Shown piece by piece: positions 1-60,251 of a stretch of DNA of 60,251 nt. The notes under the pieces were generated by a model, which saw only the letters and a program-made list of their open reading frames with translations, was not told the DNA's origin and did no database searches. Made by a program: the position numbers and the translations under genes. The stretch covers positions 1 to 60,251 of IMG/VR virus record IMGVR_UViG_3300042478_002844. One strand, written 5' to 3'. Within the stretch, counting starts at the first letter, position 1; the number at the start of each line of letters is the position of its first letter. Source of the stretch: a virus. Its lineage: Duplodnaviria > Caudoviricetes.

Positions 1-3504
<3,504 letters not shown>

Positions 3505-3508
3505 TTAT

Positions 3509-3796
3509 TTAATCTCCAACAAAAGTGTCTCCTGGATAATCTCCAGTTAAATCCATCCACTGAAAAACGTCTGGATTAGCTGACATTTGAACATAAATAT
3601 ATTCTGTAAGATTTTGAGTATTAAGCCATCTGTCTCCAAGTTTTGCTTCAGAAGGAGCATCGTCTTGTTGGTAAAAAGAAATACCACCACCTGTAACTGC
3701 TGTTTTAACTAATTCCCAATAAGATCCTGTCCATTGCCATGTTTTTCCGTTTATAATAAAACTTGTTGTTACAGAAGGATCAGGAAATTTAAACAT
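3509..3796 (-). CDS. Small fibre-associated protein
   Basis: FPxxP...NGKTWQWTG N-terminus and GDRWLNT..EYIY motif, both shared with the adjacent fibre. Confidence 0.75.
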   Translation of the reverse strand: MFKFPDPSVTTSFIINGKTWQWTGSYWELVKTAVTGGGISFYQQDDAPSEAKLGDRWLNTQNLTEYIYVQMSANPDVFQWMDLTGDYPGDTFVGD

Positions 3797-3798
3797 AA

Positions 3799-3987
3799 TT
3801 AACTCCCATCGCTTACAGATGAACCTGTTTCCATCCAGTAAGACTTTCCAGCATCATCTTTAACATATATTAACAAAATACCACGTGACGTATGAAACCA
3901 CTGATCTCCAGGAGTTGCATACACAGGAGATGTATCTTGAACAAAAAGTTTTTTGTTAACAACATTTGGGTATAGTGATAAGCTCAT
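3799..3987 (-). CDS. Small fibre-associated protein
   Basis: P...PGDQWFHTSRG.L.IY..D...YWM motif, like the fibre's internal repeats. Confidence 0.7.
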   Translation of the reverse strand: MSLSLYPNVVNKKLFVQDTSPVYATPGDQWFHTSRGILLIYVKDDAGKSYWMETGSSVSDGS

Positions 3988-4027
3988 AAAATTAATTACT
4001 AAAAAAGTTTATTTTGTCTTTGTGCCG

Positions 4028-4538
4028 ATATAGATTTTGTAGTTTTGTAACAGCACGACTACAAAATCTTATATGATATTGTGGCGCAGAGTTTTGAGTG
4101 GCCAGCGGTAATCAGTCCCAAACAACTCTGGTAGCGCATTTCCAAATGCGGTGGAAGGGTCGTCAAGGTCGAACCGGAACTGACTCAACTATTGGACAGC
4201 GAAAATAAGCTCTGTTAAAGCTTGCTGGCAACTAACCGTTGTTGCAAATAATTTATAAAATTTTAAAATATAACATCAAACAATAATTACAGAAACGGAT
4301 TCTGAAAACAGATGGGCGTGTGTCCTCTATATGAAATAGTTTCAGAATTATTATAGAGTGGCGATTGACTCGGGGATATCTCCCTGTTTCACAGGGAACA
4401 GAAACGGTTTCATACAGAAGTAGAATACATACCGTTCGATGTCACGAACGTGACATCGACAAATGGAGCGAAGCGACATTAACGAAATACTTATCCTCGT
4501 GGCTTTGCCACTCGGCACAGAACACTTCGTGTTCAGTG
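4028..4538. ncRNA. Putative structured non-coding element (ncRNA or origin-like hairpin cluster)
   Basis: Largest gene-free gap, with at least 7 inverted repeats: 4032-4069, 4087-4130, 4135-4150, 4381-4397, 4436-4459, 4499-4511, 4520-4534. Confidence 0.45.
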
Positions 4539-4547
4539 TTAGAAAAA

Positions 4548-5432
4548 TTACACATCATAATTAACTGTGTCGAAACCATGCACTTTTTCTAGATCAAGTA
4601 ATGCTTCACTTCCAACATTACTTTTTACTGCTTCAATAAAATTTGAACTATGAGACGTGGTGATAAACTGTTTATCAGGAAAACATGAAATGAGTCTCTT
4701 AACTAGTCCAGGGTGTCTCTTGAAATATATATGCATTTCAGCATTGTCTATTAAGTAAATGTTACTAGGATTTAATACTGATTCATTACATATGTGCCGG
4801 AGGAGTGTAGCTATTTTCTTTTCTCCATCACTCATTCTCTTAAAGTGTACTTTTACTTCATTCTTTTGTATGACTAGGTCTTGATAAAATGTTGCACTAT
4901 CTTCCATGTCATATGTTGTTATTTCTTTTCCTAATGAGATAGGTAGACCATAAACATAAGAAGCAATTTCAATAAATTTATCTTTTGCTTCTTTCCTAAT
5001 TTGAAATTTATTCATATTCATTGGGTGGTCTGCATCAGTAAAAACACTCCACCCTTCTTGATCTGAATTGTATCTTTGCAAGTTAGATTCTACAATTCCG
5101 TTTTGGTCTAATTTTACTGTATATTCTTTTTGTTCTTTATCTAAAAAAGTTGCTGTGAGTAAAAGATCCCTTGTTGATTTCATAAATCCAGAATATGTTG
5201 GATCGTAGTCTTCATGAAATATCATTTTTCTAAAATACATGTCATTTTCTCTACCAAAAAATTGATAAGGATTAGACAACATTCTGATTCCACTCAAAAC
5301 TGTGCTTTTCCCAGTTCCATTTGGTCCGAAAAATACAGTGAGAGGCAAAGGCTTATTGTCTTTAAAAAAATCTAAAGATAATTTTTTGTATCCACAGAAA
5401 TTAACAAAGTCAATACTTTTGAGATAATACAT
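4548..5432 (-). CDS. ABC/SMC-like (AAA_21-type) ATPase
   Basis: Walker A GPNGTGKS, signature MSDGEKK, Walker B IYLIDNAEMH, H-loop TTSHS. GGAG lies 8 nt before ATG 5432. Confidence 0.85.
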   Translation of the reverse strand: MYYLKSIDFVNFCGYKKLSLDFFKDNKPLPLTVFFGPNGTGKSTVLSGIRMLSNPYQFFGRENDMYFRKMIFHEDYDPTYSGFMKSTRDLLLTATFLDKEQKEYTVKLDQNGIVESNLQRYNSDQEGWSVFTDADHPMNMNKFQIRKEAKDKFIEIASYVYGLPISLGKEITTYDMEDSATFYQDLVIQKNEVKVHFKRMSDGEKKIATLLRHICNESVLNPSNIYLIDNAEMHIYFKRHPGLVKRLISCFPDKQFITTSHSSNFIEAVKSNVGSEALLDLEKVHGFDTVNYDV

Positions 5433-6105
5433 GAACCACACTCCAATTAAGGTACAAGAGTTTTTTTCGGAATTACTTAAGAAATCTGTTGCTAAAGAGA
5501 TATTTAACGTAATATCAAATTCTAATTTCCCACAAGAAGCAGTAAATGTTGATTTTCATGTCAAAGACGGAAAGATGAGATCAACAAAACCATGGAACAC
5601 TCAGTTTCAGTGTGATGCTGATAGTATGGTGGAGTGCAAAAAGGTTCTTCATTACCTGACTATTGCGGAAGACCCAACAAAAGAGGACATCGATACTTTT
5701 GAAAATTGGAGAATGGATCTTGCAAAAGAATTGCTACTTTTATGTGACGATTCTTTTAAGTCAAATGTAAGAAAATTAGTTTTTGGAGAAGACAGTCCAG
5801 AAGTTTTTCCTCTAAATACAATCAAGGTGTATGACATAGACATTACAAATCGTCCAGAAAACGACAAGGTTCTTGTTGTTAAAAAAGAAGCTCCTCAAGG
5901 AATACAGACTCATCCTGTAACTGCAGAGTTGATTAAAGAACACGAGGAGACGGGGCGCGATGTAAGTGAAATAATTGCTGAAAAAAAGAAAAATGAAGAT
6001 ATTCGCTACAAGTGGGTTACAGGCGCAACGTGGAGAAAGCATTTTTACGATATAACAGTAAGTTTCATGATAGATTACACCCCAAATCAATACCCCTCAT
6101 CATAA
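5431..6105 (+). CDS. Hypothetical protein
   Basis: 224-aa ORF with phage-like composition, followed by a terminator. Start uncertain. Confidence 0.7.
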   Translation: MNHTPIKVQEFFSELLKKSVAKEIFNVISNSNFPQEAVNVDFHVKDGKMRSTKPWNTQFQCDADSMVECKKVLHYLTIAEDPTKEDIDTFENWRMDLAKELLLLCDDSFKSNVRKLVFGEDSPEVFPLNTIKVYDIDITNRPENDKVLVVKKEAPQGIQTHPVTAELIKEHEETGRDVSEIIAEKKKNEDIRYKWVTGATWRKHFYDITVSFMIDYTPNQYPSS

Positions 6106-6144
6106 TTTCATACATATATTTATATTTTAATAAAAAGGGGTATG

Positions 6145-6181
6145 GAACAGTACGGAGTAAAAACCGTACTGTTCTTTTTTT
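6145..6181 (+). terminator. Rho-independent terminator
   Basis: gaacagtacgg / ccgtactgttc 11-bp stem followed by T7. Confidence 0.8.
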
Positions 6182-6191
6182 GGAGAATTAT

Positions 6192-6527
6192 ATGCTTGAA
6201 TTTAACTCAAACAACTACGAAATGCGTAAGCAAGCTGCAAAGCATAACGGCAAAGACGTTCCTCTTGGAAAGATTATGAAGGGTGACGTAAAGAAATTCA
6301 AGGTTTACGTCAAAGATCCAAAAAGTGGAAATGTTAAGAAAGTAAACTTTGGACACGGTGGTTCAAGTGCCAAGGCAAAGGGTGAAAAAACACTTTCTAT
6401 CAAGAGAAATCAGCCAAGCAGACAGAAAAGCTTCCTTGCTAGACATAAGTGTGATCAGGCAAAGGATAGAACTTCAGCAAAGTACTGGAGTTGCAAAGCT
6501 TGGAGAAAGAATACCAAGCTACCGTGA
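6192..6527 (+). CDS. Small basic Cys/His phage protein (KKFKVYV...ARHKC...YWSC family), probable head-internal protein
   Basis: GGAG before ATG 6192. RKQA junction precedes a module I recognise from many phage metagenomic proteins. Confidence 0.8.
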   Translation: MLEFNSNNYEMRKQAAKHNGKDVPLGKIMKGDVKKFKVYVKDPKSGNVKKVNFGHGGSSAKAKGEKTLSIKRNQPSRQKSFLARHKCDQAKDRTSAKYWSCKAWRKNTKLP

Positions 6528-7261
6528 TTAAAGTTTCTTCATCAGATTGGTTTAAAATTGGCATAGAAAACAACTGGATTTCTTCAAAGAAAACAGTTGC
6601 TATTAGTGCTATGGATATGCCGTTTCCGTCTGCTTCTGGAGGAATTATTGATTCTGCGCGTGATTATGTTAGAGAAAAGAATAAGCCAGATTCTGGATCA
6701 GAATCTAGTAAAGAAGATTCTGGATCAAGCTTAAATAGCGTTCTTGGCATTACTGTTGGTTCAATTGCTGCACAAAATATTGTTTCTAACCTTATGTCAA
6801 GAAGTCAGATAAAGATGACTCCTGAACAAATTAATTCAATAGCATCTGATCCCAAAAAGTTAAAAGATTTATTAAGCTCTCGTGGGATTACTTCTGTAGA
6901 TCAATTAGCTGTATTTCAAGAAAAACCAAGCTTGTTTAGAAGAATGGTCGGACCAAGTAAAACTAGAACTGCTCTTGGAAGAGGAGCTGCTGCTTTGGGT
7001 GGTGGAGCTGCTGGGTGGCTTCTTACTGATTGGATTACTGATGCGACAGTAAATCAAAGAAAAGGCTTTAATGTTGCGTCAAAATCTGCTATTGAGCAAA
7101 AGGCAGGCAGTATACCTAAATTCAAAGGCGCTGGGCTTAAACTTACAATGATAGCAAGAGAAGTTTCTGGCATATCTAAAAGTTTAGATAAAACAATGGC
7201 AGAAGGTGTTGCTACATTTTTAGATTTATTAAATCAAATAGACTCTCAAAAAATACAGTAG
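6524..7261 (+). CDS. Leader-bearing glycine-zipper protein
   Basis: GTGA overlap start. IKVSSSDWFKIGIENNW leader, GRGAAALGGGAAGWL zipper, GISKSLD motif. Confidence 0.8.
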   Translation: MIKVSSSDWFKIGIENNWISSKKTVAISAMDMPFPSASGGIIDSARDYVREKNKPDSGSESSKEDSGSSLNSVLGITVGSIAAQNIVSNLMSRSQIKMTPEQINSIASDPKKLKDLLSSRGITSVDQLAVFQEKPSLFRRMVGPSKTRTALGRGAAALGGGAAGWLLTDWITDATVNQRKGFNVASKSAIEQKAGSIPKFKGAGLKLTMIAREVSGISKSLDKTMAEGVATFLDLLNQIDSQKIQ

Positions 7262-7265
7262 TAAC

Positions 7266-7293
7266 AAGGAAAAGACTTTTATTATCTTAAATA
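7266..7293 (+). promoter_or_regulatory. Putative phage promoter AAGG-N20-AATA
   Basis: Recurrent motif, 27 nt upstream of ATG 7321. Confidence 0.55.
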
Positions 7294-7320
7294 AGAAATA
7301 TAATTTGGAGGAATTTATAA

Positions 7321-8220
7321 ATGGCACGTTTTATCAAAATGGCAAATGCATCTCAACCAGTAGTAAAAATGAGCTCAAAAGAATGGCTTCAGGTTGGATT
7401 AAAAAGTGGATTATTTTATAAAGATGACAGCTCTATAAAGATAGCATTGACGGGTGCTCCGAGTGACAATCCAGTTGTTGGTGCAGGTAAACTTTTTGAT
7501 GAAAATCAAGGTAAATTAAAAGATCCACAGTGGCAAGCCGCATTGGGAGCATATAAAAGCAAACGTGCCCCGCAGGGGTATAGTGTCGTTGAAACAAGTC
7601 CAGGAAGTGGTATTTTTGGACTTAAAAATAATGCAACCGGTGCTTTGAATATGCCAGGAAGAGGTAATCAAAACTTGGCTAGTATGTTAAACTCTGTTGG
7701 AAGAAAAGCTGCTGCAGGTGGAACCGTGTTGCCAAATCCAATTCCAGACGGTGGCGGTGGCGGAGGAGGAACTACTCCAGCTCCAATTCCAGACGGTGGC
7801 GGTGGCGGAGGAGGAACTACTCCAGCTCCAGTTCCAGCTCCAGCTCCAAGTCTAACTAGGGGACAAATTCTTGGACGTGGCGCTGCCGCACTTGGCGGTG
7901 GTCTTGCTGGTTATTATGGAACAGGAGCTATGCTCGACGCAGCAAGAGGTAATAATCAAATGAAAGACTATCGTCCACAAGACTTTCATAGAGGTATAGC
8001 TTCTTTACAAATGGTCTTTCAACCAATCGCTGGCATTAGTAAAGTGCTAGATAAAGAAATGAGAAATATTATGGGAACAATAGCTGATTTGCAAAATCAA
8101 TTGCAACAAACTCAGCCTGCTTCTCGTGGTCCTTCAATGCGTAAACAAGATCAGGTTGCAGAAGCTTTACGCAATAGATATGCTCCCGGTTCATCTGCTC
8201 CAGATTACTTACCTAAATAA
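7321..8220 (+). CDS. Leader-bearing glycine-zipper protein
   Basis: GGAGG RBS. VKMSSKEWLQVGLKSGL...IKIA leader, GRGAAALGGGLAGYYG zipper, GISKVLD motif. Confidence 0.85.
   Translation: MARFIKMANASQPVVKMSSKEWLQVGLKSGLFYKDDSSIKIALTGAPSDNPVVGAGKLFDENQGKLKDPQWQAALGAYKSKRAPQGYSVVETSPGSGIFGLKNNATGALNMPGRGNQNLASMLNSVGRKAAAGGTVLPNPIPDGGGGGGGTTPAPIPDGGGGGGGTTPAPVPAPAPSLTRGQILGRGAAALGGGLAGYYGTGAMLDAARGNNQMKDYRPQDFHRGIASLQMVFQPIAGISKVLDKEMRNIMGTIADLQNQLQQTQPASRGPSMRKQDQVAEALRNRYAPGSSAPDYLPK
7738..7830 (+). repeat. Exact 45-bp tandem duplication (PIPDGGGGGGGTTPA x2)
   Basis: ccaattccagacggtggcggtggcggaggaggaactactccagct occurs at 7738 and 7783. Confidence 0.95.
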
Positions 8221-8229
8221 GAGGTTAAT

Positions 8230-8970
8230 ATGAAAAACGAAATGATTAAAATATCTCAAACACAATGGCTTGCTTCTGGTATAAGAAAAGGTTATGTTAT
8301 TCCAGAAAAAGACGGCACATTTACTCTTAACAAAGAAGCTCAGCTTGCTTACAATTTAGGAAAAGCGGTTGGCCCAGCTCTTGCAGGAGCAGGCAAAACA
8401 TTCTTTGGCTCTGCTCTTAGATCAGGATTGACTGGTGCTGGAGTAGGAGCTTTAGCAAGTATATTTAGTAAAACTAATCTTCTTCAATCTGCTCAAGATT
8501 GGTGGAAGGGCGGTTCTGAAACTCCAGAGATGTTAAAAGCTTTACAGAACGCTCAGGCAAGATTCCAACAAGAAGTTAAGAGTAGACTAGGCGGAATATC
8601 TGACAGATTAGATAATGACCTAAAGAATATAGACGCAAAGCTGAGCGAAAGAATAGCAACAATCTCTCAAAGATTGACTGAAAGAGGTATTGGACCTGCT
8701 TTTGAAGCTGGAAAGAGACTTCTCGAAGAAGATGAATTAATGAATGACATGTTGATAGCAACTGGCAAGTCTCCAACAAATTATGAAGCTCTGACAGGCA
8801 AGACTACTGGAGATCAGTTGCCACCAGCTCCAACTCCAGCAGCTGCTCCTTCAGCTCCAACTCCAGTAGTTTCAACACAGCCTGCAGCCGCAGATTTGCA
8901 GGCAGCTCCTAAAGCTAAGCCTTCTGGAACTGGAACTACAGCTGCATTAATGCAAAGATTTGATCAGTAA
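8230..8970 (+). CDS. Leader-bearing glycine-zipper protein
   Basis: IKISQTQWLASGIRKGY...NKEAQ leader, GLTGAGVGALAS zipper, GISDRLD motif, Pro/Ala tail. Confidence 0.85.
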   Translation: MKNEMIKISQTQWLASGIRKGYVIPEKDGTFTLNKEAQLAYNLGKAVGPALAGAGKTFFGSALRSGLTGAGVGALASIFSKTNLLQSAQDWWKGGSETPEMLKALQNAQARFQQEVKSRLGGISDRLDNDLKNIDAKLSERIATISQRLTERGIGPAFEAGKRLLEEDELMNDMLIATGKSPTNYEALTGKTTGDQLPPAPTPAAAPSAPTPVVSTQPAAADLQAAPKAKPSGTGTTAALMQRFDQ

Positions 8971-8983
8971 TAAGGATATAAAA

Positions 8984-9916
8984 ATGAACAATAGAACATC
9001 AAAAATAGCTAACAAATTCCTTTTAAAGTCTTCTGGAAATTTTGTAAAAGTAGCTCAACAATCTGCTGCAGATGCAAGAGCTCAAGCAAAGATTCGTAGT
9101 GCAAATCGCGAAAAAGCGCTCGCATTCATGAAAGAAGGAAGATTTGACAGAATCCCAGTTGCAGGAGCAGGTGGCGTATATTTTGCTAGTCTAGAACCAG
9201 CAGAAAAACTACAGATTGTTAACTATTGGAAAAATAGAATAGCAAATGGCCCAAACAGAGAAGCTGCTGCAAAAGATTTTATTGGTCTTATGGATATTGG
9301 AGATCAACAGGGTCTTGGGATAGCTGATCTTTCATCTAAAGATGGTTTTCCATCTCGTATCAAGTATTTAGATGAATTGGCCTCTGATATAGCAACCGAC
9401 ATGCAAGCTGCCGCTGGCCAAGGTGCAGGTGCAGCAGCTTCTACTGGCCCAGCTAGTGGAGGTAGCCCTAAAGCTCAAGGTCCACAGCAGGACATGAGAA
9501 GTCCATACGATCCTAATGTTCCACTAGGCGCTGGTCCAGAAGGCCAAAAGCCATCTCCAACTACACCAAGTAAAGACGATGTTGCTTCTAAGGCTCCAGC
9601 AGGTGGTGCAGCTGCTGCAGATACTACTGGAGGCGGTGGTGCTGCTGGTGGTGGTGCTGCTGGTGGTGCTGCTGGTGGTGCTGCTGCTGGTGGTGCAACC
9701 CCGGCCACTCCAGCCAATACAAATCTACCTCCCTCTGGCTCATCTGCATCTAATGTTCGTCAGCCAAACTACTTCTTCCCAGAAGGTAAGCAAGCAGCCA
9801 TTGAAGGGTACTACGGTCCCTATGCAGGACCAAATGGCAAAAAGCGCTACTTTAAGGTTGTATACGATAGATCTTCTAAGAGATATTCGTACACTGGTGA
9901 ATTTGAAGATAGGTAA
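8984..9916 (+). CDS. Hypothetical protein with K-x-A junction and Gly/Ala/Pro low-complexity region
   Basis: AAGGA RBS before ATG 8984. FVKVAQ junction. Confidence 0.8.
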   Translation: MNNRTSKIANKFLLKSSGNFVKVAQQSAADARAQAKIRSANREKALAFMKEGRFDRIPVAGAGGVYFASLEPAEKLQIVNYWKNRIANGPNREAAAKDFIGLMDIGDQQGLGIADLSSKDGFPSRIKYLDELASDIATDMQAAAGQGAGAAASTGPASGGSPKAQGPQQDMRSPYDPNVPLGAGPEGQKPSPTTPSKDDVASKAPAGGAAAADTTGGGGAAGGGAAGGAAGGAAAGGATPATPANTNLPPSGSSASNVRQPNYFFPEGKQAAIEGYYGPYAGPNGKKRYFKVVYDRSSKRYSYTGEFEDR

Positions 9917-9938
9917 TAAGTATTAAATATCAATAAAT

Positions 9939-9966
9939 AAAAACAGGCAGTAATGCCTGTTTTTTA
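9939..9966. terminator. Bidirectional terminator
   Basis: aaaaacaggca-gtaa-tgcctgttttt between convergent genes. Confidence 0.85.
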
Positions 9967-9983
9967 TTATATAAGTGTTTTAT

Positions 9984-10841
9984 TTATCTTGATCTATATG
10001 ATCTTTGTGCAGCTCTTTCTTGATACGCAGCCGCTATTGCTGGATTTTGCTTTCCAAGTATCTGTTGAGCCTTTATCATTTTTTCGCGTATGATATGATC
10101 CATCATTTTTGGGTTAACCATTTTATATTTTATAAGTTCTATTCTTAATCTTCTTTCGTATTGCTCAAATGTCTCAGTTCTTGTGCTTATATTTGGAAGA
10201 CTATTTATAAAACCATCCAATACTCTAAAAGCTTCATTTGTATCAATTTTTTCTAAGTCTTCTTCATTAAAAGTTAATATAGCCCTTAATATTCTTTGAT
10301 CACTAAAATCTTTTCTTCCACCAGGTGATAAGTCTGGCTTATTTAAATCACGCTCAAAATCATAGAGCGTTGGATAATGCTGATAAAATTGCTGAGCAGT
10401 CCAATTATAATTAGACATATACCATTGCTTAGCTTCTTCATAATCTTCAGCTAATTCTTTTTCTTTTCTTGCCATATCTGCCACTGTTCTATATGGAGGC
10501 AAATTGAGTCCCTGTCTTAATTTATTTGTTTCTATAAGACTTGATGGATCTAGCTGGCTTTGTTGCGACTGCGACTGTGGAGTAGTAGTTGTTGAAGGTG
10601 AAGTGTAAGCTTTAGCCTTTTCTGCCACGTTACTATCAGTATCTATTACAGTTCCAGACATTTGATCTATACGTCTACCATCAGACATATAATAATATTT
10701 TCTTCCTCCATGGTCGTACAGAACAGGATTCCTTGAAGGCTTTCCATTTACATCTACATACTGATTTCCTTGCTGTGCTTGAGCAATTTTTTCAAGTAAT
10801 TGACTATTTCGTGTAAAATGCAAACTGTTCGATGAATACAT
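9984..10841 (-). CDS. Hypothetical protein
   Basis: 285-aa ORF with EKIAQ junction near the N-terminus. Confidence 0.75.
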   Translation of the reverse strand: MYSSNSLHFTRNSQLLEKIAQAQQGNQYVDVNGKPSRNPVLYDHGGRKYYYMSDGRRIDQMSGTVIDTDSNVAEKAKAYTSPSTTTTPQSQSQQSQLDPSSLIETNKLRQGLNLPPYRTVADMARKEKELAEDYEEAKQWYMSNYNWTAQQFYQHYPTLYDFERDLNKPDLSPGGRKDFSDQRILRAILTFNEEDLEKIDTNEAFRVLDGFINSLPNISTRTETFEQYERRLRIELIKYKMVNPKMMDHIIREKMIKAQQILGKQNPAIAAAYQERAAQRSYRSR

Positions 10842-10843
10842 AA

Positions 10844-10872
10844 TAGGAATAACCTCAAAATTTTTGAAAATA
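10844..10872 (+). promoter_or_regulatory. Putative phage promoter TAGG-N21-AATA
   Basis: Motif 14 nt upstream of ATG 10887. Confidence 0.5.
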
Positions 10873-10886
10873 CATTATATTATACT

Positions 10887-11471
10887 ATGGCTATAAAAAA
10901 TATCCTTACTAATTTATATTCTAAATTAGAATCAAATTCTGACAATACTTTAACTCCAACAGAGCAAATGCTGGCAGAAAGTACAATATGGTTTTTAGAA
11001 ACAGAATTGGTAGAGTTGAATTATATTATATCCGAAGAGCAAAAAGCGCAAGATGATGATGAAAGAAACCCCCCACTTGTTCCAAGAGAACATTTTGATA
11101 TAGAAAAAATGAAGAAGTTTGTTTGGCTCATTGAATCTATAATCAATGGTTTAAATTTTTTAAGTTCAAGAACAAATCAATTAATGCAACAAAGATCTAG
11201 AAGCTCTATTGCCAAAATTGTTATGACCCCTGAACAAATGTGTGAAGTTCGTGGAACTAGAAAATTAGATATGAGCGCATTCCCACCAATCATGCCTCAT
11301 GAAATTCAAGATGTAATAGGAAAAGTTCCATTAAAATTTAAACAACAAGCAAGAAAAATACATCAATGGATAGAACAAGAGAATGTTTTTGGATCTCTTG
11401 GCCCCGTATTTCCGCCTTTAGGAAAAAACATTCAACAATTGTATGTTATAACTGGAGAATACTCAAGATAA
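10887..11471 (+). CDS. Hypothetical protein
   Basis: 194-aa ORF, first of three co-oriented genes. Confidence 0.75.
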   Translation: MAIKNILTNLYSKLESNSDNTLTPTEQMLAESTIWFLETELVELNYIISEEQKAQDDDERNPPLVPREHFDIEKMKKFVWLIESIINGLNFLSSRTNQLMQQRSRSSIAKIVMTPEQMCEVRGTRKLDMSAFPPIMPHEIQDVIGKVPLKFKQQARKIHQWIEQENVFGSLGPVFPPLGKNIQQLYVITGEYSR

Positions 11472-11480
11472 GAGGCAATT

Positions 11481-12092
11481 ATGATTATTATTAAAACATT
11501 AACTTTTTCTCATTTTCAAAAAGAAGCAAATTCATTTGGAGACAAGGCCAAGGACCTTATAGAAGAGACCAAGAGGAGTCCAACAAGTCCTTTCTGGGGG
11601 CTATTAAGCGCCATTACAGACAGTCCTACCGTAAACCAACTAATGGGTGGAACTTCTACCTTAGCACTCGCAAAAGGCTTGAGAGGTATGGGAGAAGTCC
11701 ATGGATTAGATACCGCAAATGTCATGGAAAAAGTATCTAAAGAAATGAAGCAAAGTTTTGAACAAGCGACTTCAAATGTTGTTTTGTTCAAACACTTGCC
11801 AGAAGAAATACAAAATATGCTTTGCATTTATAAGAGAAGTAGGGGCAGTTTACTTCCAGGTTCGGAACACTTTGATAACATAATGAAAGAAATTAAAAGA
11901 ATACCTTATGTGTATAATGAACTTCATGATGTTTACGAAGATACTGGAACAGCTTTTGAAACACCGACTCCAAAGGGTAAGAAACTAGACGAAAAACTAG
12001 AAAGCATATTTATTACATGGCTTCCAACCGCACTAGCAGGACTTGCTAGTCGTTTTCAAAGAGATAGAGATTACAATACGAAGTGTGTATAA
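11481..12092 (+). CDS. Hypothetical protein
   Basis: GAGG RBS. FQKEAN junction. Confidence 0.75.
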   Translation: MIIIKTLTFSHFQKEANSFGDKAKDLIEETKRSPTSPFWGLLSAITDSPTVNQLMGGTSTLALAKGLRGMGEVHGLDTANVMEKVSKEMKQSFEQATSNVVLFKHLPEEIQNMLCIYKRSRGSLLPGSEHFDNIMKEIKRIPYVYNELHDVYEDTGTAFETPTPKGKKLDEKLESIFITWLPTALAGLASRFQRDRDYNTKCV

Positions 12093-12102
12093 GGAGTGTT
12101 AA

Positions 12103-12537
12103 ATGAGAGAAATGCAACCGTCAAATCAAGGAAACATAAGTTCTCAACAAGATCCGATAGTTCTTAAAAGCCTAGAAAATGCAAATCAGGCTATTTCTTT
12201 ATTAAGTCAATATATAGTAAAAAATGAAGCATTACAAAGTGAAATAATGCGCAATCAAATTCTTATATCTCATATCAAAAGAAGTTTAGATGAATTAAAT
12301 TATGATATTAAGAAGCATTATTCAGAAGATAAGGTTGTAATGCATAAAATAAACAACATAGTTGACAACTCAGACATTAATAAAATTGCTGAAGCAGTTA
12401 AGGACATTCGATTGGCTATGGGTTTAATGAAGATTATAGCAGCCAATATAACTTCTTATAGTGGTGATCCAGAAGTTTGGTACAGATATACTGATGTTGT
12501 TAAAAGACTTGAAGACAAGGCTAATGTGCTGCCTTAA
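12103..12537 (+). CDS. Hypothetical helical protein
   Basis: AAGGAG RBS. 144 aa. Confidence 0.75.
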   Translation: MREMQPSNQGNISSQQDPIVLKSLENANQAISLLSQYIVKNEALQSEIMRNQILISHIKRSLDELNYDIKKHYSEDKVVMHKINNIVDNSDINKIAEAVKDIRLAMGLMKIIAANITSYSGDPEVWYRYTDVVKRLEDKANVLP

Positions 12538-13019
12538 TCGTCGTTTTTTGCACCAATAAAATCCCAAGTCATTTTGATATTAGAGTATTTTGATAATTCT
12601 ATCTCGTTAATGAGGTCGTCTATATCTGCCCAAGTTGATCTTCTAGTTCCAAATCTTGTTATTGGATTAAGTTTAGCAAACTCTGGTATTTTTTCATATA
12701 TATACGCGTCGAAATCCAAATATTGCTCTTCTAGAAATTCTTCTAGAGTAATTCCGTATTGCTGTTTTACATATTGAGACATGTCAATAAGTAGTTGTAT
12801 ATTAAAAATAGAATACATGTTTGCGCTATCCCAAAAGCTTTTCTGAGATAACTTTATTCCGCCAAGCATTTCTTTGTATCGATAGTCTGATACTTGTGCC
12901 GTCATTTTATTATTTATAATGTCTTTGCATTCTTCCATTACATAAGCTATTCTTTCTGAAGAAAAAAGAATAGCATGAATAAGATCAATTGTGTATCTAT
13001 ATTCTCCCGGCTTTATCAT
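12534..13019 (-). CDS. Hypothetical protein
   Basis: ATGA-coupled to the upstream gene. Confidence 0.75.
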   Translation of the reverse strand: MIKPGEYRYTIDLIHAILFSSERIAYVMEECKDIINNKMTAQVSDYRYKEMLGGIKLSQKSFWDSANMYSIFNIQLLIDMSQYVKQQYGITLEEFLEEQYLDFDAYIYEKIPEFAKLNPITRFGTRRSTWADIDDLINEIELSKYSNIKMTWDFIGAKNDD

Positions 13020-14842
13020 GACAATATCATAACCTCTTTTCTGTCTCCGATAACTTCTCTTGAATCATTTAGTATATAAGTAAATTTTACCCATACTTTA
13101 TTCCCCATACTTTTATTTTTTATAAAAGTTCTATTTATAAATCTAATTTTTCTGTCTTTTAATGAGCTAAATATTCCTTGAGCAGGATATGGCTTCATTG
13201 ATTTGTCAAAATCTTCGAATCTCCAATTGTCTGTATCATTATAAGAATAAGAAGTTATAATTGGTTCTTCATCATCATAGTCTTCATAAACTTCTGCTTT
13301 TACTTGAAAATATCCTGTTCCTACATTCTGATCTGGCAGATATGTATCTATCAAAAACATTCCATTTGTTTCAATGTTTGATGGATTTATTTCTTCATAA
13401 ATTTGAGCATTATTTAAGTTTGCATTTACAAATGCGTTTGTCAGTTTGAAATCTATTTCATTTATAGATCTTAAAAAATTTGGAATAGTTTGAGTAATTT
13501 TATCAAAATATGCCACTTCTATATATTTTTTCCATCCTGACAATGCAGGGTCTATTAAAGCTCTAAGAGTAGCGATATTATTTCCAGTTAAAGCAGATCC
13601 GTAATTTTTAATTGCCCACAATTTATCATTTAGTCCAGAATATGTTCCTGCTCTACTTATTAATCTGTTTGATGCCACTGCTCTATTATTAATCAGAGCA
13701 CCTGCTTCGCTCAATTTGTAATGTATCTCTGACCATCCGTCACTTGTAGATATTTTTTCAGGAACTGCCACCGCTCCAGTTACATCTGCAGTCATCATTG
13801 GATCTGCAAAATAAGTCATAGGACAGCATAGTATGGGCGATGCATAATACATTGCTTCTAGTATGGTTGCACCTTGAGATATTGATTGAAAGAATGGCTC
13901 GGGTCTTATCCAGCATGAAACAGATGATTCTCCAACTAAATCGTATGGATCTGCAGAATAAGGATTTATATCCATAACAGAATCAAATTTACTCATCATT
14001 CCTGCAGCAGACACATATCCAGAATTTAGTGCAGCAATAGCTGGACCAAATTCATTGTTAGATCTAAAACTTATAAAAGAGTCTTCATCTGCATTAAAAA
14101 AGAAAACTCTGTTTGCTCTATTTGTATTTCTAAAATAGCTTTGAGTTAAATTTTGAAGTCCAGCTGACCAGAAAAAAGAGTCATTGTTTGCAAATCCAAA
14201 ATCACTTCTCAAATCATCTATTGGCTCTGATGTAGTAAAATATTTAGATATGTACTTAGATATAAATTTTTCTTCAAACTCTTGCAATTCAGCAGCATAC
14301 ACATCATATGAGAAGTCTTCTTTTAAGCTCCATCTATCAAAATACAAAGAACCATCAACGGTTATACCATTTCTGTAAATTGAAAAATCAGATATCTTCT
14401 TTCTCATCAGAGTAAAATTTGGCATGTCATGTTGACATGTAGGAAAAACTCCAAAATTATACATTTGAGATGTTTTAGTGTTTTTTCTATAAGCAGGGTT
14501 GTATACGGGAGATCCTTCAGAAAGAAACATAGAAGAAACAGCCGAGCAAGACGATATGACTCCATATTCAGATCTATATCCAGATGGAATTCTGTATCCA
14601 AGAACGCATCCTTGTACTAATTCGCCAAATCCACCTAATTCTTCGATCTTAGCTCTTAGTGGATTTAAAATCTGATCTTCAAACGCTATCCTATCATTTA
14701 AAATGCTCGTAGTAAAAGTATCGACCCCCAACATATTGGAGGTCGGCACTTGTCTCATGTATGCAAATTCTTGAGCCAGATTTACACTGTCTTCATCTCC
14801 AGAATTGTATACATAAATGATGTTAGATGACTTTAAACTCAT
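13016..14842 (-). CDS. TIGR03790-like protein
   Basis: N-terminus NIIYVYNSGDEDSVNLAQEFAYMRQVP and late GATILEAMYYA..FADP resemble TIGR03790 family motifs (from recall). Confidence 0.55.
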   Translation of the reverse strand: MSLKSSNIIYVYNSGDEDSVNLAQEFAYMRQVPTSNMLGVDTFTTSILNDRIAFEDQILNPLRAKIEELGGFGELVQGCVLGYRIPSGYRSEYGVISSCSAVSSMFLSEGSPVYNPAYRKNTKTSQMYNFGVFPTCQHDMPNFTLMRKKISDFSIYRNGITVDGSLYFDRWSLKEDFSYDVYAAELQEFEEKFISKYISKYFTTSEPIDDLRSDFGFANNDSFFWSAGLQNLTQSYFRNTNRANRVFFFNADEDSFISFRSNNEFGPAIAALNSGYVSAAGMMSKFDSVMDINPYSADPYDLVGESSVSCWIRPEPFFQSISQGATILEAMYYASPILCCPMTYFADPMMTADVTGAVAVPEKISTSDGWSEIHYKLSEAGALINNRAVASNRLISRAGTYSGLNDKLWAIKNYGSALTGNNIATLRALIDPALSGWKKYIEVAYFDKITQTIPNFLRSINEIDFKLTNAFVNANLNNAQIYEEINPSNIETNGMFLIDTYLPDQNVGTGYFQVKAEVYEDYDDEEPIITSYSYNDTDNWRFEDFDKSMKPYPAQGIFSSLKDRKIRFINRTFIKNKSMGNKVWVKFTYILNDSREVIGDRKEVMILS

Positions 14843-15312
14843 GTAATACCAGAAGATCCAAATCCTCCAGTAGATCTAACAGTATTTGTATCCACAATAC
14901 CATCTACCATTTGGATATCTTCTCTTCTAGTAATTACAAGCTGAGCGATTCTGTCACCTTTCTTATAAAGAGTTAAAGAATTTACATCTTTTGCTTCTAT
15001 ATTTACGACGGGCCTAAATGCAACCTGTATTGAGCCCCTGTAGCCTTCATCTATAACTCCAACAGAATTTGACAAAAATAGGTCGTACTTTTTTATACTA
15101 GATCTTGGGTAAACAAAGCCACAATAGCCTGCTGGAAATTCTACTCTGATTCCAGTATCATAAATAACATTTACAACATAATCTTGTCCTGCAATTGTCC
15201 TAATCTCAAATACAGGTTCAGATGATGCCGTAAGATCCCATCCAGAATCATTATGATTTGCTTTCTTTAAATCTCTTGCATCTTGATTGATTTTTTCAAA
15301 ATTAATATTCAT
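14839..15312 (-). CDS. dut: dUTPase
   Basis: Motifs SGWDL, YPRSS, SVGVIDEGYRG, RIAQL, RSTGGFGSSG. Confidence 0.97.
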   Translation of the reverse strand: MNINFEKINQDARDLKKANHNDSGWDLTASSEPVFEIRTIAGQDYVVNVIYDTGIRVEFPAGYCGFVYPRSSIKKYDLFLSNSVGVIDEGYRGSIQVAFRPVVNIEAKDVNSLTLYKKGDRIAQLVITRREDIQMVDGIVDTNTVRSTGGFGSSGIT

Positions 15313-15325
15313 GCTAAAACCTTTC

Positions 15326-17875
15326 TTATCCACACTTTGACCATCCGCAAGACTTACATATAATGCAACCTTCTTGTCTCACAAGAGCGCATTTTTCTTG
15401 AGTCTTACAGCTTCCACAGGTTTCACCAGACACTTCTGTACCATCTGCTATGTACTTCTTCAAAGCACGTGATATGCTTTTTGAGAACCCATGCATTGAG
15501 CCCTCTACCTTTTCAAGCTGATGCACAATAAATTGTACATCAGCACCATGTCTTAATGCTGTAGAGATCATTCTTGTTAAGGCTGCTTCTTCTTCAGATA
15601 ATCTGTCTCCAATTTTCTTTATTGTCATTTTATTACCGTGCTTATCTTGTAGATCAGCTCGGTAGTGACCTCTTGCTTCTTTAGTAAGACTGCCTTCATT
15701 AAAGTTCTTTGTAATCAACATGTCTGACTCTTCTTCAGAAATATGATTCATACTAGCAAATACCTCATATGGCTTGCCTTTGAGCAACCCAACAATAACA
15801 AAATATGGACTATTCTTTACAGAGCAATGATGAATGTCGCAAGTTAAAGTTTCAGGTCTCTTAGGAGCTTTTGTGATTGTGATCTCATCATTTGTTTCCT
15901 TCTTCTTTGTTTCTGCTACAAGTACGCCCGTTCTGCAGCCATCTCTATAGATGGTAATTCCCTTGCATCCACTCTTCCATGCAGTTCTATAGATTTCATC
16001 TACTGCTTCTACAGAAACATCATTCGGCAGGTTAAGTGTGCTTGAGATTGCATGATCTAAGTGCTTTTGAGCAACAGACTGAAGATAAACTCTTTTTCTC
16101 CAGTCAAGCTCTGGGGCAGTTGATCCCTTCCACGGACTCTTGTTAAGATCCGTTTCTCCCGTAATATCCATCCACATTTTTACCTTAGGAGGATAGATCT
16201 TAAATTCCATCCAGTGATCCCCGTTTTGATCAACAAAGTCACTTCTAAAGCCACTATCTCCAGGATTTCCCTTTTTTCTTCTGATATAAGGTTCAACCAT
16301 AAATTGAGGCTCAATGCCACTAGAAGTCTGTGTTAAGATAGACACGGACCCAGCTGGTGCAGTTGTTAGTAACGCAATATTTCTGCGTCCATACTTTTGC
16401 ATATCTGCATATAGCTGTGGATCTTCATCCTTTATCCTATTTAAGAATGGATTATTCTTCTCTAGATCTGGATTCCATATTGGGAATGCTCCAATTTCCT
16501 TTGCCATATTTACGCTGCTTCTATAAGCAGAAAGCTTTAAATTTTTATAGATTTTCTCTACCATATCTATGCCCTTATCGCTTGTATAAGGCATATTGAG
16601 GGCAGCAAGAGTATCTCCAATCGCAGTAGCCCCTGTTCCAGTTCTGCGACCGTTTAGGGCAGCATTTCTGATATTATTCCAAAGTTTTATTTCTCTAGAC
16701 TTAACTTCTTTATTTTCTGGATCACTCTTAATCTTGTCTAGTATTCTGTCAATACATTCGATTTCAAGATCTACAAGATCATCCATGAGTCTCTGGCAAA
16801 TTTCTGAATCTTCATTAAACTTTTCAAAATTAAAGCTTGCTTTCTTAGTAAATGGATTTTCAACATATCCAAATGCGTTCAATAACATCAATCTGCAACT
16901 ATCGAATGCAGACAATGGTATCTCAGAGCACGGATTTGTACTAATAGTCTTAAATCCAAGATCTTCATAGCAATCGGCTGGACTTTCATTAATAATATTA
17001 TCCCAGAATAACAATCCTGGCTCTGCCATGTGATGTGCGTTTTCAACGATAACACTCCACACCGATCTTGCATTAACTTTCTTAGAAACAGATGGAGAAT
17101 CTGAATCTACTGGCCATCTCTGCTCATATTCCTCATCTGCATCAACTGCCTTTAAAAACTCGTCTGTGAGCCTAATTGATATATTTGCTCCAGTTACCTT
17201 TGTCAGATCCCTCTTTACTTTTGCGAATTCTAGTATGTCAGGATGATGAACGTTAAGAGTAATCATCAACGCTCCACGACGACCAGCCTGACCAACTTCT
17301 CTAATTGAATTGGAATAACGCTCAGCAAACGAAACAACTCCTGTGCTAGTTCTTGCGGCATTCTTGGTTGGTGCTCCAGCTGGTCTTAAGTGAGATATAT
17401 CAATACCCACTCCTCCACGTCGCTTGCTAATCTGTACAAGATTTTCATCCGCTTCCATAATAGAGCCGTATGCATCTAATGGAGAATCAACGACATAACA
17501 ATTGCTTAATGAAATAAACTGATGCTTGTTTCCAATGCCATACATTGGAGAACCCTGTGCGACAATTTTATTAAAACCTTTTAGTTTTTCATAGATAAAG
17601 TCTTCAGTCAGGGGGTTCTTAAACTTTTTCTTTTCAATTCTTGCAAACTCTTTTGCAATTCTTCTATGCATGTCATCTGGATCTTTTTCAACAATTTGTT
17701 GATTTTGATTCTGTAAAGCATATTTGTCAACAAACACTTTTGCAGCTAGTTCATCGCCATTAAAATACTTAGAACTAGCCTCGTTTGCTTCCACATAGCT
17801 ATATACTGATTGTTTGATCTCACTGACAGCATTTATAACACCTGTCTCAGAGACAGTTTGTGCATTTTTATCCAT
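15326..17875 (-). CDS. nrdJ: Class II (adenosylcobalamin-dependent) ribonucleotide reductase
   Basis: LSNCYV, TNPCSEIPL, TTAPAGSVS, CKGITIYRDG, KRPETL domain, C-terminal CKSCGWSKCG. Confidence 0.95.
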   Translation of the reverse strand: MDKNAQTVSETGVINAVSEIKQSVYSYVEANEASSKYFNGDELAAKVFVDKYALQNQNQQIVEKDPDDMHRRIAKEFARIEKKKFKNPLTEDFIYEKLKGFNKIVAQGSPMYGIGNKHQFISLSNCYVVDSPLDAYGSIMEADENLVQISKRRGGVGIDISHLRPAGAPTKNAARTSTGVVSFAERYSNSIREVGQAGRRGALMITLNVHHPDILEFAKVKRDLTKVTGANISIRLTDEFLKAVDADEEYEQRWPVDSDSPSVSKKVNARSVWSVIVENAHHMAEPGLLFWDNIINESPADCYEDLGFKTISTNPCSEIPLSAFDSCRLMLLNAFGYVENPFTKKASFNFEKFNEDSEICQRLMDDLVDLEIECIDRILDKIKSDPENKEVKSREIKLWNNIRNAALNGRRTGTGATAIGDTLAALNMPYTSDKGIDMVEKIYKNLKLSAYRSSVNMAKEIGAFPIWNPDLEKNNPFLNRIKDEDPQLYADMQKYGRRNIALLTTAPAGSVSILTQTSSGIEPQFMVEPYIRRKKGNPGDSGFRSDFVDQNGDHWMEFKIYPPKVKMWMDITGETDLNKSPWKGSTAPELDWRKRVYLQSVAQKHLDHAISSTLNLPNDVSVEAVDEIYRTAWKSGCKGITIYRDGCRTGVLVAETKKKETNDEITITKAPKRPETLTCDIHHCSVKNSPYFVIVGLLKGKPYEVFASMNHISEEESDMLITKNFNEGSLTKEARGHYRADLQDKHGNKMTIKKIGDRLSEEEAALTRMISTALRHGADVQFIVHQLEKVEGSMHGFSKSISRALKKYIADGTEVSGETCGSCKTQEKCALVRQEGCIICKSCGWSKCG

Positions 17876-17937
17876 AATGTTCTCCTTTTGATATTTGTCC
17901 TAACAATTACAACAAACTACTGATACTTCCTGTGACG

Positions 17938-18576
17938 TTAATTTTGCCCCAAAAGAAGCTTTTTATAAAAATCAATTCCTTTTGCGTGCATCCTAAATTT
18001 GTCGGCAATTACGTCAATCTCTGACGCAGATCCACTTACATTTATAACCTCTTCTGTGCTATATTCTGATAATATCCAATTGAGTCCATGTTGACATAAA
18101 GAAATGGTGTGTGGCTTCCAAGTTTTATTTATTCCAAAAAAGTCTGTGTTTATCCCGTCTGTTTTGCAATCCATTCCAATCATAAATATTGGATTACACC
18201 CCAATGCATATGCAAACTGTACAGCAAGAGGACCAGAACTACCACGACCATGCAATATAGACGGAGATTCTGCTCTCTTAAAGCCAGATCCTTTTATATC
18301 AAAATGATTAAAGCGCTTGAGTGGGTCTCCTTTTGGATGGCAAACTCTTATGCTTTTTGACATTAATAGTTTATTTTTTTCAGTCATCCATAATTCTTTG
18401 TCTTGCCAAAAAAGTATAGTAGGATCAAACTTAAAAAATGCTCTATTAATTCCAATGGTAAAAAAATTCCTTATAGAATTTATATTTATCTTGTTTAGTG
18501 ATGGACTATTTCCAACAACAAAACATGGATGACCAGAAAGTCTTCCTGCCCATTTAGAGATTAAATTATTGTTCAT
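17938..18576 (-). CDS. DUF115/MAF-like (glycosyltransferase-like) protein
   Basis: CFVVGNSPSL, TIGINR, SG..AVQFAYALGC..I.MIGMD. Confidence 0.7.
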   Translation of the reverse strand: MNNNLISKWAGRLSGHPCFVVGNSPSLNKININSIRNFFTIGINRAFFKFDPTILFWQDKELWMTEKNKLLMSKSIRVCHPKGDPLKRFNHFDIKGSGFKRAESPSILHGRGSSGPLAVQFAYALGCNPIFMIGMDCKTDGINTDFFGINKTWKPHTISLCQHGLNWILSEYSTEEVINVSGSASEIDVIADKFRMHAKGIDFYKKLLLGQN

Positions 18577-19144
18577 TATTTTTTATCTTAATAAAGTGTT
18601 TCCAAGAATCTGGTATCACAATATTTTCAGGCAAGTAATCAATGAGTCCCCATACTGGCTTAGAAGGATTACACATTGGTTTGTGATTTATTTCTTCTGG
18701 TGTTCTTGCGCCTTTTTTGTTATTAAAATTAAAACTAGTTACAACGCAATTGTCCCATTCCGTCTTTCCACCTCTTGATCTTGGCAATAAGTGATCTATT
18801 GTTGCATTATGTCTTTCTAATGGCTGTCCAGTATACTGGCATCGTAGTCCGTCTCTTTTAAGCAAGTTTTTTCTATTACAAGACGGATGTCTATAAAAAA
18901 CTCGCTCAAAAAACTTGGCTACGATAACTTCTGGCGCTGGCAAATAACCTCTAGTAGTCAGTATTCCTCCAGTATCTTCATCTGTTGCCATTTCCATCCA
19001 AGACTTTCCATCTACTAGCTGATAATCTGGCATTGTAATCATCAATGCTCTTTCGTTAAGCATTTTTGATATGCCGTGGTAAGCAGAACAAAAACTTACA
19101 GGCTTCCAGTGTTTGTTCAAAACTAAGCAAATTCTAGAATCCAT
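18566..19144 (-). CDS. HNH endonuclease (McrA-like)
   Basis: LVLN..W.P, RDGLRCQYTG, TIDHLLPRSRGG..EWDNCV, NNKKGARTPEE. Confidence 0.9.
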   Translation of the reverse strand: MDSRICLVLNKHWKPVSFCSAYHGISKMLNERALMITMPDYQLVDGKSWMEMATDEDTGGILTTRGYLPAPEVIVAKFFERVFYRHPSCNRKNLLKRDGLRCQYTGQPLERHNATIDHLLPRSRGGKTEWDNCVVTSFNFNNKKGARTPEEINHKPMCNPSKPVWGLIDYLPENIVIPDSWKHFIKIKNNEQ

Positions 19145-19146
19145 GT

Positions 19147-19971
19147 TTACCTCACAATTAATTCATCCTGTTCTTTAAAAATTTCCTTTAACTTTTTTAT
19201 TGCAGCTTCATGAACTGATGAGCTTCTACTTTCTTTAATCTGCAATATTTGAGCTGCTTCTTTTAAAGATCTACCTTCGTAATACACAAGATATATAAAT
19301 CTTGTTTCAATATCATTCAGTCCTGGAGCTATCTTGTTTGCAAAAAATTCTTTTCTTTCTAATTCTTCTATTTCACTAGGTCTTTTATCTACGTGCATGC
19401 TTGAAAAATCATCATCTTCATCTTCGAAAGGAAGTTTGTTTATAGAATATGACATTTTAATAATGCTATCGTCTATAATCTTCTGCTTTTCTGTTATAGA
19501 GCTTCCAGCAACTACTTCCATCATTTCTTCGTTTGTAGGAGTTCTTCCATGTTCTGCCATAAACTTCTCCCTCAGCTTCTCTACTTTAGAGTGCCGCTGA
19601 CGAGTTAGACGTGGAACCCAGTCTAATTTGCGCATTTCGTCATACATTGATCCGAATATTCTATACGTAGCAAAAGTTTCAAACTGTATGTCCTTATAAG
19701 GATCAAATTTGTCAATAGCATCTAGTAGGCCTATGCTTCCAAAGCCCTGCAAATCGTCTCTGTCTGTTTCTGGATATTTATGATGTAAAAGATCTGCCAG
19801 CTTAATTACAATAGGATAATTTAGCTCTGCTAATTTAGCTCTAACTTTTTTGTATGGCTCACTGTTTTGAAAATCTTTTACAGAACTTCTAAGCTCATCC
19901 AGTTGCTTCCACAATTCTGGATCTTGCTTAATTTTATTTTTTTTAGATCTTGTGTGTTTAAGTTTCTTCAT
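19147..19971 (-). CDS. FliA/WhiG-like RNA polymerase sigma factor
   Basis: GLLDAIDKFDP, FETFATYRI.G.M.DEMRKLDWVPR, region 3 GRTPTNEE, region 4 HTH SLKEAAQILQIKESR. Confidence 0.92.
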   Translation of the reverse strand: MKKLKHTRSKKNKIKQDPELWKQLDELRSSVKDFQNSEPYKKVRAKLAELNYPIVIKLADLLHHKYPETDRDDLQGFGSIGLLDAIDKFDPYKDIQFETFATYRIFGSMYDEMRKLDWVPRLTRQRHSKVEKLREKFMAEHGRTPTNEEMMEVVAGSSITEKQKIIDDSIIKMSYSINKLPFEDEDDDFSSMHVDKRPSEIEELERKEFFANKIAPGLNDIETRFIYLVYYEGRSLKEAAQILQIKESRSSSVHEAAIKKLKEIFKEQDELIVR

Positions 19972-19978
19972 TGACGAT

Positions 19979-20296
19979 TTATCCCTTTCTTGTGTCTAGT
20001 GTGTTTAGAAAATCAATTAAGTAAAATGATATTCCTGCTGCAGCAAATCCACTAATCGGCCATGTAAACGACTTAGAAATAGTAAAGTATAGAATGAGTT
20101 CACATATTAACGCTGTCCAAAAAGACATGCACACAGTGCACTCAAATACTTTAGACCAAGACTCTCCAAGTAAGAATCTCACTAGTCCCTGAGCGATTGT
20201 TTTTATTTTTTTAATTGGAAAGTCATCGCCCTTTTCTACAATAAGAGTAGCCATTCCAATACCACCAATGGTGGAAAGAGTAAAATGTTCTATCAT
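19979..20296 (-). CDS. Small membrane protein with CxxC (DUF1360-like)
   Basis: FECTVCMSFW and about 3 hydrophobic segments. Confidence 0.65.
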   Translation of the reverse strand: MIEHFTLSTIGGIGMATLIVEKGDDFPIKKIKTIAQGLVRFLLGESWSKVFECTVCMSFWTALICELILYFTISKSFTWPISGFAAAGISFYLIDFLNTLDTRKG

Positions 20297-20298
20297 AC

Positions 20299-20556
20299 TT
20301 AATATATATCCAGCAAGTATCTGTAACTGTCCAAATAGTTCACAATAGGGTCAAAACCTTTAATTGTTTTTAAGTTTACTATTTGTAAATAAATAAGTTC
20401 TTCATCTAGAATGAACTCATGACGTATTTTTAACGTATAGAGTTTTTGACTAATACCGTAGCCGTTTGAATCAAGGCCACCGTAAAAAATAACTTCCCTT
20501 TTTTGTTTTATGCTTGGGAAGATTGTTTCGAAAATTTTGATACGACCTTGTCCCAT
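20299..20556 (-). CDS. Hypothetical protein
   Basis: 85-aa ORF within the operon. Confidence 0.55.
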   Translation of the reverse strand: MGQGRIKIFETIFPSIKQKREVIFYGGLDSNGYGISQKLYTLKIRHEFILDEELIYLQIVNLKTIKGFDPIVNYLDSYRYLLDIY

Positions 20557-20843
20557 TTAGACCCTTTACGGTTTGTCTTGGAAACAGTGCTTAAGCACAT
20601 CTTGATCGTTTCTTTTTCAACACTTAAGAACATGGCTATTAGAGAAATAAAATATCCACGATTTTCTTTTTTAAGCAACTTTCCGTCTTGGTCGATATTC
20701 CAGGCCTGTATCTCGTCCCATATTCTTGCAGCATCTCCAGATATAGACTTTTTGGGATTAAGCCACGCAGCGTTGATTTGATCAACTATTTTTTCTGCAT
20801 CTTGCAAAAGGTCCATTTTGTTATCTGGGTTTGAATTAAACAT
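20508..20843 (-). CDS. Hypothetical protein
   Basis: GGAGG before ATG 20843. Confidence 0.65.
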   Translation of the reverse strand: MFNSNPDNKMDLLQDAEKIVDQINAAWLNPKKSISGDAARIWDEIQAWNIDQDGKLLKKENRGYFISLIAMFLSVEKETIKMCLSTVSKTNRKGSKWDKVVSKFSKQSSQA

Positions 20844-20884
20844 AATTACCTCCACAGTATATTATGCTTAATTGATAAAAAATC

Positions 20885-21730
20885 CTACTCTTTACTAAAA
20901 ACATGGATTTTTTCAGTAAAACTATCTTTTCTTCTTTTGCTCCAAGATTCTGGAAAAACAGGTTCACAACCTATCGATAGCATGTCTTTCAATACTTCTA
21001 TTTCTTCGTTTGTAAATTTGATAGAGTCTAGCTGCGAAGACTTCCAAATACTCATAATGTTTGGAGCAATTTCATTTATAATTTCAAATATAGCATCTGC
21101 AAAAACTCTTATTTCATACTGAGCGTGATGGTCCATTCGGAGTCTTAAAAATTTAAGTAAATTATGCAAATTCATAACCCAATACATTTCAGTATAAACA
21201 TTAACTGGAATTACCATTCTTGCAAGCTCTCTAGAAAGACCTTGTGATAAAAGCTCTTTATAAAGCTTATAGCTTTTCTCAGAATGATCTAATATCTGAT
21301 GAGATATTTGGTCTGCATTTGGAACAACTTCTTCTGAAGAGCTTTGCTTATTTGTAGCACTTTGAGTTGTTAGACGAGAAGGCTCCGGTATGTAAAAAAC
21401 GTCTTCCATCACTGAATATCTTGCAGAGTATTCATTAACGCTGGCTGTTCTGTGCCTTATCCATTGTCTAGCGACAAAAATAGGCATTTTAATATGAAAT
21501 TTAAGGGTTACTCCTTCAAATGGACTAGTATGATCATTTTCTAATAAGTATTTTACTAATCCAATATCTTCTCTAAATGATTTTGTTCCACTCCCGTAAC
21601 TTACTCTTGCCATTTGAACAATAGCGGTTTCAAATGAATTTTCTTCATTTGTTAATGGCATAGTATCAACAAGACGAACCAAGCCATGATCTAAAACTTT
21701 TCTTTCATACTTATTAGTCGATGAATCCAT
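20885..21730 (-). CDS. thyX: Flavin-dependent thymidylate synthase
   Basis: HTSPFE, ARQWIRHRTASVNEYSARY, RELAR, LRMDHHAQYEIR. Confidence 0.97.
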   Translation of the reverse strand: MDSSTNKYERKVLDHGLVRLVDTMPLTNEENSFETAIVQMARVSYGSGTKSFREDIGLVKYLLENDHTSPFEGVTLKFHIKMPIFVARQWIRHRTASVNEYSARYSVMEDVFYIPEPSRLTTQSATNKQSSSEEVVPNADQISHQILDHSEKSYKLYKELLSQGLSRELARMVIPVNVYTEMYWVMNLHNLLKFLRLRMDHHAQYEIRVFADAIFEIINEIAPNIMSIWKSSQLDSIKFTNEEIEVLKDMLSIGCEPVFPESWSKRRKDSFTEKIHVFSKE

Positions 21731-21741
21731 AACGCCTCCAA

Positions 21742-21770
21742 AAGGTTACATAGTACGTATTGGGTAAATA
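21742..21770 (+). promoter_or_regulatory. Putative phage promoter AAGG-N21-AATA
   Basis: Ends 5 nt before ATG 21776, so the mRNA may be leaderless. Confidence 0.5.
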
Positions 21771-21775
21771 TCCAT

Positions 21776-22213
21776 ATGGAACCTAAAAATGATATTAAAA
21801 CAAAACAAATTGTCAGGGATGCTCTTGGGAGAGTTATCTCTAGAGACCAGGACAGAGTTTATTTCGTCTCTTTTGATGGGGATGCCAACAACGTTAGTAA
21901 GTTTTTTAAGAATGCAGAAGATCAAATTAAAAAAACTGGCTTTATTAAACTATACAAAGAAAATCCACGGTCTAAAAATATAGTTAAAGTTCGTATAAAA
22001 CCGCAGGCAAAAATAGCTTGCATATCAATACCAAAGCATTTTTCTTTACTAAAACAAGTTCTTACATCTAATCCTGATGATAATTTAGTAAATCATGAGT
22101 GGAAGACAATTTTGTATTTGGGTTTTTCTGGCGTATTTAATCCGTCTGAAAATTTTATTAGAATCAACGACCTTAATAATATATCCTTTGTTGGTGCAGA
22201 ATTAAACGTATGA
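21776..22213 (+). CDS. Hypothetical protein
   Basis: 145-aa ORF, ATGA-coupled to the next gene. Confidence 0.7.
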   Translation: MEPKNDIKTKQIVRDALGRVISRDQDRVYFVSFDGDANNVSKFFKNAEDQIKKTGFIKLYKENPRSKNIVKVRIKPQAKIACISIPKHFSLLKQVLTSNPDDNLVNHEWKTILYLGFSGVFNPSENFIRINDLNNISFVGAELNV

Positions 22214-23475
22214 GTGGACTTTTAGGAAAAACTCCATCTGAGTCTTACGGTGATCTTCTCGTTGTAGGCGATACGTACAAGGGTTTGTCTGAGAAAATGG
22301 AGTTTATCACAGACGGCCTAGGCAACAATACTCCAATTGCTTGTTCTAAGCACAGTATAGACATCAATTGTGGCGGAGGGGTGGTAACATCATACAGATT
22401 TAATTCCATGTGCTATAAGTTTGATCTTATTCGTAGTTCATGGACAGATTATCACACAGTATATGTTGGACAACCTCCAGAAGTTGTTTTAATGACCTAT
22501 TATTCAGATCCTTATGTTTCAGAATCTTATAATGTTTCAGTTAGCTTACTTGCACCTATGGCTTCTGAAATGGTTAACTCTTTACCCGTATATGCTGAGA
22601 CAAGAATTTTATACACAAATGGTGGCGTAGACGCAAGTGTTGTTTTTTCATCCCCAAATGGTTATCCCATTTATGGTCTTACTTCTTATAGTAAGCCTAC
22701 CGGCTCAAGCGTGGATATACTAAAAATACAATTTTACAGTAATAATTTTGGATCAGACGGTGCTTTTTTTATATCATTAGAAAGTGAAGACTTTTTTAAA
22801 TCTGGCGGAGAAAGTCCTTTAACAAGACCAAAAGAACTTTGCATAAATTCTGTTAATCTTTACGAAGATTACGTGAGAACTGGGAAAGTAGAAAAAACTG
22901 CTGTTCCTCTTGCTAAGTCTGCTCCAGGTGGATCATACAGAGACTTACTCTACCTAAACAATAGTGGTAATGGAATACCAGAAAATACAAGTCCTATTCG
23001 AGATGGTGCTGGGAATATATCTTTAATTAGTCTTTCGGAAAGTGTTGTAGAAATTGACACTTCTGGAGGAACAATTAAAGACCCCATAATCGGTTCTTCT
23101 GCAATCTCTACTTTTGAGTTAAATATAAACGATTCCATAAGTACATATACTGTCTCAGAAAACATAAAAGATCATATTGTTTTAAAATATGATTCCTCAA
23201 CTTCTGACATAAAAGATTTTTACATTCATATTGATGTATCTAATGTTCCATATATTAATCCGTCAAATTCTTCCGAATCAAATATGTTCAAGTGTACATT
23301 AAGTGCCATATATGACACTTTCACAAACTTCAATATACATGTAAAGTTTTTCAATTCTAATAATGAATCTGAATATTTTACTACAATAATACCTGCAGGT
23401 TCTTCTTATTTTATGACAGTAAAAAAATATATTGTTATTTTTTCTTCCACTATAGAAGAAGTAATTTCTTATTAA
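22210..23475 (+). CDS. Probable virion structural protein with two SYxDLL..DGxGN modules
   Basis: Ser/Thr/Tyr-rich and beta-rich, with an internal repeated module. Confidence 0.6.
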   Translation: MSGLLGKTPSESYGDLLVVGDTYKGLSEKMEFITDGLGNNTPIACSKHSIDINCGGGVVTSYRFNSMCYKFDLIRSSWTDYHTVYVGQPPEVVLMTYYSDPYVSESYNVSVSLLAPMASEMVNSLPVYAETRILYTNGGVDASVVFSSPNGYPIYGLTSYSKPTGSSVDILKIQFYSNNFGSDGAFFISLESEDFFKSGGESPLTRPKELCINSVNLYEDYVRTGKVEKTAVPLAKSAPGGSYRDLLYLNNSGNGIPENTSPIRDGAGNISLISLSESVVEIDTSGGTIKDPIIGSSAISTFELNINDSISTYTVSENIKDHIVLKYDSSTSDIKDFYIHIDVSNVPYINPSNSSESNMFKCTLSAIYDTFTNFNIHVKFFNSNNESEYFTTIIPAGSSYFMTVKKYIVIFSSTIEEVISY

Positions 23476-23479
23476 AAAT

Positions 23480-24478
23480 ATGCCTAATTTAACAAACAAA
23501 AAAATGTCAGAGATACATAAAACCGTGCTAAATATAGCAGGTTCGAATAATGGCATTACATCTCAAGTCAATCACATTTGCGATGGAGCTGGCTACAATA
23601 CTGGACTTTCAATATCTAATGAAAAAGTAAACATCAATTCAAGAAGAGGTTTTATAAATAATTTTATACATAATGGATGCTCTTCATCTTCAATCAAAAA
23701 AGATTTATCTTTTCCAAACAGCATAAGCAGCAGTCTTATCAATCCAGCAGACTGGCAGTTTACAATTGACTTAGATTACTACAGTGGTGGAAGAGTGCAT
23801 TTAATAAGAGATAATTACACTTTTAAAATAGCCGTAAACAGTAGTTACTTTAATCAAAATCTAGATGGCACCCCGAAGCTTGTTGGATACTGGCTAAGAA
23901 GGTATGGCGGAGTTAAATATTATATGGTTAACGGAAGCACAGTTAGCCCTACTACAAATTTTGACAATACTCTTTATTCTTTATCTCCCGATCCAAATAC
24001 TGTTTCAGATACTGGTCGTTTAGTGTTCAATAGTGGACTAATTACTACGAAACAAAATACATTTGAAGGTATGAGGCACCCATGGTCTTCTTTAGCTTTT
24101 ACTCTTATTCTTTCATGCGATGAAGGGCTTGATATAGTTGTAGACAATACAATAAGAAAAATTAGAGAGTTTGAAGGTTCAAACAGTGGTTATTCATCTG
24201 TTGCTTCTATTATGCCTACAGATATTAGCAACTACCTAATGTATCTGACGAACTTTGATCGTTTTGTGGTAACTAGTACCCCAACAGTATATGAGTTTAA
24301 GACATTTAATCCAATATTGTATGGTATAGGAGGAGAAGGTGGGTATCCAGGACATCCACTTAATGATACGGGCGATCCATGTGTTTTTTGTGGAAAAGAA
24401 ATACTTCCAAATGTAGATTTAAGACTTTTAAATCTTATTCAGTTTCCTTACTTTTTTGTCACTAAACTTACTTCTTAA
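23480..24478 (+). CDS. Probable virion structural protein
   Basis: N-terminal module (ICDGAGYNTGLSIS) paralogous to the upstream gene. Confidence 0.6.
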   Translation: MPNLTNKKMSEIHKTVLNIAGSNNGITSQVNHICDGAGYNTGLSISNEKVNINSRRGFINNFIHNGCSSSSIKKDLSFPNSISSSLINPADWQFTIDLDYYSGGRVHLIRDNYTFKIAVNSSYFNQNLDGTPKLVGYWLRRYGGVKYYMVNGSTVSPTTNFDNTLYSLSPDPNTVSDTGRLVFNSGLITTKQNTFEGMRHPWSSLAFTLILSCDEGLDIVVDNTIRKIREFEGSNSGYSSVASIMPTDISNYLMYLTNFDRFVVTSTPTVYEFKTFNPILYGIGGEGGYPGHPLNDTGDPCVFCGKEILPNVDLRLLNLIQFPYFFVTKLTS

Positions 24479-24761
24479 AGTTTGACAAAAAAGAAGCTAT
24501 CTTTTTACATTCAGACTCTTTAATTCCTAATATGTCTACAAGTTTTCCAGACATATAGTTTTGCCTGTCTTTAGATTTATAGTTTTCAGAAACAAGTTTC
24601 ATTACTTCTTTTGTTTGATCATTTGACATGGAAACTTCAAATGATTCAAAAATTGCTTTCTTCAAAGATGCAGATTTTGTCATTCTTGCCTGTCCAATAC
24701 TGTCTGCAATATTTTGCAGTGATCTCAAGTACCAGTTTTGTGCTTCATCTTCATTTGACAT
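24468..24761 (-). CDS. Hypothetical protein
   Basis: NWYLRS and MTKSAS motifs. Confidence 0.7.
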   Translation of the reverse strand: MSNEDEAQNWYLRSLQNIADSIGQARMTKSASLKKAIFESFEVSMSNDQTKEVMKLVSENYKSKDRQNYMSGKLVDILGIKESECKKIASFLSNFKK

Positions 24762-25383
24762 ATTCTGCCTCCAGGATTACGTTATCTAAGTCTCTCCAAT
24801 TTATCTTTTCCCAAATTTTATCTATATAATCCTTTTTTCTATTTCTAAAATCAACATAATAACTATGCTCCCATAAATCTAAACCCATTAGCACTTTGCA
24901 TGGCTCATAGTTTAATGGAGTATCCTGGTTGGTTGTATTTTTGATTTTTAATCCATGCTTGTTTATTATTAGCCAGCACCATCCTGATCCAAAATAATTT
25001 TGAGATGACTCTTTAAACTTGCCCTCAAAATTTTTAAAATCTCCAAAATCTCTAGCTATAAGTTTACTGAGCAATTTTCCTGGCTTTGTTGGACCCTCAT
25101 TGAATAAATTAAAATACACTATGTGATTATAATGTCCACCTCCAAAGTTTTTAACTTTTTGAGCCAAGTCTTCATCAATTTCATCAAGCGTCTTTTTGCT
25201 TATTAGTTCATCTAAAGACAATTCTGTTAAAAAGTCATTTCCACTAATTGTTTCATTTAATTTTTCCACATACGACTTATGATGCTTGTTGTGATGCAAT
25301 TTCATTGTTTCTTGAGATATGGCTGGCTCAAGAAAATCATAATCATATTTTAGTTTTGGTAAACTAAACGGATACTTTTCCAT
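24751..25383 (-). CDS. sod: Fe/Mn superoxide dismutase
   Basis: LEPAISQETMKLHHNKHH, GGGHYNH, FGSGWCWL, NQDTP, DLWEHSYY. Confidence 0.96.
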   Translation of the reverse strand: MEKYPFSLPKLKYDYDFLEPAISQETMKLHHNKHHKSYVEKLNETISGNDFLTELSLDELISKKTLDEIDEDLAQKVKNFGGGHYNHIVYFNLFNEGPTKPGKLLSKLIARDFGDFKNFEGKFKESSQNYFGSGWCWLIINKHGLKIKNTTNQDTPLNYEPCKVLMGLDLWEHSYYVDFRNRKKDYIDKIWEKINWRDLDNVILEAEYVK

Positions 25384-25385
25384 AA

Positions 25386-25841
25386 TTATAGACCTGGTGG
25401 AGGGCCTGAAGGGGCTCCACCTACAGGCTGACCTGGAGGCTTAGATCCTAGATTAATTCCCATCACAGCTCTAATAAAAGGGGGATCTTGATCTGGAGCG
25501 TCTGGATCAACAGTCTCTGCAATATCTAATTGGCCGGGACTTAATATAGACCCATTTGCCATAATAGCCATAATAGCAGATGTTTCAATATCATGACCAG
25601 AATCTATTGCATTTTTAAAGTGCTTATTTAATTTTTTAAGCAACTTCTTATCATCTTTTTTAATATCATTTATATTTTCAGCATCTACTCCAGATACTGT
25701 GCCGACTCTTTGCTCAGATGGTCCAGCTGGTCCAGCACCTCCTGGTGGAGGCGGAAGACCTCCTGCTGGTGGCGGTGGTGGTGGCGGTGGGGGCGGCGGT
25801 GGAGCTCCCTTTGCTTGAGATATCTTGTACCAGTTATTCAT
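25386..25841 (-). CDS. MNWYK-leader protein with poly-proline tracts
   Basis: MNNWYKISQ, then a poly-Pro run. Confidence 0.8.
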   Translation of the reverse strand: MNNWYKISQAKGAPPPPPPPPPPPPAGGLPPPPGGAGPAGPSEQRVGTVSGVDAENINDIKKDDKKLLKKLNKHFKNAIDSGHDIETSAIMAIMANGSILSPGQLDIAETVDPDAPDQDPPFIRAVMGINLGSKPPGQPVGGAPSGPPPGL

Positions 25842-27322
25842 GTTGCCTCTTTATATGATTTTACAAATACCATCTCTATATATTTAATCATTACTGCAAT
25901 ATACCTTGCAGTAAAAAAGTCAATAGCTGCGTCTCCAAATATAGAGTGAACTATATTTTTATTAAGTTTATTATCTTTTGTAATTATGCTTTGCTTATAT
26001 GAATTTATCAATGTCATGCACGAAGACAGGGCATCTTTTAGCTCGCTAATATCGTTTTTTGTAAAGTTTGTTACAGAAAGTCTTTTAGTCTCTCTTCTTA
26101 ATTGAAGAACTCCTAATATGTTTTTAACAGCTTCTAGCATTTTTTCCATAGCATTTAATTTAATACTATTTACATTTATTTCTATGGCATATTTTTCACT
26201 AATCCACATTCCCTCGTGCTGAAAACCCTTAGGATCTCCTGGAAGCAGATCCTTAAAGCTCTCTTCTGTGATAGGAGCAGTGATTGGCTTAAAAATAGGA
26301 TGTCTCTCTGTATCCGGTAAAGTTTGACGCTCATTCACGCTTTCAGACCTGTCTTTTGTGTAATCAGTACGTACCATTCGCTTTCTTTGAGCTTCTGCCT
26401 CTATTACCTGAACTATTTGAAGTGCAACACTGAGTATGTCTTTTACATTATGCCTTATTTTTCCAGATGGATCTGGCAGAATATCATTAAGAGCTCCAGA
26501 GTTTATATTTGTCTTAAACTCTTCCGGCTTGCCAATATATCTCATCACAAGAGCGTTAATCGCATCTTGCTCTGTCTTAATAAATTTTGAACCTTTTTTC
26601 TTTATTTCTTGATCAATAATAGAAGAAATGCTTTTAAAAACTTCAGGAGAGCCCTTGCTTACTATTGACTCGCTTTGATTTTTGTAGTATGATACAATTC
26701 CTTTTAAACGCTCTATTCTTGCTTCTAGTATATCTTCGCACTTTTTCAGCATAGGTATTGCTGGCATAAGGTTTGATACATCTCCTCTTTCATAGTTTGC
26801 TAGCCTTTCGTTTCTTGCCCAAGAATCTGTATCTCTAAGCAAAAATTGAGTTTCTCTATTTAGCTTCGTTAATATCTGCAAATTTTTAGATTTTAATCCA
26901 GAAAGTCCTTCGCTTATAGACTTTATAGCTTCTGGAGATCTAGCATAAACTAATTGCCCATTTTCCAAATTAATGTAATCATATCCAATGTGAATCCCGC
27001 CATCTTTATGTTGACGTATAATTAATATTGGTATATTTTTACCCGCCTCATCAATTATATTAATTGTATTATTTTTTGCTTTGGAAGATTTAAGCAACCA
27101 ATAATATGGCACTTGATTAAATGTAAAGCCTGGGAATTTTAATTTTGCGTCTTCTACTATTTTTGCCAAAGCATTTTTCATCTCATCACTTGCATTCATT
27201 TGCTCTAAAGACTTATACATCATAACAGTAGCATAACTCTTACTGTCTCCTTTAAGTAATGGAGTAAGCAAGTTAGGATCTTGACTTCTTAAAAATTCTT
27301 CAGATATGCTCTTCTTTAACAT
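25838..27322 (-). CDS. Hypothetical protein
   Basis: 494-aa ORF. Confidence 0.8.
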   Translation of the reverse strand: MLKKSISEEFLRSQDPNLLTPLLKGDSKSYATVMMYKSLEQMNASDEMKNALAKIVEDAKLKFPGFTFNQVPYYWLLKSSKAKNNTINIIDEAGKNIPILIIRQHKDGGIHIGYDYINLENGQLVYARSPEAIKSISEGLSGLKSKNLQILTKLNRETQFLLRDTDSWARNERLANYERGDVSNLMPAIPMLKKCEDILEARIERLKGIVSYYKNQSESIVSKGSPEVFKSISSIIDQEIKKKGSKFIKTEQDAINALVMRYIGKPEEFKTNINSGALNDILPDPSGKIRHNVKDILSVALQIVQVIEAEAQRKRMVRTDYTKDRSESVNERQTLPDTERHPIFKPITAPITEESFKDLLPGDPKGFQHEGMWISEKYAIEINVNSIKLNAMEKMLEAVKNILGVLQLRRETKRLSVTNFTKNDISELKDALSSCMTLINSYKQSIITKDNKLNKNIVHSIFGDAAIDFFTARYIAVMIKYIEMVFVKSYKEAT

Positions 27323-27325
27323 AAA

Positions 27326-28276
27326 TTATGTAAGCCTTAGACCTTCGGCAGGGTTAAATTGCATGTTCTGCATATTTTCTTTTACTCCGCTAATCATATT
27401 CAGTATAGATGCTGAGCATGAATTTAGTTCTAATGCTTCTCTGTAAAGCTGACATACATACATGGGATCATTGCTGAATTGCCCTGCTTTCATCTTTTGT
27501 TGTATTTCTGTCAATTTTGCCTTAAATTTATTAATGTCTTTTATCTCTCCATCTGGAGGACATGGTGGAGACTGTGTGTCGTTTGCGCAATACGCATTTA
27601 ATTGCGTAGCCTGCTGCTGAATTGATGCTATTATGGGTTTTAATATTTGATCTGATTGCTGCTGCACTTCTTGACTCATCTGTTGTAGTTGACCTTGAAG
27701 CTGCTGAGGATCCTGAGACGGCTGTTCGCCAGAACCACTCATCCACTCAATGACTGCAGGTGCTGCGCTTAATGCAAGAGGTATAGCATATGGCAATAAG
27801 GCGGCAATAGGAAGTGCGACCTTCATATTGGCTTGGTCATCTTTTGATTTAATCCATCCCTGAGACTTTCCTATTTTTACCCATTCTTGTTTAGTCATTT
27901 TTACTTTAGCATGCAACAGTTTTAATTCTGGAGCGATAAGCTCAATATTACTTACTCCAGTTTCTTGTGGAGTTTTAGGCATTTTTCTCCAACCAGATCT
28001 TGGCATCTTGTACAGATCAGCTCCTCTTCTGGACCTTACTGGTGGGTCAATAGTCGTAACTGGTCTAGGAATTATTTCTTCTCCTGTTGGCCCAGTGGTG
28101 AACCCCACAATATGTAATCTTTCTGTGAATCTTTCCATGTTCTCTGTAGGCATAATAATGAAGCCCATACGTCCTTTGCCTGCTTGAGCTTCCCATACTC
28201 CCACTGGAACTCCATTTCTTTCAGCCAACTCTCTTGCGTCTTCTAGAACCTCCACTGGGATATTGATATTAGACAT
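27326..28276 (-). CDS. Protein with internal W-x3-G-x3-GW leader, hydrophobic helix and Gln/Cys-rich C-terminal domain
   Basis: KMTKQEWVKIGKSQGWIK...MKVA followed by LPIAALLPYAIPLAL. Confidence 0.8.
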   Translation of the reverse strand: MSNINIPVEVLEDARELAERNGVPVGVWEAQAGKGRMGFIIMPTENMERFTERLHIVGFTTGPTGEEIIPRPVTTIDPPVRSRRGADLYKMPRSGWRKMPKTPQETGVSNIELIAPELKLLHAKVKMTKQEWVKIGKSQGWIKSKDDQANMKVALPIAALLPYAIPLALSAAPAVIEWMSGSGEQPSQDPQQLQGQLQQMSQEVQQQSDQILKPIIASIQQQATQLNAYCANDTQSPPCPPDGEIKDINKFKAKLTEIQQKMKAGQFSNDPMYVCQLYREALELNSCSASILNMISGVKENMQNMQFNPAEGLRLT

Positions 28277-28559
28277 GAACTTCTACCTTTCCATTTAAAA
28301 CACTAAATTTTTGATTACTATTCTTTACCTTAAACATACTATTGCTTACTACAAAAACATTTGGTCCTGCAGACTCTATTAACGAAGGCTGCTCCACGCT
28401 TCTTTGTATAAATTTATTTATTTCGTCTTGGGCTCTTTCTTCAGAACTCAAGTACATCTCATCAACATAATGCCAGCCATCTTCTTCTTTTTCAAAATGC
28501 ACAATAGATGGGTGTACGTTTGCCTGCTTTTTAAAAAAATTAGATTCAATTTTAATCAT
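28269..28559 (-). CDS. Hypothetical protein
   Basis: FKKQAN junction. Confidence 0.7.
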   Translation of the reverse strand: MIKIESNFFKKQANVHPSIVHFEKEEDGWHYVDEMYLSSEERAQDEINKFIQRSVEQPSLIESAGPNVFVVSNSMFKVKNSNQKFSVLNGKVEVHV

Positions 28560-29683
28560 ACTTCCTTACCTATCCACGCTGTTGCGCTAGTCCTTCCATC
28601 CACATTTAAAGACACAAAATATTCTTTAGATATACTATTTTTTATTATTTCTCCCATTTTTGCCTTTGTCTTTTTATCAAAAATAATCATGCGGTCTTTT
28701 CCGATTGGACGCCAACACCAATTAATTTTGTTTTCTAGCTCAAAGCCCCCATCATTTTTTAAATTTACAATAATGAACTGCTTAGCATGTATTTTATTTA
28801 TAAGTTTAATTTTTATATTTTTATCAAATATTTCTTCTTTTTTACTTACGTGGTTTATTTGTTGAGATTTTTTGGATGTATTATTAAAAACCTTACTGCT
28901 CACATTGTCGCTATTATCAGCTGGGATCCAGCCTTTGGGAAACCACATGTTTTGATTAAATTTTTTAAACCAAGGGTATGGGTAATAAACTTTTCCATTT
29001 TTATTTAAAAATCCACCCCACCAATGAAAAGTAGAATTTGATATAATACAATATTTTGCTTCTGACAATATTGGTAAGCAAAGTGGATATTCTATATAAT
29101 CATTTACAAAAAATAATCTATCATCATATTTTTTAAATATTTTTTTATAATGCTGAGTGTCTTCTTGGGGGACAACACTTACAGCAATTTTTAAGTTTTT
29201 TGGTAATATCTCTATTATTTTACTATAATAGCTAAAAGATAATCTTTCATCTATATTGTTATAATATGTTTTAAAATCTCCACCCCTTATATTTAAACTT
29301 ATATAATTATTGTCTTTAATTTTAAATTGATTTATAATTTTATTGCAATTATTAAATGTATCTTTTTGATAACGCAAAACATTTCTTATATATGTTTTTG
29401 AATTTTCGAGGTTATACTGAAAGTTGAAACCTCTGTAGATATGCAGTCCCTTACAATCTTCTTTGGCATAAACGATTTTTAAATTGATATCAGGGTCAAA
29501 AATTGAAAGAAAATCGTCTGATACTTCTCTAATTTTTTTTCTCTTGTGATCATAGCCACATTTTTTTGATTCTAATAAGTATAGCTGATTGGCTTTATTA
29601 TTTTCTTTTATGTTAGATAATGCTAAAGATAGTCCAAACAAAAAATTGCCAACACCCCAATTTGATTCTACTGCAACAGACAT
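28556..29683 (-). CDS. GT11 alpha-1,2-fucosyltransferase-like protein
   Basis: GVGNFLF, LNIRGGDF (HxRxGD-like), IISNSTFHWWGGFLN, YPYPW. Confidence 0.8.
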   Translation of the reverse strand: MSVAVESNWGVGNFLFGLSLALSNIKENNKANQLYLLESKKCGYDHKRKKIREVSDDFLSIFDPDINLKIVYAKEDCKGLHIYRGFNFQYNLENSKTYIRNVLRYQKDTFNNCNKIINQFKIKDNNYISLNIRGGDFKTYYNNIDERLSFSYYSKIIEILPKNLKIAVSVVPQEDTQHYKKIFKKYDDRLFFVNDYIEYPLCLPILSEAKYCIISNSTFHWWGGFLNKNGKVYYPYPWFKKFNQNMWFPKGWIPADNSDNVSSKVFNNTSKKSQQINHVSKKEEIFDKNIKIKLINKIHAKQFIIVNLKNDGGFELENKINWCWRPIGKDRMIIFDKKTKAKMGEIIKNSISKEYFVSLNVDGRTSATAWIGKEV

Positions 29684-29684
29684 G

Positions 29685-30446
29685 CTATTTATTTAACCTA
29701 ATAGATTTTAATATATTCTTTATTTTTTCGACTCTTTCAAGTCCACCTTTTGCCTTGTTTCCTGCCTTGTCATTATCATACCTGCCAATCCCTGAAGTGG
29801 TAGGCAAAGAAGCAAACTCAGCAGCCAAGTCATTCACAGCCGCTTCTATGTTGTCGCTTCTGCCTTCTATATAATCCATTAAGTTTTTACGTTTATACAT
29901 CAAGTGCATAAAAAGCTTTTCTTGAACATCTGGAATGAAAAAATCGTTGACACTTACACCTACTTTTGGATTTTTAACTGCTTCTGCAAGAGTTGAAGGA
30001 ATCATCTGATATTTTCCCACTGCAAAAAGCTCACGCTTACCATCTGACATCTTTGTGTTTTGCTTTGCCATTATTTGAGCGATTGTCAGCTTGGTAATAT
30101 CTATTGCAGGTTTCTTTGTATCTCCAGCCATACCCCTATTGTAGGCATAATAGTTGCCTTCTCCTGAAGCTATTTCTGCTTTAAGTAAATTCAGGCCATC
30201 GTTTTCTGATATCGAAGGCTTTTTGCTATCTATCTGTTCTTCTTTCTTCTCTACTACTGAAGGTAATTTTAAAACCTGACCAGGCTTAATCTTATTCGGG
30301 TCTTGCATGTTATTTAGTTTTTGAATTTCTGGCCAACGATTAATATCCTTTAACATTTTCTGAGCTATGAGGGACAAGCTGTCTCCTTCAACAACCGTGT
30401 AAGTGGCGTTATCTTGTACTTGTTGTGACATTTTATACCAGGTCAT
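29685..30446 (-). CDS. LysM + lysozyme-like peptidoglycan hydrolase with MxWYK leader
   Basis: MTWYKMSQ. LysM YTVVEGDSLSLIA...IKPGQVLKLP. EIASGEG, AVGKYQMIPSTL, AEFASLP. Confidence 0.85.
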   Translation of the reverse strand: MTWYKMSQQVQDNATYTVVEGDSLSLIAQKMLKDINRWPEIQKLNNMQDPNKIKPGQVLKLPSVVEKKEEQIDSKKPSISENDGLNLLKAEIASGEGNYYAYNRGMAGDTKKPAIDITKLTIAQIMAKQNTKMSDGKRELFAVGKYQMIPSTLAEAVKNPKVGVSVNDFFIPDVQEKLFMHLMYKRKNLMDYIEGRSDNIEAAVNDLAAEFASLPTTSGIGRYDNDKAGNKAKGGLERVEKIKNILKSIRLNK

Positions 30447-30507
30447 GTGTGTATCTCTTTCGTAATATATACTTATATCTAAATACAATTTAGGTATCAA
30501 AAAACCT

Positions 30508-31227
30508 ATGAACAAAGAACGTATAAGCATATTTCATCCTCAAGGACTTGGCGATGCGATTATCTGCAACGGCTTTTGTAGATATTACGCCAACAATGAC
30601 AGTACTGAAAAAGTTTATGTATATGTAAGGAAAAGATATATTGATATCGTCAGATGGATGTACCGAGATAATTTAAAAATTGTTCCTATACCTGTATCTG
30701 TGCCGCATTCAGAAGCATACAGTTATTGCAGTAATATTGCTAAAACTTTACGTTCAAAAGTTATTTTCGTCGGGAATACTCCGGTCAACAAATACAATGA
30801 TATACATAAAAAATATAAAAAGTTTGATGAAATCATATATGAGTTAGGAAAAGTTCCCTATGATCATAGATTTAAAAGCTTTTACATACAAAGAGAATTA
30901 GATATAGAAAAACAAGTCGCAGAAAAGCTTGGAGCTTTTGGCTCATACGCATTTGTACACGATGATCCAGAAAAAGGCTTTATATTAAATCCAAAGACTT
31001 CAATAAAACAGATAAGAAACGATAAGTCGATAAATCCTTTTCATCTTTGCTCTATCCTGGAAAATGCAGAAGAGATCCATTTAATGGAAAGTAGCATAAA
31101 AAATCTTTGCGAACAACTTATGTTAAAATCTAAAAAACTTTTTAGATACGATAAGGTGAGGCAGCAAAGCGGATATACTGGATGGAAGATATCTAAGGAG
31201 AGATACACATGGCAGAGAATATTTTAA
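30508..31227 (+). CDS. Glycosyltransferase-like protein
   Basis: QGLGDAIICNG, AFVHDD, ILENAEEIHLMESS, typical of viral GT-like proteins. Confidence 0.6.
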   Translation: MNKERISIFHPQGLGDAIICNGFCRYYANNDSTEKVYVYVRKRYIDIVRWMYRDNLKIVPIPVSVPHSEAYSYCSNIAKTLRSKVIFVGNTPVNKYNDIHKKYKKFDEIIYELGKVPYDHRFKSFYIQRELDIEKQVAEKLGAFGSYAFVHDDPEKGFILNPKTSIKQIRNDKSINPFHLCSILENAEEIHLMESSIKNLCEQLMLKSKKLFRYDKVRQQSGYTGWKISKERYTWQRIF

Positions 31228-31607
31228 AAATTCCCGTGTCTACTGGAGAGCTTTTTGATAAAATTTCCATCCTAAAAATAAAGTGCAAAAAGTTTACAGA
31301 CCCTTCAAAGCTAGCAAATGTAAATAAAGAACTTGAAGATCTTATGTCTGTAGCATCTTCTCATTTTGATACAAAGACTGTAGAGCATTGTATTACATCA
31401 ATGACGACAGTGAATGAAACTTTGTGGGACATAGAAGAAAATATAAGAAAAAAAGAATTCGACAAATCATTTGATGAAGAATTTGTAGCACTTGCAAGAA
31501 GCGTATACTTCTATAATACTGAACGTTCTGAAAAGAAAAAACTTATTAGCAGTATGCTTGGCAGCAGCATAATAGAAGAAAAAGACTACTCCACAGGATG
31601 GAAGTAG
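31209..31607 (+). CDS. DUF6165-like protein
   Basis: PVSTGELFDKISILKIK, LWDIEE.IR, LARSVY..N..R. Confidence 0.8.
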   Translation: MAENILKIPVSTGELFDKISILKIKCKKFTDPSKLANVNKELEDLMSVASSHFDTKTVEHCITSMTTVNETLWDIEENIRKKEFDKSFDEEFVALARSVYFYNTERSEKKKLISSMLGSSIIEEKDYSTGWK

Positions 31608-31633
31608 CCTTTTCTTTTAAATGTGAATACGCT

Positions 31634-32185
31634 TTACTCAACTGGTTCAGGTTGAGGACTTTGCCCAGTTTGTTGGCCTTGTGATGCCTGTCCAGCTTGC
31701 TGATTAGCTTGAGATTGCCCCTGTTGCTGTCCAGCCTGCTGTCCTTGCTGTTGTTGCTTTCTTGCAAGTTCAGCTGCAGCAATCTGAGCGTTTCCTTTTC
31801 CAGCAGAAGCATTCTCTGCTTCTGCCCTATCAATTGATGCTTTTGCTTGTTCTTTAAAGTTCTTAATTGCTTCATCAACCTGAGGAGACATCCCAGCTAT
31901 ACTTGCAAAAGTAACTTCTGATTGCTGTAAAATTTGTTTAATTTGATTTATCTTTTCTTGAGGTATGCCATAACCAAAAAGTCTTTCTTTCCAGTCGCCC
32001 GACTTGTATTTGTCGTAAAGCCAGTTGCCCGCCATCCCAGCTACACCGCCCAAAAGACCAGTGACAAGTGGAGCAAGAGCTTCTTTTTGCAATCTGCTTT
32101 CGCCAGTGGAGGTCTTTAAATAACCCCTTTTAACCCCAGCATTTTGCCAAGCTTCTTTTGTAAGTTTAAACTTTTTATTACTCAT
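31634..32185 (-). CDS. Leader-bearing glycine-zipper protein
   Basis: FKLTKEAWQNAGVKRGYLK...QKEA leader, GLLGGVAGMAGNW zipper, GMSPQVD motif. Confidence 0.85.
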   Translation of the reverse strand: MSNKKFKLTKEAWQNAGVKRGYLKTSTGESRLQKEALAPLVTGLLGGVAGMAGNWLYDKYKSGDWKERLFGYGIPQEKINQIKQILQQSEVTFASIAGMSPQVDEAIKNFKEQAKASIDRAEAENASAGKGNAQIAAAELARKQQQQGQQAGQQQGQSQANQQAGQASQGQQTGQSPQPEPVE

Positions 32186-32203
32186 AATTATTATTACCTT
32201 ATT

Positions 32204-33478
32204 TTATGATTGTCTTTGCTGCTGCATACCTTGCATTGTTTGTTGAACAACTTGCTGTGCAAGCGGAGATTGCTGATTCATTTTATTAATAGCTGCTAAT
32301 ACTGTTGCGTTCAATCTTTCTATTGCATCATCTATGGCATTTGTAGCCCCTTTTGCGCCTTGCAAAGATCTCAGCTGAGCGCTTGCAACAAGTGCAGAAT
32401 TAACCTTTTGAGGATTAGTAAGGAATTCTTGATTAATAACCTGATTGTTTATAGCTTTATCCCTCAAGTATTGATATCCTTTTGCTCCTAATGCTGCACC
32501 TCCAGCACCCATCAAAAGGCCTCCCACTCCTAGTCCGCCCATGAGCTGAGGGCCCCATCCAAGACCTTGAACCCCCATTCGGCCTACGTTTGCTACACCA
32601 GAGCCCGCTGCTTGCATTCCTCTCCCTAAAGTGCCTAAATTTTGGGTAGTTTGAGAAAACTGTCCTGGAATATTTTTTACTCCCTGCACTGCAGATCTGG
32701 CTTTACCAGCTACATCTTGCCCAAAACCAGCTAATTGAGATATAGGTTTGCCTGTTCTTGGATCTAGTCTTTGCACAAATCCTGTCCCTGTTCCATCTGC
32801 TGGAGTTGCTTTTCCTCTTAGCGCAGTCCACATTTTTTGACCATTTGGAGTTTTCATTAATTCTTTTTTAAAGAGAACTTGTTCCCTTGGACTCATGCTC
32901 TGCAGCCTTTGTTGATTGACAGTTACTGCATCATTAAATCTATTTAGATTCATGCTTCTGTTTACTCCAGCGGCCATTTGCTGAGGAGTCATTCTTATCA
33001 TTCTGCCTGTTCTCGGATCTCTATATGTCAAATTTGCTGCTGGAGCTGATGGTTTTGCAACGGCTGCTTGTGCAGCAGCTTCTGGAGCTAGTTCGTAAGT
33101 TGGCGTTCCCTCAGGAGGAGGGGCTATTGCATTTTGACCTACTGCGGCCTGAGCTGCCTGCTGTCTTCTTGCAGCATTTTGTGCCTGCATTCTTTGAAAA
33201 GCGGCTTGCTGTGCTGGAGTTCTGGGCCTTCTTCCTTGTGCAGCAGCGCCTGCAGCAGCCATCTGTTGAGCTTGCGTATAGTCGTCAAGATAAGCTATTT
33301 TTGTTAGTAACTGATCTTTTACTCTCTCATCATTTGCTAGTTTAGAAGCGTAGGATCTTATATCTTCAATCTCACTAGAAGTTAGCCATCCATTAATTAC
33401 GCCTTGAGCAATCCATTCTTGGTCGTTTAATACTACTGTCTTTTTTCCAGTCAGTGAACTTGTTTTTATAAAAGCCAT
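32204..33478 (-). CDS. Leader-bearing glycine-zipper protein
   Basis: LNDQEWIAQGVINGW...TKIA leader, long GxxxG tract (GGLGVGGLLMGAGGAALG). Confidence 0.85.
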   Translation of the reverse strand: MAFIKTSSLTGKKTVVLNDQEWIAQGVINGWLTSSEIEDIRSYASKLANDERVKDQLLTKIAYLDDYTQAQQMAAAGAAAQGRRPRTPAQQAAFQRMQAQNAARRQQAAQAAVGQNAIAPPPEGTPTYELAPEAAAQAAVAKPSAPAANLTYRDPRTGRMIRMTPQQMAAGVNRSMNLNRFNDAVTVNQQRLQSMSPREQVLFKKELMKTPNGQKMWTALRGKATPADGTGTGFVQRLDPRTGKPISQLAGFGQDVAGKARSAVQGVKNIPGQFSQTTQNLGTLGRGMQAAGSGVANVGRMGVQGLGWGPQLMGGLGVGGLLMGAGGAALGAKGYQYLRDKAINNQVINQEFLTNPQKVNSALVASAQLRSLQGAKGATNAIDDAIERLNATVLAAINKMNQQSPLAQQVVQQTMQGMQQQRQS

Positions 33479-33548
33479 TTGTTAAACTCCGAGGTAAGAA
33501 CAAAAAAAATAAGTATTAATTTATACTACGCTAACAAGGAGATCCCTC

Positions 33549-36500
33549 TTGAGACTTTTTGACATAATAAAATCTTCCCAAACTCAATCGTCTGGAAGAA
33601 ACATCATTACATTTGCTAAAGACTTGTTAAATAAACCAGAGGCAGAACTTCTCAATCTTGGCCTTACAAGTAGATCTATTCAAAGACTAAAAGACATATC
33701 TAATACTCCAATAAATAGACTTAGGGCGTCTGACATGACTATATTTTTTGCTTTACCAGAATCAGTAAAGCCAGCAGATCTACAACAGCTTATGTCTCAT
33801 GCCATAGCTATTAGCTCAGGACAAGAAGTAAGTGAATTTATTGAGAGTACAGCTCCACCTGCTCAGGTAGCTACTCCAGCATCTGCTCAAGCAGTTGAGG
33901 AAACACTTTCTCAAGCTGCTCCAAGAGGCTTGCGTGGAAAAAAGAAAATTAAAAATAAAATTGTTCCAAAATCAAAAAAGTTTAAAACTTTTGAATTTTT
34001 AAATAAAAATGATAATAAAAACTGGAAAGAACTTTTTGTAGTTCCAAAAATATCTACAGATAACAGTGACTTGCTTTTAATCTTTACAGAAGTTGGCTTA
34101 GTTTCTACAACCAGAGATAGATTTCAAGAGCCTAAAAATGTTATAGAAACAATTACTGCAGAACAATATATCCATCTTTTACGAGAATTAGAAGAAAACG
34201 GCTGGGATACTTCAATAGCAGATCAAGCTAAAGGTCACTTATTAAACATACAACAACATTCTGATATTAAAAACTTTGCAGAAGTCGATGCAAAATCTAT
34301 ATTTGATGAAACAAATGGCAATTGGATGTATAGGATTAGTGTTCCAAACATAGTAAACGTGCCGTATCAAAGACAACTTGAAATATTAGAGTGCATCACG
34401 TTTGCGTTCACTGGCATGACGGATGACCAGAAATATCCCAAAGATATAACAGATGAATTTGGAAAGTCCTTGCCACGCAAAAGATTATGCAGAATACATA
34501 AAGACACAGATATTAATGCTACTGCTAAAGGCTGGTACGTGAGAGGAGACCCCAGTGACTTTCAAAGATTCATTACCATCTGCAGCACTAGAGGGATTAA
34601 AGTTAGTAAGTTAACAGATCTTGTTTTTAGCGATTTCCAAAACAAAAGATTTTATGATCCCAGAAAAAAGCAATTTGTAGATCCAAAAACAGCAAAGTTT
34701 GAAGGCATCATAGATGGAGACGGTTATCATTCTGAAGTCGAATTTGAACAAGCTGTAAAAACAATTGCCAATTCAGGATTGCAGAAAAAAGCACTTAACA
34801 GAGATGCTGGAGCTGATGTATCAAAAGTGCAAGTGTACCCAAAACAAATAGAGGGTATTAAATTTTTATATTCAAGAACACACGCAATACTTGGAGATGA
34901 AACTGGTGTTGGAAAGACACTGCAAGCTATAGTCGCTAGTCATTTGCGCTTAAAAACAGATACTCGCAAAATGGGTAAAGACATGAAAGCAGTCGTGCTA
35001 ACTAAGTCTGTTGTAGTTCCTCAATTTAAGAAAGAGATTCAATTATACACCGGACTACCGGCAGATCAGATATGGACTGGAGACGAACTTTTTGATTATC
35101 TCATGCAGTTTGATCATCCAACAAAAATATTTGATGAAGGTAAAAACCCTAAAATTCCAGTTCCAAATTGGAAATGGTGCATACTAAACTATGAAAAATT
35201 TGCCATAGCACCAAGACCTCAAATTATAAGAAACTTAATAGCAAGAAAGCAAAATATTGCATCAGCATATCAGATGATCATGAATAGATCTCTTGATTAC
35301 GCTCAAAGAATAGCATCTGACATGTTTGCATCTATTCAAAATATGATAAATGCGACAAATCTAGGTTTAGACAAAAATAAAGCAATTAAAGACGCAGTAT
35401 ATGCATATTTAAATACTAATATCTCTATTAATTCTAAATATCCAAGCCTATTTATGAACGGAAGAGATTCATCTTGGTTCAAAGAAAAGGAAATAGACAA
35501 AGATGCAGAAAATTTGGCGAGATCTACTGCAGTAGAAGTTTTAAAAATTGTTTTTGAAAAACCAGAGGGTATTTTAAGTGCTGCAGATATAACAGAAAAA
35601 GTCCGTTATATGATTAGCAATGCAATTTCTGAAAGACTACTGTCTTATGACAAGTTTATCAAAAGACAAGAAGAAAGATTGCAAAAAACTGGAGAGCTGG
35701 AAGATATTCTATATAGACTTCAAGATCCAAGCATTTCTCCAGATGAAAGATCAGAATTAGAGGGAGAAAAAGCCCTACTAGAAAAAACAAAAGGCACAAG
35801 ATCTGGAGCCCTTAATTGGGGAGAAGACGGAAAGAGAAATATTCTCACAGCTTACTTTAATGCACTTTCTAAGCTTGGAGTTTTAGATGTGGTCATATTA
35901 GACGAAGTTCATACTGTAAAAAATGGAGATCCCGATGACAAGGCTGAAACGCTAGATGATGAACACGAGGCCAATTTTACTACATTTAATACACAAATAG
36001 TTACAAATGGAGCAAATAATGTCTGGGGTGCATCAGCAACTATTGTTGCAAATAAAGAGCAGGATCTTTACAATCAACTAAGAGCAATAAATAGCCCTCT
36101 TGGAGATTTAGATTATGGATCTTTTGTGCTACAGCTGGCATCCGCAGTCTCTGGAGGTGCCACTTCTACAGGGACTGCGATACGCGATGCAATTGTTCAA
36201 TCGAAAATATACATGCAAAGGTCAAAATATGACATTATTGAAGACATGAGGGCATCTGATCCCTCTAGACCTTCATTGCCTAAACAAATAGTAAAAAATA
36301 TTCAAAGCAATGACGCTGAAGCTTTAACATCATTTATAGATATTCGAAATACTGAACTCGAAGCTGCCAGAATGCGTGGAACACTTGATGGCAGAAATGG
36401 AGCTTTAGTTGCATATGGAATAGTGAGAAGATCTCTTGCTCAAGCCAAAGCTCCACTTACTGCTAGCGCCATGATTCAATACCTGCGTCAAGGGAAAAGA

Positions 36501-37169
36501 GTTGGAGTATTTACGGACTGCATAGAAGCTGGTCAAATAATAAAGAACAATGTAGAAAAAGCTTTACGAGACTTTCCAGACGAATCTTCTTTTAAAAATA
36601 AACATGTATATTTCCTATATGGCGGGGACGATGCAGAAAATAGAATGTTGCATGTAGATGAGTTTATGAAAGATTATGATCAATCTGCATACGCTGGCAT
36701 GATTATTTCTTTTAACGCTGGAGGCACAGGTCTTAGCTTAGAGAACACCGCTGATGTAGTTATATTTAATGATCTTCCGCAAACTCCAGTTTCTGACACT
36801 CAAGCAAAAGGAAGATTTTATAGAATTAATAGTCTGCGCGACAACTACACGTATTACATGATTCTTAAAAATGACGAAGACGAGAAGCTTTACGACATTT
36901 TGATGGATAAGCTAATAATAGCAGAAGAAATTTCAAAATTAAGACACATGGAAAATCAGTATGTGCTGCAAGGGCATTCAAGATCAGAAATCCGCATCAA
37001 GATACTTAATGAAATTAGAGAGAAAGAATTGAGACTCAAAGCACTTGATGAAGAACAAAAAAGAACAGAAAATAATATTGGCAGAAAGCTTCTTGGAGGC
37101 GGTCTAAGTCCTCGCAGGAAAAGAGCCTCGTCCATCAATGGGTGGTATAACTTTATAAAAAACACATAA
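33549..37169 (+). CDS. SNF2/SWI2-like superfamily 2 helicase
   Basis: ILGDETGVGKT, LDEVH, SAT, AGGTGLSL, QAKGRFYRIN. TTG start with AAGGA RBS. Confidence 0.9.
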   Translation: MRLFDIIKSSQTQSSGRNIITFAKDLLNKPEAELLNLGLTSRSIQRLKDISNTPINRLRASDMTIFFALPESVKPADLQQLMSHAIAISSGQEVSEFIESTAPPAQVATPASAQAVEETLSQAAPRGLRGKKKIKNKIVPKSKKFKTFEFLNKNDNKNWKELFVVPKISTDNSDLLLIFTEVGLVSTTRDRFQEPKNVIETITAEQYIHLLRELEENGWDTSIADQAKGHLLNIQQHSDIKNFAEVDAKSIFDETNGNWMYRISVPNIVNVPYQRQLEILECITFAFTGMTDDQKYPKDITDEFGKSLPRKRLCRIHKDTDINATAKGWYVRGDPSDFQRFITICSTRGIKVSKLTDLVFSDFQNKRFYDPRKKQFVDPKTAKFEGIIDGDGYHSEVEFEQAVKTIANSGLQKKALNRDAGADVSKVQVYPKQIEGIKFLYSRTHAILGDETGVGKTLQAIVASHLRLKTDTRKMGKDMKAVVLTKSVVVPQFKKEIQLYTGLPADQIWTGDELFDYLMQFDHPTKIFDEGKNPKIPVPNWKWCILNYEKFAIAPRPQIIRNLIARKQNIASAYQMIMNRSLDYAQRIASDMFASIQNMINATNLGLDKNKAIKDAVYAYLNTNISINSKYPSLFMNGRDSSWFKEKEIDKDAENLARSTAVEVLKIVFEKPEGILSAADITEKVRYMISNAISERLLSYDKFIKRQEERLQKTGELEDILYRLQDPSISPDERSELEGEKALLEKTKGTRSGALNWGEDGKRNILTAYFNALSKLGVLDVVILDEVHTVKNGDPDDKAETLDDEHEANFTTFNTQIVTNGANNVWGASATIVANKEQDLYNQLRAINSPLGDLDYGSFVLQLASAVSGGATSTGTAIRDAIVQSKIYMQRSKYDIIEDMRASDPSRPSLPKQIVKNIQSNDAEALTSFIDIRNTELEAARMRGTLDGRNGALVAYGIVRRSLAQAKAPLTASAMIQYLRQGKRVGVFTDCIEAGQIIKNNVEKALRDFPDESSFKNKHVYFLYGGDDAENRMLHVDEFMKDYDQSAYAGMIISFNAGGTGLSLENTADVVIFNDLPQTPVSDTQAKGRFYRINSLRDNYTYYMILKNDEDEKLYDILMDKLIIAEEISKLRHMENQYVLQGHSRSEIRIKILNEIREKELRLKALDEEQKRTENNIGRKLLGGGLSPRRKRASSINGWYNFIKNT

Positions 37170-37199
37170 TTTTATAAAAACCGTTTCTTTAGGAGATAG

Positions 37200-37227
37200 C
37201 AGGATAAATGCATTTTAAAACAAAATA
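37200..37227 (+). promoter_or_regulatory. Putative phage promoter CAGG-N20-AATA
   Basis: Upstream of gene 37286. Confidence 0.45.
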
Positions 37228-37285
37228 ATATATGGATACTGAAAATTGATGAATTTATCAATTTCAGAAAGAATTGAGGTACAAT

Positions 37286-37723
37286 ATGATTTCACCAGAA
37301 CTAATTAGCATGATTGGTGGCGGAGCAACCGGATTCTTGTTCCGCTTTATGGCACAAAAAAGTCAAGATCAAAAAGAAATGTTTGAACGCCTCATGACGG
37401 CGAACAAACAAACAACTGAAAATCAAGATAAGGCGGTACAAAGAGTCTCAATTGACGCTGGTAGAGCTGTTCGTCAAGTCATCGTTCTAACAGTGCTCTT
37501 TGGAGCTTTTGCAGCTCCATTTATTTTACCATTCTTTGGCGTCCCCACATTTGTTGAAGTAGACGTAAAAAATCCAGAAGGCTTGTTTGGACTAATACCT
37601 GCGACTGGTAAAAAAGCTTTCGTAGAAATTAATGGATTTTTCTGGACATCAGAAAACAGAGAAGTTCTGTTGAGTATAGTTGGCTTTTACTTCGGATCTG
37701 CAGCAGCTAATAATAAATCATAA
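37286..37723 (+). CDS. Membrane protein (holin-like, about 3 hydrophobic segments)
   Basis: GAGG RBS. C-terminal SIVGFYFGS resembles 3TM holin-like proteins. Confidence 0.6.
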   Translation: MISPELISMIGGGATGFLFRFMAQKSQDQKEMFERLMTANKQTTENQDKAVQRVSIDAGRAVRQVIVLTVLFGAFAAPFILPFFGVPTFVEVDVKNPEGLFGLIPATGKKAFVEINGFFWTSENREVLLSIVGFYFGSAAANNKS

Positions 37724-37733
37724 GGAGTTCTAA

Positions 37734-38042
37734 ATGAAATACATATATCTACTAATTTTAGTCATCATTTTAACTGCTTGTGATACGGTTCCAGTTATTG
37801 TTCCCGATAACACTAGCGATAATGTAGTCATGATGCAACTCAAAGATGAAATAGCTCAAACTGGCGCTTCAAAGCCATCTTATGGATGGACGCTGTGGTA
37901 TTTTCCCGTTGTAATTATCGCTTTCATGTGGGCATATAGAGAATTTGTGCGTAAGCCAATGATATGCGATGATGGATTGGTCAAAGACGAAAAGGACAGA
38001 GATGGCGACGGAGTTGTTGATAAGCCAACAAATAATTCGTGA
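37734..38042 (+). CDS. Lipoprotein with additional transmembrane helix
   Basis: Lipobox LTA|C16 and TM segment WTLWYFPVVIIAFMWAY. Confidence 0.7.
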   Translation: MKYIYLLILVIILTACDTVPVIVPDNTSDNVVMMQLKDEIAQTGASKPSYGWTLWYFPVVIIAFMWAYREFVRKPMICDDGLVKDEKDRDGDGVVDKPTNNS

Positions 38043-38257
38043 TGACTTGGTCTAATTCTTTCAGGTCTTATTGTTTTAATTTAAGAGTCGGCTCAATACC
38101 ATCTGGTTGTTGGGCCGATTTTAATAAAGTAAAAAGAGATTATTTTTACATTAAGCAGATGCGTTATTTTGAAACTGCTGATGACTTGCTAGGCTATGAC
38201 TCCATGCCTCCAGACCCTTATGTTGCAGATTATCCAATAGATTGTGATGAAAGCTAA
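38039..38257 (+). CDS. Hypothetical protein
   Basis: Overlaps the stop of the upstream gene. Confidence 0.55.
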   Translation: MMTWSNSFRSYCFNLRVGSIPSGCWADFNKVKRDYFYIKQMRYFETADDLLGYDSMPPDPYVADYPIDCDES

Positions 38258-38526
38258 TTAAAATTTTCTGGTTCTACTTTTGTTATTTCAGCATCTATTT
38301 TATTATTGATTATCTGAAAAGCGATCACATCTCCAAAAGTATCTTCTGGGTTTAATGTGGCTCTTTTTGCAGCTGCGTTATATTCTCTTTCTGTAAACAA
38401 TAGTTTAATTACACATCCGTTATCGTCTAATGCTGGTATATAGATGTAATTTTCAGCCTGTCTGCCTCTTTTGTTTTTATTTTTTCTCTTTTTCATTTTT
38501 TCCCAATCTTTCTTTGTGTTTTTCAA
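38254..38526 (-). CDS. Hypothetical protein
   Basis: LLFTERE...A.KRA..NPED motif seen in phage proteins. Start uncertain. Confidence 0.65.
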   Translation of the reverse strand: MKNTKKDWEKMKKRKNKNKRGRQAENYIYIPALDDNGCVIKLLFTEREYNAAAKRATLNPEDTFGDVIAFQIINNKIDAEITKVEPENFN

Positions 38527-38755
38527 AATACTGATCTATATATTTTGCCATTTCTACATCAAGATTTGTTATTTTTTCCAATTCATGATCACTCAATTCT
38601 ATTCTGACTGTATCATATTTTATTTCTACTGATGGATGATGATTGCACAATTGTGCTAGTTTAGAAATAAAATAAAAAAAACTAGAGCTAGAGCCCCAGT
38701 CCTTTGTGCGATAAGTTTTGAACATCTTATTGCTTTTTCGAGTCCATCCGCTCAT
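38477..38755 (-). CDS. Pterin-4-alpha-carbinolamine dehydratase-like protein
   Basis: NHHPSVEIKYDTV.I.L.DH...ITNLDVEMA..ID. Confidence 0.85.
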   Translation of the reverse strand: MSGWTRKSNKMFKTYRTKDWGSSSSFFYFISKLAQLCNHHPSVEIKYDTVRIELSDHELEKITNLDVEMAKYIDQYFEKHKERLGKNEKEKK

Positions 38756-39525
38756 GCTTCTTTACCTTTAATTGTGAGTTTTATAATTCTGTTAAAATCT
38801 TTTGCGTCTTCTTTGTATCCTTGAGCAGTTTCATCTTTTTCATCATCCGTCCATTGCCAGTTCCAAAACAAATCATCTGGAGTTTTAAATCCATAAAATT
38901 TCATGACTTGCTTTTGCAGATCGATTACATTACTTCCATTAAAATTATGTCCAGTAAATATGCAACCTGCATCTATATTTGCAACAACATTATTTTCACC
39001 TAAAGTTGAATGTCTATTTTCTATCCAAGACAGTCTTTCAATAATTTTTTGATATATGCTATTTGCTTGCCCCCATCTGATTGATCCAAAGAATACTACA
39101 GCATCGCATTCAAAGAGTGGTTTCGTTATTTTCCATAACTCATCATTGGGGTTATTAATGGAGGCCCAGCATCTGTGATATCCAGATGGATCTTTTTCTT
39201 TATCTTTTAGTAAAGCATCTTTTGCTCCGCAGGTATTTCCATCCATCCTGGATATGTTTGCCTCACAGATATCAATCTTTAATTTTGCTGCATCTACTAC
39301 TGTAACTTTTTCATCTAATTTAGAAGCCATTGTAAGAGCTATTTGAGTTGATTTAGGAATATCAATAGGCGCTTTTTTCATTTGAAACCTATTGGAAGTT
39401 GTAACAAAAAGTATGTTTTTCTTCTGCTGCAAGTATGATACAGTTTTGTCAAATTGACTAACAAAATCTCCATTAGATTTAGTTAATAACTGTGCTAATG
39501 AAAATATTTGCTTGTCTTTATTCAT
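38752..39525 (-). CDS. Flavodoxin-fold (NADPH-dependent FMN reductase-like) protein
   Basis: ILFVTTSNR, PKST, CDAVVFFGSIRWG, Cys motifs. Confidence 0.75.
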   Translation of the reverse strand: MNKDKQIFSLAQLLTKSNGDFVSQFDKTVSYLQQKKNILFVTTSNRFQMKKAPIDIPKSTQIALTMASKLDEKVTVVDAAKLKIDICEANISRMDGNTCGAKDALLKDKEKDPSGYHRCWASINNPNDELWKITKPLFECDAVVFFGSIRWGQANSIYQKIIERLSWIENRHSTLGENNVVANIDAGCIFTGHNFNGSNVIDLQKQVMKFYGFKTPDDLFWNWQWTDDEKDETAQGYKEDAKDFNRIIKLTIKGKEA

Positions 39526-40526
39526 TACTTTTTCTTACCCTTACGCCAACCGCCACCACGCTGCTTATACCACTTTGATGCAAAAAGATTTGCATACGCA
39601 GACGGATAAACTTTAAACTTAGCTTTTGCTGCAGCCTTTGCTCTAGCCCACAATGATGGATTTGTAGGCTTATTCTTTGATGACGTGGATTTCTTCTTTT
39701 TTGCTGCAGTTTTTAATTCATCCATCATTGGTCGATCCATAAGTAGGTAAGCCTCTTCTGGATGCCCGCCTATTTCCAAATCAACCTTGTGTTTAGCTGC
39801 TTCTTTTGCTATGGCGTCTAGCAAATCTTCTCTATTTATTTCGTGTCCAGTTGCACTTTCAATAACATCCATAATTACATGAATTTGTCCAAGGTATACT
39901 GACATTTTATTCTCATCATCTTCTTCTGGAACATTATTTTCTTTTCTTTCAATATGAGATTTTACCAATCTCTCTATTGCCAATTCCAGTGGAATTGGTT
40001 CGTGTCTGCGCTTGGCAAGCTTTAGTACATCCGACCATGGCTCGCATGATGCTTCAACCACAATCTCAGATGACTGCCAATTTATATTATATTTTTCAGA
40101 CAAAGACTCTGCCTTTATGAAGGCATCGTTTAATGACGATGCTATAACAGATAACACCTTGTCATTTTCTCCATCCTTGCAAATAACATCATAAATACTT
40201 AATTCTTCAATATTAGTGCTTGCTTTTTTATTTTCAGATCTACCAAATCCGTCAGAAGGAGTGCCCTCTAAATACATATCAGTATATGGGCAGTAATACT
40301 TACCCTCCTTGGGATCATAGTAGTAGACTCCGTGGTGAAGCTTAGTCTTAAAAGGTCCCTCTAGCCCTTTACGTGTACCAAACTCACGACCGCCAGCGTC
40401 AGTTACAACATCATCTTTCTTTTTCTTTTTTTCATCTTTACTTGCAGTTTTAACCAGAGACTGCTTACATTTGCTTTCAGAAACCAATTTGTTCCAGTTT
40501 ATTAAAGACGGTATATGCTTGCTCAT
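39525..40526 (-). CDS. Multi-module probable head-internal polyprotein (C-terminal DUF5872-like module)
   Basis: RKGLEGPF..YYDPKEGKYY and PTNPSLWARAK..YPSAYAN..YKQRGGGW modules, separated by K-x-A sites. Confidence 0.75.
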   Translation of the reverse strand: MSKHIPSLINWNKLVSESKCKQSLVKTASKDEKKKKKDDVVTDAGGREFGTRKGLEGPFKTKLHHGVYYYDPKEGKYYCPYTDMYLEGTPSDGFGRSENKKASTNIEELSIYDVICKDGENDKVLSVIASSLNDAFIKAESLSEKYNINWQSSEIVVEASCEPWSDVLKLAKRRHEPIPLELAIERLVKSHIERKENNVPEEDDENKMSVYLGQIHVIMDVIESATGHEINREDLLDAIAKEAAKHKVDLEIGGHPEEAYLLMDRPMMDELKTAAKKKKSTSSKNKPTNPSLWARAKAAAKAKFKVYPSAYANLFASKWYKQRGGGWRKGKKK

Positions 40527-40550
40527 AAAAATCTCCTAAAGAACTACGTT

Positions 40551-40607
40551 TATTACATACAAATTAATCAAAAACCTCAAGGTAATTTTAAAAAGTAAAT
40601 TGTAATA
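40551..40607. promoter_or_regulatory. Back-to-back putative phage promoters
   Basis: GAGG-N20-AATA on the minus strand (40578-40551) and AAGG-N21-AATA on the plus strand (40579-40607). Confidence 0.5.
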
Positions 40608-40612
40608 GTATT

Positions 40613-40699
40613 GAAATGACATACTTACTTGCGCGCTCCCCAAAAGGTTGAGCGCAAGTTCCCAGAGCCCCCACCCTCTCCCCGGAGGGTGGGATTTTT
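40613..40699 (+). ncRNA. Putative small RNA (two GC-rich hairpins; the second is terminator-like)
   Basis: Hairpins at 40627-40659 and 40670-40693, then ATTTTT. Lies downstream of a promoter motif with no ORF. Confidence 0.4.
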
Positions 40700-40919
40700 A
40701 ATTAAGGGTCTTTTTAGATTCAGTCAGCTGTCTAAAATAACTTGCTACTTCTAAAAGATCATCGTGGGCAGTTGTGATGTGCTCTAAAACCCAAGGTTCT
40801 ACCGAAACATGATCTATATTTGCATCTAAAACTTTTGTCAAAAGAAGTATTTGTTTAATTTTTTCTTTTGTCATGCCATCTGCTTGCTCAGAGGCAAGTT
40901 TGAATATTGGTTTTTTCAT
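40698..40919 (-). CDS. Small phage protein (xxWVxxxITxAxDxL module)
   Basis: ATGA-coupled start MKKPIFKLAS. Confidence 0.7.
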   Translation of the reverse strand: MKKPIFKLASEQADGMTKEKIKQILLLTKVLDANIDHVSVEPWVLEHITTAHDDLLEVASYFRQLTESKKTLN

Positions 40920-41545
40920 TTCTTTTTTCCTTGCTTTTTCTTTACCTGCATAACGCAACTTTCATATTTTTTCTTGTTTTCTCTACCAACAGTAGACGTA
41001 CACACGGCCCAAGGGTTTGGGTCATATTCTTTTTTCTTTTTTGCTTCTTTATACCAGCTATTATTTTTACTACTTGTTTTTTGAGCTTCAGATTTTGGAG
41101 GCAGTGGTTTTCTTTCCTCTAAGCGCCTACTTGTGTCAAAAGGTTCAAATCTTGCTTTCATTCTTTCAAGAGCTTCTGGTGGGACTCCGTGTATGTTTTT
41201 TGTTGATTCACCTGTTGGGGAAACAGTCCCTTCAACATGCACAAATGTTACGTAATAACCTCTTTCTTGAGCAGCTTTTACATATGGCGACATTTCCCAG
41301 TGTTGAGTGTTGGTATTTGCCAATGCTATTTTTGTCTCACCACGATCCATTGCTTCTATAACTTTGTTTTTTGTTGATTCATGAGCTTTTCCCAGAAGAG
41401 ATGGATTAAAGCTCATATTTTCACCATATAGTCCAGGATAATCATCTGCTGCATAAACGTTTCCAGGAGCTAAAGCTTCTGCGACAGCACTTTTTCCGCT
41501 TCCCGGTAAACCTCTCATGATGTATAGTGTCTTTGAATTGTTCAT
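40916..41545 (-). CDS. P-loop kinase (AAA_33/N4BP2-like) fused to an NPWAVCT module
   Basis: MRGLPGSGKS, NTNTQHWEM.PY, NIHGVP...ERMK.RFE. Internal NSWYKEAK precedes the Cys module. Confidence 0.85.
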   Translation of the reverse strand: MNNSKTLYIMRGLPGSGKSAVAEALAPGNVYAADDYPGLYGENMSFNPSLLGKAHESTKNKVIEAMDRGETKIALANTNTQHWEMSPYVKAAQERGYYVTFVHVEGTVSPTGESTKNIHGVPPEALERMKARFEPFDTSRRLEERKPLPPKSEAQKTSSKNNSWYKEAKKKKEYDPNPWAVCTSTVGRENKKKYESCVMQVKKKQGKKK

Positions 41546-41566
41546 AAAATACCTTTTGGTATGATT

Positions 41567-41594
41567 TATTTAACACAAACAGCATTTATACCTT
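41567..41594 (-). promoter_or_regulatory. Putative phage promoter AAGG-N20-AATA
   Basis: 21 nt upstream of ATG 41545. Confidence 0.55.
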
Positions 41595-41741
41595 TTAAGT
41601 ATTTTAATTTGATACTATTTGATTTTTTAATTTAAAAATCTTGTCAACTCACCCCTCAGGAGGGATATAGATGGGGTGGCGCAGGAACTTTTCCTGTTTT
41701 GCCGAAAAGAATAGTTCACACCTTTTGAAAAAGGAGACTTT

Positions 41742-42509
41742 ATGAAGGAAGCGATAATTGGAATCGTCGGAGCATCAGTACTTAGCATGTCTGCCATGGC
41801 ACAGACAGCTCAGCCTGCTGTTGCGACAAACGACAGTGGATTTGCATCTTTCTTCAAGCTAAACGACTTTAGCTTTGATGAAAAGATCAATTTCTACAAC
41901 CTGGATACTGGGAATGTCACCCAGTTTGTTCAGCAGCTTAATTGGCAGACCCCGATTAAGGACCTTACCACCCACTTGACACTGCCAGTGTACACTGATG
42001 GCGTCACTGGTGCAGGCATGCTTGATTTGGGCGCTGATTGGACATTTGTTCACAAGCCATTGAGCTTTATGGACAAGGCTGACTTTTCAGTAGACGTTAA
42101 GCTTCCAACCAGCTCTGCTGGCTACGGCGGCAACAGTGTTAACGTTGTGCTCGGATTAGCAACAGAGGGAACTACCTTTGTTGACAAGCTGTCTTGGGGT
42201 GCTGGCATGAACTGGGAATTTAACACCAATGGTGACTATATTCCAGTTTTTGGAGGATTTACTACTCAGGACATTATGAATGTTAATGCAGATCTGGCCT
42301 ATCAGCTTGTTGATAAGCTTGATCTTGCAGTTAATTATAATTTCTGGTATCTTGATAGTGGTGAAAGTTTGAGCACAATCGGTCCTGCTCTTAATTGGGA
42401 TGTTTGCCCCAATGCGAACCTCAACTTCGGAGTTGATGTTCCATTCGCTCAGTACAGCGGCTCACCGCTTGATCTTATTGTTCGTTTTGGTGGTTCAGTC
42501 AAGTTCTAA
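41742..42509 (+). CDS. Outer-membrane beta-barrel protein
   Basis: Sec signal peptide (AMA|Q), alternating amphipathic strands, C-terminal GGSVKF, AAGGAG RBS. Confidence 0.8.
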   Translation: MKEAIIGIVGASVLSMSAMAQTAQPAVATNDSGFASFFKLNDFSFDEKINFYNLDTGNVTQFVQQLNWQTPIKDLTTHLTLPVYTDGVTGAGMLDLGADWTFVHKPLSFMDKADFSVDVKLPTSSAGYGGNSVNVVLGLATEGTTFVDKLSWGAGMNWEFNTNGDYIPVFGGFTTQDIMNVNADLAYQLVDKLDLAVNYNFWYLDSGESLSTIGPALNWDVCPNANLNFGVDVPFAQYSGSPLDLIVRFGGSVKF

Positions 42510-42527
42510 TTGAAAGGAGAACAAATT

Positions 42528-42695
42528 ATGGATTCATCTAATGAGTGTTCAAAGTGCCCAATTATGGGCGGTTTCTGCTGGAAGAGCCCAGTTCACTGGG
42601 TCCTTTTCCTTGCCGTTCTTCCATTTACCGTTAAGGGCGTAGGTCTTATCGGCGCATGGATTGGCAAGCTAGTCACAACTGTAGCAGGCAGCTAA
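42528..42695 (+). CDS. Small Cys-containing membrane protein
   Basis: AGGAG RBS. CxxC..C followed by a hydrophobic helix. Confidence 0.7.
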   Translation: MDSSNECSKCPIMGGFCWKSPVHWVLFLAVLPFTVKGVGLIGAWIGKLVTTVAGS

Positions 42696-42712
42696 TTTTA
42701 GTTATATATAAT

Positions 42713-42751
42713 AAAGATAAAGAGCAGGTTTCGGCCTGCTCTTTATCTTTT
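42713..42751. terminator. Bidirectional terminator
   Basis: 16-bp stem aaagataaagagcagg / cctgctctttatcttt with TTCG loop. Confidence 0.9.
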
Positions 42752-42869
42752 ACTTATTTTTCTTTTTTCTACCAGCGCAATGTGCTTTTTGACTAAAACC
42801 TTTTGGCCGAGAACAGTTAATCGATTTTTTGTACTTTTCTGACCATTTAGCGGTTTTTATGTTAATCAT
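42750..42869 (-). CDS. 39-aa basic Cys micro-protein MINIKTA-KWSEKYKKSINCSRPKGFSQKAHCAGRKKKNK
   Basis: Translated by hand; below the ORF-track cutoff. A recognisable phage module follows the KTA junction. Confidence 0.85.
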   Translation of the reverse strand: MINIKTAKWSEKYKKSINCSRPKGFSQKAHCAGRKKKNK

Positions 42870-42877
42870 AATATTCT

Positions 42878-43489
42878 TTATTTAGCTCCACGAGACTTCA
42901 TGTAATCAGATTGCTGTTGATTAATAAGATTAACGTAATCTTGCGGCTTTGCCTGCCCAGCCTTTATTTTCTCCAACATTGCTATTCTGTCGTTAAAAAT
43001 GCCCATGGTGTGGACTTGAGATGATGGCAAGGGCTTTTCTCCCTTAGAGATTCTATCAACTCTTTTCTTCAAGTCTTGTATATTAAAATCTACGGTTGCT
43101 GGATCCGAAAGCATTTTTACTTGTTCTTCATCAGACGGAGAAAGTGCTGACATTACAGCACCCATAGGTGATTTTTCCATTCCCTGTCCAATCATACTTT
43201 TCGCCAATTCGTCTGGAGTATTTCCGGTTGGACTTATAGCTCCACCTGTGGCCTTTGAGACTGCATTACCCACAGCGCTCACTGGCAGGCTAGACATTTG
43301 CTGCTGAGCTTTTGCTGGATCTGTAGATAATGGCTGCCCAGTAACTGCTTTCATAGCCTTGCTCGCGTCTTCTTGTTTTTTTCTAGAAGCTGCATCTGCT
43401 ACTTCCTTATACTGCTCTGCAGTTGGTGCTTGAGCAAGCTTTTCTATGCTCCATCCACTTTCTTTTAAAGTCCAAGCAAATTTTATCAT
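42878..43489 (-). CDS. MIKFAW-leader protein
   Basis: MIKFAWTLKESGWSIEKLAQ. GGAG RBS. Confidence 0.8.
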   Translation of the reverse strand: MIKFAWTLKESGWSIEKLAQAPTAEQYKEVADAASRKKQEDASKAMKAVTGQPLSTDPAKAQQQMSSLPVSAVGNAVSKATGGAISPTGNTPDELAKSMIGQGMEKSPMGAVMSALSPSDEEQVKMLSDPATVDFNIQDLKKRVDRISKGEKPLPSSQVHTMGIFNDRIAMLEKIKAGQAKPQDYVNLINQQQSDYMKSRGAK

Positions 43490-43554
43490 ATAATTTTCTC
43501 CAATAATAAAGGTAATATTTTTATGTAAAATATTAAAAACGTCCTTCTATTTTA

Positions 43555-43959
43555 TTAAACCTTTACGTAATCATTTGCTTTTGCTATATCTTCTGAAAGC
43601 GTTTTGAACCAATTGCCACGACGATACAAACTTCCCTCAGCCCCACTAACTTCGCATATCGAATGAGACAACTCTTCAGTCATATCTACAACACCGTTAG
43701 TCCAGTAATCCCCACCACTTATATACATTCTTAAACTACCAAACTTCTCTTTAATTTGTTCCACATGTGCAGGAACATAAGCTAGATCGTTCTTTTTTTG
43801 TTGATTATGTTTATGCAAAAGCTTAGCAGCTGTTTTTATGATATTTGCCCATCCATCATCACAAGCCATCTCAAATGCTACATCAGTGTTTTCTGGCTCT
43901 TCGTCAAAGAATATAGACCAAGCTTCTAGTATAATCTTCTTTTCAATATCTTTATTCAT
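43555..43959 (-). CDS. Conserved phage protein (QIKEKFGxLR family)
   Basis: CDDGW, QIKEKFGSLRMY, SICEVSG..G.L...W.KTL. Confidence 0.8.
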   Translation of the reverse strand: MNKDIEKKIILEAWSIFFDEEPENTDVAFEMACDDGWANIIKTAAKLLHKHNQQKKNDLAYVPAHVEQIKEKFGSLRMYISGGDYWTNGVVDMTEELSHSICEVSGAEGSLYRRGNWFKTLSEDIAKANDYVKV

Positions 43960-43962
43960 TTT

Positions 43963-44265
43963 TTAATTCTCCTTACGAGATAGACACTCAAGAAGCCATT
44001 TTTCTTTTGTAATGAAAACAGGCTCATGGTTTAAAGAATCCCATTTTATCCAGCCGCCAATTCTTTCAGAGGCCTCAAGTATAAGTTTTGACTGTACGTT
44101 GCCTACAGCTGGCGGATCACTGTGAACAGCATCCCATACCGTAAACTCTAAGTTTACCATCCATGTTGCTGACCAATACTCTTCAGATATTGAATAAAAA
44201 GAGTTTTTAAACCAATCTAAAACTTCTTCATCTGTAAATTGGTCAAAAAAATTACACTTTTTCAT
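43963..44265 (-). CDS. Hypothetical phage protein
   Basis: ISEEYWSATWM.NLEF.VW...GGWI.W. Confidence 0.7.
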   Translation of the reverse strand: MKKCNFFDQFTDEEVLDWFKNSFYSISEEYWSATWMVNLEFTVWDAVHSDPPAVGNVQSKLILEASERIGGWIKWDSLNHEPVFITKEKWLLECLSRKEN

Positions 44266-44576
44266 TCTACTTCTACCAATACTGCAGGCTGGCTTGGCTC
44301 ATCTCCATATTGCCCTGGAGTAATTTTAACAATTTGTCTATCTTCTTTATATGGTGGATCCATAAAAAATTTACTTCCAACTTGTAAAAACGGGCCACCA
44401 GAGAAGTCTACAAATTCATACTCATTTTTTGTATCATCAGCATAACCGCACCTAACAAAATGAGAATCTCCATATACAAGATACTCTTTGTTAGAAATTC
44501 TCTTAATGTATCGTATTTCGCCGTATCTACTTTTTATCACGGCGTTTTGGTTTATTGGTATTCTTTTTAGCCTCAT
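44262..44576 (-). CDS. Hypothetical phage protein
   Basis: SRYG...FVDFSGGPFL.VG. Confidence 0.7.
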   Translation of the reverse strand: MRLKRIPINQNAVIKSRYGEIRYIKRISNKEYLVYGDSHFVRCGYADDTKNEYEFVDFSGGPFLQVGSKFFMDPPYKEDRQIVKITPGQYGDEPSQPAVLVEVE

Positions 44577-44985
44577 TATTATTTTTCGTCATAACGATAT
44601 CGTCATCTTGAAGATTGAAGAGTTCATCATGAATTTCACCAATGTAATAGTCAAATAAGTTCTCAGCCACAGAACGCACTAACATATCGTTTACGGACAT
44701 CTCTCCATGCTCTTTTGTATATATTTTTATGCCTTCTTTAGCTGCTTTTTCAAATGCCAATACACCCATTTCTCTATTAAATAATCCTTTTTTAAGCTTT
44801 ATGGACAAGTTGTGTATAAGCGGGTTTATTAATTTTTTATATAATTTATTATAATGAACAATATGTGCTGTTAATTCATACACATTAGGAGCATGTTTAA
44901 GATGAGATACTTTGACCCAGCCAGCATGGATACCTATGTTTATCCAGTCATGCTTTGATATATTAATGCCATTATATTTAAACAT
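44527..44985 (-). CDS. W-x3-G-x3-GW leader protein
   Basis: ISKHDWINIGIHAGWVKVS. Confidence 0.75.
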   Translation of the reverse strand: MFKYNGINISKHDWINIGIHAGWVKVSHLKHAPNVYELTAHIVHYNKLYKKLINPLIHNLSIKLKKGLFNREMGVLAFEKAAKEGIKIYTKEHGEMSVNDMLVRSVAENLFDYYIGEIHDELFNLQDDDIVMTKNNNEAKKNTNKPKRRDKK

Positions 44986-45020
44986 ACTAATACTTACCAA
45001 TACTAAGCTTTGTTACCTAC

Positions 45021-45046
45021 AAAAAACCCTCATTACTGAGGGCTTT
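45021..45046 (-). terminator. Rho-independent terminator
   Basis: Minus strand reads ccctca-gtaa-tgaggg-tttttt, overlapping the stop of the micro-ORF. Confidence 0.65.
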
Positions 45047-45176
45047 CTATCTTGCGCTTTGCCTCGCAACCTTCCATGTTTCTAATCCGATCATGCTTTT
45101 TCTTCATTACTTTAGCTTTCCATGATCGTCTTGTCATCCCCAAATCGCTATAATTATTTCTAGAATTTTTACCCAT
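45033..45176 (-). CDS. 47-aa basic micro-protein (MGKNSRNNYSDLG...)
   Basis: Translated by hand. AAGGAG RBS and terminator at the end. Confidence 0.6.
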   Translation of the reverse strand: MGKNSRNNYSDLGMTRRSWKAKVMKKKHDRIRNMEGCEAKRKIESPQ

Positions 45177-45216
45177 ATTTATCTCCTTTTATTACAAAAG
45201 CTAATCATGTTATCGA

Positions 45217-45690
45217 TTAATCTACCATTTCATCTAATTCAATATCATAATTAAATTTCTGTATTAAAAGTCTTTGCAGTATGGATTTAAAAGGTTCTTC
45301 TAATTCTCCAGCATCATTTGTATATTTTCTTCCATTTAATTTCATAAACTCTGCAATATGCTCTTTAATTTTCTGTGCTTTTCCAAAATTACTATCATCT
45401 CCAATTGAAACATTGTCGTCTTTTTCCACGTGTTTTATAACATCTAAAAATGTTTTTAGCTCATGAGCGAATATGTCTGGGTCTCTAAATTCAGGACCCT
45501 GAGCTTCTTCCATGTATCTTTTTTGTATTAGTCTTTGCAATTCTTGTTGATTGATTTCGCCCCTGTTAAGCCTTTCAATCAAATCACTTATATTAACATG
45601 ACTGAAATCTGCTGAAGACTTTCTCATATCATGCCCTATTTTCTGTATTGTCCATCCTGCTTGAGTGTATTTCCATGCAAACTTAATCAT
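45217..45690 (-). CDS. MIKFAW-leader protein
   Basis: MIKFAWKYTQAGWTIQKIG. AAGGAG RBS. Confidence 0.8.
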   Translation of the reverse strand: MIKFAWKYTQAGWTIQKIGHDMRKSSADFSHVNISDLIERLNRGEINQQELQRLIQKRYMEEAQGPEFRDPDIFAHELKTFLDVIKHVEKDDNVSIGDDSNFGKAQKIKEHIAEFMKLNGRKYTNDAGELEEPFKSILQRLLIQKFNYDIELDEMVD

Positions 45691-45741
45691 TTTTTCTCCT
45701 TAAATGTAACAGGTATAATTACTATAAAAATATACGCTATC

Positions 45742-48456
45742 CTATCTAGCTGCTCCGCACTTAGTGTGCTTATACCAGTTTATGCTTGCAAATTTTGGAC
45801 TAGATTGTGTCAAATCTAAATGCCAATATGTGGCATTTTTATATTGCACTTTTTTCATACCATATCTCATTGCTTTTTCATCATATAATTTTTTGTACAA
45901 CTCCATTGTTGAAGCTTTTGCATACTGTCTCCAGGTAATATACAAGTATGAAGCAGAAGCAACAAACAGGTGTTTTATGCCAAGCCGACTGCAGTACATA
46001 AATATCTCATTGTAAAAAGTGTCTAGCCAATCAGCAAATCTATTTTCAACTTTAGATTTAAATTCTGAAAGATGTGGTCTATTTAAGTGAGCATTGGAAG
46101 TTGCCATAAAATTGGCAACATCATTTATTTGTTTTTGCATTGCTTGCATTTTGTGTTCTATAGCCAATAATTTACTCTTATCGTTTATGAATGGATCAAC
46201 TCTTTCGGCTTTTTGTTGTTCTATCTTTTCAATAGCTTTGCTAATTTGCTGAACAAAATTCTGATCATTTGCGTTAGCTATTTTTTGCTTTAATTCTTTT
46301 ATTTTCAATTCATAGTATTGATCAGGAGTTAATCTAATTAAGTTTTTACTTATTTTGTCATGCTCTTCTTTTAACTTAGCAAGCTCTTGAGATAAAGACT
46401 CTAGACTTTTTAATGGATCTTTCATTCTTGGAGTATTCTGCATAATATCACTTTGTATCTCATTGATGTACATTATTTTATTATATAGATCTACAGTACC
46501 GCCAATCCATCCAATAAAATCGTAATGACTTTCTTGGCTTAACGCCCCTTCTTCATTTGATACCCATTCTTGTTTTGGAATGCTATATCCATGAAAATTA
46601 AGTCCAGTTTGTCTATCAAACACTGTTTCCATTTTTACTGGGTCTGATGCGCTCTTTTTAGGATAAATTGCAATATGGAATGACTGATAAGGAACTTCAC
46701 TTGGCATTGGCACATCTTTGCGCTCAAATGCTCCTCCTCCAGGATATCTTGCGTCAAGTCTCAATTGAGATATATGCTCAAATGGCTTCTGAATAATTCC
46801 CTCTTGTTTTGCTTTTTCTGATTCAGCATTTTCAAATGAGCGCAAACTTATTGAAGGATCAGACAATATCTTCTTTTGTTCTTCTACATGCTTTGCGATT
46901 TCTTCACGCTTGGATCTTTCTTCTGCTCTTCTTGCTTCTTCTTCTCTTTTTAGTTGCTCTTGTTGTTCACGCATCACCTTTTGTTGCTCTTCATATTCTC
47001 TCATTGCTTCTATGAGATCTGCATAATTTGGATTTTCTTCCGTTATAGACTTCTTCATTTTTTCAGCGTCTTTTGCTGGCATGTCTGATATGATTCTCTC
47101 AATTTGTTGCAGATTTGAGCCTATCTGTTCATTAGTCATTTGTGCAACAAGATTACGTTCTTCAGAAAAAATGGAAAGCAAATTTGGATCTGAAGCAACA
47201 GTCCATTTAATTACTTCTATTTGCTTTTTTATTTCTTGTACGTATTCATCTACTCCAATAACATGATGTTCTCTAGCCATGTCTTCAAGATCTTTTGCAA
47301 TACCCTCCCAATCATTTATTCCAAAATTTACAAACGGATTACTTAGGTTAACATTTACTTGACCACTCTCCTCATCCCATTCAAGCCAGTCGTGACTTTT
47401 CATTCTTTCTGTAAATGTTTTTCTTCGGTAGTGACGAACATTAGGATCTTCTTCCTCTGGAGGTAGCTCTTTTTCAGCCCATCTTCTGTCTGCGTAATCA
47501 AAGTCTGATGCAGCGCTTTCAGCTTGATTTTGTGCTTCTTCTTCTGCAAAACGATTTTTGTTGTTCTCAAACCATTTATTTTTTACGTCATCTTCAAAAA
47601 AACTTTGTATCTCTTCATCTAGATCTGTTTTATGATAAGGCATTTTTTCTATATTGCTTACATAAAAAGTTGCAACATTTTTATATGCGTCTCTAGCTAT
47701 TGAAAGAGCTTCATCTTCACTAAATGTTTTATCATTTGAAAAACCGCCCTGCATAGCACTCAAGGCCGACCTTTGAACTATCATTTCATTCATATTATAA
47801 TTGTATCTATCAAGCCAATTTTTTAATGTAGCGGATGAGTTCTCAGATATAACCTTTCCAATTAAATTATCTGCGGCGTCTCTTGCAGTCCAGCTCATTG
47901 CCTTCAACCCGCTAATAGAATCAATCATACCTATCCAATAGTTGGACGTATCTGTTTCTCCAGATCCTAATGCTGCAGCTATTTCCTGTAAAGTAACTGC
48001 TTCTTTTGATTTATTCTCCGCTCTTGAACTTGTAGGATAACTGAACAAATTTGCAATAAAGCTATCTTCATCAAATTTTTCCATCACAAACTTAAGGATA
48101 TCATCTTCATCTATCTCGCTTATATTTTCCCAAAATGTATCATCATTAAATAAGCCTTCATAAGATTCATACAAATAATCAGAATCTACAAACTGAGATA
48201 TAGCCTCATAATCCGGCTCTGGATCTAATTTAGCGTTCTCTAGCTCATATTGCATATGACTAAAAGCATTTAACAAAAACTGAAGCTTATACTTCTTTCC
48301 GCCCAATTTTTCAGAGTTTTTCTTCATAGCTTCGTATTCAGGACCCATGTCAAATAGGTATTGTTGACCTGGAGTGTGACTGAACTGTAGCAGTCTGATT
48401 ATGTTGGTAGGGCTGCACTTAAGAGTATGAGATTGAGCGAATTTATACCATTGCAT
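45742..48456 (-). CDS. Large protein with E[IL]QSD domain, paralog 1
   Basis: MQWYKFAQ leader, GWIGG.VD..NK.MYINEIQSD, C-terminal KFASINWYK. Confidence 0.85.
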   Translation of the reverse strand: MQWYKFAQSHTLKCSPTNIIRLLQFSHTPGQQYLFDMGPEYEAMKKNSEKLGGKKYKLQFLLNAFSHMQYELENAKLDPEPDYEAISQFVDSDYLYESYEGLFNDDTFWENISEIDEDDILKFVMEKFDEDSFIANLFSYPTSSRAENKSKEAVTLQEIAAALGSGETDTSNYWIGMIDSISGLKAMSWTARDAADNLIGKVISENSSATLKNWLDRYNYNMNEMIVQRSALSAMQGGFSNDKTFSEDEALSIARDAYKNVATFYVSNIEKMPYHKTDLDEEIQSFFEDDVKNKWFENNKNRFAEEEAQNQAESAASDFDYADRRWAEKELPPEEEDPNVRHYRRKTFTERMKSHDWLEWDEESGQVNVNLSNPFVNFGINDWEGIAKDLEDMAREHHVIGVDEYVQEIKKQIEVIKWTVASDPNLLSIFSEERNLVAQMTNEQIGSNLQQIERIISDMPAKDAEKMKKSITEENPNYADLIEAMREYEEQQKVMREQQEQLKREEEARRAEERSKREEIAKHVEEQKKILSDPSISLRSFENAESEKAKQEGIIQKPFEHISQLRLDARYPGGGAFERKDVPMPSEVPYQSFHIAIYPKKSASDPVKMETVFDRQTGLNFHGYSIPKQEWVSNEEGALSQESHYDFIGWIGGTVDLYNKIMYINEIQSDIMQNTPRMKDPLKSLESLSQELAKLKEEHDKISKNLIRLTPDQYYELKIKELKQKIANANDQNFVQQISKAIEKIEQQKAERVDPFINDKSKLLAIEHKMQAMQKQINDVANFMATSNAHLNRPHLSEFKSKVENRFADWLDTFYNEIFMYCSRLGIKHLFVASASYLYITWRQYAKASTMELYKKLYDEKAMRYGMKKVQYKNATYWHLDLTQSSPKFASINWYKHTKCGAAR

Positions 48457-51205
48457 TTTTAACCTTCTTGTACCAATTTACTTTTGCGTACTTTGGCATA
48501 TTCTTTGTCAAATCCAGGTGCCACCATTTTCCCAATTTAGTCTGCACAAATTCTCCCTTAAATTCTTGAGCTCTTTTGTCGTATATCTTCTTGTACACTT
48601 CTACAGCACCAGCGTCTGCCAATGCTCCCCATCTATCCTTCAAGCCTTCAGACGTTATAATGTAAATATTTTTTATACCAAACCTAGCACTGTATGAAAA
48701 AATTTCATTATAAAATACATCTATCCATTCAGAAAATTTATTTTCAATTTTTGATCTTACATCATGTAGATTTGGTTTTTTCTTCCAATGGTTTCTTGAA
48801 TCTGTTTCAAAAGCTAATAATTTGTTGTATTGGTCTTCAATTTCTTTTTTATGTTTTTCTAATTCTTCTATTTTTTGTCTTATTTTTTTCCATGGATCTT
48901 CTTTTGCTTCTTTTTGTTTTTGTAATTTTTCAATAGCAATATCCATTTGTTTTTTAAATTGTTCGTTTTGCGCTTTGTCTCTTTTTTCTTCTAGTTCTTT
49001 TATTTTTTTATCATAAAAAGCATCAATGCCCATCGCTGATTGAGAGTTTAAATTTTCTTTTTCTTTTTTTATTTCATTTTCAACCTGAAGGTAATCTTCA
49101 TTTATTTTTTTCTTTGCTTTTATTGGATCTTTCATGAAGTTTGAAAATTGCATTACATCACTTTGCAGCTCAACAATGTACATATTCTTGTTAATATTGT
49201 CTACATACCCTCCCACCCATCCAAGTCCATAGTTGTGATGTCCTTCTCTGCTTATAGTAAACATAGAATTATGATGAAAATTTAAACCCTGTGGTGAAAG
49301 TGCTTCACCAACTAATGGATTTTCATTCATTTCTTTTTTTGGAAATATTACTATTTGGAAACTAGCGGGCTGTAAAATTCTTGTTGAAAGTCTAGGAAAA
49401 TATTTTTGCGCATTTTCATAGTTCTGAGTTAGAGAGCTAAAGGCTCCTTGACCTGGAAAAATACCAAATCTTATACTAGCTGAGTGCTCAAATGGAGAAT
49501 CTAGTATTTTTTGTTCTTTTGATTTTTTAAGCTCTTCTTCTCCAAATTGCCTATTAGGATCAACATTTAATAAAGAGCGGACATTTTTTTCAGTATCTTC
49601 TGCATTTGGGTCATAATCTAAATGCTCATCTGGATTTTCTAGTACTTTATTAAGTGTGTCAATTTCTGTTTTTATTATTTTTAATATAGTATTTTTTACA
49701 GAATTTACATAATTAGGATCATTGAATAAAGATGGATTTGCACCAAGTGCTAATGTTATAAAAGAAGGCAACGTAGCTGCACCACTTATTATTTGACGTT
49801 CATAGTCTGCTGATTCAATTTCTTTTTGTGCATCTTTTAGTAAATCGCGCTCTAATTCTACAGGACTCTTGCTGACACCCCAAATGCCATTATAATATCT
49901 ATAGGCGGTAACTGCAGCATGTAAGTTTCCAGCATAATACAGATTATTATTTTCTGCTATTTTTTTACTTTGTCTTAATTCTAATCTTTGTGTGCTTTCA
50001 TTTTTTTCATGATATTTTTTAAATATTGCAGCAAGATCAGGGTTGCTATTTATTATATTGTCAATAGTTTTTAATTTTGTACTTATGATTGAAAACAGAT
50101 CTTGTCCAGATATATTCCTATTTGTTCTTTTACCTTGCATGTCCAATCCACTTGCGTCAAAAGCAGCCCACATATCGCTTATCATGCGACTCCATTCTTC
50201 AACGGTCATTTTTGCAAAGGGACCACCACGCCTCATGGCGACAAAAGTATCATAATCAGCAACTCTTTCAAATAGGCCTCTTGCAACATGGTGAACGGCG
50301 TCTGTCCCTTGATGACTATCTGTTGGTAAATACCGTTTTTCCATAACTTCAAATATGGCTTTTGAATATCTCTGTTTTAAATTTTCGTTTACTCTTATAT
50401 AGTGGAAAAAACTTACCGCAGCAGTTTTGATGTCATCAAGCATGCCAAAATACACACCTGATTGCAAATTTTTTATAAATTGAGAAATAAATTCAATTCC
50501 AGCATAACTTAGTATGCATAGTAGCAAATATTCATCTGCATTTTTTGCAACAGAAGTATCCAATAGCAGTGTATTGGCCGTATTGACATCTTTGTGCTTA
50601 GCATCATCAATTAACTGAAGTATTCTAGATCTGTTATAACGAATATAATTTGGATAGTTAAGTAGGGCAAATTTTTCTATAAAATTTTCTTTAGAAATTT
50701 CTTGGGCTTTTATTCGATTATTGTTGCCCGCTTGCCGTAAGTCATCTTCCATTGATTCAAACATTTTTAGCAAGAATCCCAGTGCTACTCTATTGTTTTG
50801 ATTCCATTTTAAGTTATATATTAGTTGCGTTATGTATTCATTTCTAGCACGACCTGTCTCAGATGCCATGGGAGAACAGTTAAAGTATGAACCACAAAGC
50901 ATATTCCGCAATGACGTGTCATCTGACCTAAAAATTAAGTTAATGTTTTCGTAGCTTAATGGTATCTGATTAGGCACTAAGCCTAATCGGTTGGACTCTT
51001 CTATTTTTTCTCTTACTAAACGGTCGCCTCTTTCAATATCTTCTTTTTTAATTCTCTCTTCTTCTGATGTGACATTTTGCTCACGCTCCATAAGATTGCG
51101 AAGCTCTTGTTCATTATATGAAGCATCTGCGCCTTCAGTTTTTTTACCAAACCTATCGCGAAGCTTTCTAAACCAATTAAGTTGTGCAGTTTTTTCCGTA
51201 TCCAT
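48443..51205 (-). CDS. Large protein with E[IL]QSD domain, paralog 2
   Basis: EKTAQLNWF N-terminus, GWVGGYVD..NKNMYIVELQSD, C-terminal KYAKVNWYK. Confidence 0.85.
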   Translation of the reverse strand: MDTEKTAQLNWFRKLRDRFGKKTEGADASYNEQELRNLMEREQNVTSEEERIKKEDIERGDRLVREKIEESNRLGLVPNQIPLSYENINLIFRSDDTSLRNMLCGSYFNCSPMASETGRARNEYITQLIYNLKWNQNNRVALGFLLKMFESMEDDLRQAGNNNRIKAQEISKENFIEKFALLNYPNYIRYNRSRILQLIDDAKHKDVNTANTLLLDTSVAKNADEYLLLCILSYAGIEFISQFIKNLQSGVYFGMLDDIKTAAVSFFHYIRVNENLKQRYSKAIFEVMEKRYLPTDSHQGTDAVHHVARGLFERVADYDTFVAMRRGGPFAKMTVEEWSRMISDMWAAFDASGLDMQGKRTNRNISGQDLFSIISTKLKTIDNIINSNPDLAAIFKKYHEKNESTQRLELRQSKKIAENNNLYYAGNLHAAVTAYRYYNGIWGVSKSPVELERDLLKDAQKEIESADYERQIISGAATLPSFITLALGANPSLFNDPNYVNSVKNTILKIIKTEIDTLNKVLENPDEHLDYDPNAEDTEKNVRSLLNVDPNRQFGEEELKKSKEQKILDSPFEHSASIRFGIFPGQGAFSSLTQNYENAQKYFPRLSTRILQPASFQIVIFPKKEMNENPLVGEALSPQGLNFHHNSMFTISREGHHNYGLGWVGGYVDNINKNMYIVELQSDVMQFSNFMKDPIKAKKKINEDYLQVENEIKKEKENLNSQSAMGIDAFYDKKIKELEEKRDKAQNEQFKKQMDIAIEKLQKQKEAKEDPWKKIRQKIEELEKHKKEIEDQYNKLLAFETDSRNHWKKKPNLHDVRSKIENKFSEWIDVFYNEIFSYSARFGIKNIYIITSEGLKDRWGALADAGAVEVYKKIYDKRAQEFKGEFVQTKLGKWWHLDLTKNMPKYAKVNWYKKVKNAMV

Positions 51206-51350
51206 AATATTAAAAATAAGTATAAAATATTTACTATTATTATCTATATTATCTTTCTGTTAAAAAATCACAAAAGGATTTTACTGTACCAATGTGTATT
51301 TTTACTATTGAAATATTTATATAATTCTCTTTAAGTATCGGGGGGTACAC

Positions 51351-52139
51351 ATGGGGATAAAAAAGCCAGATATCGTTACAGCAGACGTTAGTCCAATTCA
51401 TAATCAGAGCACTTCTGGGGGGTGCTCCACTTGTGCTAGAATATGTGAAGAAGCTAAGGCCAAGGTTAAAAGCTTGGAGAAGAAAGTGTACATCATGACA
51501 ATAGTGTGCACTTCTGCCATTACGCTACTTGGAGAGAAGGGCATTCAATCCTTGATAACAGCACTTAACGGTGTAAATTCAGCTATGTCCGCAGCTGCTG
51601 AAACAGGGTCAGGCGAACCTGGACAAAAAGATGGCAATAAAAATTCATCAGATAGCAAGCAATCTAATAACAATTTTTTAAATCCACGATATCAAAGGCC
51701 TTGGCAGCCTCCTGTTAAGCTGGAAAATAAAGAACAGACTCGTGGGTATCGACCAACAGACGAACTTGCTCGTTTCTCAAAAGAAAATAAAATTGGTGGA
51801 GATAAACCTGTTGAAGAACCCATATCTGTGATTGTAGATCAACAGAAGACGACTCAAGAAATAATAAAAGCTGCAATGTCAAATGATACTTCCTTGATTG
51901 CTGGATTAGCTAATCAAAGCCCAGTTGCATTTGCAGACCCTTATGCGGTGTTTTTTACTCCAAGCCTGCTGCCATTTGATGTATACAGCACAACTCTTGC
52001 TCTGGGCAACAATTATGGATTTGGAGAATACTACGGGATAGATACTGGGTCTTCATATGTAGTTCCATCTGTGCCATCTCCTGGAACCGTTACTTTACTA
52101 TTTTTTAGTCAATTTACAAACACAAGAAAGAGATCATAA
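51351..52139 (+). CDS. Membrane protein with degenerate PSPG/PEP-CTERM-like tail
   Basis: CxxC, N-terminal TM segment, C-terminal VPSPG..LLFF..RKRS. Confidence 0.7.
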   Translation: MGIKKPDIVTADVSPIHNQSTSGGCSTCARICEEAKAKVKSLEKKVYIMTIVCTSAITLLGEKGIQSLITALNGVNSAMSAAAETGSGEPGQKDGNKNSSDSKQSNNNFLNPRYQRPWQPPVKLENKEQTRGYRPTDELARFSKENKIGGDKPVEEPISVIVDQQKTTQEIIKAAMSNDTSLIAGLANQSPVAFADPYAVFFTPSLLPFDVYSTTLALGNNYGFGEYYGIDTGSSYVVPSVPSPGTVTLLFFSQFTNTRKRS

Positions 52140-52783
52140 TGTTTAAGATTTTTTTTGCATCATCTGTATTATTAATTTCGTCTTATGTCCAAGCAGGGTT
52201 GACGAATGGTGGTTTTGAAAGTTTTCCAGTCGTAGGTTATGGTTTTTATTCTGGAAGCGGAGACCCCACAACGGGCTGGGCAACAACAGCCCCGGACAAT
52301 ACACTTGAAATTTGGTCCGATGGATTTTTAGGAGTTCCAGCATATGAGGGCAGCTATTTTGCAGAATTGAATGCGAACTACGCTTCAACCCTATATCAGG
52401 AAGTTAATGGTCTTGGTGATTTTAACAGCATTAACTGGCATTTTGCTCATCGTGGAAGAGATGGAGTTGACACCATGCGCCTTACAATCACAGATCTAGG
52501 TGCAGATCAAGTTTACGGTAACGGAGATGATGTCACCATATTCCAGCAAGAATACTCTGCTGGAAATACTGCGTGGGTATTCAATTCAGGGACAATTATC
52601 TCAATAGGCAACAAGACGCGTTTTGCCTTTGAAGCTGTAAGCGCAGTTGGAGGCACAACTCAAGGAAACTTAATAGACGATTGTGATTTCGGACTTGATG
52701 TTGTTATTCCATCTCCAGGAATGCTATCTCTGATTTTGATAGCTGGACTATGCGGAGTAAGCGGACGTAAGCGCAAGTCGTAA
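52139..52783 (+). CDS. PEP-CTERM-type (IPSPG) exosortase-substrate surface protein
   Basis: Signal peptide, LTNGGFES carbohydrate-binding-like domain, IPSPG + TM + RKRKS. Confidence 0.85.
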   Translation: MFKIFFASSVLLISSYVQAGLTNGGFESFPVVGYGFYSGSGDPTTGWATTAPDNTLEIWSDGFLGVPAYEGSYFAELNANYASTLYQEVNGLGDFNSINWHFAHRGRDGVDTMRLTITDLGADQVYGNGDDVTIFQQEYSAGNTAWVFNSGTIISIGNKTRFAFEAVSAVGGTTQGNLIDDCDFGLDVVIPSPGMLSLILIAGLCGVSGRKRKS

Positions 52784-52804
52784 CTGCATTTAATACAAAA
52801 ATAA

Positions 52805-52840
52805 AAAAACAGGAGCATAATAACTCCTGTTTTTATTTTT
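52805..52840. terminator. Bidirectional terminator
   Basis: aaaaacaggag / ctcctgttttt between convergent genes. Confidence 0.85.
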
Positions 52841-52848
52841 GTTAACTT

Positions 52849-53124
52849 TTATGGAGCAGAAATAGCATTAATTTGAGACATATAAGTTGAATGTTGAGTT
52901 TGATTAATAAAGCCATTGTCTAGTGCGCTTTGAATGATTATTCGAGCCCAATCTGCATGAAATGCAGCATTTTGCACATCACCTATAGCGGCTGAATTGT
53001 CAGCATTTTCAATCACACTTTCTATTCTACCTATAATTTTTGGAGCCACTGCTGCAATAGATGCAGATGTTCTAACCCATTGTCCGTTTAGTTTTTCAAA
53101 TCCTATTTTTTCTCTTATAGACAT
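52849..53124 (-). CDS. Hypothetical protein
   Basis: GAGG RBS. 91 aa. Confidence 0.7.
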   Translation of the reverse strand: MSIREKIGFEKLNGQWVRTSASIAAVAPKIIGRIESVIENADNSAAIGDVQNAAFHADWARIIIQSALDNGFINQTQHSTYMSQINAISAP

Positions 53125-53127
53125 ATT

Positions 53128-53583
53128 TTACCTCACTATAAAGCCATTTGAATTTATGCGTTTTGTCCCTGTTGGATCTTCTATGAATGTTGGTATTTTA
53201 TTATCTATTTCAACAGAGCTTTCGGAATTGTATAAGTAATCACTTAGATCTATATCCTGTCCATTATAAAATGCGTTTAAAGAATTAGTAAAATTATTAA
53301 ATTCTACAGAATTTATCATGTCGTATCTAACTGCAACATTTAAATTTTTCTTCAATGCAATGCCAAGCATTTTTGCTTCATATGGCACACTTTCTTCAGA
53401 AGCAGCAAGATCGTTGAGCTCTTTCATTGCTGCGTTCGCATATTTCTTAAAGTCTGTAGATAACTTTTCTTTTTTTTCTGGATTTGCCCTAAGCTGCTTA
53501 GCAAGATCTGCGTCATAAGCAAGAAGCATGAGCTTCATCCTTTTTGCGTCATCACCAGTACCATAAAGTTCAGAGTAATTCAT
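53128..53583 (-). CDS. Hypothetical protein
   Basis: Start MNYSELYG at 53583 is ATGA-coupled to the upstream stop. Confidence 0.7.
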   Translation of the reverse strand: MNYSELYGTGDDAKRMKLMLLAYDADLAKQLRANPEKKEKLSTDFKKYANAAMKELNDLAASEESVPYEAKMLGIALKKNLNVAVRYDMINSVEFNNFTNSLNAFYNGQDIDLSDYLYNSESSVEIDNKIPTFIEDPTGTKRINSNGFIVR

Positions 53584-53822
53584 TTTCTTGCTACATTCAT
53601 GTAAAATTGAGCCATTCCACGTACAGAGGCATCTTCCGATTTCATTGCCTTGTCTGCACATGCTTGAGACGGTCCATCAAAACCATTTCTCTTGCAATAT
53701 TCAGTGAATCTGCCTTCATGATGAACTGCTTCTTGAATCCATTTCTTCTTTTTAGCTTCCTTCATCCATCCTGTTTGTTCACCAATTTTTTCCCATTCAG
53801 ATTTTGTAAGTTTATATTCCAT
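53580..53822 (-). CDS. W-x3-G-x3-GW leader plus KWIQ module micro-protein
   Basis: YKLTKSEWEKIGEQTGWMKEA|KKKKWIQEAV. GGAGG RBS. Confidence 0.85.
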   Translation of the reverse strand: MEYKLTKSEWEKIGEQTGWMKEAKKKKWIQEAVHHEGRFTEYCKRNGFDGPSQACADKAMKSEDASVRGMAQFYMNVARK

Positions 53823-53842
53823 GATCAGCCTCCATTAAATTT

Positions 53843-53871
53843 TATTACATTATGTATTCAATAATGACCTA
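53843..53871 (-). promoter_or_regulatory. Putative phage promoter TAGG-N21-AATA
   Basis: 20 nt upstream of ATG 53822. Confidence 0.55.
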
Positions 53872-53872
53872 C

Positions 53873-54526
53873 TTATTTTCTAATGTCCCAATATTCTTGT
53901 ATCCATTTTTGCAGCATATCAAATATGTCGAATCTTATTTTTGCTTTTTCTTTATCCATAGACTCCATTAACTGCATTAAACTATCTTCACCCTGCATTG
54001 ATAGCATGTGTTTTTGTGCCTTCATAACTTCTGCATCTCTTCTCTCTATTGCTGATACAGTGTGTACAAGCCATGGTCTTGGATTCTTGGAATCAAATGG
54101 CACAGTGACTTTTTCTTTATCTTTATTTTGTTCGTGTGCTGGATTATCTCCACATTCATCACGCCATTCTGCTCTGGTTGTTAACCATTGCTCGTATACA
54201 TGATGGTCTTCAAATATTCTTCTAATGAGCAAATAATTATGAGAATTTCCTTCTTTATCTTCCCATTTACACAATTGAGCGCCAATTCTGTAACCCTGTG
54301 TTGCAAGACCTCGTGGAGCCAAAATAAACATTGGGGCAGCCCCTGTGTACTTACCTTGGTTGATAATTTCTAATTTTTCTATTCTTTCTTTTACCTCTTG
54401 AACTATTGTCTTAACTGGTTTGTTTGGAAATGTTCTTTGGAAATTTTGCAAATCACGTTGTGCATCAGGAGAATAGATAATTCTCTCTATTTGTAAACTA
54501 AATTGTGCAAATTTATACCAATTCAT
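53873..54526 (-). CDS. MNWYK-leader protein, possible RelE/ParE/HigB-like domain
   Basis: IIYSPDAQRDL...GYRI...LLIRRIFEDH.VY pattern. Confidence 0.55.
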   Translation of the reverse strand: MNWYKFAQFSLQIERIIYSPDAQRDLQNFQRTFPNKPVKTIVQEVKERIEKLEIINQGKYTGAAPMFILAPRGLATQGYRIGAQLCKWEDKEGNSHNYLLIRRIFEDHHVYEQWLTTRAEWRDECGDNPAHEQNKDKEKVTVPFDSKNPRPWLVHTVSAIERRDAEVMKAQKHMLSMQGEDSLMQLMESMDKEKAKIRFDIFDMLQKWIQEYWDIRK

Positions 54527-54587
54527 TTTAATTATTTATTATCCTAACAATGTTTAATAAAATATATAGTTTGCAAGTTTTATATTT

Positions 54588-56009
54588 TTAAGGACATGTC
54601 CCCCATGCAGACAGTAGCATTCCAAGATCGCTTCCATCAACAAAGCCATCTCCATTCATGTCGTTTTGACTTGTTCCCCACGAAGCCAAAAGAATTCCCA
54701 AATCACTTCCATTCACCAAGCGATCTCCTGTGAAGTCTGCTGGGCAAAGCACGGGCTGTGCGGCACGGACTGCTGCATTCGCATCCAACATTCCCCATCC
54801 CGTGAGTGTGTCATATCCTGCCGTTCCGATGTCCCTGCATGTTGACTGCATGATCGATTCCACCTGTGCTGCCGAAAGGGAAGGATTGACCGAAAGAATC
54901 AATGCCGCTACCCCTGCTGCATATGGCGAAGAGAACGATGTGCCGTCGATGATTGTGTAGTCTCCCGATCCATATCCGTTCGTTCCTGTCCGATCCGTGG
55001 TGTAGATAGACTGACCAGGTGCAATAAATGCGAGTTTTGTTCCATACGAGGAGAAGGATGCCTTTTGCCCGTTTCTACTTGAAGCACCGACTGCGTTCAC
55101 GCTTGAAGCAGTTGCAGGATATCCAATTGTTGTATTTCCAGAATTTCCTGAACTGGCAAAATTGACAATTCCTGCATTTCTTGCAGCCGTGTATGCATTC
55201 GTCATGGCGGTGGAAGCCGTACCGTAATCATTGCTGTTATTGGTGACACGGACACCGTTTGCGATTGCCCAATTAATTGCATTGACCGTCCAAGATGTTT
55301 GTCCCTGCCATGATCCTGCCGTATTTGCCGTACCCACCTTGGCCGAGACCACTTTGCAATCTGGTGCAACTCCCACTGTACCAATTGAGTTGTTGATAAT
55401 TGCTGTGATGCATCCTGCCACGGCTGTGCCATGATTATCAAATATACTGCTCGGACCTCCTCCCGCTACACCATTTACCGCACCCGTAGTAAAATCACGA
55501 CCGGTAATTTGGTTGATGTCGGGATGATCTTGCTGAACTCCTGTTTCAAAAACCATAATTACAATACTAGGTAATCCTTTTGTAATTGACCATGCATTCG
55601 TGGTGTTCATATCAAAGTTGATGAGTCCACCCGACTGCCCTATGTTGCGATGTCCCCAACATTGTGAAAAGCCTGCATCGTTTGGAATGACTTCGTGTCG
55701 TGTTGCAGTGAATGTTTGGTCTTTTTCAATAAATTCAATTTCACTATTTTCTTTTAGTGCTGCAACTGCTGATTCCATTGCTTCCGTATTGATCATTTTT
55801 ACAATAGTGAGATTTGGTATATGAGAATAATGTTCAATAGACGAGACTCCATTTACTAAAGCAATAGTAGCTTCTTTATGTGCATCTTTTTTCCATTGAA
55901 TAAAAAATGTACTTACAGTCTCCTTTTGCGACTGCTGTGTTGTTGTTTTATTCACGCTAATGCCGCCAGCACATACGAGACTTACTATTAGTAAAAATAT
56001 TGTTTTCAT
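54588..56009 (-). CDS. Subtilisin-family (S8) serine protease with C-terminal dockerin-like repeats
   Basis: Signal peptide, HGTAVAG, SSGN, GTSFSSP, CPADFTGD..VNGSDLG.LL..WG (two copies). Confidence 0.92.
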   Translation of the reverse strand: MKTIFLLIVSLVCAGGISVNKTTTQQSQKETVSTFFIQWKKDAHKEATIALVNGVSSIEHYSHIPNLTIVKMINTEAMESAVAALKENSEIEFIEKDQTFTATRHEVIPNDAGFSQCWGHRNIGQSGGLINFDMNTTNAWSITKGLPSIVIMVFETGVQQDHPDINQITGRDFTTGAVNGVAGGGPSSIFDNHGTAVAGCITAIINNSIGTVGVAPDCKVVSAKVGTANTAGSWQGQTSWTVNAINWAIANGVRVTNNSNDYGTASTAMTNAYTAARNAGIVNFASSGNSGNTTIGYPATASSVNAVGASSRNGQKASFSSYGTKLAFIAPGQSIYTTDRTGTNGYGSGDYTIIDGTSFSSPYAAGVAALILSVNPSLSAAQVESIMQSTCRDIGTAGYDTLTGWGMLDANAAVRAAQPVLCPADFTGDRLVNGSDLGILLASWGTSQNDMNGDGFVDGSDLGMLLSAWGTCP

Positions 56010-56045
56010 TTTTGTCTCCCTTGACTCTTGATATACGCCTTTACC

Positions 56046-56279
56046 TTATTCTTTGCTTTTTTTACCCTTCATAATACGCTCAAGGTATCCAGAACGAAGT
56101 GCACGTTCAATTTCTTCGTCGGTCATGCCTATATTTTTCATACGTTCAATAAATTCTTCTTTATATTGCTCTGGAGTTTTTTCGTCAGTGCCGTCATCTT
56201 CGGCTCTTAGTGCAGTTTTCATCCATCCAGCATTTACTCCAATTGATGTCCATTCTTCTTTTGATAATATGTATTTCAT
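56046..56279 (-). CDS. W-x3-G-x3-GW leader micro-protein
   Basis: MKYILSKEEWTSIGVNAGWMKTA. GGAG before ATG 56279. Confidence 0.8.
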   Translation of the reverse strand: MKYILSKEEWTSIGVNAGWMKTALRAEDDGTDEKTPEQYKEEFIERMKNIGMTDEEIERALRSGYLERIMKGKKSKE

Positions 56280-56296
56280 GTATTTCTCCATTATTA

Positions 56297-56324
56297 TATT
56301 CAAAATATCAAAAGATAGAACCTT
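56297..56324 (-). promoter_or_regulatory. Putative phage promoter AAGG-N20-AATA
   Basis: 17 nt upstream of ATG 56279. Confidence 0.55.
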
Positions 56325-56329
56325 TTGAT

Positions 56330-56806
56330 TCACCTTTCAATGCAAATTATTCTTGTTAATACTGGCACCTCAAGAGCTTTACCTATTGCTGCACGAGTCC
56401 TTCCTCCAGTAATAAACTGTTCTTTTCCGTTTACGTCAACAACGTTGACTGGGTCGTAACCGTCCTGATTCCATATTAATTCTGCGAGTTTTAATATGTA
56501 TTTACGTGGGTCTTTTTTTCTTTTAATTTCCCATCGAGTATCAAAAACATCATCTCTATTTTCCGTTGTTGCTATTTTCACTAATTTTGATATACGCTCT
56601 TCTGGCTTTCCAACAAGAACGCCACGGTACGGAGAGAAATTCCTAAATGCATCAAAGTTATTTGGCTGCAAAAGGACCACAGGAGATTCTTTCCATATCT
56701 TTCTCATCTCTTCTTTATGCATTCTTGGTATCAGTTTTCTTTTTTGATACCAACGTGCTTCCGAAAAGAAGTCTTCAAATGGACTGTAAGGATGCTCTCT
56801 CATCAC
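56330..56806 (-). CDS. ParB/Srx N-terminal-like protein, paralog 1
   Basis: YDPVNVV...FITGGRTRAAIGKAL.VPV. Confidence 0.65.
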   Translation of the reverse strand: MMREHPYSPFEDFFSEARWYQKRKLIPRMHKEEMRKIWKESPVVLLQPNNFDAFRNFSPYRGVLVGKPEERISKLVKIATTENRDDVFDTRWEIKRKKDPRKYILKLAELIWNQDGYDPVNVVDVNGKEQFITGGRTRAAIGKALEVPVLTRIICIER

Positions 56807-57339
56807 TCTTCTTCTTTGTCATAAAAAAGTTTTTTCACTTCTGGATGAACTTCTTTTGATTCACTTGGAATATTTATCTTTTTAACTTTTAATGGGACAT
56901 CCAGTGCGCGTGCAGCAGCGGCGCGAGTTCTGCCACCAATAATAAACGAGCCTATGTCTGGAACTTCAACAATATTAACGGGAGGATAAGTTCCTTGTTT
57001 TACCATTTCAACAAGTCTATTCAGATATGCGCGAGCATTCGCACTTCTTGCGACTGACCATTTGTCTTCATTTACGTCTTCTCTGTTCTCTGTTGAAGCG
57101 TATTCAATAAAATTCTTTACTCTATCTTCTTCGCTTTCGCCAGATATTTCGGGGGTATAAGTGTTCCCTACCGCATCCAGATCTCGTGGATCCATGTACG
57201 AAACAGGAGCATCGCTCCATGCTTTTACCAATTCATCTTTTCCTAACGACGAGCCAATTCCACGTTCTTGGTACCATTTAAACTCTCCCAAGAAATCTTC
57301 TACATCACTGTAAGACTGAGCTCGTTTATACCAATTCAT
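56803..57339 (-). CDS. ParB/Srx N-terminal-like protein with MNWYK leader, paralog 2
   Basis: MNWYKRAQ, YPPVNIV...FIIGGRTRAAAARAL.VPL. Confidence 0.7.
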   Translation of the reverse strand: MNWYKRAQSYSDVEDFLGEFKWYQERGIGSSLGKDELVKAWSDAPVSYMDPRDLDAVGNTYTPEISGESEEDRVKNFIEYASTENREDVNEDKWSVARSANARAYLNRLVEMVKQGTYPPVNIVEVPDIGSFIIGGRTRAAAARALDVPLKVKKINIPSESKEVHPEVKKLFYDKEEE

Positions 57340-57341
57340 GT

Positions 57342-57656
57342 TTAGTCAAATTCATGTTCATATGCAGCTTCTTCCACCCGTTCATCGTCTTCAAGATTTT
57401 CCACAATGTTTTTTTCCATTTCTGGAGTTACTGAAACAATGTTGTCTTCTATGTCAAAACATTCTACTTCCTCTAATTCCGCCTTAATGTTTACATCACT
57501 TGTTGGTGGTTCGTATCTGTCACCTGGATCTCGTGATATTGACCAGTGTATCGTTGCTCTTCCATGGCAAAAGCAAGTTGGATTATCAAATTCCATATTA
57601 TCAAATTCCCATAAAAACTTTCCACTTCTTCCACGAGCGCTCTTGTACCAATTCAT
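57342..57656 (-). CDS. MNWYK-leader acidic protein
   Basis: GGAGG before ATG 57656 (MNWYKSAR). Confidence 0.8.
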   Translation of the reverse strand: MNWYKSARGRSGKFLWEFDNMEFDNPTCFCHGRATIHWSISRDPGDRYEPPTSDVNIKAELEEVECFDIEDNIVSVTPEMEKNIVENLEDDERVEEAAYEHEFD

Positions 57657-57678
57657 AGTGAATCCTCCATATTTCTTA

Positions 57679-57707
57679 TATTGCACTGATAATTGACTAT
57701 TCACCTT
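57679..57707 (-). promoter_or_regulatory. Putative phage promoter AAGG-N21-AATA
   Basis: 22 nt upstream of ATG 57656. Confidence 0.55.
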
Positions 57708-57910
57708 TCGTCTTTTATTCAAATGCCCTCCCTCCATTTCAAAACACGACCAAAATTTTTTTGGGGCATCCAAGCGGCTAAAATTTTTTTAAGGCCTTCT
57801 AACAGCGCATATTACATAAAAACGCTCCAATTAAAAAATCGGGGGATTACAAAAACAAAAGTTCGCTTCCGTTCCAGTGCGGCAGTAGACGATAAAGGAG
57901 AACAGAAAGG

Positions 57911-58042
57911 ATGAACTACTCTATGAAGAACAAAACAATAATCAACTGGATCTGGGACCACCCCATGCTTGCCTCTACCCTTATTAATGTCCCGCTTTTC
58001 TTTGGGCTTATCTGCTTGGGCGTGAAGACTCAGGTTATATAA
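57911..58042 (+). CDS. 43-aa single-TM micro-protein (MNYSMKNKTIINWIWDHPMLASTLINVPLFFGLICLGVKTQVI)
   Basis: Translated by hand. Purine-rich AAGGAG/AAAGG upstream. Confidence 0.5.
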   Translation: MNYSMKNKTIINWIWDHPMLASTLINVPLFFGLICLGVKTQVI

Positions 58043-58081
58043 TCCACCCCCAGGATGGGCTAAGGTATCCCCTTTCAAGGA

Positions 58082-58627
58082 TTACCTTGAGAATATATTT
58101 ACCTTTGGTCCAGTGTATACGCCGTTTTTTACCTTTTTATGCAGCTCGTTGAGCAGGTCTGGTATTCCCTGTGTTTCCACTACCGGAAATGCAGGGGGCA
58201 CAATCCTTCTAACAGTCTCGAAAAGGCCGCTGCTTGGGTGTACGTAAGCCGCCACCGCTGCATTCCCATTGCTTTTGTGGAATATGAGTCCTAGCGGCGT
58301 GTCCATGTACGGGGAAGCTGCCCCGTATATCTGACTGCCAAAGCCGGAATCCGCAAGATGTTCAGATACCGTAAACGGCATGGCGTAAAGGCCACGCTCC
58401 CTGTTGCCCATGCCCCACATGAGACGAACAAACCCGTCTATTGTCTTACTTCCATGCCCCAAAAATTCTCGTCCAGCTTCTTTGGACTTTTCCCGTATCT
58501 CAAGCTCCATTTCCTTGCCAATGCCGTCATTGGAGTTTATGGGTTGCTTTTGCCTCTTCAGCTCCTCTACGGCAGCGTTCATCTGCTCATGGACTGCCTC
58601 TGTGTTTGCTCGCTTATACCAGTTCAT
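58082..58627 (-). CDS. MNWYK-leader protein
   Basis: MNWYKRAN. 181 aa. Confidence 0.8.
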   Translation of the reverse strand: MNWYKRANTEAVHEQMNAAVEELKRQKQPINSNDGIGKEMELEIREKSKEAGREFLGHGSKTIDGFVRLMWGMGNRERGLYAMPFTVSEHLADSGFGSQIYGAASPYMDTPLGLIFHKSNGNAAVAAYVHPSSGLFETVRRIVPPAFPVVETQGIPDLLNELHKKVKNGVYTGPKVNIFSR

Positions 58628-58743
58628 TCTTTTCCCTTGGGCGCACAGTTAGGAACGAAGCGCTTTCCCTTGCGCTTCATGCCCACGCGCTTGTAGCCCT
58701 TCCAGCAGCTAGATTTTGCCCTTACCCCAAAAATTATATCCAT
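58624..58743 (-). CDS. 39-aa CWKGY...VPNC micro-protein, copy 1
   Basis: Translated by hand: MDIIFGVRAKSSCWKGYKRVGMKRKGKRFVPNCAPKGKE. ATGA overlap with the next gene. Confidence 0.8.
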   Translation of the reverse strand: MDIIFGVRAKSSCWKGYKRVGMKRKGKRFVPNCAPKGKE

Positions 58744-59750
58744 AGATTTTTAGGATTTCCCTCTACCGCAGATATCATGTTGGAAATCCATATCCTCTTT
58801 ACGTTTGCAACCGATTCTTTCGAATTGTATGAACACGGTGACATGTGAACACCCTCGTATCGACGCAAGCTCTCGGATTTGCGCCTGCCACCCTCTATCG
58901 AATACCCACGAACCCTGCCACTCTCCAGAGCGTCCTTTAGGGCATCGTTATCAACAATAATGTCTGTCGCAAGGTTCACCAGGATCAGGTCCTTGCACAT
59001 TCCCAAAAGCTTCCCGTTTATAAGACCGATGTTGGTTCGGTTCGTATGAGGCTGATGGCACGGAACGTGAATGCTCACCACGCAAGATTCCCTGAATATG
59101 CTCTCTAGCGAATCCTTCGCACCAAGCTTCGGATTTATATCGCAATACAGGACTCGCATGCCCATGGCTTCCAGAAACGAACCCACCCGAGAACCTATGT
59201 TGCCCTTGCCTATTATTCCCGCCGTCTTGCCCTTCAGGTCAAGCGACTCCCTGCACTCCACATCACGATCCTTCAGAACGTCAACGGATGCCAAATGACG
59301 GTTCCTTGCGTGCAAAAGTATCTCCGTAAGTGCTGATTCAGCAACACTTTCCGTTACAGCGTCAGGACAGCTCTGAATATCTATGCCAAGCCCCTTTGCA
59401 ATGCCAGGACTGAAAAAATCCACGTCAGTCATGTCAACATTGATGCACTTCAATCCCTTTACGCCCGGAGATTTATAAAATACCTCCGTAAGCTTGTCAA
59501 TCTTGTTAGGGTCAGGGAAAGGCATGGGATCCATGTTAAGCATTAGATAGTCATAGCTATCGCAGCGCTTCCCAAGCTCCCGCTCCGTAATACTCTTTGT
59601 CTTAACCCAGTCTACCTCCGCAACCGCACGCAGAGGCTCTAGATCCTCTTCCGTCATGCCCCACATATCGGGAAGTGACACCAAAAGCACCTTAGGACGC
59701 TTTCTCGCTGATCTAGACCCTTCCACTTTTGCCCATTTTAACCAATTCAT
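58734..59750 (-). CDS. D-2-hydroxyacid dehydrogenase-fold protein with MNWLK leader (catalytically atypical)
   Basis: TESVAE, LKGKTAGIIGKGNIGSRV, VSIHVP, LVNLA..IVDNDALKDALESG. Confidence 0.85.
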   Translation of the reverse strand: MNWLKWAKVEGSRSARKRPKVLLVSLPDMWGMTEEDLEPLRAVAEVDWVKTKSITERELGKRCDSYDYLMLNMDPMPFPDPNKIDKLTEVFYKSPGVKGLKCINVDMTDVDFFSPGIAKGLGIDIQSCPDAVTESVAESALTEILLHARNRHLASVDVLKDRDVECRESLDLKGKTAGIIGKGNIGSRVGSFLEAMGMRVLYCDINPKLGAKDSLESIFRESCVVSIHVPCHQPHTNRTNIGLINGKLLGMCKDLILVNLATDIIVDNDALKDALESGRVRGYSIEGGRRKSESLRRYEGVHMSPCSYNSKESVANVKRIWISNMISAVEGNPKNLWI

Positions 59751-59797
59751 AAAATAATCCTAAATAGACTCTACCGTATCAATTCCTAATTTATGTA

Positions 59798-59854
59798 CTA
59801 CACACCTCCCACTAAGGTATCCCTTTTTGTCTTTGCCGATTTATACCAGTTCAT
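59798..59854 (-). pseudogene. 18-codon leader-only ORF MNWYKSAKTKRDTLVGGV
   Basis: Translated by hand. ATGA-coupled, TAG at 59800-59798. Confidence 0.5.
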
Positions 59855-59964
59855 CCCTTTCCCTTAGGAACGCAGTTCGGAACAAGGCGTTTTCCCTTGC
59901 GCTTCATGCCTACTCGCTTGTATCCCTTCCAACAGCTTCCTTTTGCGCGTTTATACCAGTTCAT
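59851..59964 (-). CDS. 37-aa CWKGY...VPNC micro-protein with MNWYK leader, copy 2
   Basis: Translated by hand: MNWYKRAKGSCWKGYKRVGMKRKGKRLVPNCVPKGKG. GGAGG RBS. Confidence 0.85.
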   Translation of the reverse strand: MNWYKRAKGSCWKGYKRVGMKRKGKRLVPNCVPKGKG

Positions 59965-60251
59965 TAGCGCCTCCGTTCATCCTTTCTTTAATTCTCTCTG
60001 TCATCCAAGCGCCAACTGCCTGCGGATGGACACATCTATTGTACCAGTCAACAGTTGCATCACTGATCTTCTGAAGCCTCTCTGGATCTGCAATAAGCTC
60101 ATCTATGATCGATAGATCACTCCAATCATCCATCATAATGCCAGGAAAATCCTTGTAATACCAAACGTCCTTTGGGAAAGGGTGGCTTCTTCCGTTTCCA
60201 ACAAGAAGAACACATCCGCACCTTGCTGCTTCAAATATCCTGAAAGACTCA
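59951..60251 (-). CDS. Glycosyltransferase-like protein, C-terminal part (start beyond window)
   Basis: Frame open to the window edge: ESFRIFEAARCGCVLL...DDWSDL (GT47/GT1_2-like). Confidence 0.7.
   Translation of the reverse strand, partial: ESFRIFEAARCGCVLLVGNGRSHPFPKDVWYYKDFPGIMMDDWSDLSIIDELIADPERLQKISDATVDWYNRCVHPQAVGAWMTERIKERMNGGANELV

Follow-up and report, generated by a model that had tools for sequence, protein, structure and literature searches.

Judging from its sequence, the window (the whole stretch of 60,251 nucleotides that was analysed) is a genome fragment of an uncultured phage from a marine megaphage clade, whose complete relatives have genomes of 461-548 kb; the link to the clade runs via kin contigs of 64-76% nucleotide identity. 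There are no head genes inside the window itself. It encodes a set of small modules, designated A to G, most of which follow a short tag ending in K-x-A. An earlier note had listed seven such sites, all of which are present, and an eighth module (G) was found in addition. The genes carrying them are as follows.

6192-6236, + strand: leader of module A, MLEFNSNNYEMRKQA then AKHNGK, ending in M-R-K-Q-A (K-Q-A at 6228-6236)
6237-6527, + strand: module A (96 aa + stop), basic, matching phrog_7595, with invariant H40, H70, C72 and C86; the whole ORF, 6192-6527, reads MLEFNSNNYEMRKQA then AKHNGK...ARHKC...YWSC
39525-40526, - strand: 333-aa multi-part F/G protein, C-terminus ...ELKTA then AKKKKSTSSKNKPTNPSLW; G part with L-V-K-T-A at 40443-40457 and module G core at 40263-40376; F part with K-T-A at 39705-39713, a K-rich linker and module F at 39528-39704
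40916-41545, - strand: AAA_33 kinase-like protein with C-terminal module D, ...SWYKEA then KKKKEYDPNPWAVCT...YESC; W-Y-K-E-A at 41042-41056, K4 linker, module D at 40919-41041
42750-42869, - strand: module B mini-gene, 39 aa, MINIKTA then KWSEKYKKSINC...AHC; K-T-A at 42849-42857; absent from public gene calls
53580-53822, - strand: module E gene, 80 aa, ...GWMKEA then KKKKWIQ..C..C; 23-aa leader ending in SEWEKIGEQTGWMKEA at 53754-53822, then KKKK and module E at 53583-53753
58624-58743, - strand: module C copy 1 (C1), 39 aa, decayed leader MDIIFGVRA then KSSCWKGY...VPNC; absent from public gene calls
59798-59854, - strand: 18-codon remnant ORF within a duplicated cassette, MNWYKSAKTKRDTLVGGV, consisting of little more than a leader
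59851-59964, - strand: module C copy 2 (C2), 37 aa, MNWYKRA then KGSCWKGY...VPNC

The modules had been described in the earlier note as basic, Cys-containing, placed right after K-x-A and in several cases missed by gene calling. They are indeed basic (pI 9.5-11.0 for A-F; 7.8 for G). The Cys-containing label is appropriate for A-E, five modules in which two Cys are kept, and not for F: B-E have two Cys each, F none and G one. The placement right after K-x-A holds for most modules and fails for C1, whose tag in the window is V-R-A; the copy of a relative still has MNWYKRA. An exact-sequence search of about 15 billion called proteins recovered A, C2, E and the two host proteins; B and C1 were missing, in line with the claim about gene calling. 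Module G corresponds to residues 51-88 of the F protein, about 22 residues past SLVKTA, and both orthologous K-x-A positions of this protein are retained in a kin contig (G031) in which the flanks have diverged.

Modules A, F, G and C match PHROG families 7595, 27331, 13298, 9737, 727 and 4359 (E 1e-13 to 4e-7), all six labelled 'unknown function', and no Pfam or NCBIfam family covers any of the modules. The matches of module C fall inside much longer family profiles, of which it aligns to internal segments, and it is therefore a travelling mini-domain. In module A, the residues H40, H70, C72 and C86 are invariant across 50 sequences. Comparison of its predicted model (pLDDT 80.4) with PDB structures gave nothing meaningful (best E 0.5 with Foldseek; best Z 2.3 with VIA-align), and for this reason a DNA-binding fold could not be shown. 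As to the role of the modules, for which the earlier note had suggested DNA-condensing or anti-defence peptides, DNA charge neutralisation or a function as co-injected early helpers would be our guess.

Related leaders precede further genes of the window, largely in a variable region at 53-60 kb, which the duplicated cassette adjoins and where the tagged genes cluster.

44527-44985, - strand: 152-aa protein with leader of the long type, ending in SKHDWINIGIHAGWVKVS
48436-48456, - strand: MQWYKFA leader of a 904-aa protein
54506-54526, - strand: MNWYKFA leader of a 217-aa protein
56046-56291, - strand: 81-aa protein with leader of the long type, ending in SKEEWTSIGVNAGWMKTA, then an acidic body
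57319-57339, - strand: MNWYKRA leader of a 178-aa protein
57636-57656, - strand: MNWYKSA leader of a protein of about 104 aa
58607-58627, - strand: MNWYKRA leader of a 181-aa protein, its ATG overlapping the C1 stop
59730-59750, - strand: MNWLKWA leader of a 2-hydroxyacid dehydrogenase homologue, 338 aa

The 904-aa protein is without relatives in IMG/VR, a 494-aa window protein is unmatched in all five complete clade genomes, and a search for homologues of a 51-aa ORF of the kin recovered that ORF alone. PEP-CTERM-like tails at 51351-52783 gave no Pfam match.

Over the 75 proteins of the window, bare K-x-A is hardly above chance (123 vs 100.4 expected, z 2.5). The longer forms are clearly enriched, phi-phi-K-x-A occurring 26 times (9.4 expected, z 5.1) and W-phi-K-x-A ten times (0.5 expected, z 14); moreover, in 11 of the 75 proteins phi-phi-K-x-A begins within the first six residues, against an expectation of 0.27. 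Because the leader codons vary synonymously (TAT/TAC, AAA/AAG, GCN), the leader is conserved as a peptide and not as a DNA signal. The possibility that the DNA encoding MNWYK is an extended -10 promoter (TGGTATAAA) was rejected, as TAC, AAG, TTA and ATG variants preserve the peptide and not the DNA motif.

The exact MNWYKxA DNA pattern was present in 6 of 14 megaphage-type records and in none of 21 others, and in IMG/VR MNWYKxA(Q) heads 44 distinct proteins. These include a homologue of the anti-Thoeris protein Tad6, cREC_REC, an AAA_33 kinase and a sub-threshold ART-PolyVal match, and, behind the MNWYKxAQ form, PcfJ, SLT, a methyltransferase, GNAT and G6PD. The Tad6 homologue, although it bears the same tag, says nothing about the modules themselves.

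The basic mini-domains A-G are, on the sequence matches, widespread among phages, with more than 585 copies of module A and more than 341 of module F in IMG/VR. Others are rarer: module E had one weak locus in IMG/VR, and among 21 chosen records module B was present in one and module F in two. None of A-G occurs in one complete genome of the clade (G026), and the modules are therefore accessory. In tblastn searches of GenBank phages, module F alone gave no match, probably because of low-complexity masking, and the whole F/G protein retrieved module G alone, in 49 Vibrio phage records.

The earlier note had suggested that similar modules follow Glu in T4-like phages, and this is borne out. P1 of module A is acidic (E or D) in 39 of 42 distinct upstream contexts and A in the other three, which are the kin of the window; fused module F has E at P1 in 25 of 29 contexts and L, I or F at P3 in 26 of 29. 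This difference is clade-specific and tracks the protease. In the phages with a T4-type S77 protease that were checked (16/16), the modules stand behind acidic linkers ending in phi-x-E/D; S77 (PF03420) was found in all six named E-type phages, and E/D-type junctions in all ten S77-positive IMG/VR contigs. Neither the three named small viruses whose modules are leaderless nor any of the five complete genomes of the K-x-A clade has S77. The leaderless genes (in HTVC112P, CRP-902 and a Nitrosopumilaceae virus) begin with M-A-x-Y; such copies, which occur in small phages and in a virus of archaea, indicate that the modules work untagged.

The module boundary is the same in the three delivery modes, i.e. 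leaderless, Glu-type and K-x-A. Junctions in T4-like phages read ..L-E-E/A-E-F, ..M-M-E/S-E-Y or ..L-D-E/G-E-Y, and those in the kin of the window ..K-E-A/A-E-Y or ..K-Q-A/A-K-H; in module A, homology with hundreds of relatives begins exactly one residue past the leader. It should be noted that the K-E-A sites (D, E, and module A in kin contigs) can also be read as phi-x-E followed by A, and that module E has no uniform context: in an alignment of 84 representatives it is N-terminal in 32, follows phi-x-E in 25 and phi-K-x-A in 4, and follows neither in 23.

The head genes of the clade were studied in its other members. In a kin contig (G021), the order is portal, a 1,916-aa protein and MCP; in the clade it is portal, protease-scaffold, a 191-aa protein and MCP. 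As PF05065 gave sub-threshold matches only, in two of the five complete genomes, the MCP of the clade was then located by querying with the kin's own MCP, which has a 71-79% identical counterpart in all five. The N-terminus of the protease-scaffold matches the 'head maturation protease' family phrog_18299 (2.7e-12 in G021, 1e-9 in G026), and the protease assignment depends on these PHROG matches: Pfam Peptidase_S78_2 (PF14550) scored E 0.0023 and 18.4 bits, under the 24-bit cut-off, and there was no match to PF04586. H104 and S155, invariant in five of five protease domains, are candidate catalytic residues. A PDB sequence search with the domain was empty, and an AF2 model from five sequences (pLDDT 50.8) was too poor for a fold search. 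A secreted subtilase encoded in the window (54588-56009, Pfam S8) was set aside as processing enzyme since its N-terminus resembles, by eye only, an export signal.

The five protease-scaffold proteins together contain 162 copies of K-x-A, 2.5 times the expected 63.7 +/- 7.7 (z 12.7), whereas the control patterns A.K, KA, K..A and phi.E do not depart from expectation (|z| at most 0.5). Among 400 spaced residue pairs, K.A ranks first for conserved columns, with eight columns in which at least four of the five proteins have it. The residue at P1' is S in 41 of the 162 sites; (I/S)-K-(T/F)-A-S is conserved in all five proteins about 20 residues ahead of the protease domain, and four of the five open with MGFTKRA, MAMYKRA, MLIKVA or MAIYKTA. 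In G026, no other protein of the 465 with at least 100 aa is as enriched in K-x-A as the protease-scaffold (31 vs 11.4 expected); of the four that rank next, three lie at most 11 kb upstream of it, while the proteome overall is at expectation (537 vs 495.7). In KVP40, used as a positive control, [LIV]-x-E is enriched in gp22 (17 vs 9.0) and gp21 (11 vs 4.9), and K-x-A is not. A conserved K-x-A was not found at the MCP N-terminus (KEA in G021; KEM in G026 and G027; REA in G030); therefore, the shell protein is probably not a substrate.

On these data, we consider it rather probable that K-x-A serves a non-T4 head-maturation protease as its motif for cleavage and targeting, and that the modules are capsid cargo. 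This enzyme would be a serine protease domain of the XkdF/HK97 kind, fused to a scaffold of about 1,850-1,900 aa, and its most likely recognition and cleavage motif would be phi-phi-K-x-A with S, Q, T, K, A or G as the next residue. Leaders ending in the motif (MNWYKxA; MK-phi-phi-KTA; a 22-residue form ..EW..phi-G...GW-phi-K-x-A) would behave as T4 capsid-targeting sequences (CTS), carrying proteins into the prohead and being then removed. Modules A-G would form one cargo class, made as pro-proteins or as tails of larger proteins and released at the residue where the conserved module starts; other lineages would deliver them behind acidic linkers ending in phi-x-E, for the Glu-specific S77 protease, or, in small phages, as bare genes. 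The earlier suggestion that the same cargo has been re-tagged for a different protease is supported indirectly, K-x-A being strongly enriched and conserved in the clade's own presumed protease-scaffold.

Herpesvirus assemblins cut V/L/I-x-A before S, and the putative sites described here likewise have Ala at P1 and Ser at P1'. The likeness is one of site residues only, Lys at P3 and aromatics at P4-P5 being specific to this clade. Polyvalent proteins of phages and conjugative elements were reportedly described by Iyer et al. in 2017; ART-PolyVal, cREC_REC, PcfJ, SLT and methyltransferase domains are typical of proteins delivered with DNA. These domains (ART-PolyVal below cut-off) recur behind the MNWYKxAQ tag, on separate small genes each with its own tag, unlike the one giant multidomain protein of the polyvalent type.

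According to passages of PMC9026906 and PMC5694885, T4 IPI-III and Alt are processed by gp21, and the CTS leader is common to unrelated, mostly basic proteins. As in T4, a short shared N-terminal leader ends here in a candidate protease motif, the presumed protease bears such a site near its own N-terminus, and the cargo is variable and cassette-like (same passages); the (I/S)-K-(T/F)-A-S site parallels the LIE-9 site of gp21 as described in part of PMC9026906, and the mix of tagged proteins is reminiscent of the injected Alt and IPI. Unlike in T4, the motif is phi-phi-K-x-A and not (L/I)-x-E, with most tags lacking Glu, S77 is missing, the leader has 7 or about 22 residues, and cleavage and packaging are predicted. 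Tailed-phage prohead proteases share ancestry with the herpesvirus protease (PMC9026906, in part). In phiKZ, 201phi2-1 and SPN3US, many head and ejection proteins have propeptides cut at S/A/G-x-E, and our clade resembles them as a giant phage in which many proteins have one short, here putative, cleavage motif (PMC5694885, in part). The proteases of the phiKZ group cut after Glu, whereas the present sites would have Ala at P1 and Lys at P3, and the presumed protease forms one protein with a huge scaffold.

A different reading, which we regard as unlikely, is that phi-phi-K-x-A is an uncleaved docking or targeting motif that binds a hub such as the scaffold, where its abundance would reflect self-association repeats, with the modules staying attached, e.g. 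as basic nucleic-acid-binding tails on the kinase. Enrichment in the scaffold is as compatible with a repeat as with a site of cleavage, D, F and G belong to larger proteins, the MCP is without a site, and the T4 CTS has separate targeting and processing residues (PMC9026906, in part). However, docking would hardly call for a motif placed exactly at the start of the leaderless homologues and at the site used in Glu-protease phages, nor for its strict spacing and direction, K.A being enriched and KA, K..A and A.K not; the small P1 residue (Ala) with Ser at P1' resembles a scissile bond. Still less probable, in our opinion, is a leader unrelated to the capsid that serves regulated degradation or intracellular localisation, or that marks early or accessory genes at the level of the nascent peptide or of translation start, with the modules as free cytoplasmic nucleic-acid-binding mini-proteins, as in small phages. 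The existence of leaderless modules, the grouping of tagged genes beside the duplicated cassette and the tagged metabolic and counter-defence enzymes (G6PD, GNAT, methyltransferase, Tad6, 2-hydroxyacid dehydrogenase), of which G6PD and the dehydrogenase would be odd capsid cargo, fit such a leader; it leaves unexplained the concentration of K-x-A in the head-morphogenesis cluster and protease-scaffold and the fact that tag type follows prohead protease type across clades, and the junctions of D, F and G are internal, away from translation starts. That seven picked cases arose by chance in K/A-rich proteins, as the weak excess of bare K-x-A and the V-R-A at one of seven sites might suggest, has a negligible probability and is refuted by the statistics of the longer motifs, the N-terminal placement, the scaffold enrichment, the conservation of the motif in orthologues and the confinement of the 44 MNWYKxAQ proteins to one clade.

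If K-x-A is indeed a cleavage and targeting motif, then K-x-A followed by S, Q or T would be a new prohead-protease specificity, which could be put to use in packaging proteins of choice, as was done with the T4 CTS, and the MNWYKxA-type leader would reveal from sequence a packaged, co-injected megaphage proteome, including ready-made Tad6-like anti-defence proteins. Which proteins giant phages carry in the capsid and inject is so far known only for a few cultured phages analysed by mass spectrometry; with a tag readable in sequence, the cargo of uncultured 0.5-Mb phages could be predicted. No published description of tag-swapped mini-proteins was found in the literature searched, which covered the motif, cyanophages, gp21 and internal proteins. 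More tentatively, pan-viral, exchangeable mini-proteins may enter capsids behind tags that each lineage rewrites for its own maturation protease. Cargo and address would then evolve separately, the same mini-proteins being found in cyanophages, pelagiphages, megaphages and an archaeal virus, and the tag alone changing.

The earlier note had named seven sites at which tiny basic, Cys-containing modules directly follow a K-x-A motif. All seven were found where it had placed them, together with an eighth module in the protein that carries module F.

Module sites in the window (a slash marks the presumed cut; C1 and C2 are two copies of module C)
Module A, ORF 6192-6527: MLEFNSNNYEMRKQA/AKHNGK...
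Module B, ATG at 42869, minus strand: MINIKTA/KWSEKYKKSINC..AHC
Module C1, ATG at 58743: MDIIFGVRA/KSSCWKGY..VPNC
Module C2, ATG at 59964: MNWYKRA/KGSCWKGY..VPNC
Module D, tail of an AAA_33 kinase homologue: ..SWYKEA/KKKKEYDPNPWAVCT..
Module E: ..GWMKEA/KKKKWIQEAV..
Module F, tail of a 333-aa protein: ..ELKTA/AKKKKSTSSKNKPTNPSLW..
Module G (the eighth), in the F protein, about 22 residues past SLVKTA: GLEGPF..YYYDPKEGKYY

The basic character held for modules A-F (computed pI 9.5-11.0), and A-E have two Cys each, while F has none and G one. The statement that several modules had been missed by gene calling was right for B and C1, whose exact sequences are absent from about 15 billion public called proteins, but not for A, C2, E and the host proteins of D and F, which are present there. 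No Pfam or NCBIfam family covered any module; PHROG families of unknown function did, with module C aligning to internal stretches of far longer profiles. In module A, the invariant residues H40, H70, C72 and C86 hint at a possible metal site, and its predicted model (pLDDT 80.4) matched no solved structure.

The window is the entire available record, a phage fragment that encodes a collagen-like tail fibre, a class I RNR, a dUTPase, ThyX, a sigma factor, a SNF2-type helicase and a LysM protein; many of its other genes gave no matches. The tail fibre, of 1,168 aa, runs off the window, its collagen-like Gly-X-Y being encoded by a 9-nt periodic repeat at 1-900 (96 copies in register).

In the 75 window proteins, bare K-x-A is barely above chance (123 vs 100.4 expected, z 2.5), phi-phi-K-x-A, phi being a hydrophobic residue, is found 26 times (9.4 expected, z 5.1) and W-phi-K-x-A 10 times (0.5 expected, z 14), so that the true motif is longer than bare K-x-A. 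Eleven of the 75 proteins have phi-phi-K-x-A within their first six residues (0.27 +/- 0.52 in shuffles). Of the ORFs in the 48-60 kb region, eight open with M-(N/Q)-W-(Y/L)-K-x-A; the leader of four proteins is longer and reads ..W..phi-G...G-(W/Y)-phi-K-x-(A/S). That the leader is a promoter-like DNA element was ruled out, because the peptide is kept across codon variants (TAT/TAC, AAA/AAG, TGG-ATG-AAR and four Ala codons).

NWYK-like strings also occur C-terminally, at 45742-45790 (..PKFASINWYKHTKCGAAR), 48443-48497 (..PKYAKVNWYKKVKNAMV) and 37130-37169 (..SINGWYNFIKNT), and at the end of the helicase of the kin contig G022 (..SWYKNATSCSWSL). The protein at 25386-25841 (minus strand) begins with MNNWYKISQAKGA followed by a run of at least 12 prolines, and its G022 orthologue with MALWYKIAQAKGG followed by poly-Pro. 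The neighbouring proteins at 51351-52139 and 52139-52783 (plus strand), for which Pfam gave no match with E up to 0.001, have tails that run ..PSPG, hydrophobic residues, RKR(K)S and by eye resemble PEP-CTERM sorting tails. Inside the cluster of tagged genes lies a subtilase (54588-56009, minus strand; Pfam S8, 4.6e-41); it seems to have a signal peptide, and its C-terminus (..DGFVDGSDLGMLLSAWG) resembles a dockerin.

C1 and C2 lie on a 119-nt direct repeat (58601-58719 and 59828-59946, 82% identity), and their 30 module codons show nine synonymous and four non-synonymous differences. The repeat copies module C plus the beginning of the MNWYK gene that follows, and an 18-codon leader-only ORF is left over, which suggests cassette shuffling through recombination between leaders.

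IMG/VR contains at least 585 relatives of module A, which was C-terminal in all of the best 80 loci. These gave 42 distinct upstream contexts, with a hydrophobic P3 in 26 (31% background) and P1 being Glu in 26, Asp in 13 and Ala in three. The residues before the module are therefore clade-specific, as the earlier note had supposed: E/D in 39/42, and Ala in the window's kin alone (..MKKEA/A, ..MRKEA/A and ..LVKEA/AEYQG). K-E-A sites, on the other hand, can also be read as phi-x-E/A, which weighs against K-x-A as the cut motif. In named GenBank genomes, the module follows ..PLEE/ (the cultured Pelagibacter phage HTVC008M), ..PMME/ (the cultured Methylophilales phage Melnitz) and ..ELDE/ (Flavobacterium phage immuto), or begins directly at M-A-x-Y (podophage HTVC112P, Roseobacter phage CRP-902 and a Nitrosopumilaceae spindle-shaped virus); since leaderless genes start there, the residue after the presumed cut corresponds to the natural N-terminus of the free-standing protein. 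Since module A is encoded by ORF21 of the Nitrosopumilaceae virus and by a contig that bears the label of a giant-virus MAG, this mini-domain crosses virus realms.

For module F (at least 341 relatives), 78 loci were parsed. The 32 short genes are mostly leaderless (MASPK-PTNPSLW), and the 46 fused forms gave 29 distinct contexts, with P1 Glu in 25 and P3 L, I or F in 26. Often a fused form is a chain of several modules with acidic linkers between them, as in gene 176 of Synechococcus phage S-SCSM2R and genes 127 and others of Synechococcus phage Sf-CH5, both of them cultured. In such T4-like cyanophage polyproteins (Sf-CH5, S-SCSM2R; record L135), (G)FSNWRxE(L/F)xE is repeated right before modules (NWRVELNE/G, NWRQDLDE/KCW, NWREEFFHE/M); the N-W start is common to it and the megaphage MNWYKxA, which may hint at a relationship between the two tags. 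The ten loci of module D comprised six K-x-A leaders (such as MNHGNWYKQA/KKK, MKVIKTA/S, MKILKTA/S and ..MNWYKSA/KKEK), three E/D junctions and one with neither. Module C, present in 6/21 chosen records, follows ..ILTE/KCW, ..VITE/KCW and ..DLDE/KCW in phages with the T4-type (gp21) prohead protease S77, and ..GWLKESKA/GQCW and ..YLKVAEDELA/DACW in the megaphage group, Sf-CH5 being an ambiguous case. The 488-kb clade genome G027 has, close to the MCP gene and some 1.4 kb downstream of it, an ORF of 230 aa (296,4xx-297,1xx) that joins three modules: one of RRWNC type, C and G. For module E there are 165 representative clusters. Among the 150 listed, 84 could be aligned from the module start: 32 were N-terminal, 25 had phi-x-E within 16 residues, four phi-K-x-A and 23 neither; where the upstream part was long, phi-x-E adjoined the module in 21/31, vs 8/31 in a control window.

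As described in PMC5694885 and PMC9026906, the proteases of T4, phiKZ, 201phi2-1 and SPN3US all cleave after Glu, and in T4 proteins are directed into the prohead by leaders 10-20 residues long. The contrast put forward in the earlier note, Glu before modules in T4-like phages and K-x-A here, proved correct when contexts were tabulated by clade, and the difference follows the protease type: Pfam S77 was found in 6/6 named genomes with E-type junctions (acidic linkers ending in phi-x-E/D), in 0/3 with leaderless modules, and in 0/5 complete large clade genomes, where PF04586 likewise gave no match. Among IMG/VR contigs, most of them fragments, S77 was found in 5/25 and 5/32, and all ten positive contigs have E/D-type junctions. 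The exact pattern MNWYKxA occurs in 6/14 megaphage-type, 0/16 E-type and 0/5 leaderless records. MNWYKxAQ was found in 42 IMG/VR stretches (44 distinct proteins), concentrated on a few contigs that include genomes of 461, 476, 488 and 548 kb (CheckV 98-100% complete).

The window aligns to the kin contigs G021, G022 and G031 with nucleotide identities of 64-76%. The head module of G021 reads terminase with intein, portal, 1,916-aa protein, 191-aa protein and 290-aa MCP (phrog_2522, 7e-62). This MCP recurs in all five large genomes (71-79% identity), which places the window's lineage in the megaphage clade; a 494-aa window protein had no match in them. In the large terminase of G021 (L084:6005-9085), the intein has a LAGLIDADG domain by Pfam (4.9e-18 and 2.6e-11). 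A match to the 'head maturation protease' phrog_18299 (2.7e-12) lies at the N-terminus of the 1,916-aa protein, as does one to Pfam S78_2/XkdF below cut-off. The putative protease domain takes up about the first 260 residues of this protein and of that of G026; the family assignment relies on PHROG matches, the fold model being poor (pLDDT 50.8).

If K-x-A were the site of this protease, its main substrate would be expected to be rich in K-x-A. Five such proteins, in which the putative protease domain is fused to a scaffold (28-61% pairwise identity), contain 162 K-x-A (63.7 +/- 7.7 expected, z 12.7) and 68 phi-K-x-A (15.9 expected), whereas the controls A.K, KA, K..A and phi.E are at expectation. 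K.A ranks first among 400 spaced residue pairs in conserved alignment columns, and P1' is Ser in 41/162. The sequence (I/S)-K-(T/F)-A-S, about 20 residues upstream of the protease domain, is kept in 5/5, and four of the five proteins begin with the tag of the presumed cargo (MGFTKRA, MAMYKRA, MLIKVA and MAIYKTA). In the complete clade genome G026, the protease-scaffold protein tops the K-x-A enrichment among 465 proteins of at least 100 aa (31 vs 11.4), and of the four that rank next, three are encoded a short way upstream of it in the head cluster; over the whole proteome, K-x-A is about as frequent as expected (537 vs 495.7). KVP40, used as a positive control, shows enrichment of [LIV]-x-E in its annotated gp22 (z 3.4) and gp21 (z 3.3), and none of K-x-A.

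A Pfam match was obtained for 10/39 tagged IMG/VR proteins (Tad6 4.5e-35, cREC_REC, AAA_33, PcfJ, GNAT, SLT, DUF5661 and G6PD, with ART-PolyVal and methyltransferase below threshold) and for 0/7 tagged window proteins scanned, the 2-hydroxyacid dehydrogenase being left out. The homologue of Tad6, a type I Thoeris inhibitor, is on a 122,591-base contig and has an MNWYKQAQ leader.

The initial observation is thus confirmed, and is wider than first noted. Against K-x-A as a tag for cleavage and packaging, many viruses carry the modules without any tag, the MCP has no conserved N-terminal K-x-A, none of the modules was found in G026, and the tag also precedes G6PD and 2-hydroxyacid dehydrogenase, beside more plausible cargo. 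Literature searches on such a tag found no published description of it. On balance, we consider it probable that K-x-A both targets proteins to the capsid and serves as the cleavage site of a head-maturation protease other than the T4 type, and that the basic modules are interchangeable cargo. The principle would be that of the capsid-targeting sequences and internal proteins of T4, here in a variant with a K-x-A tag.
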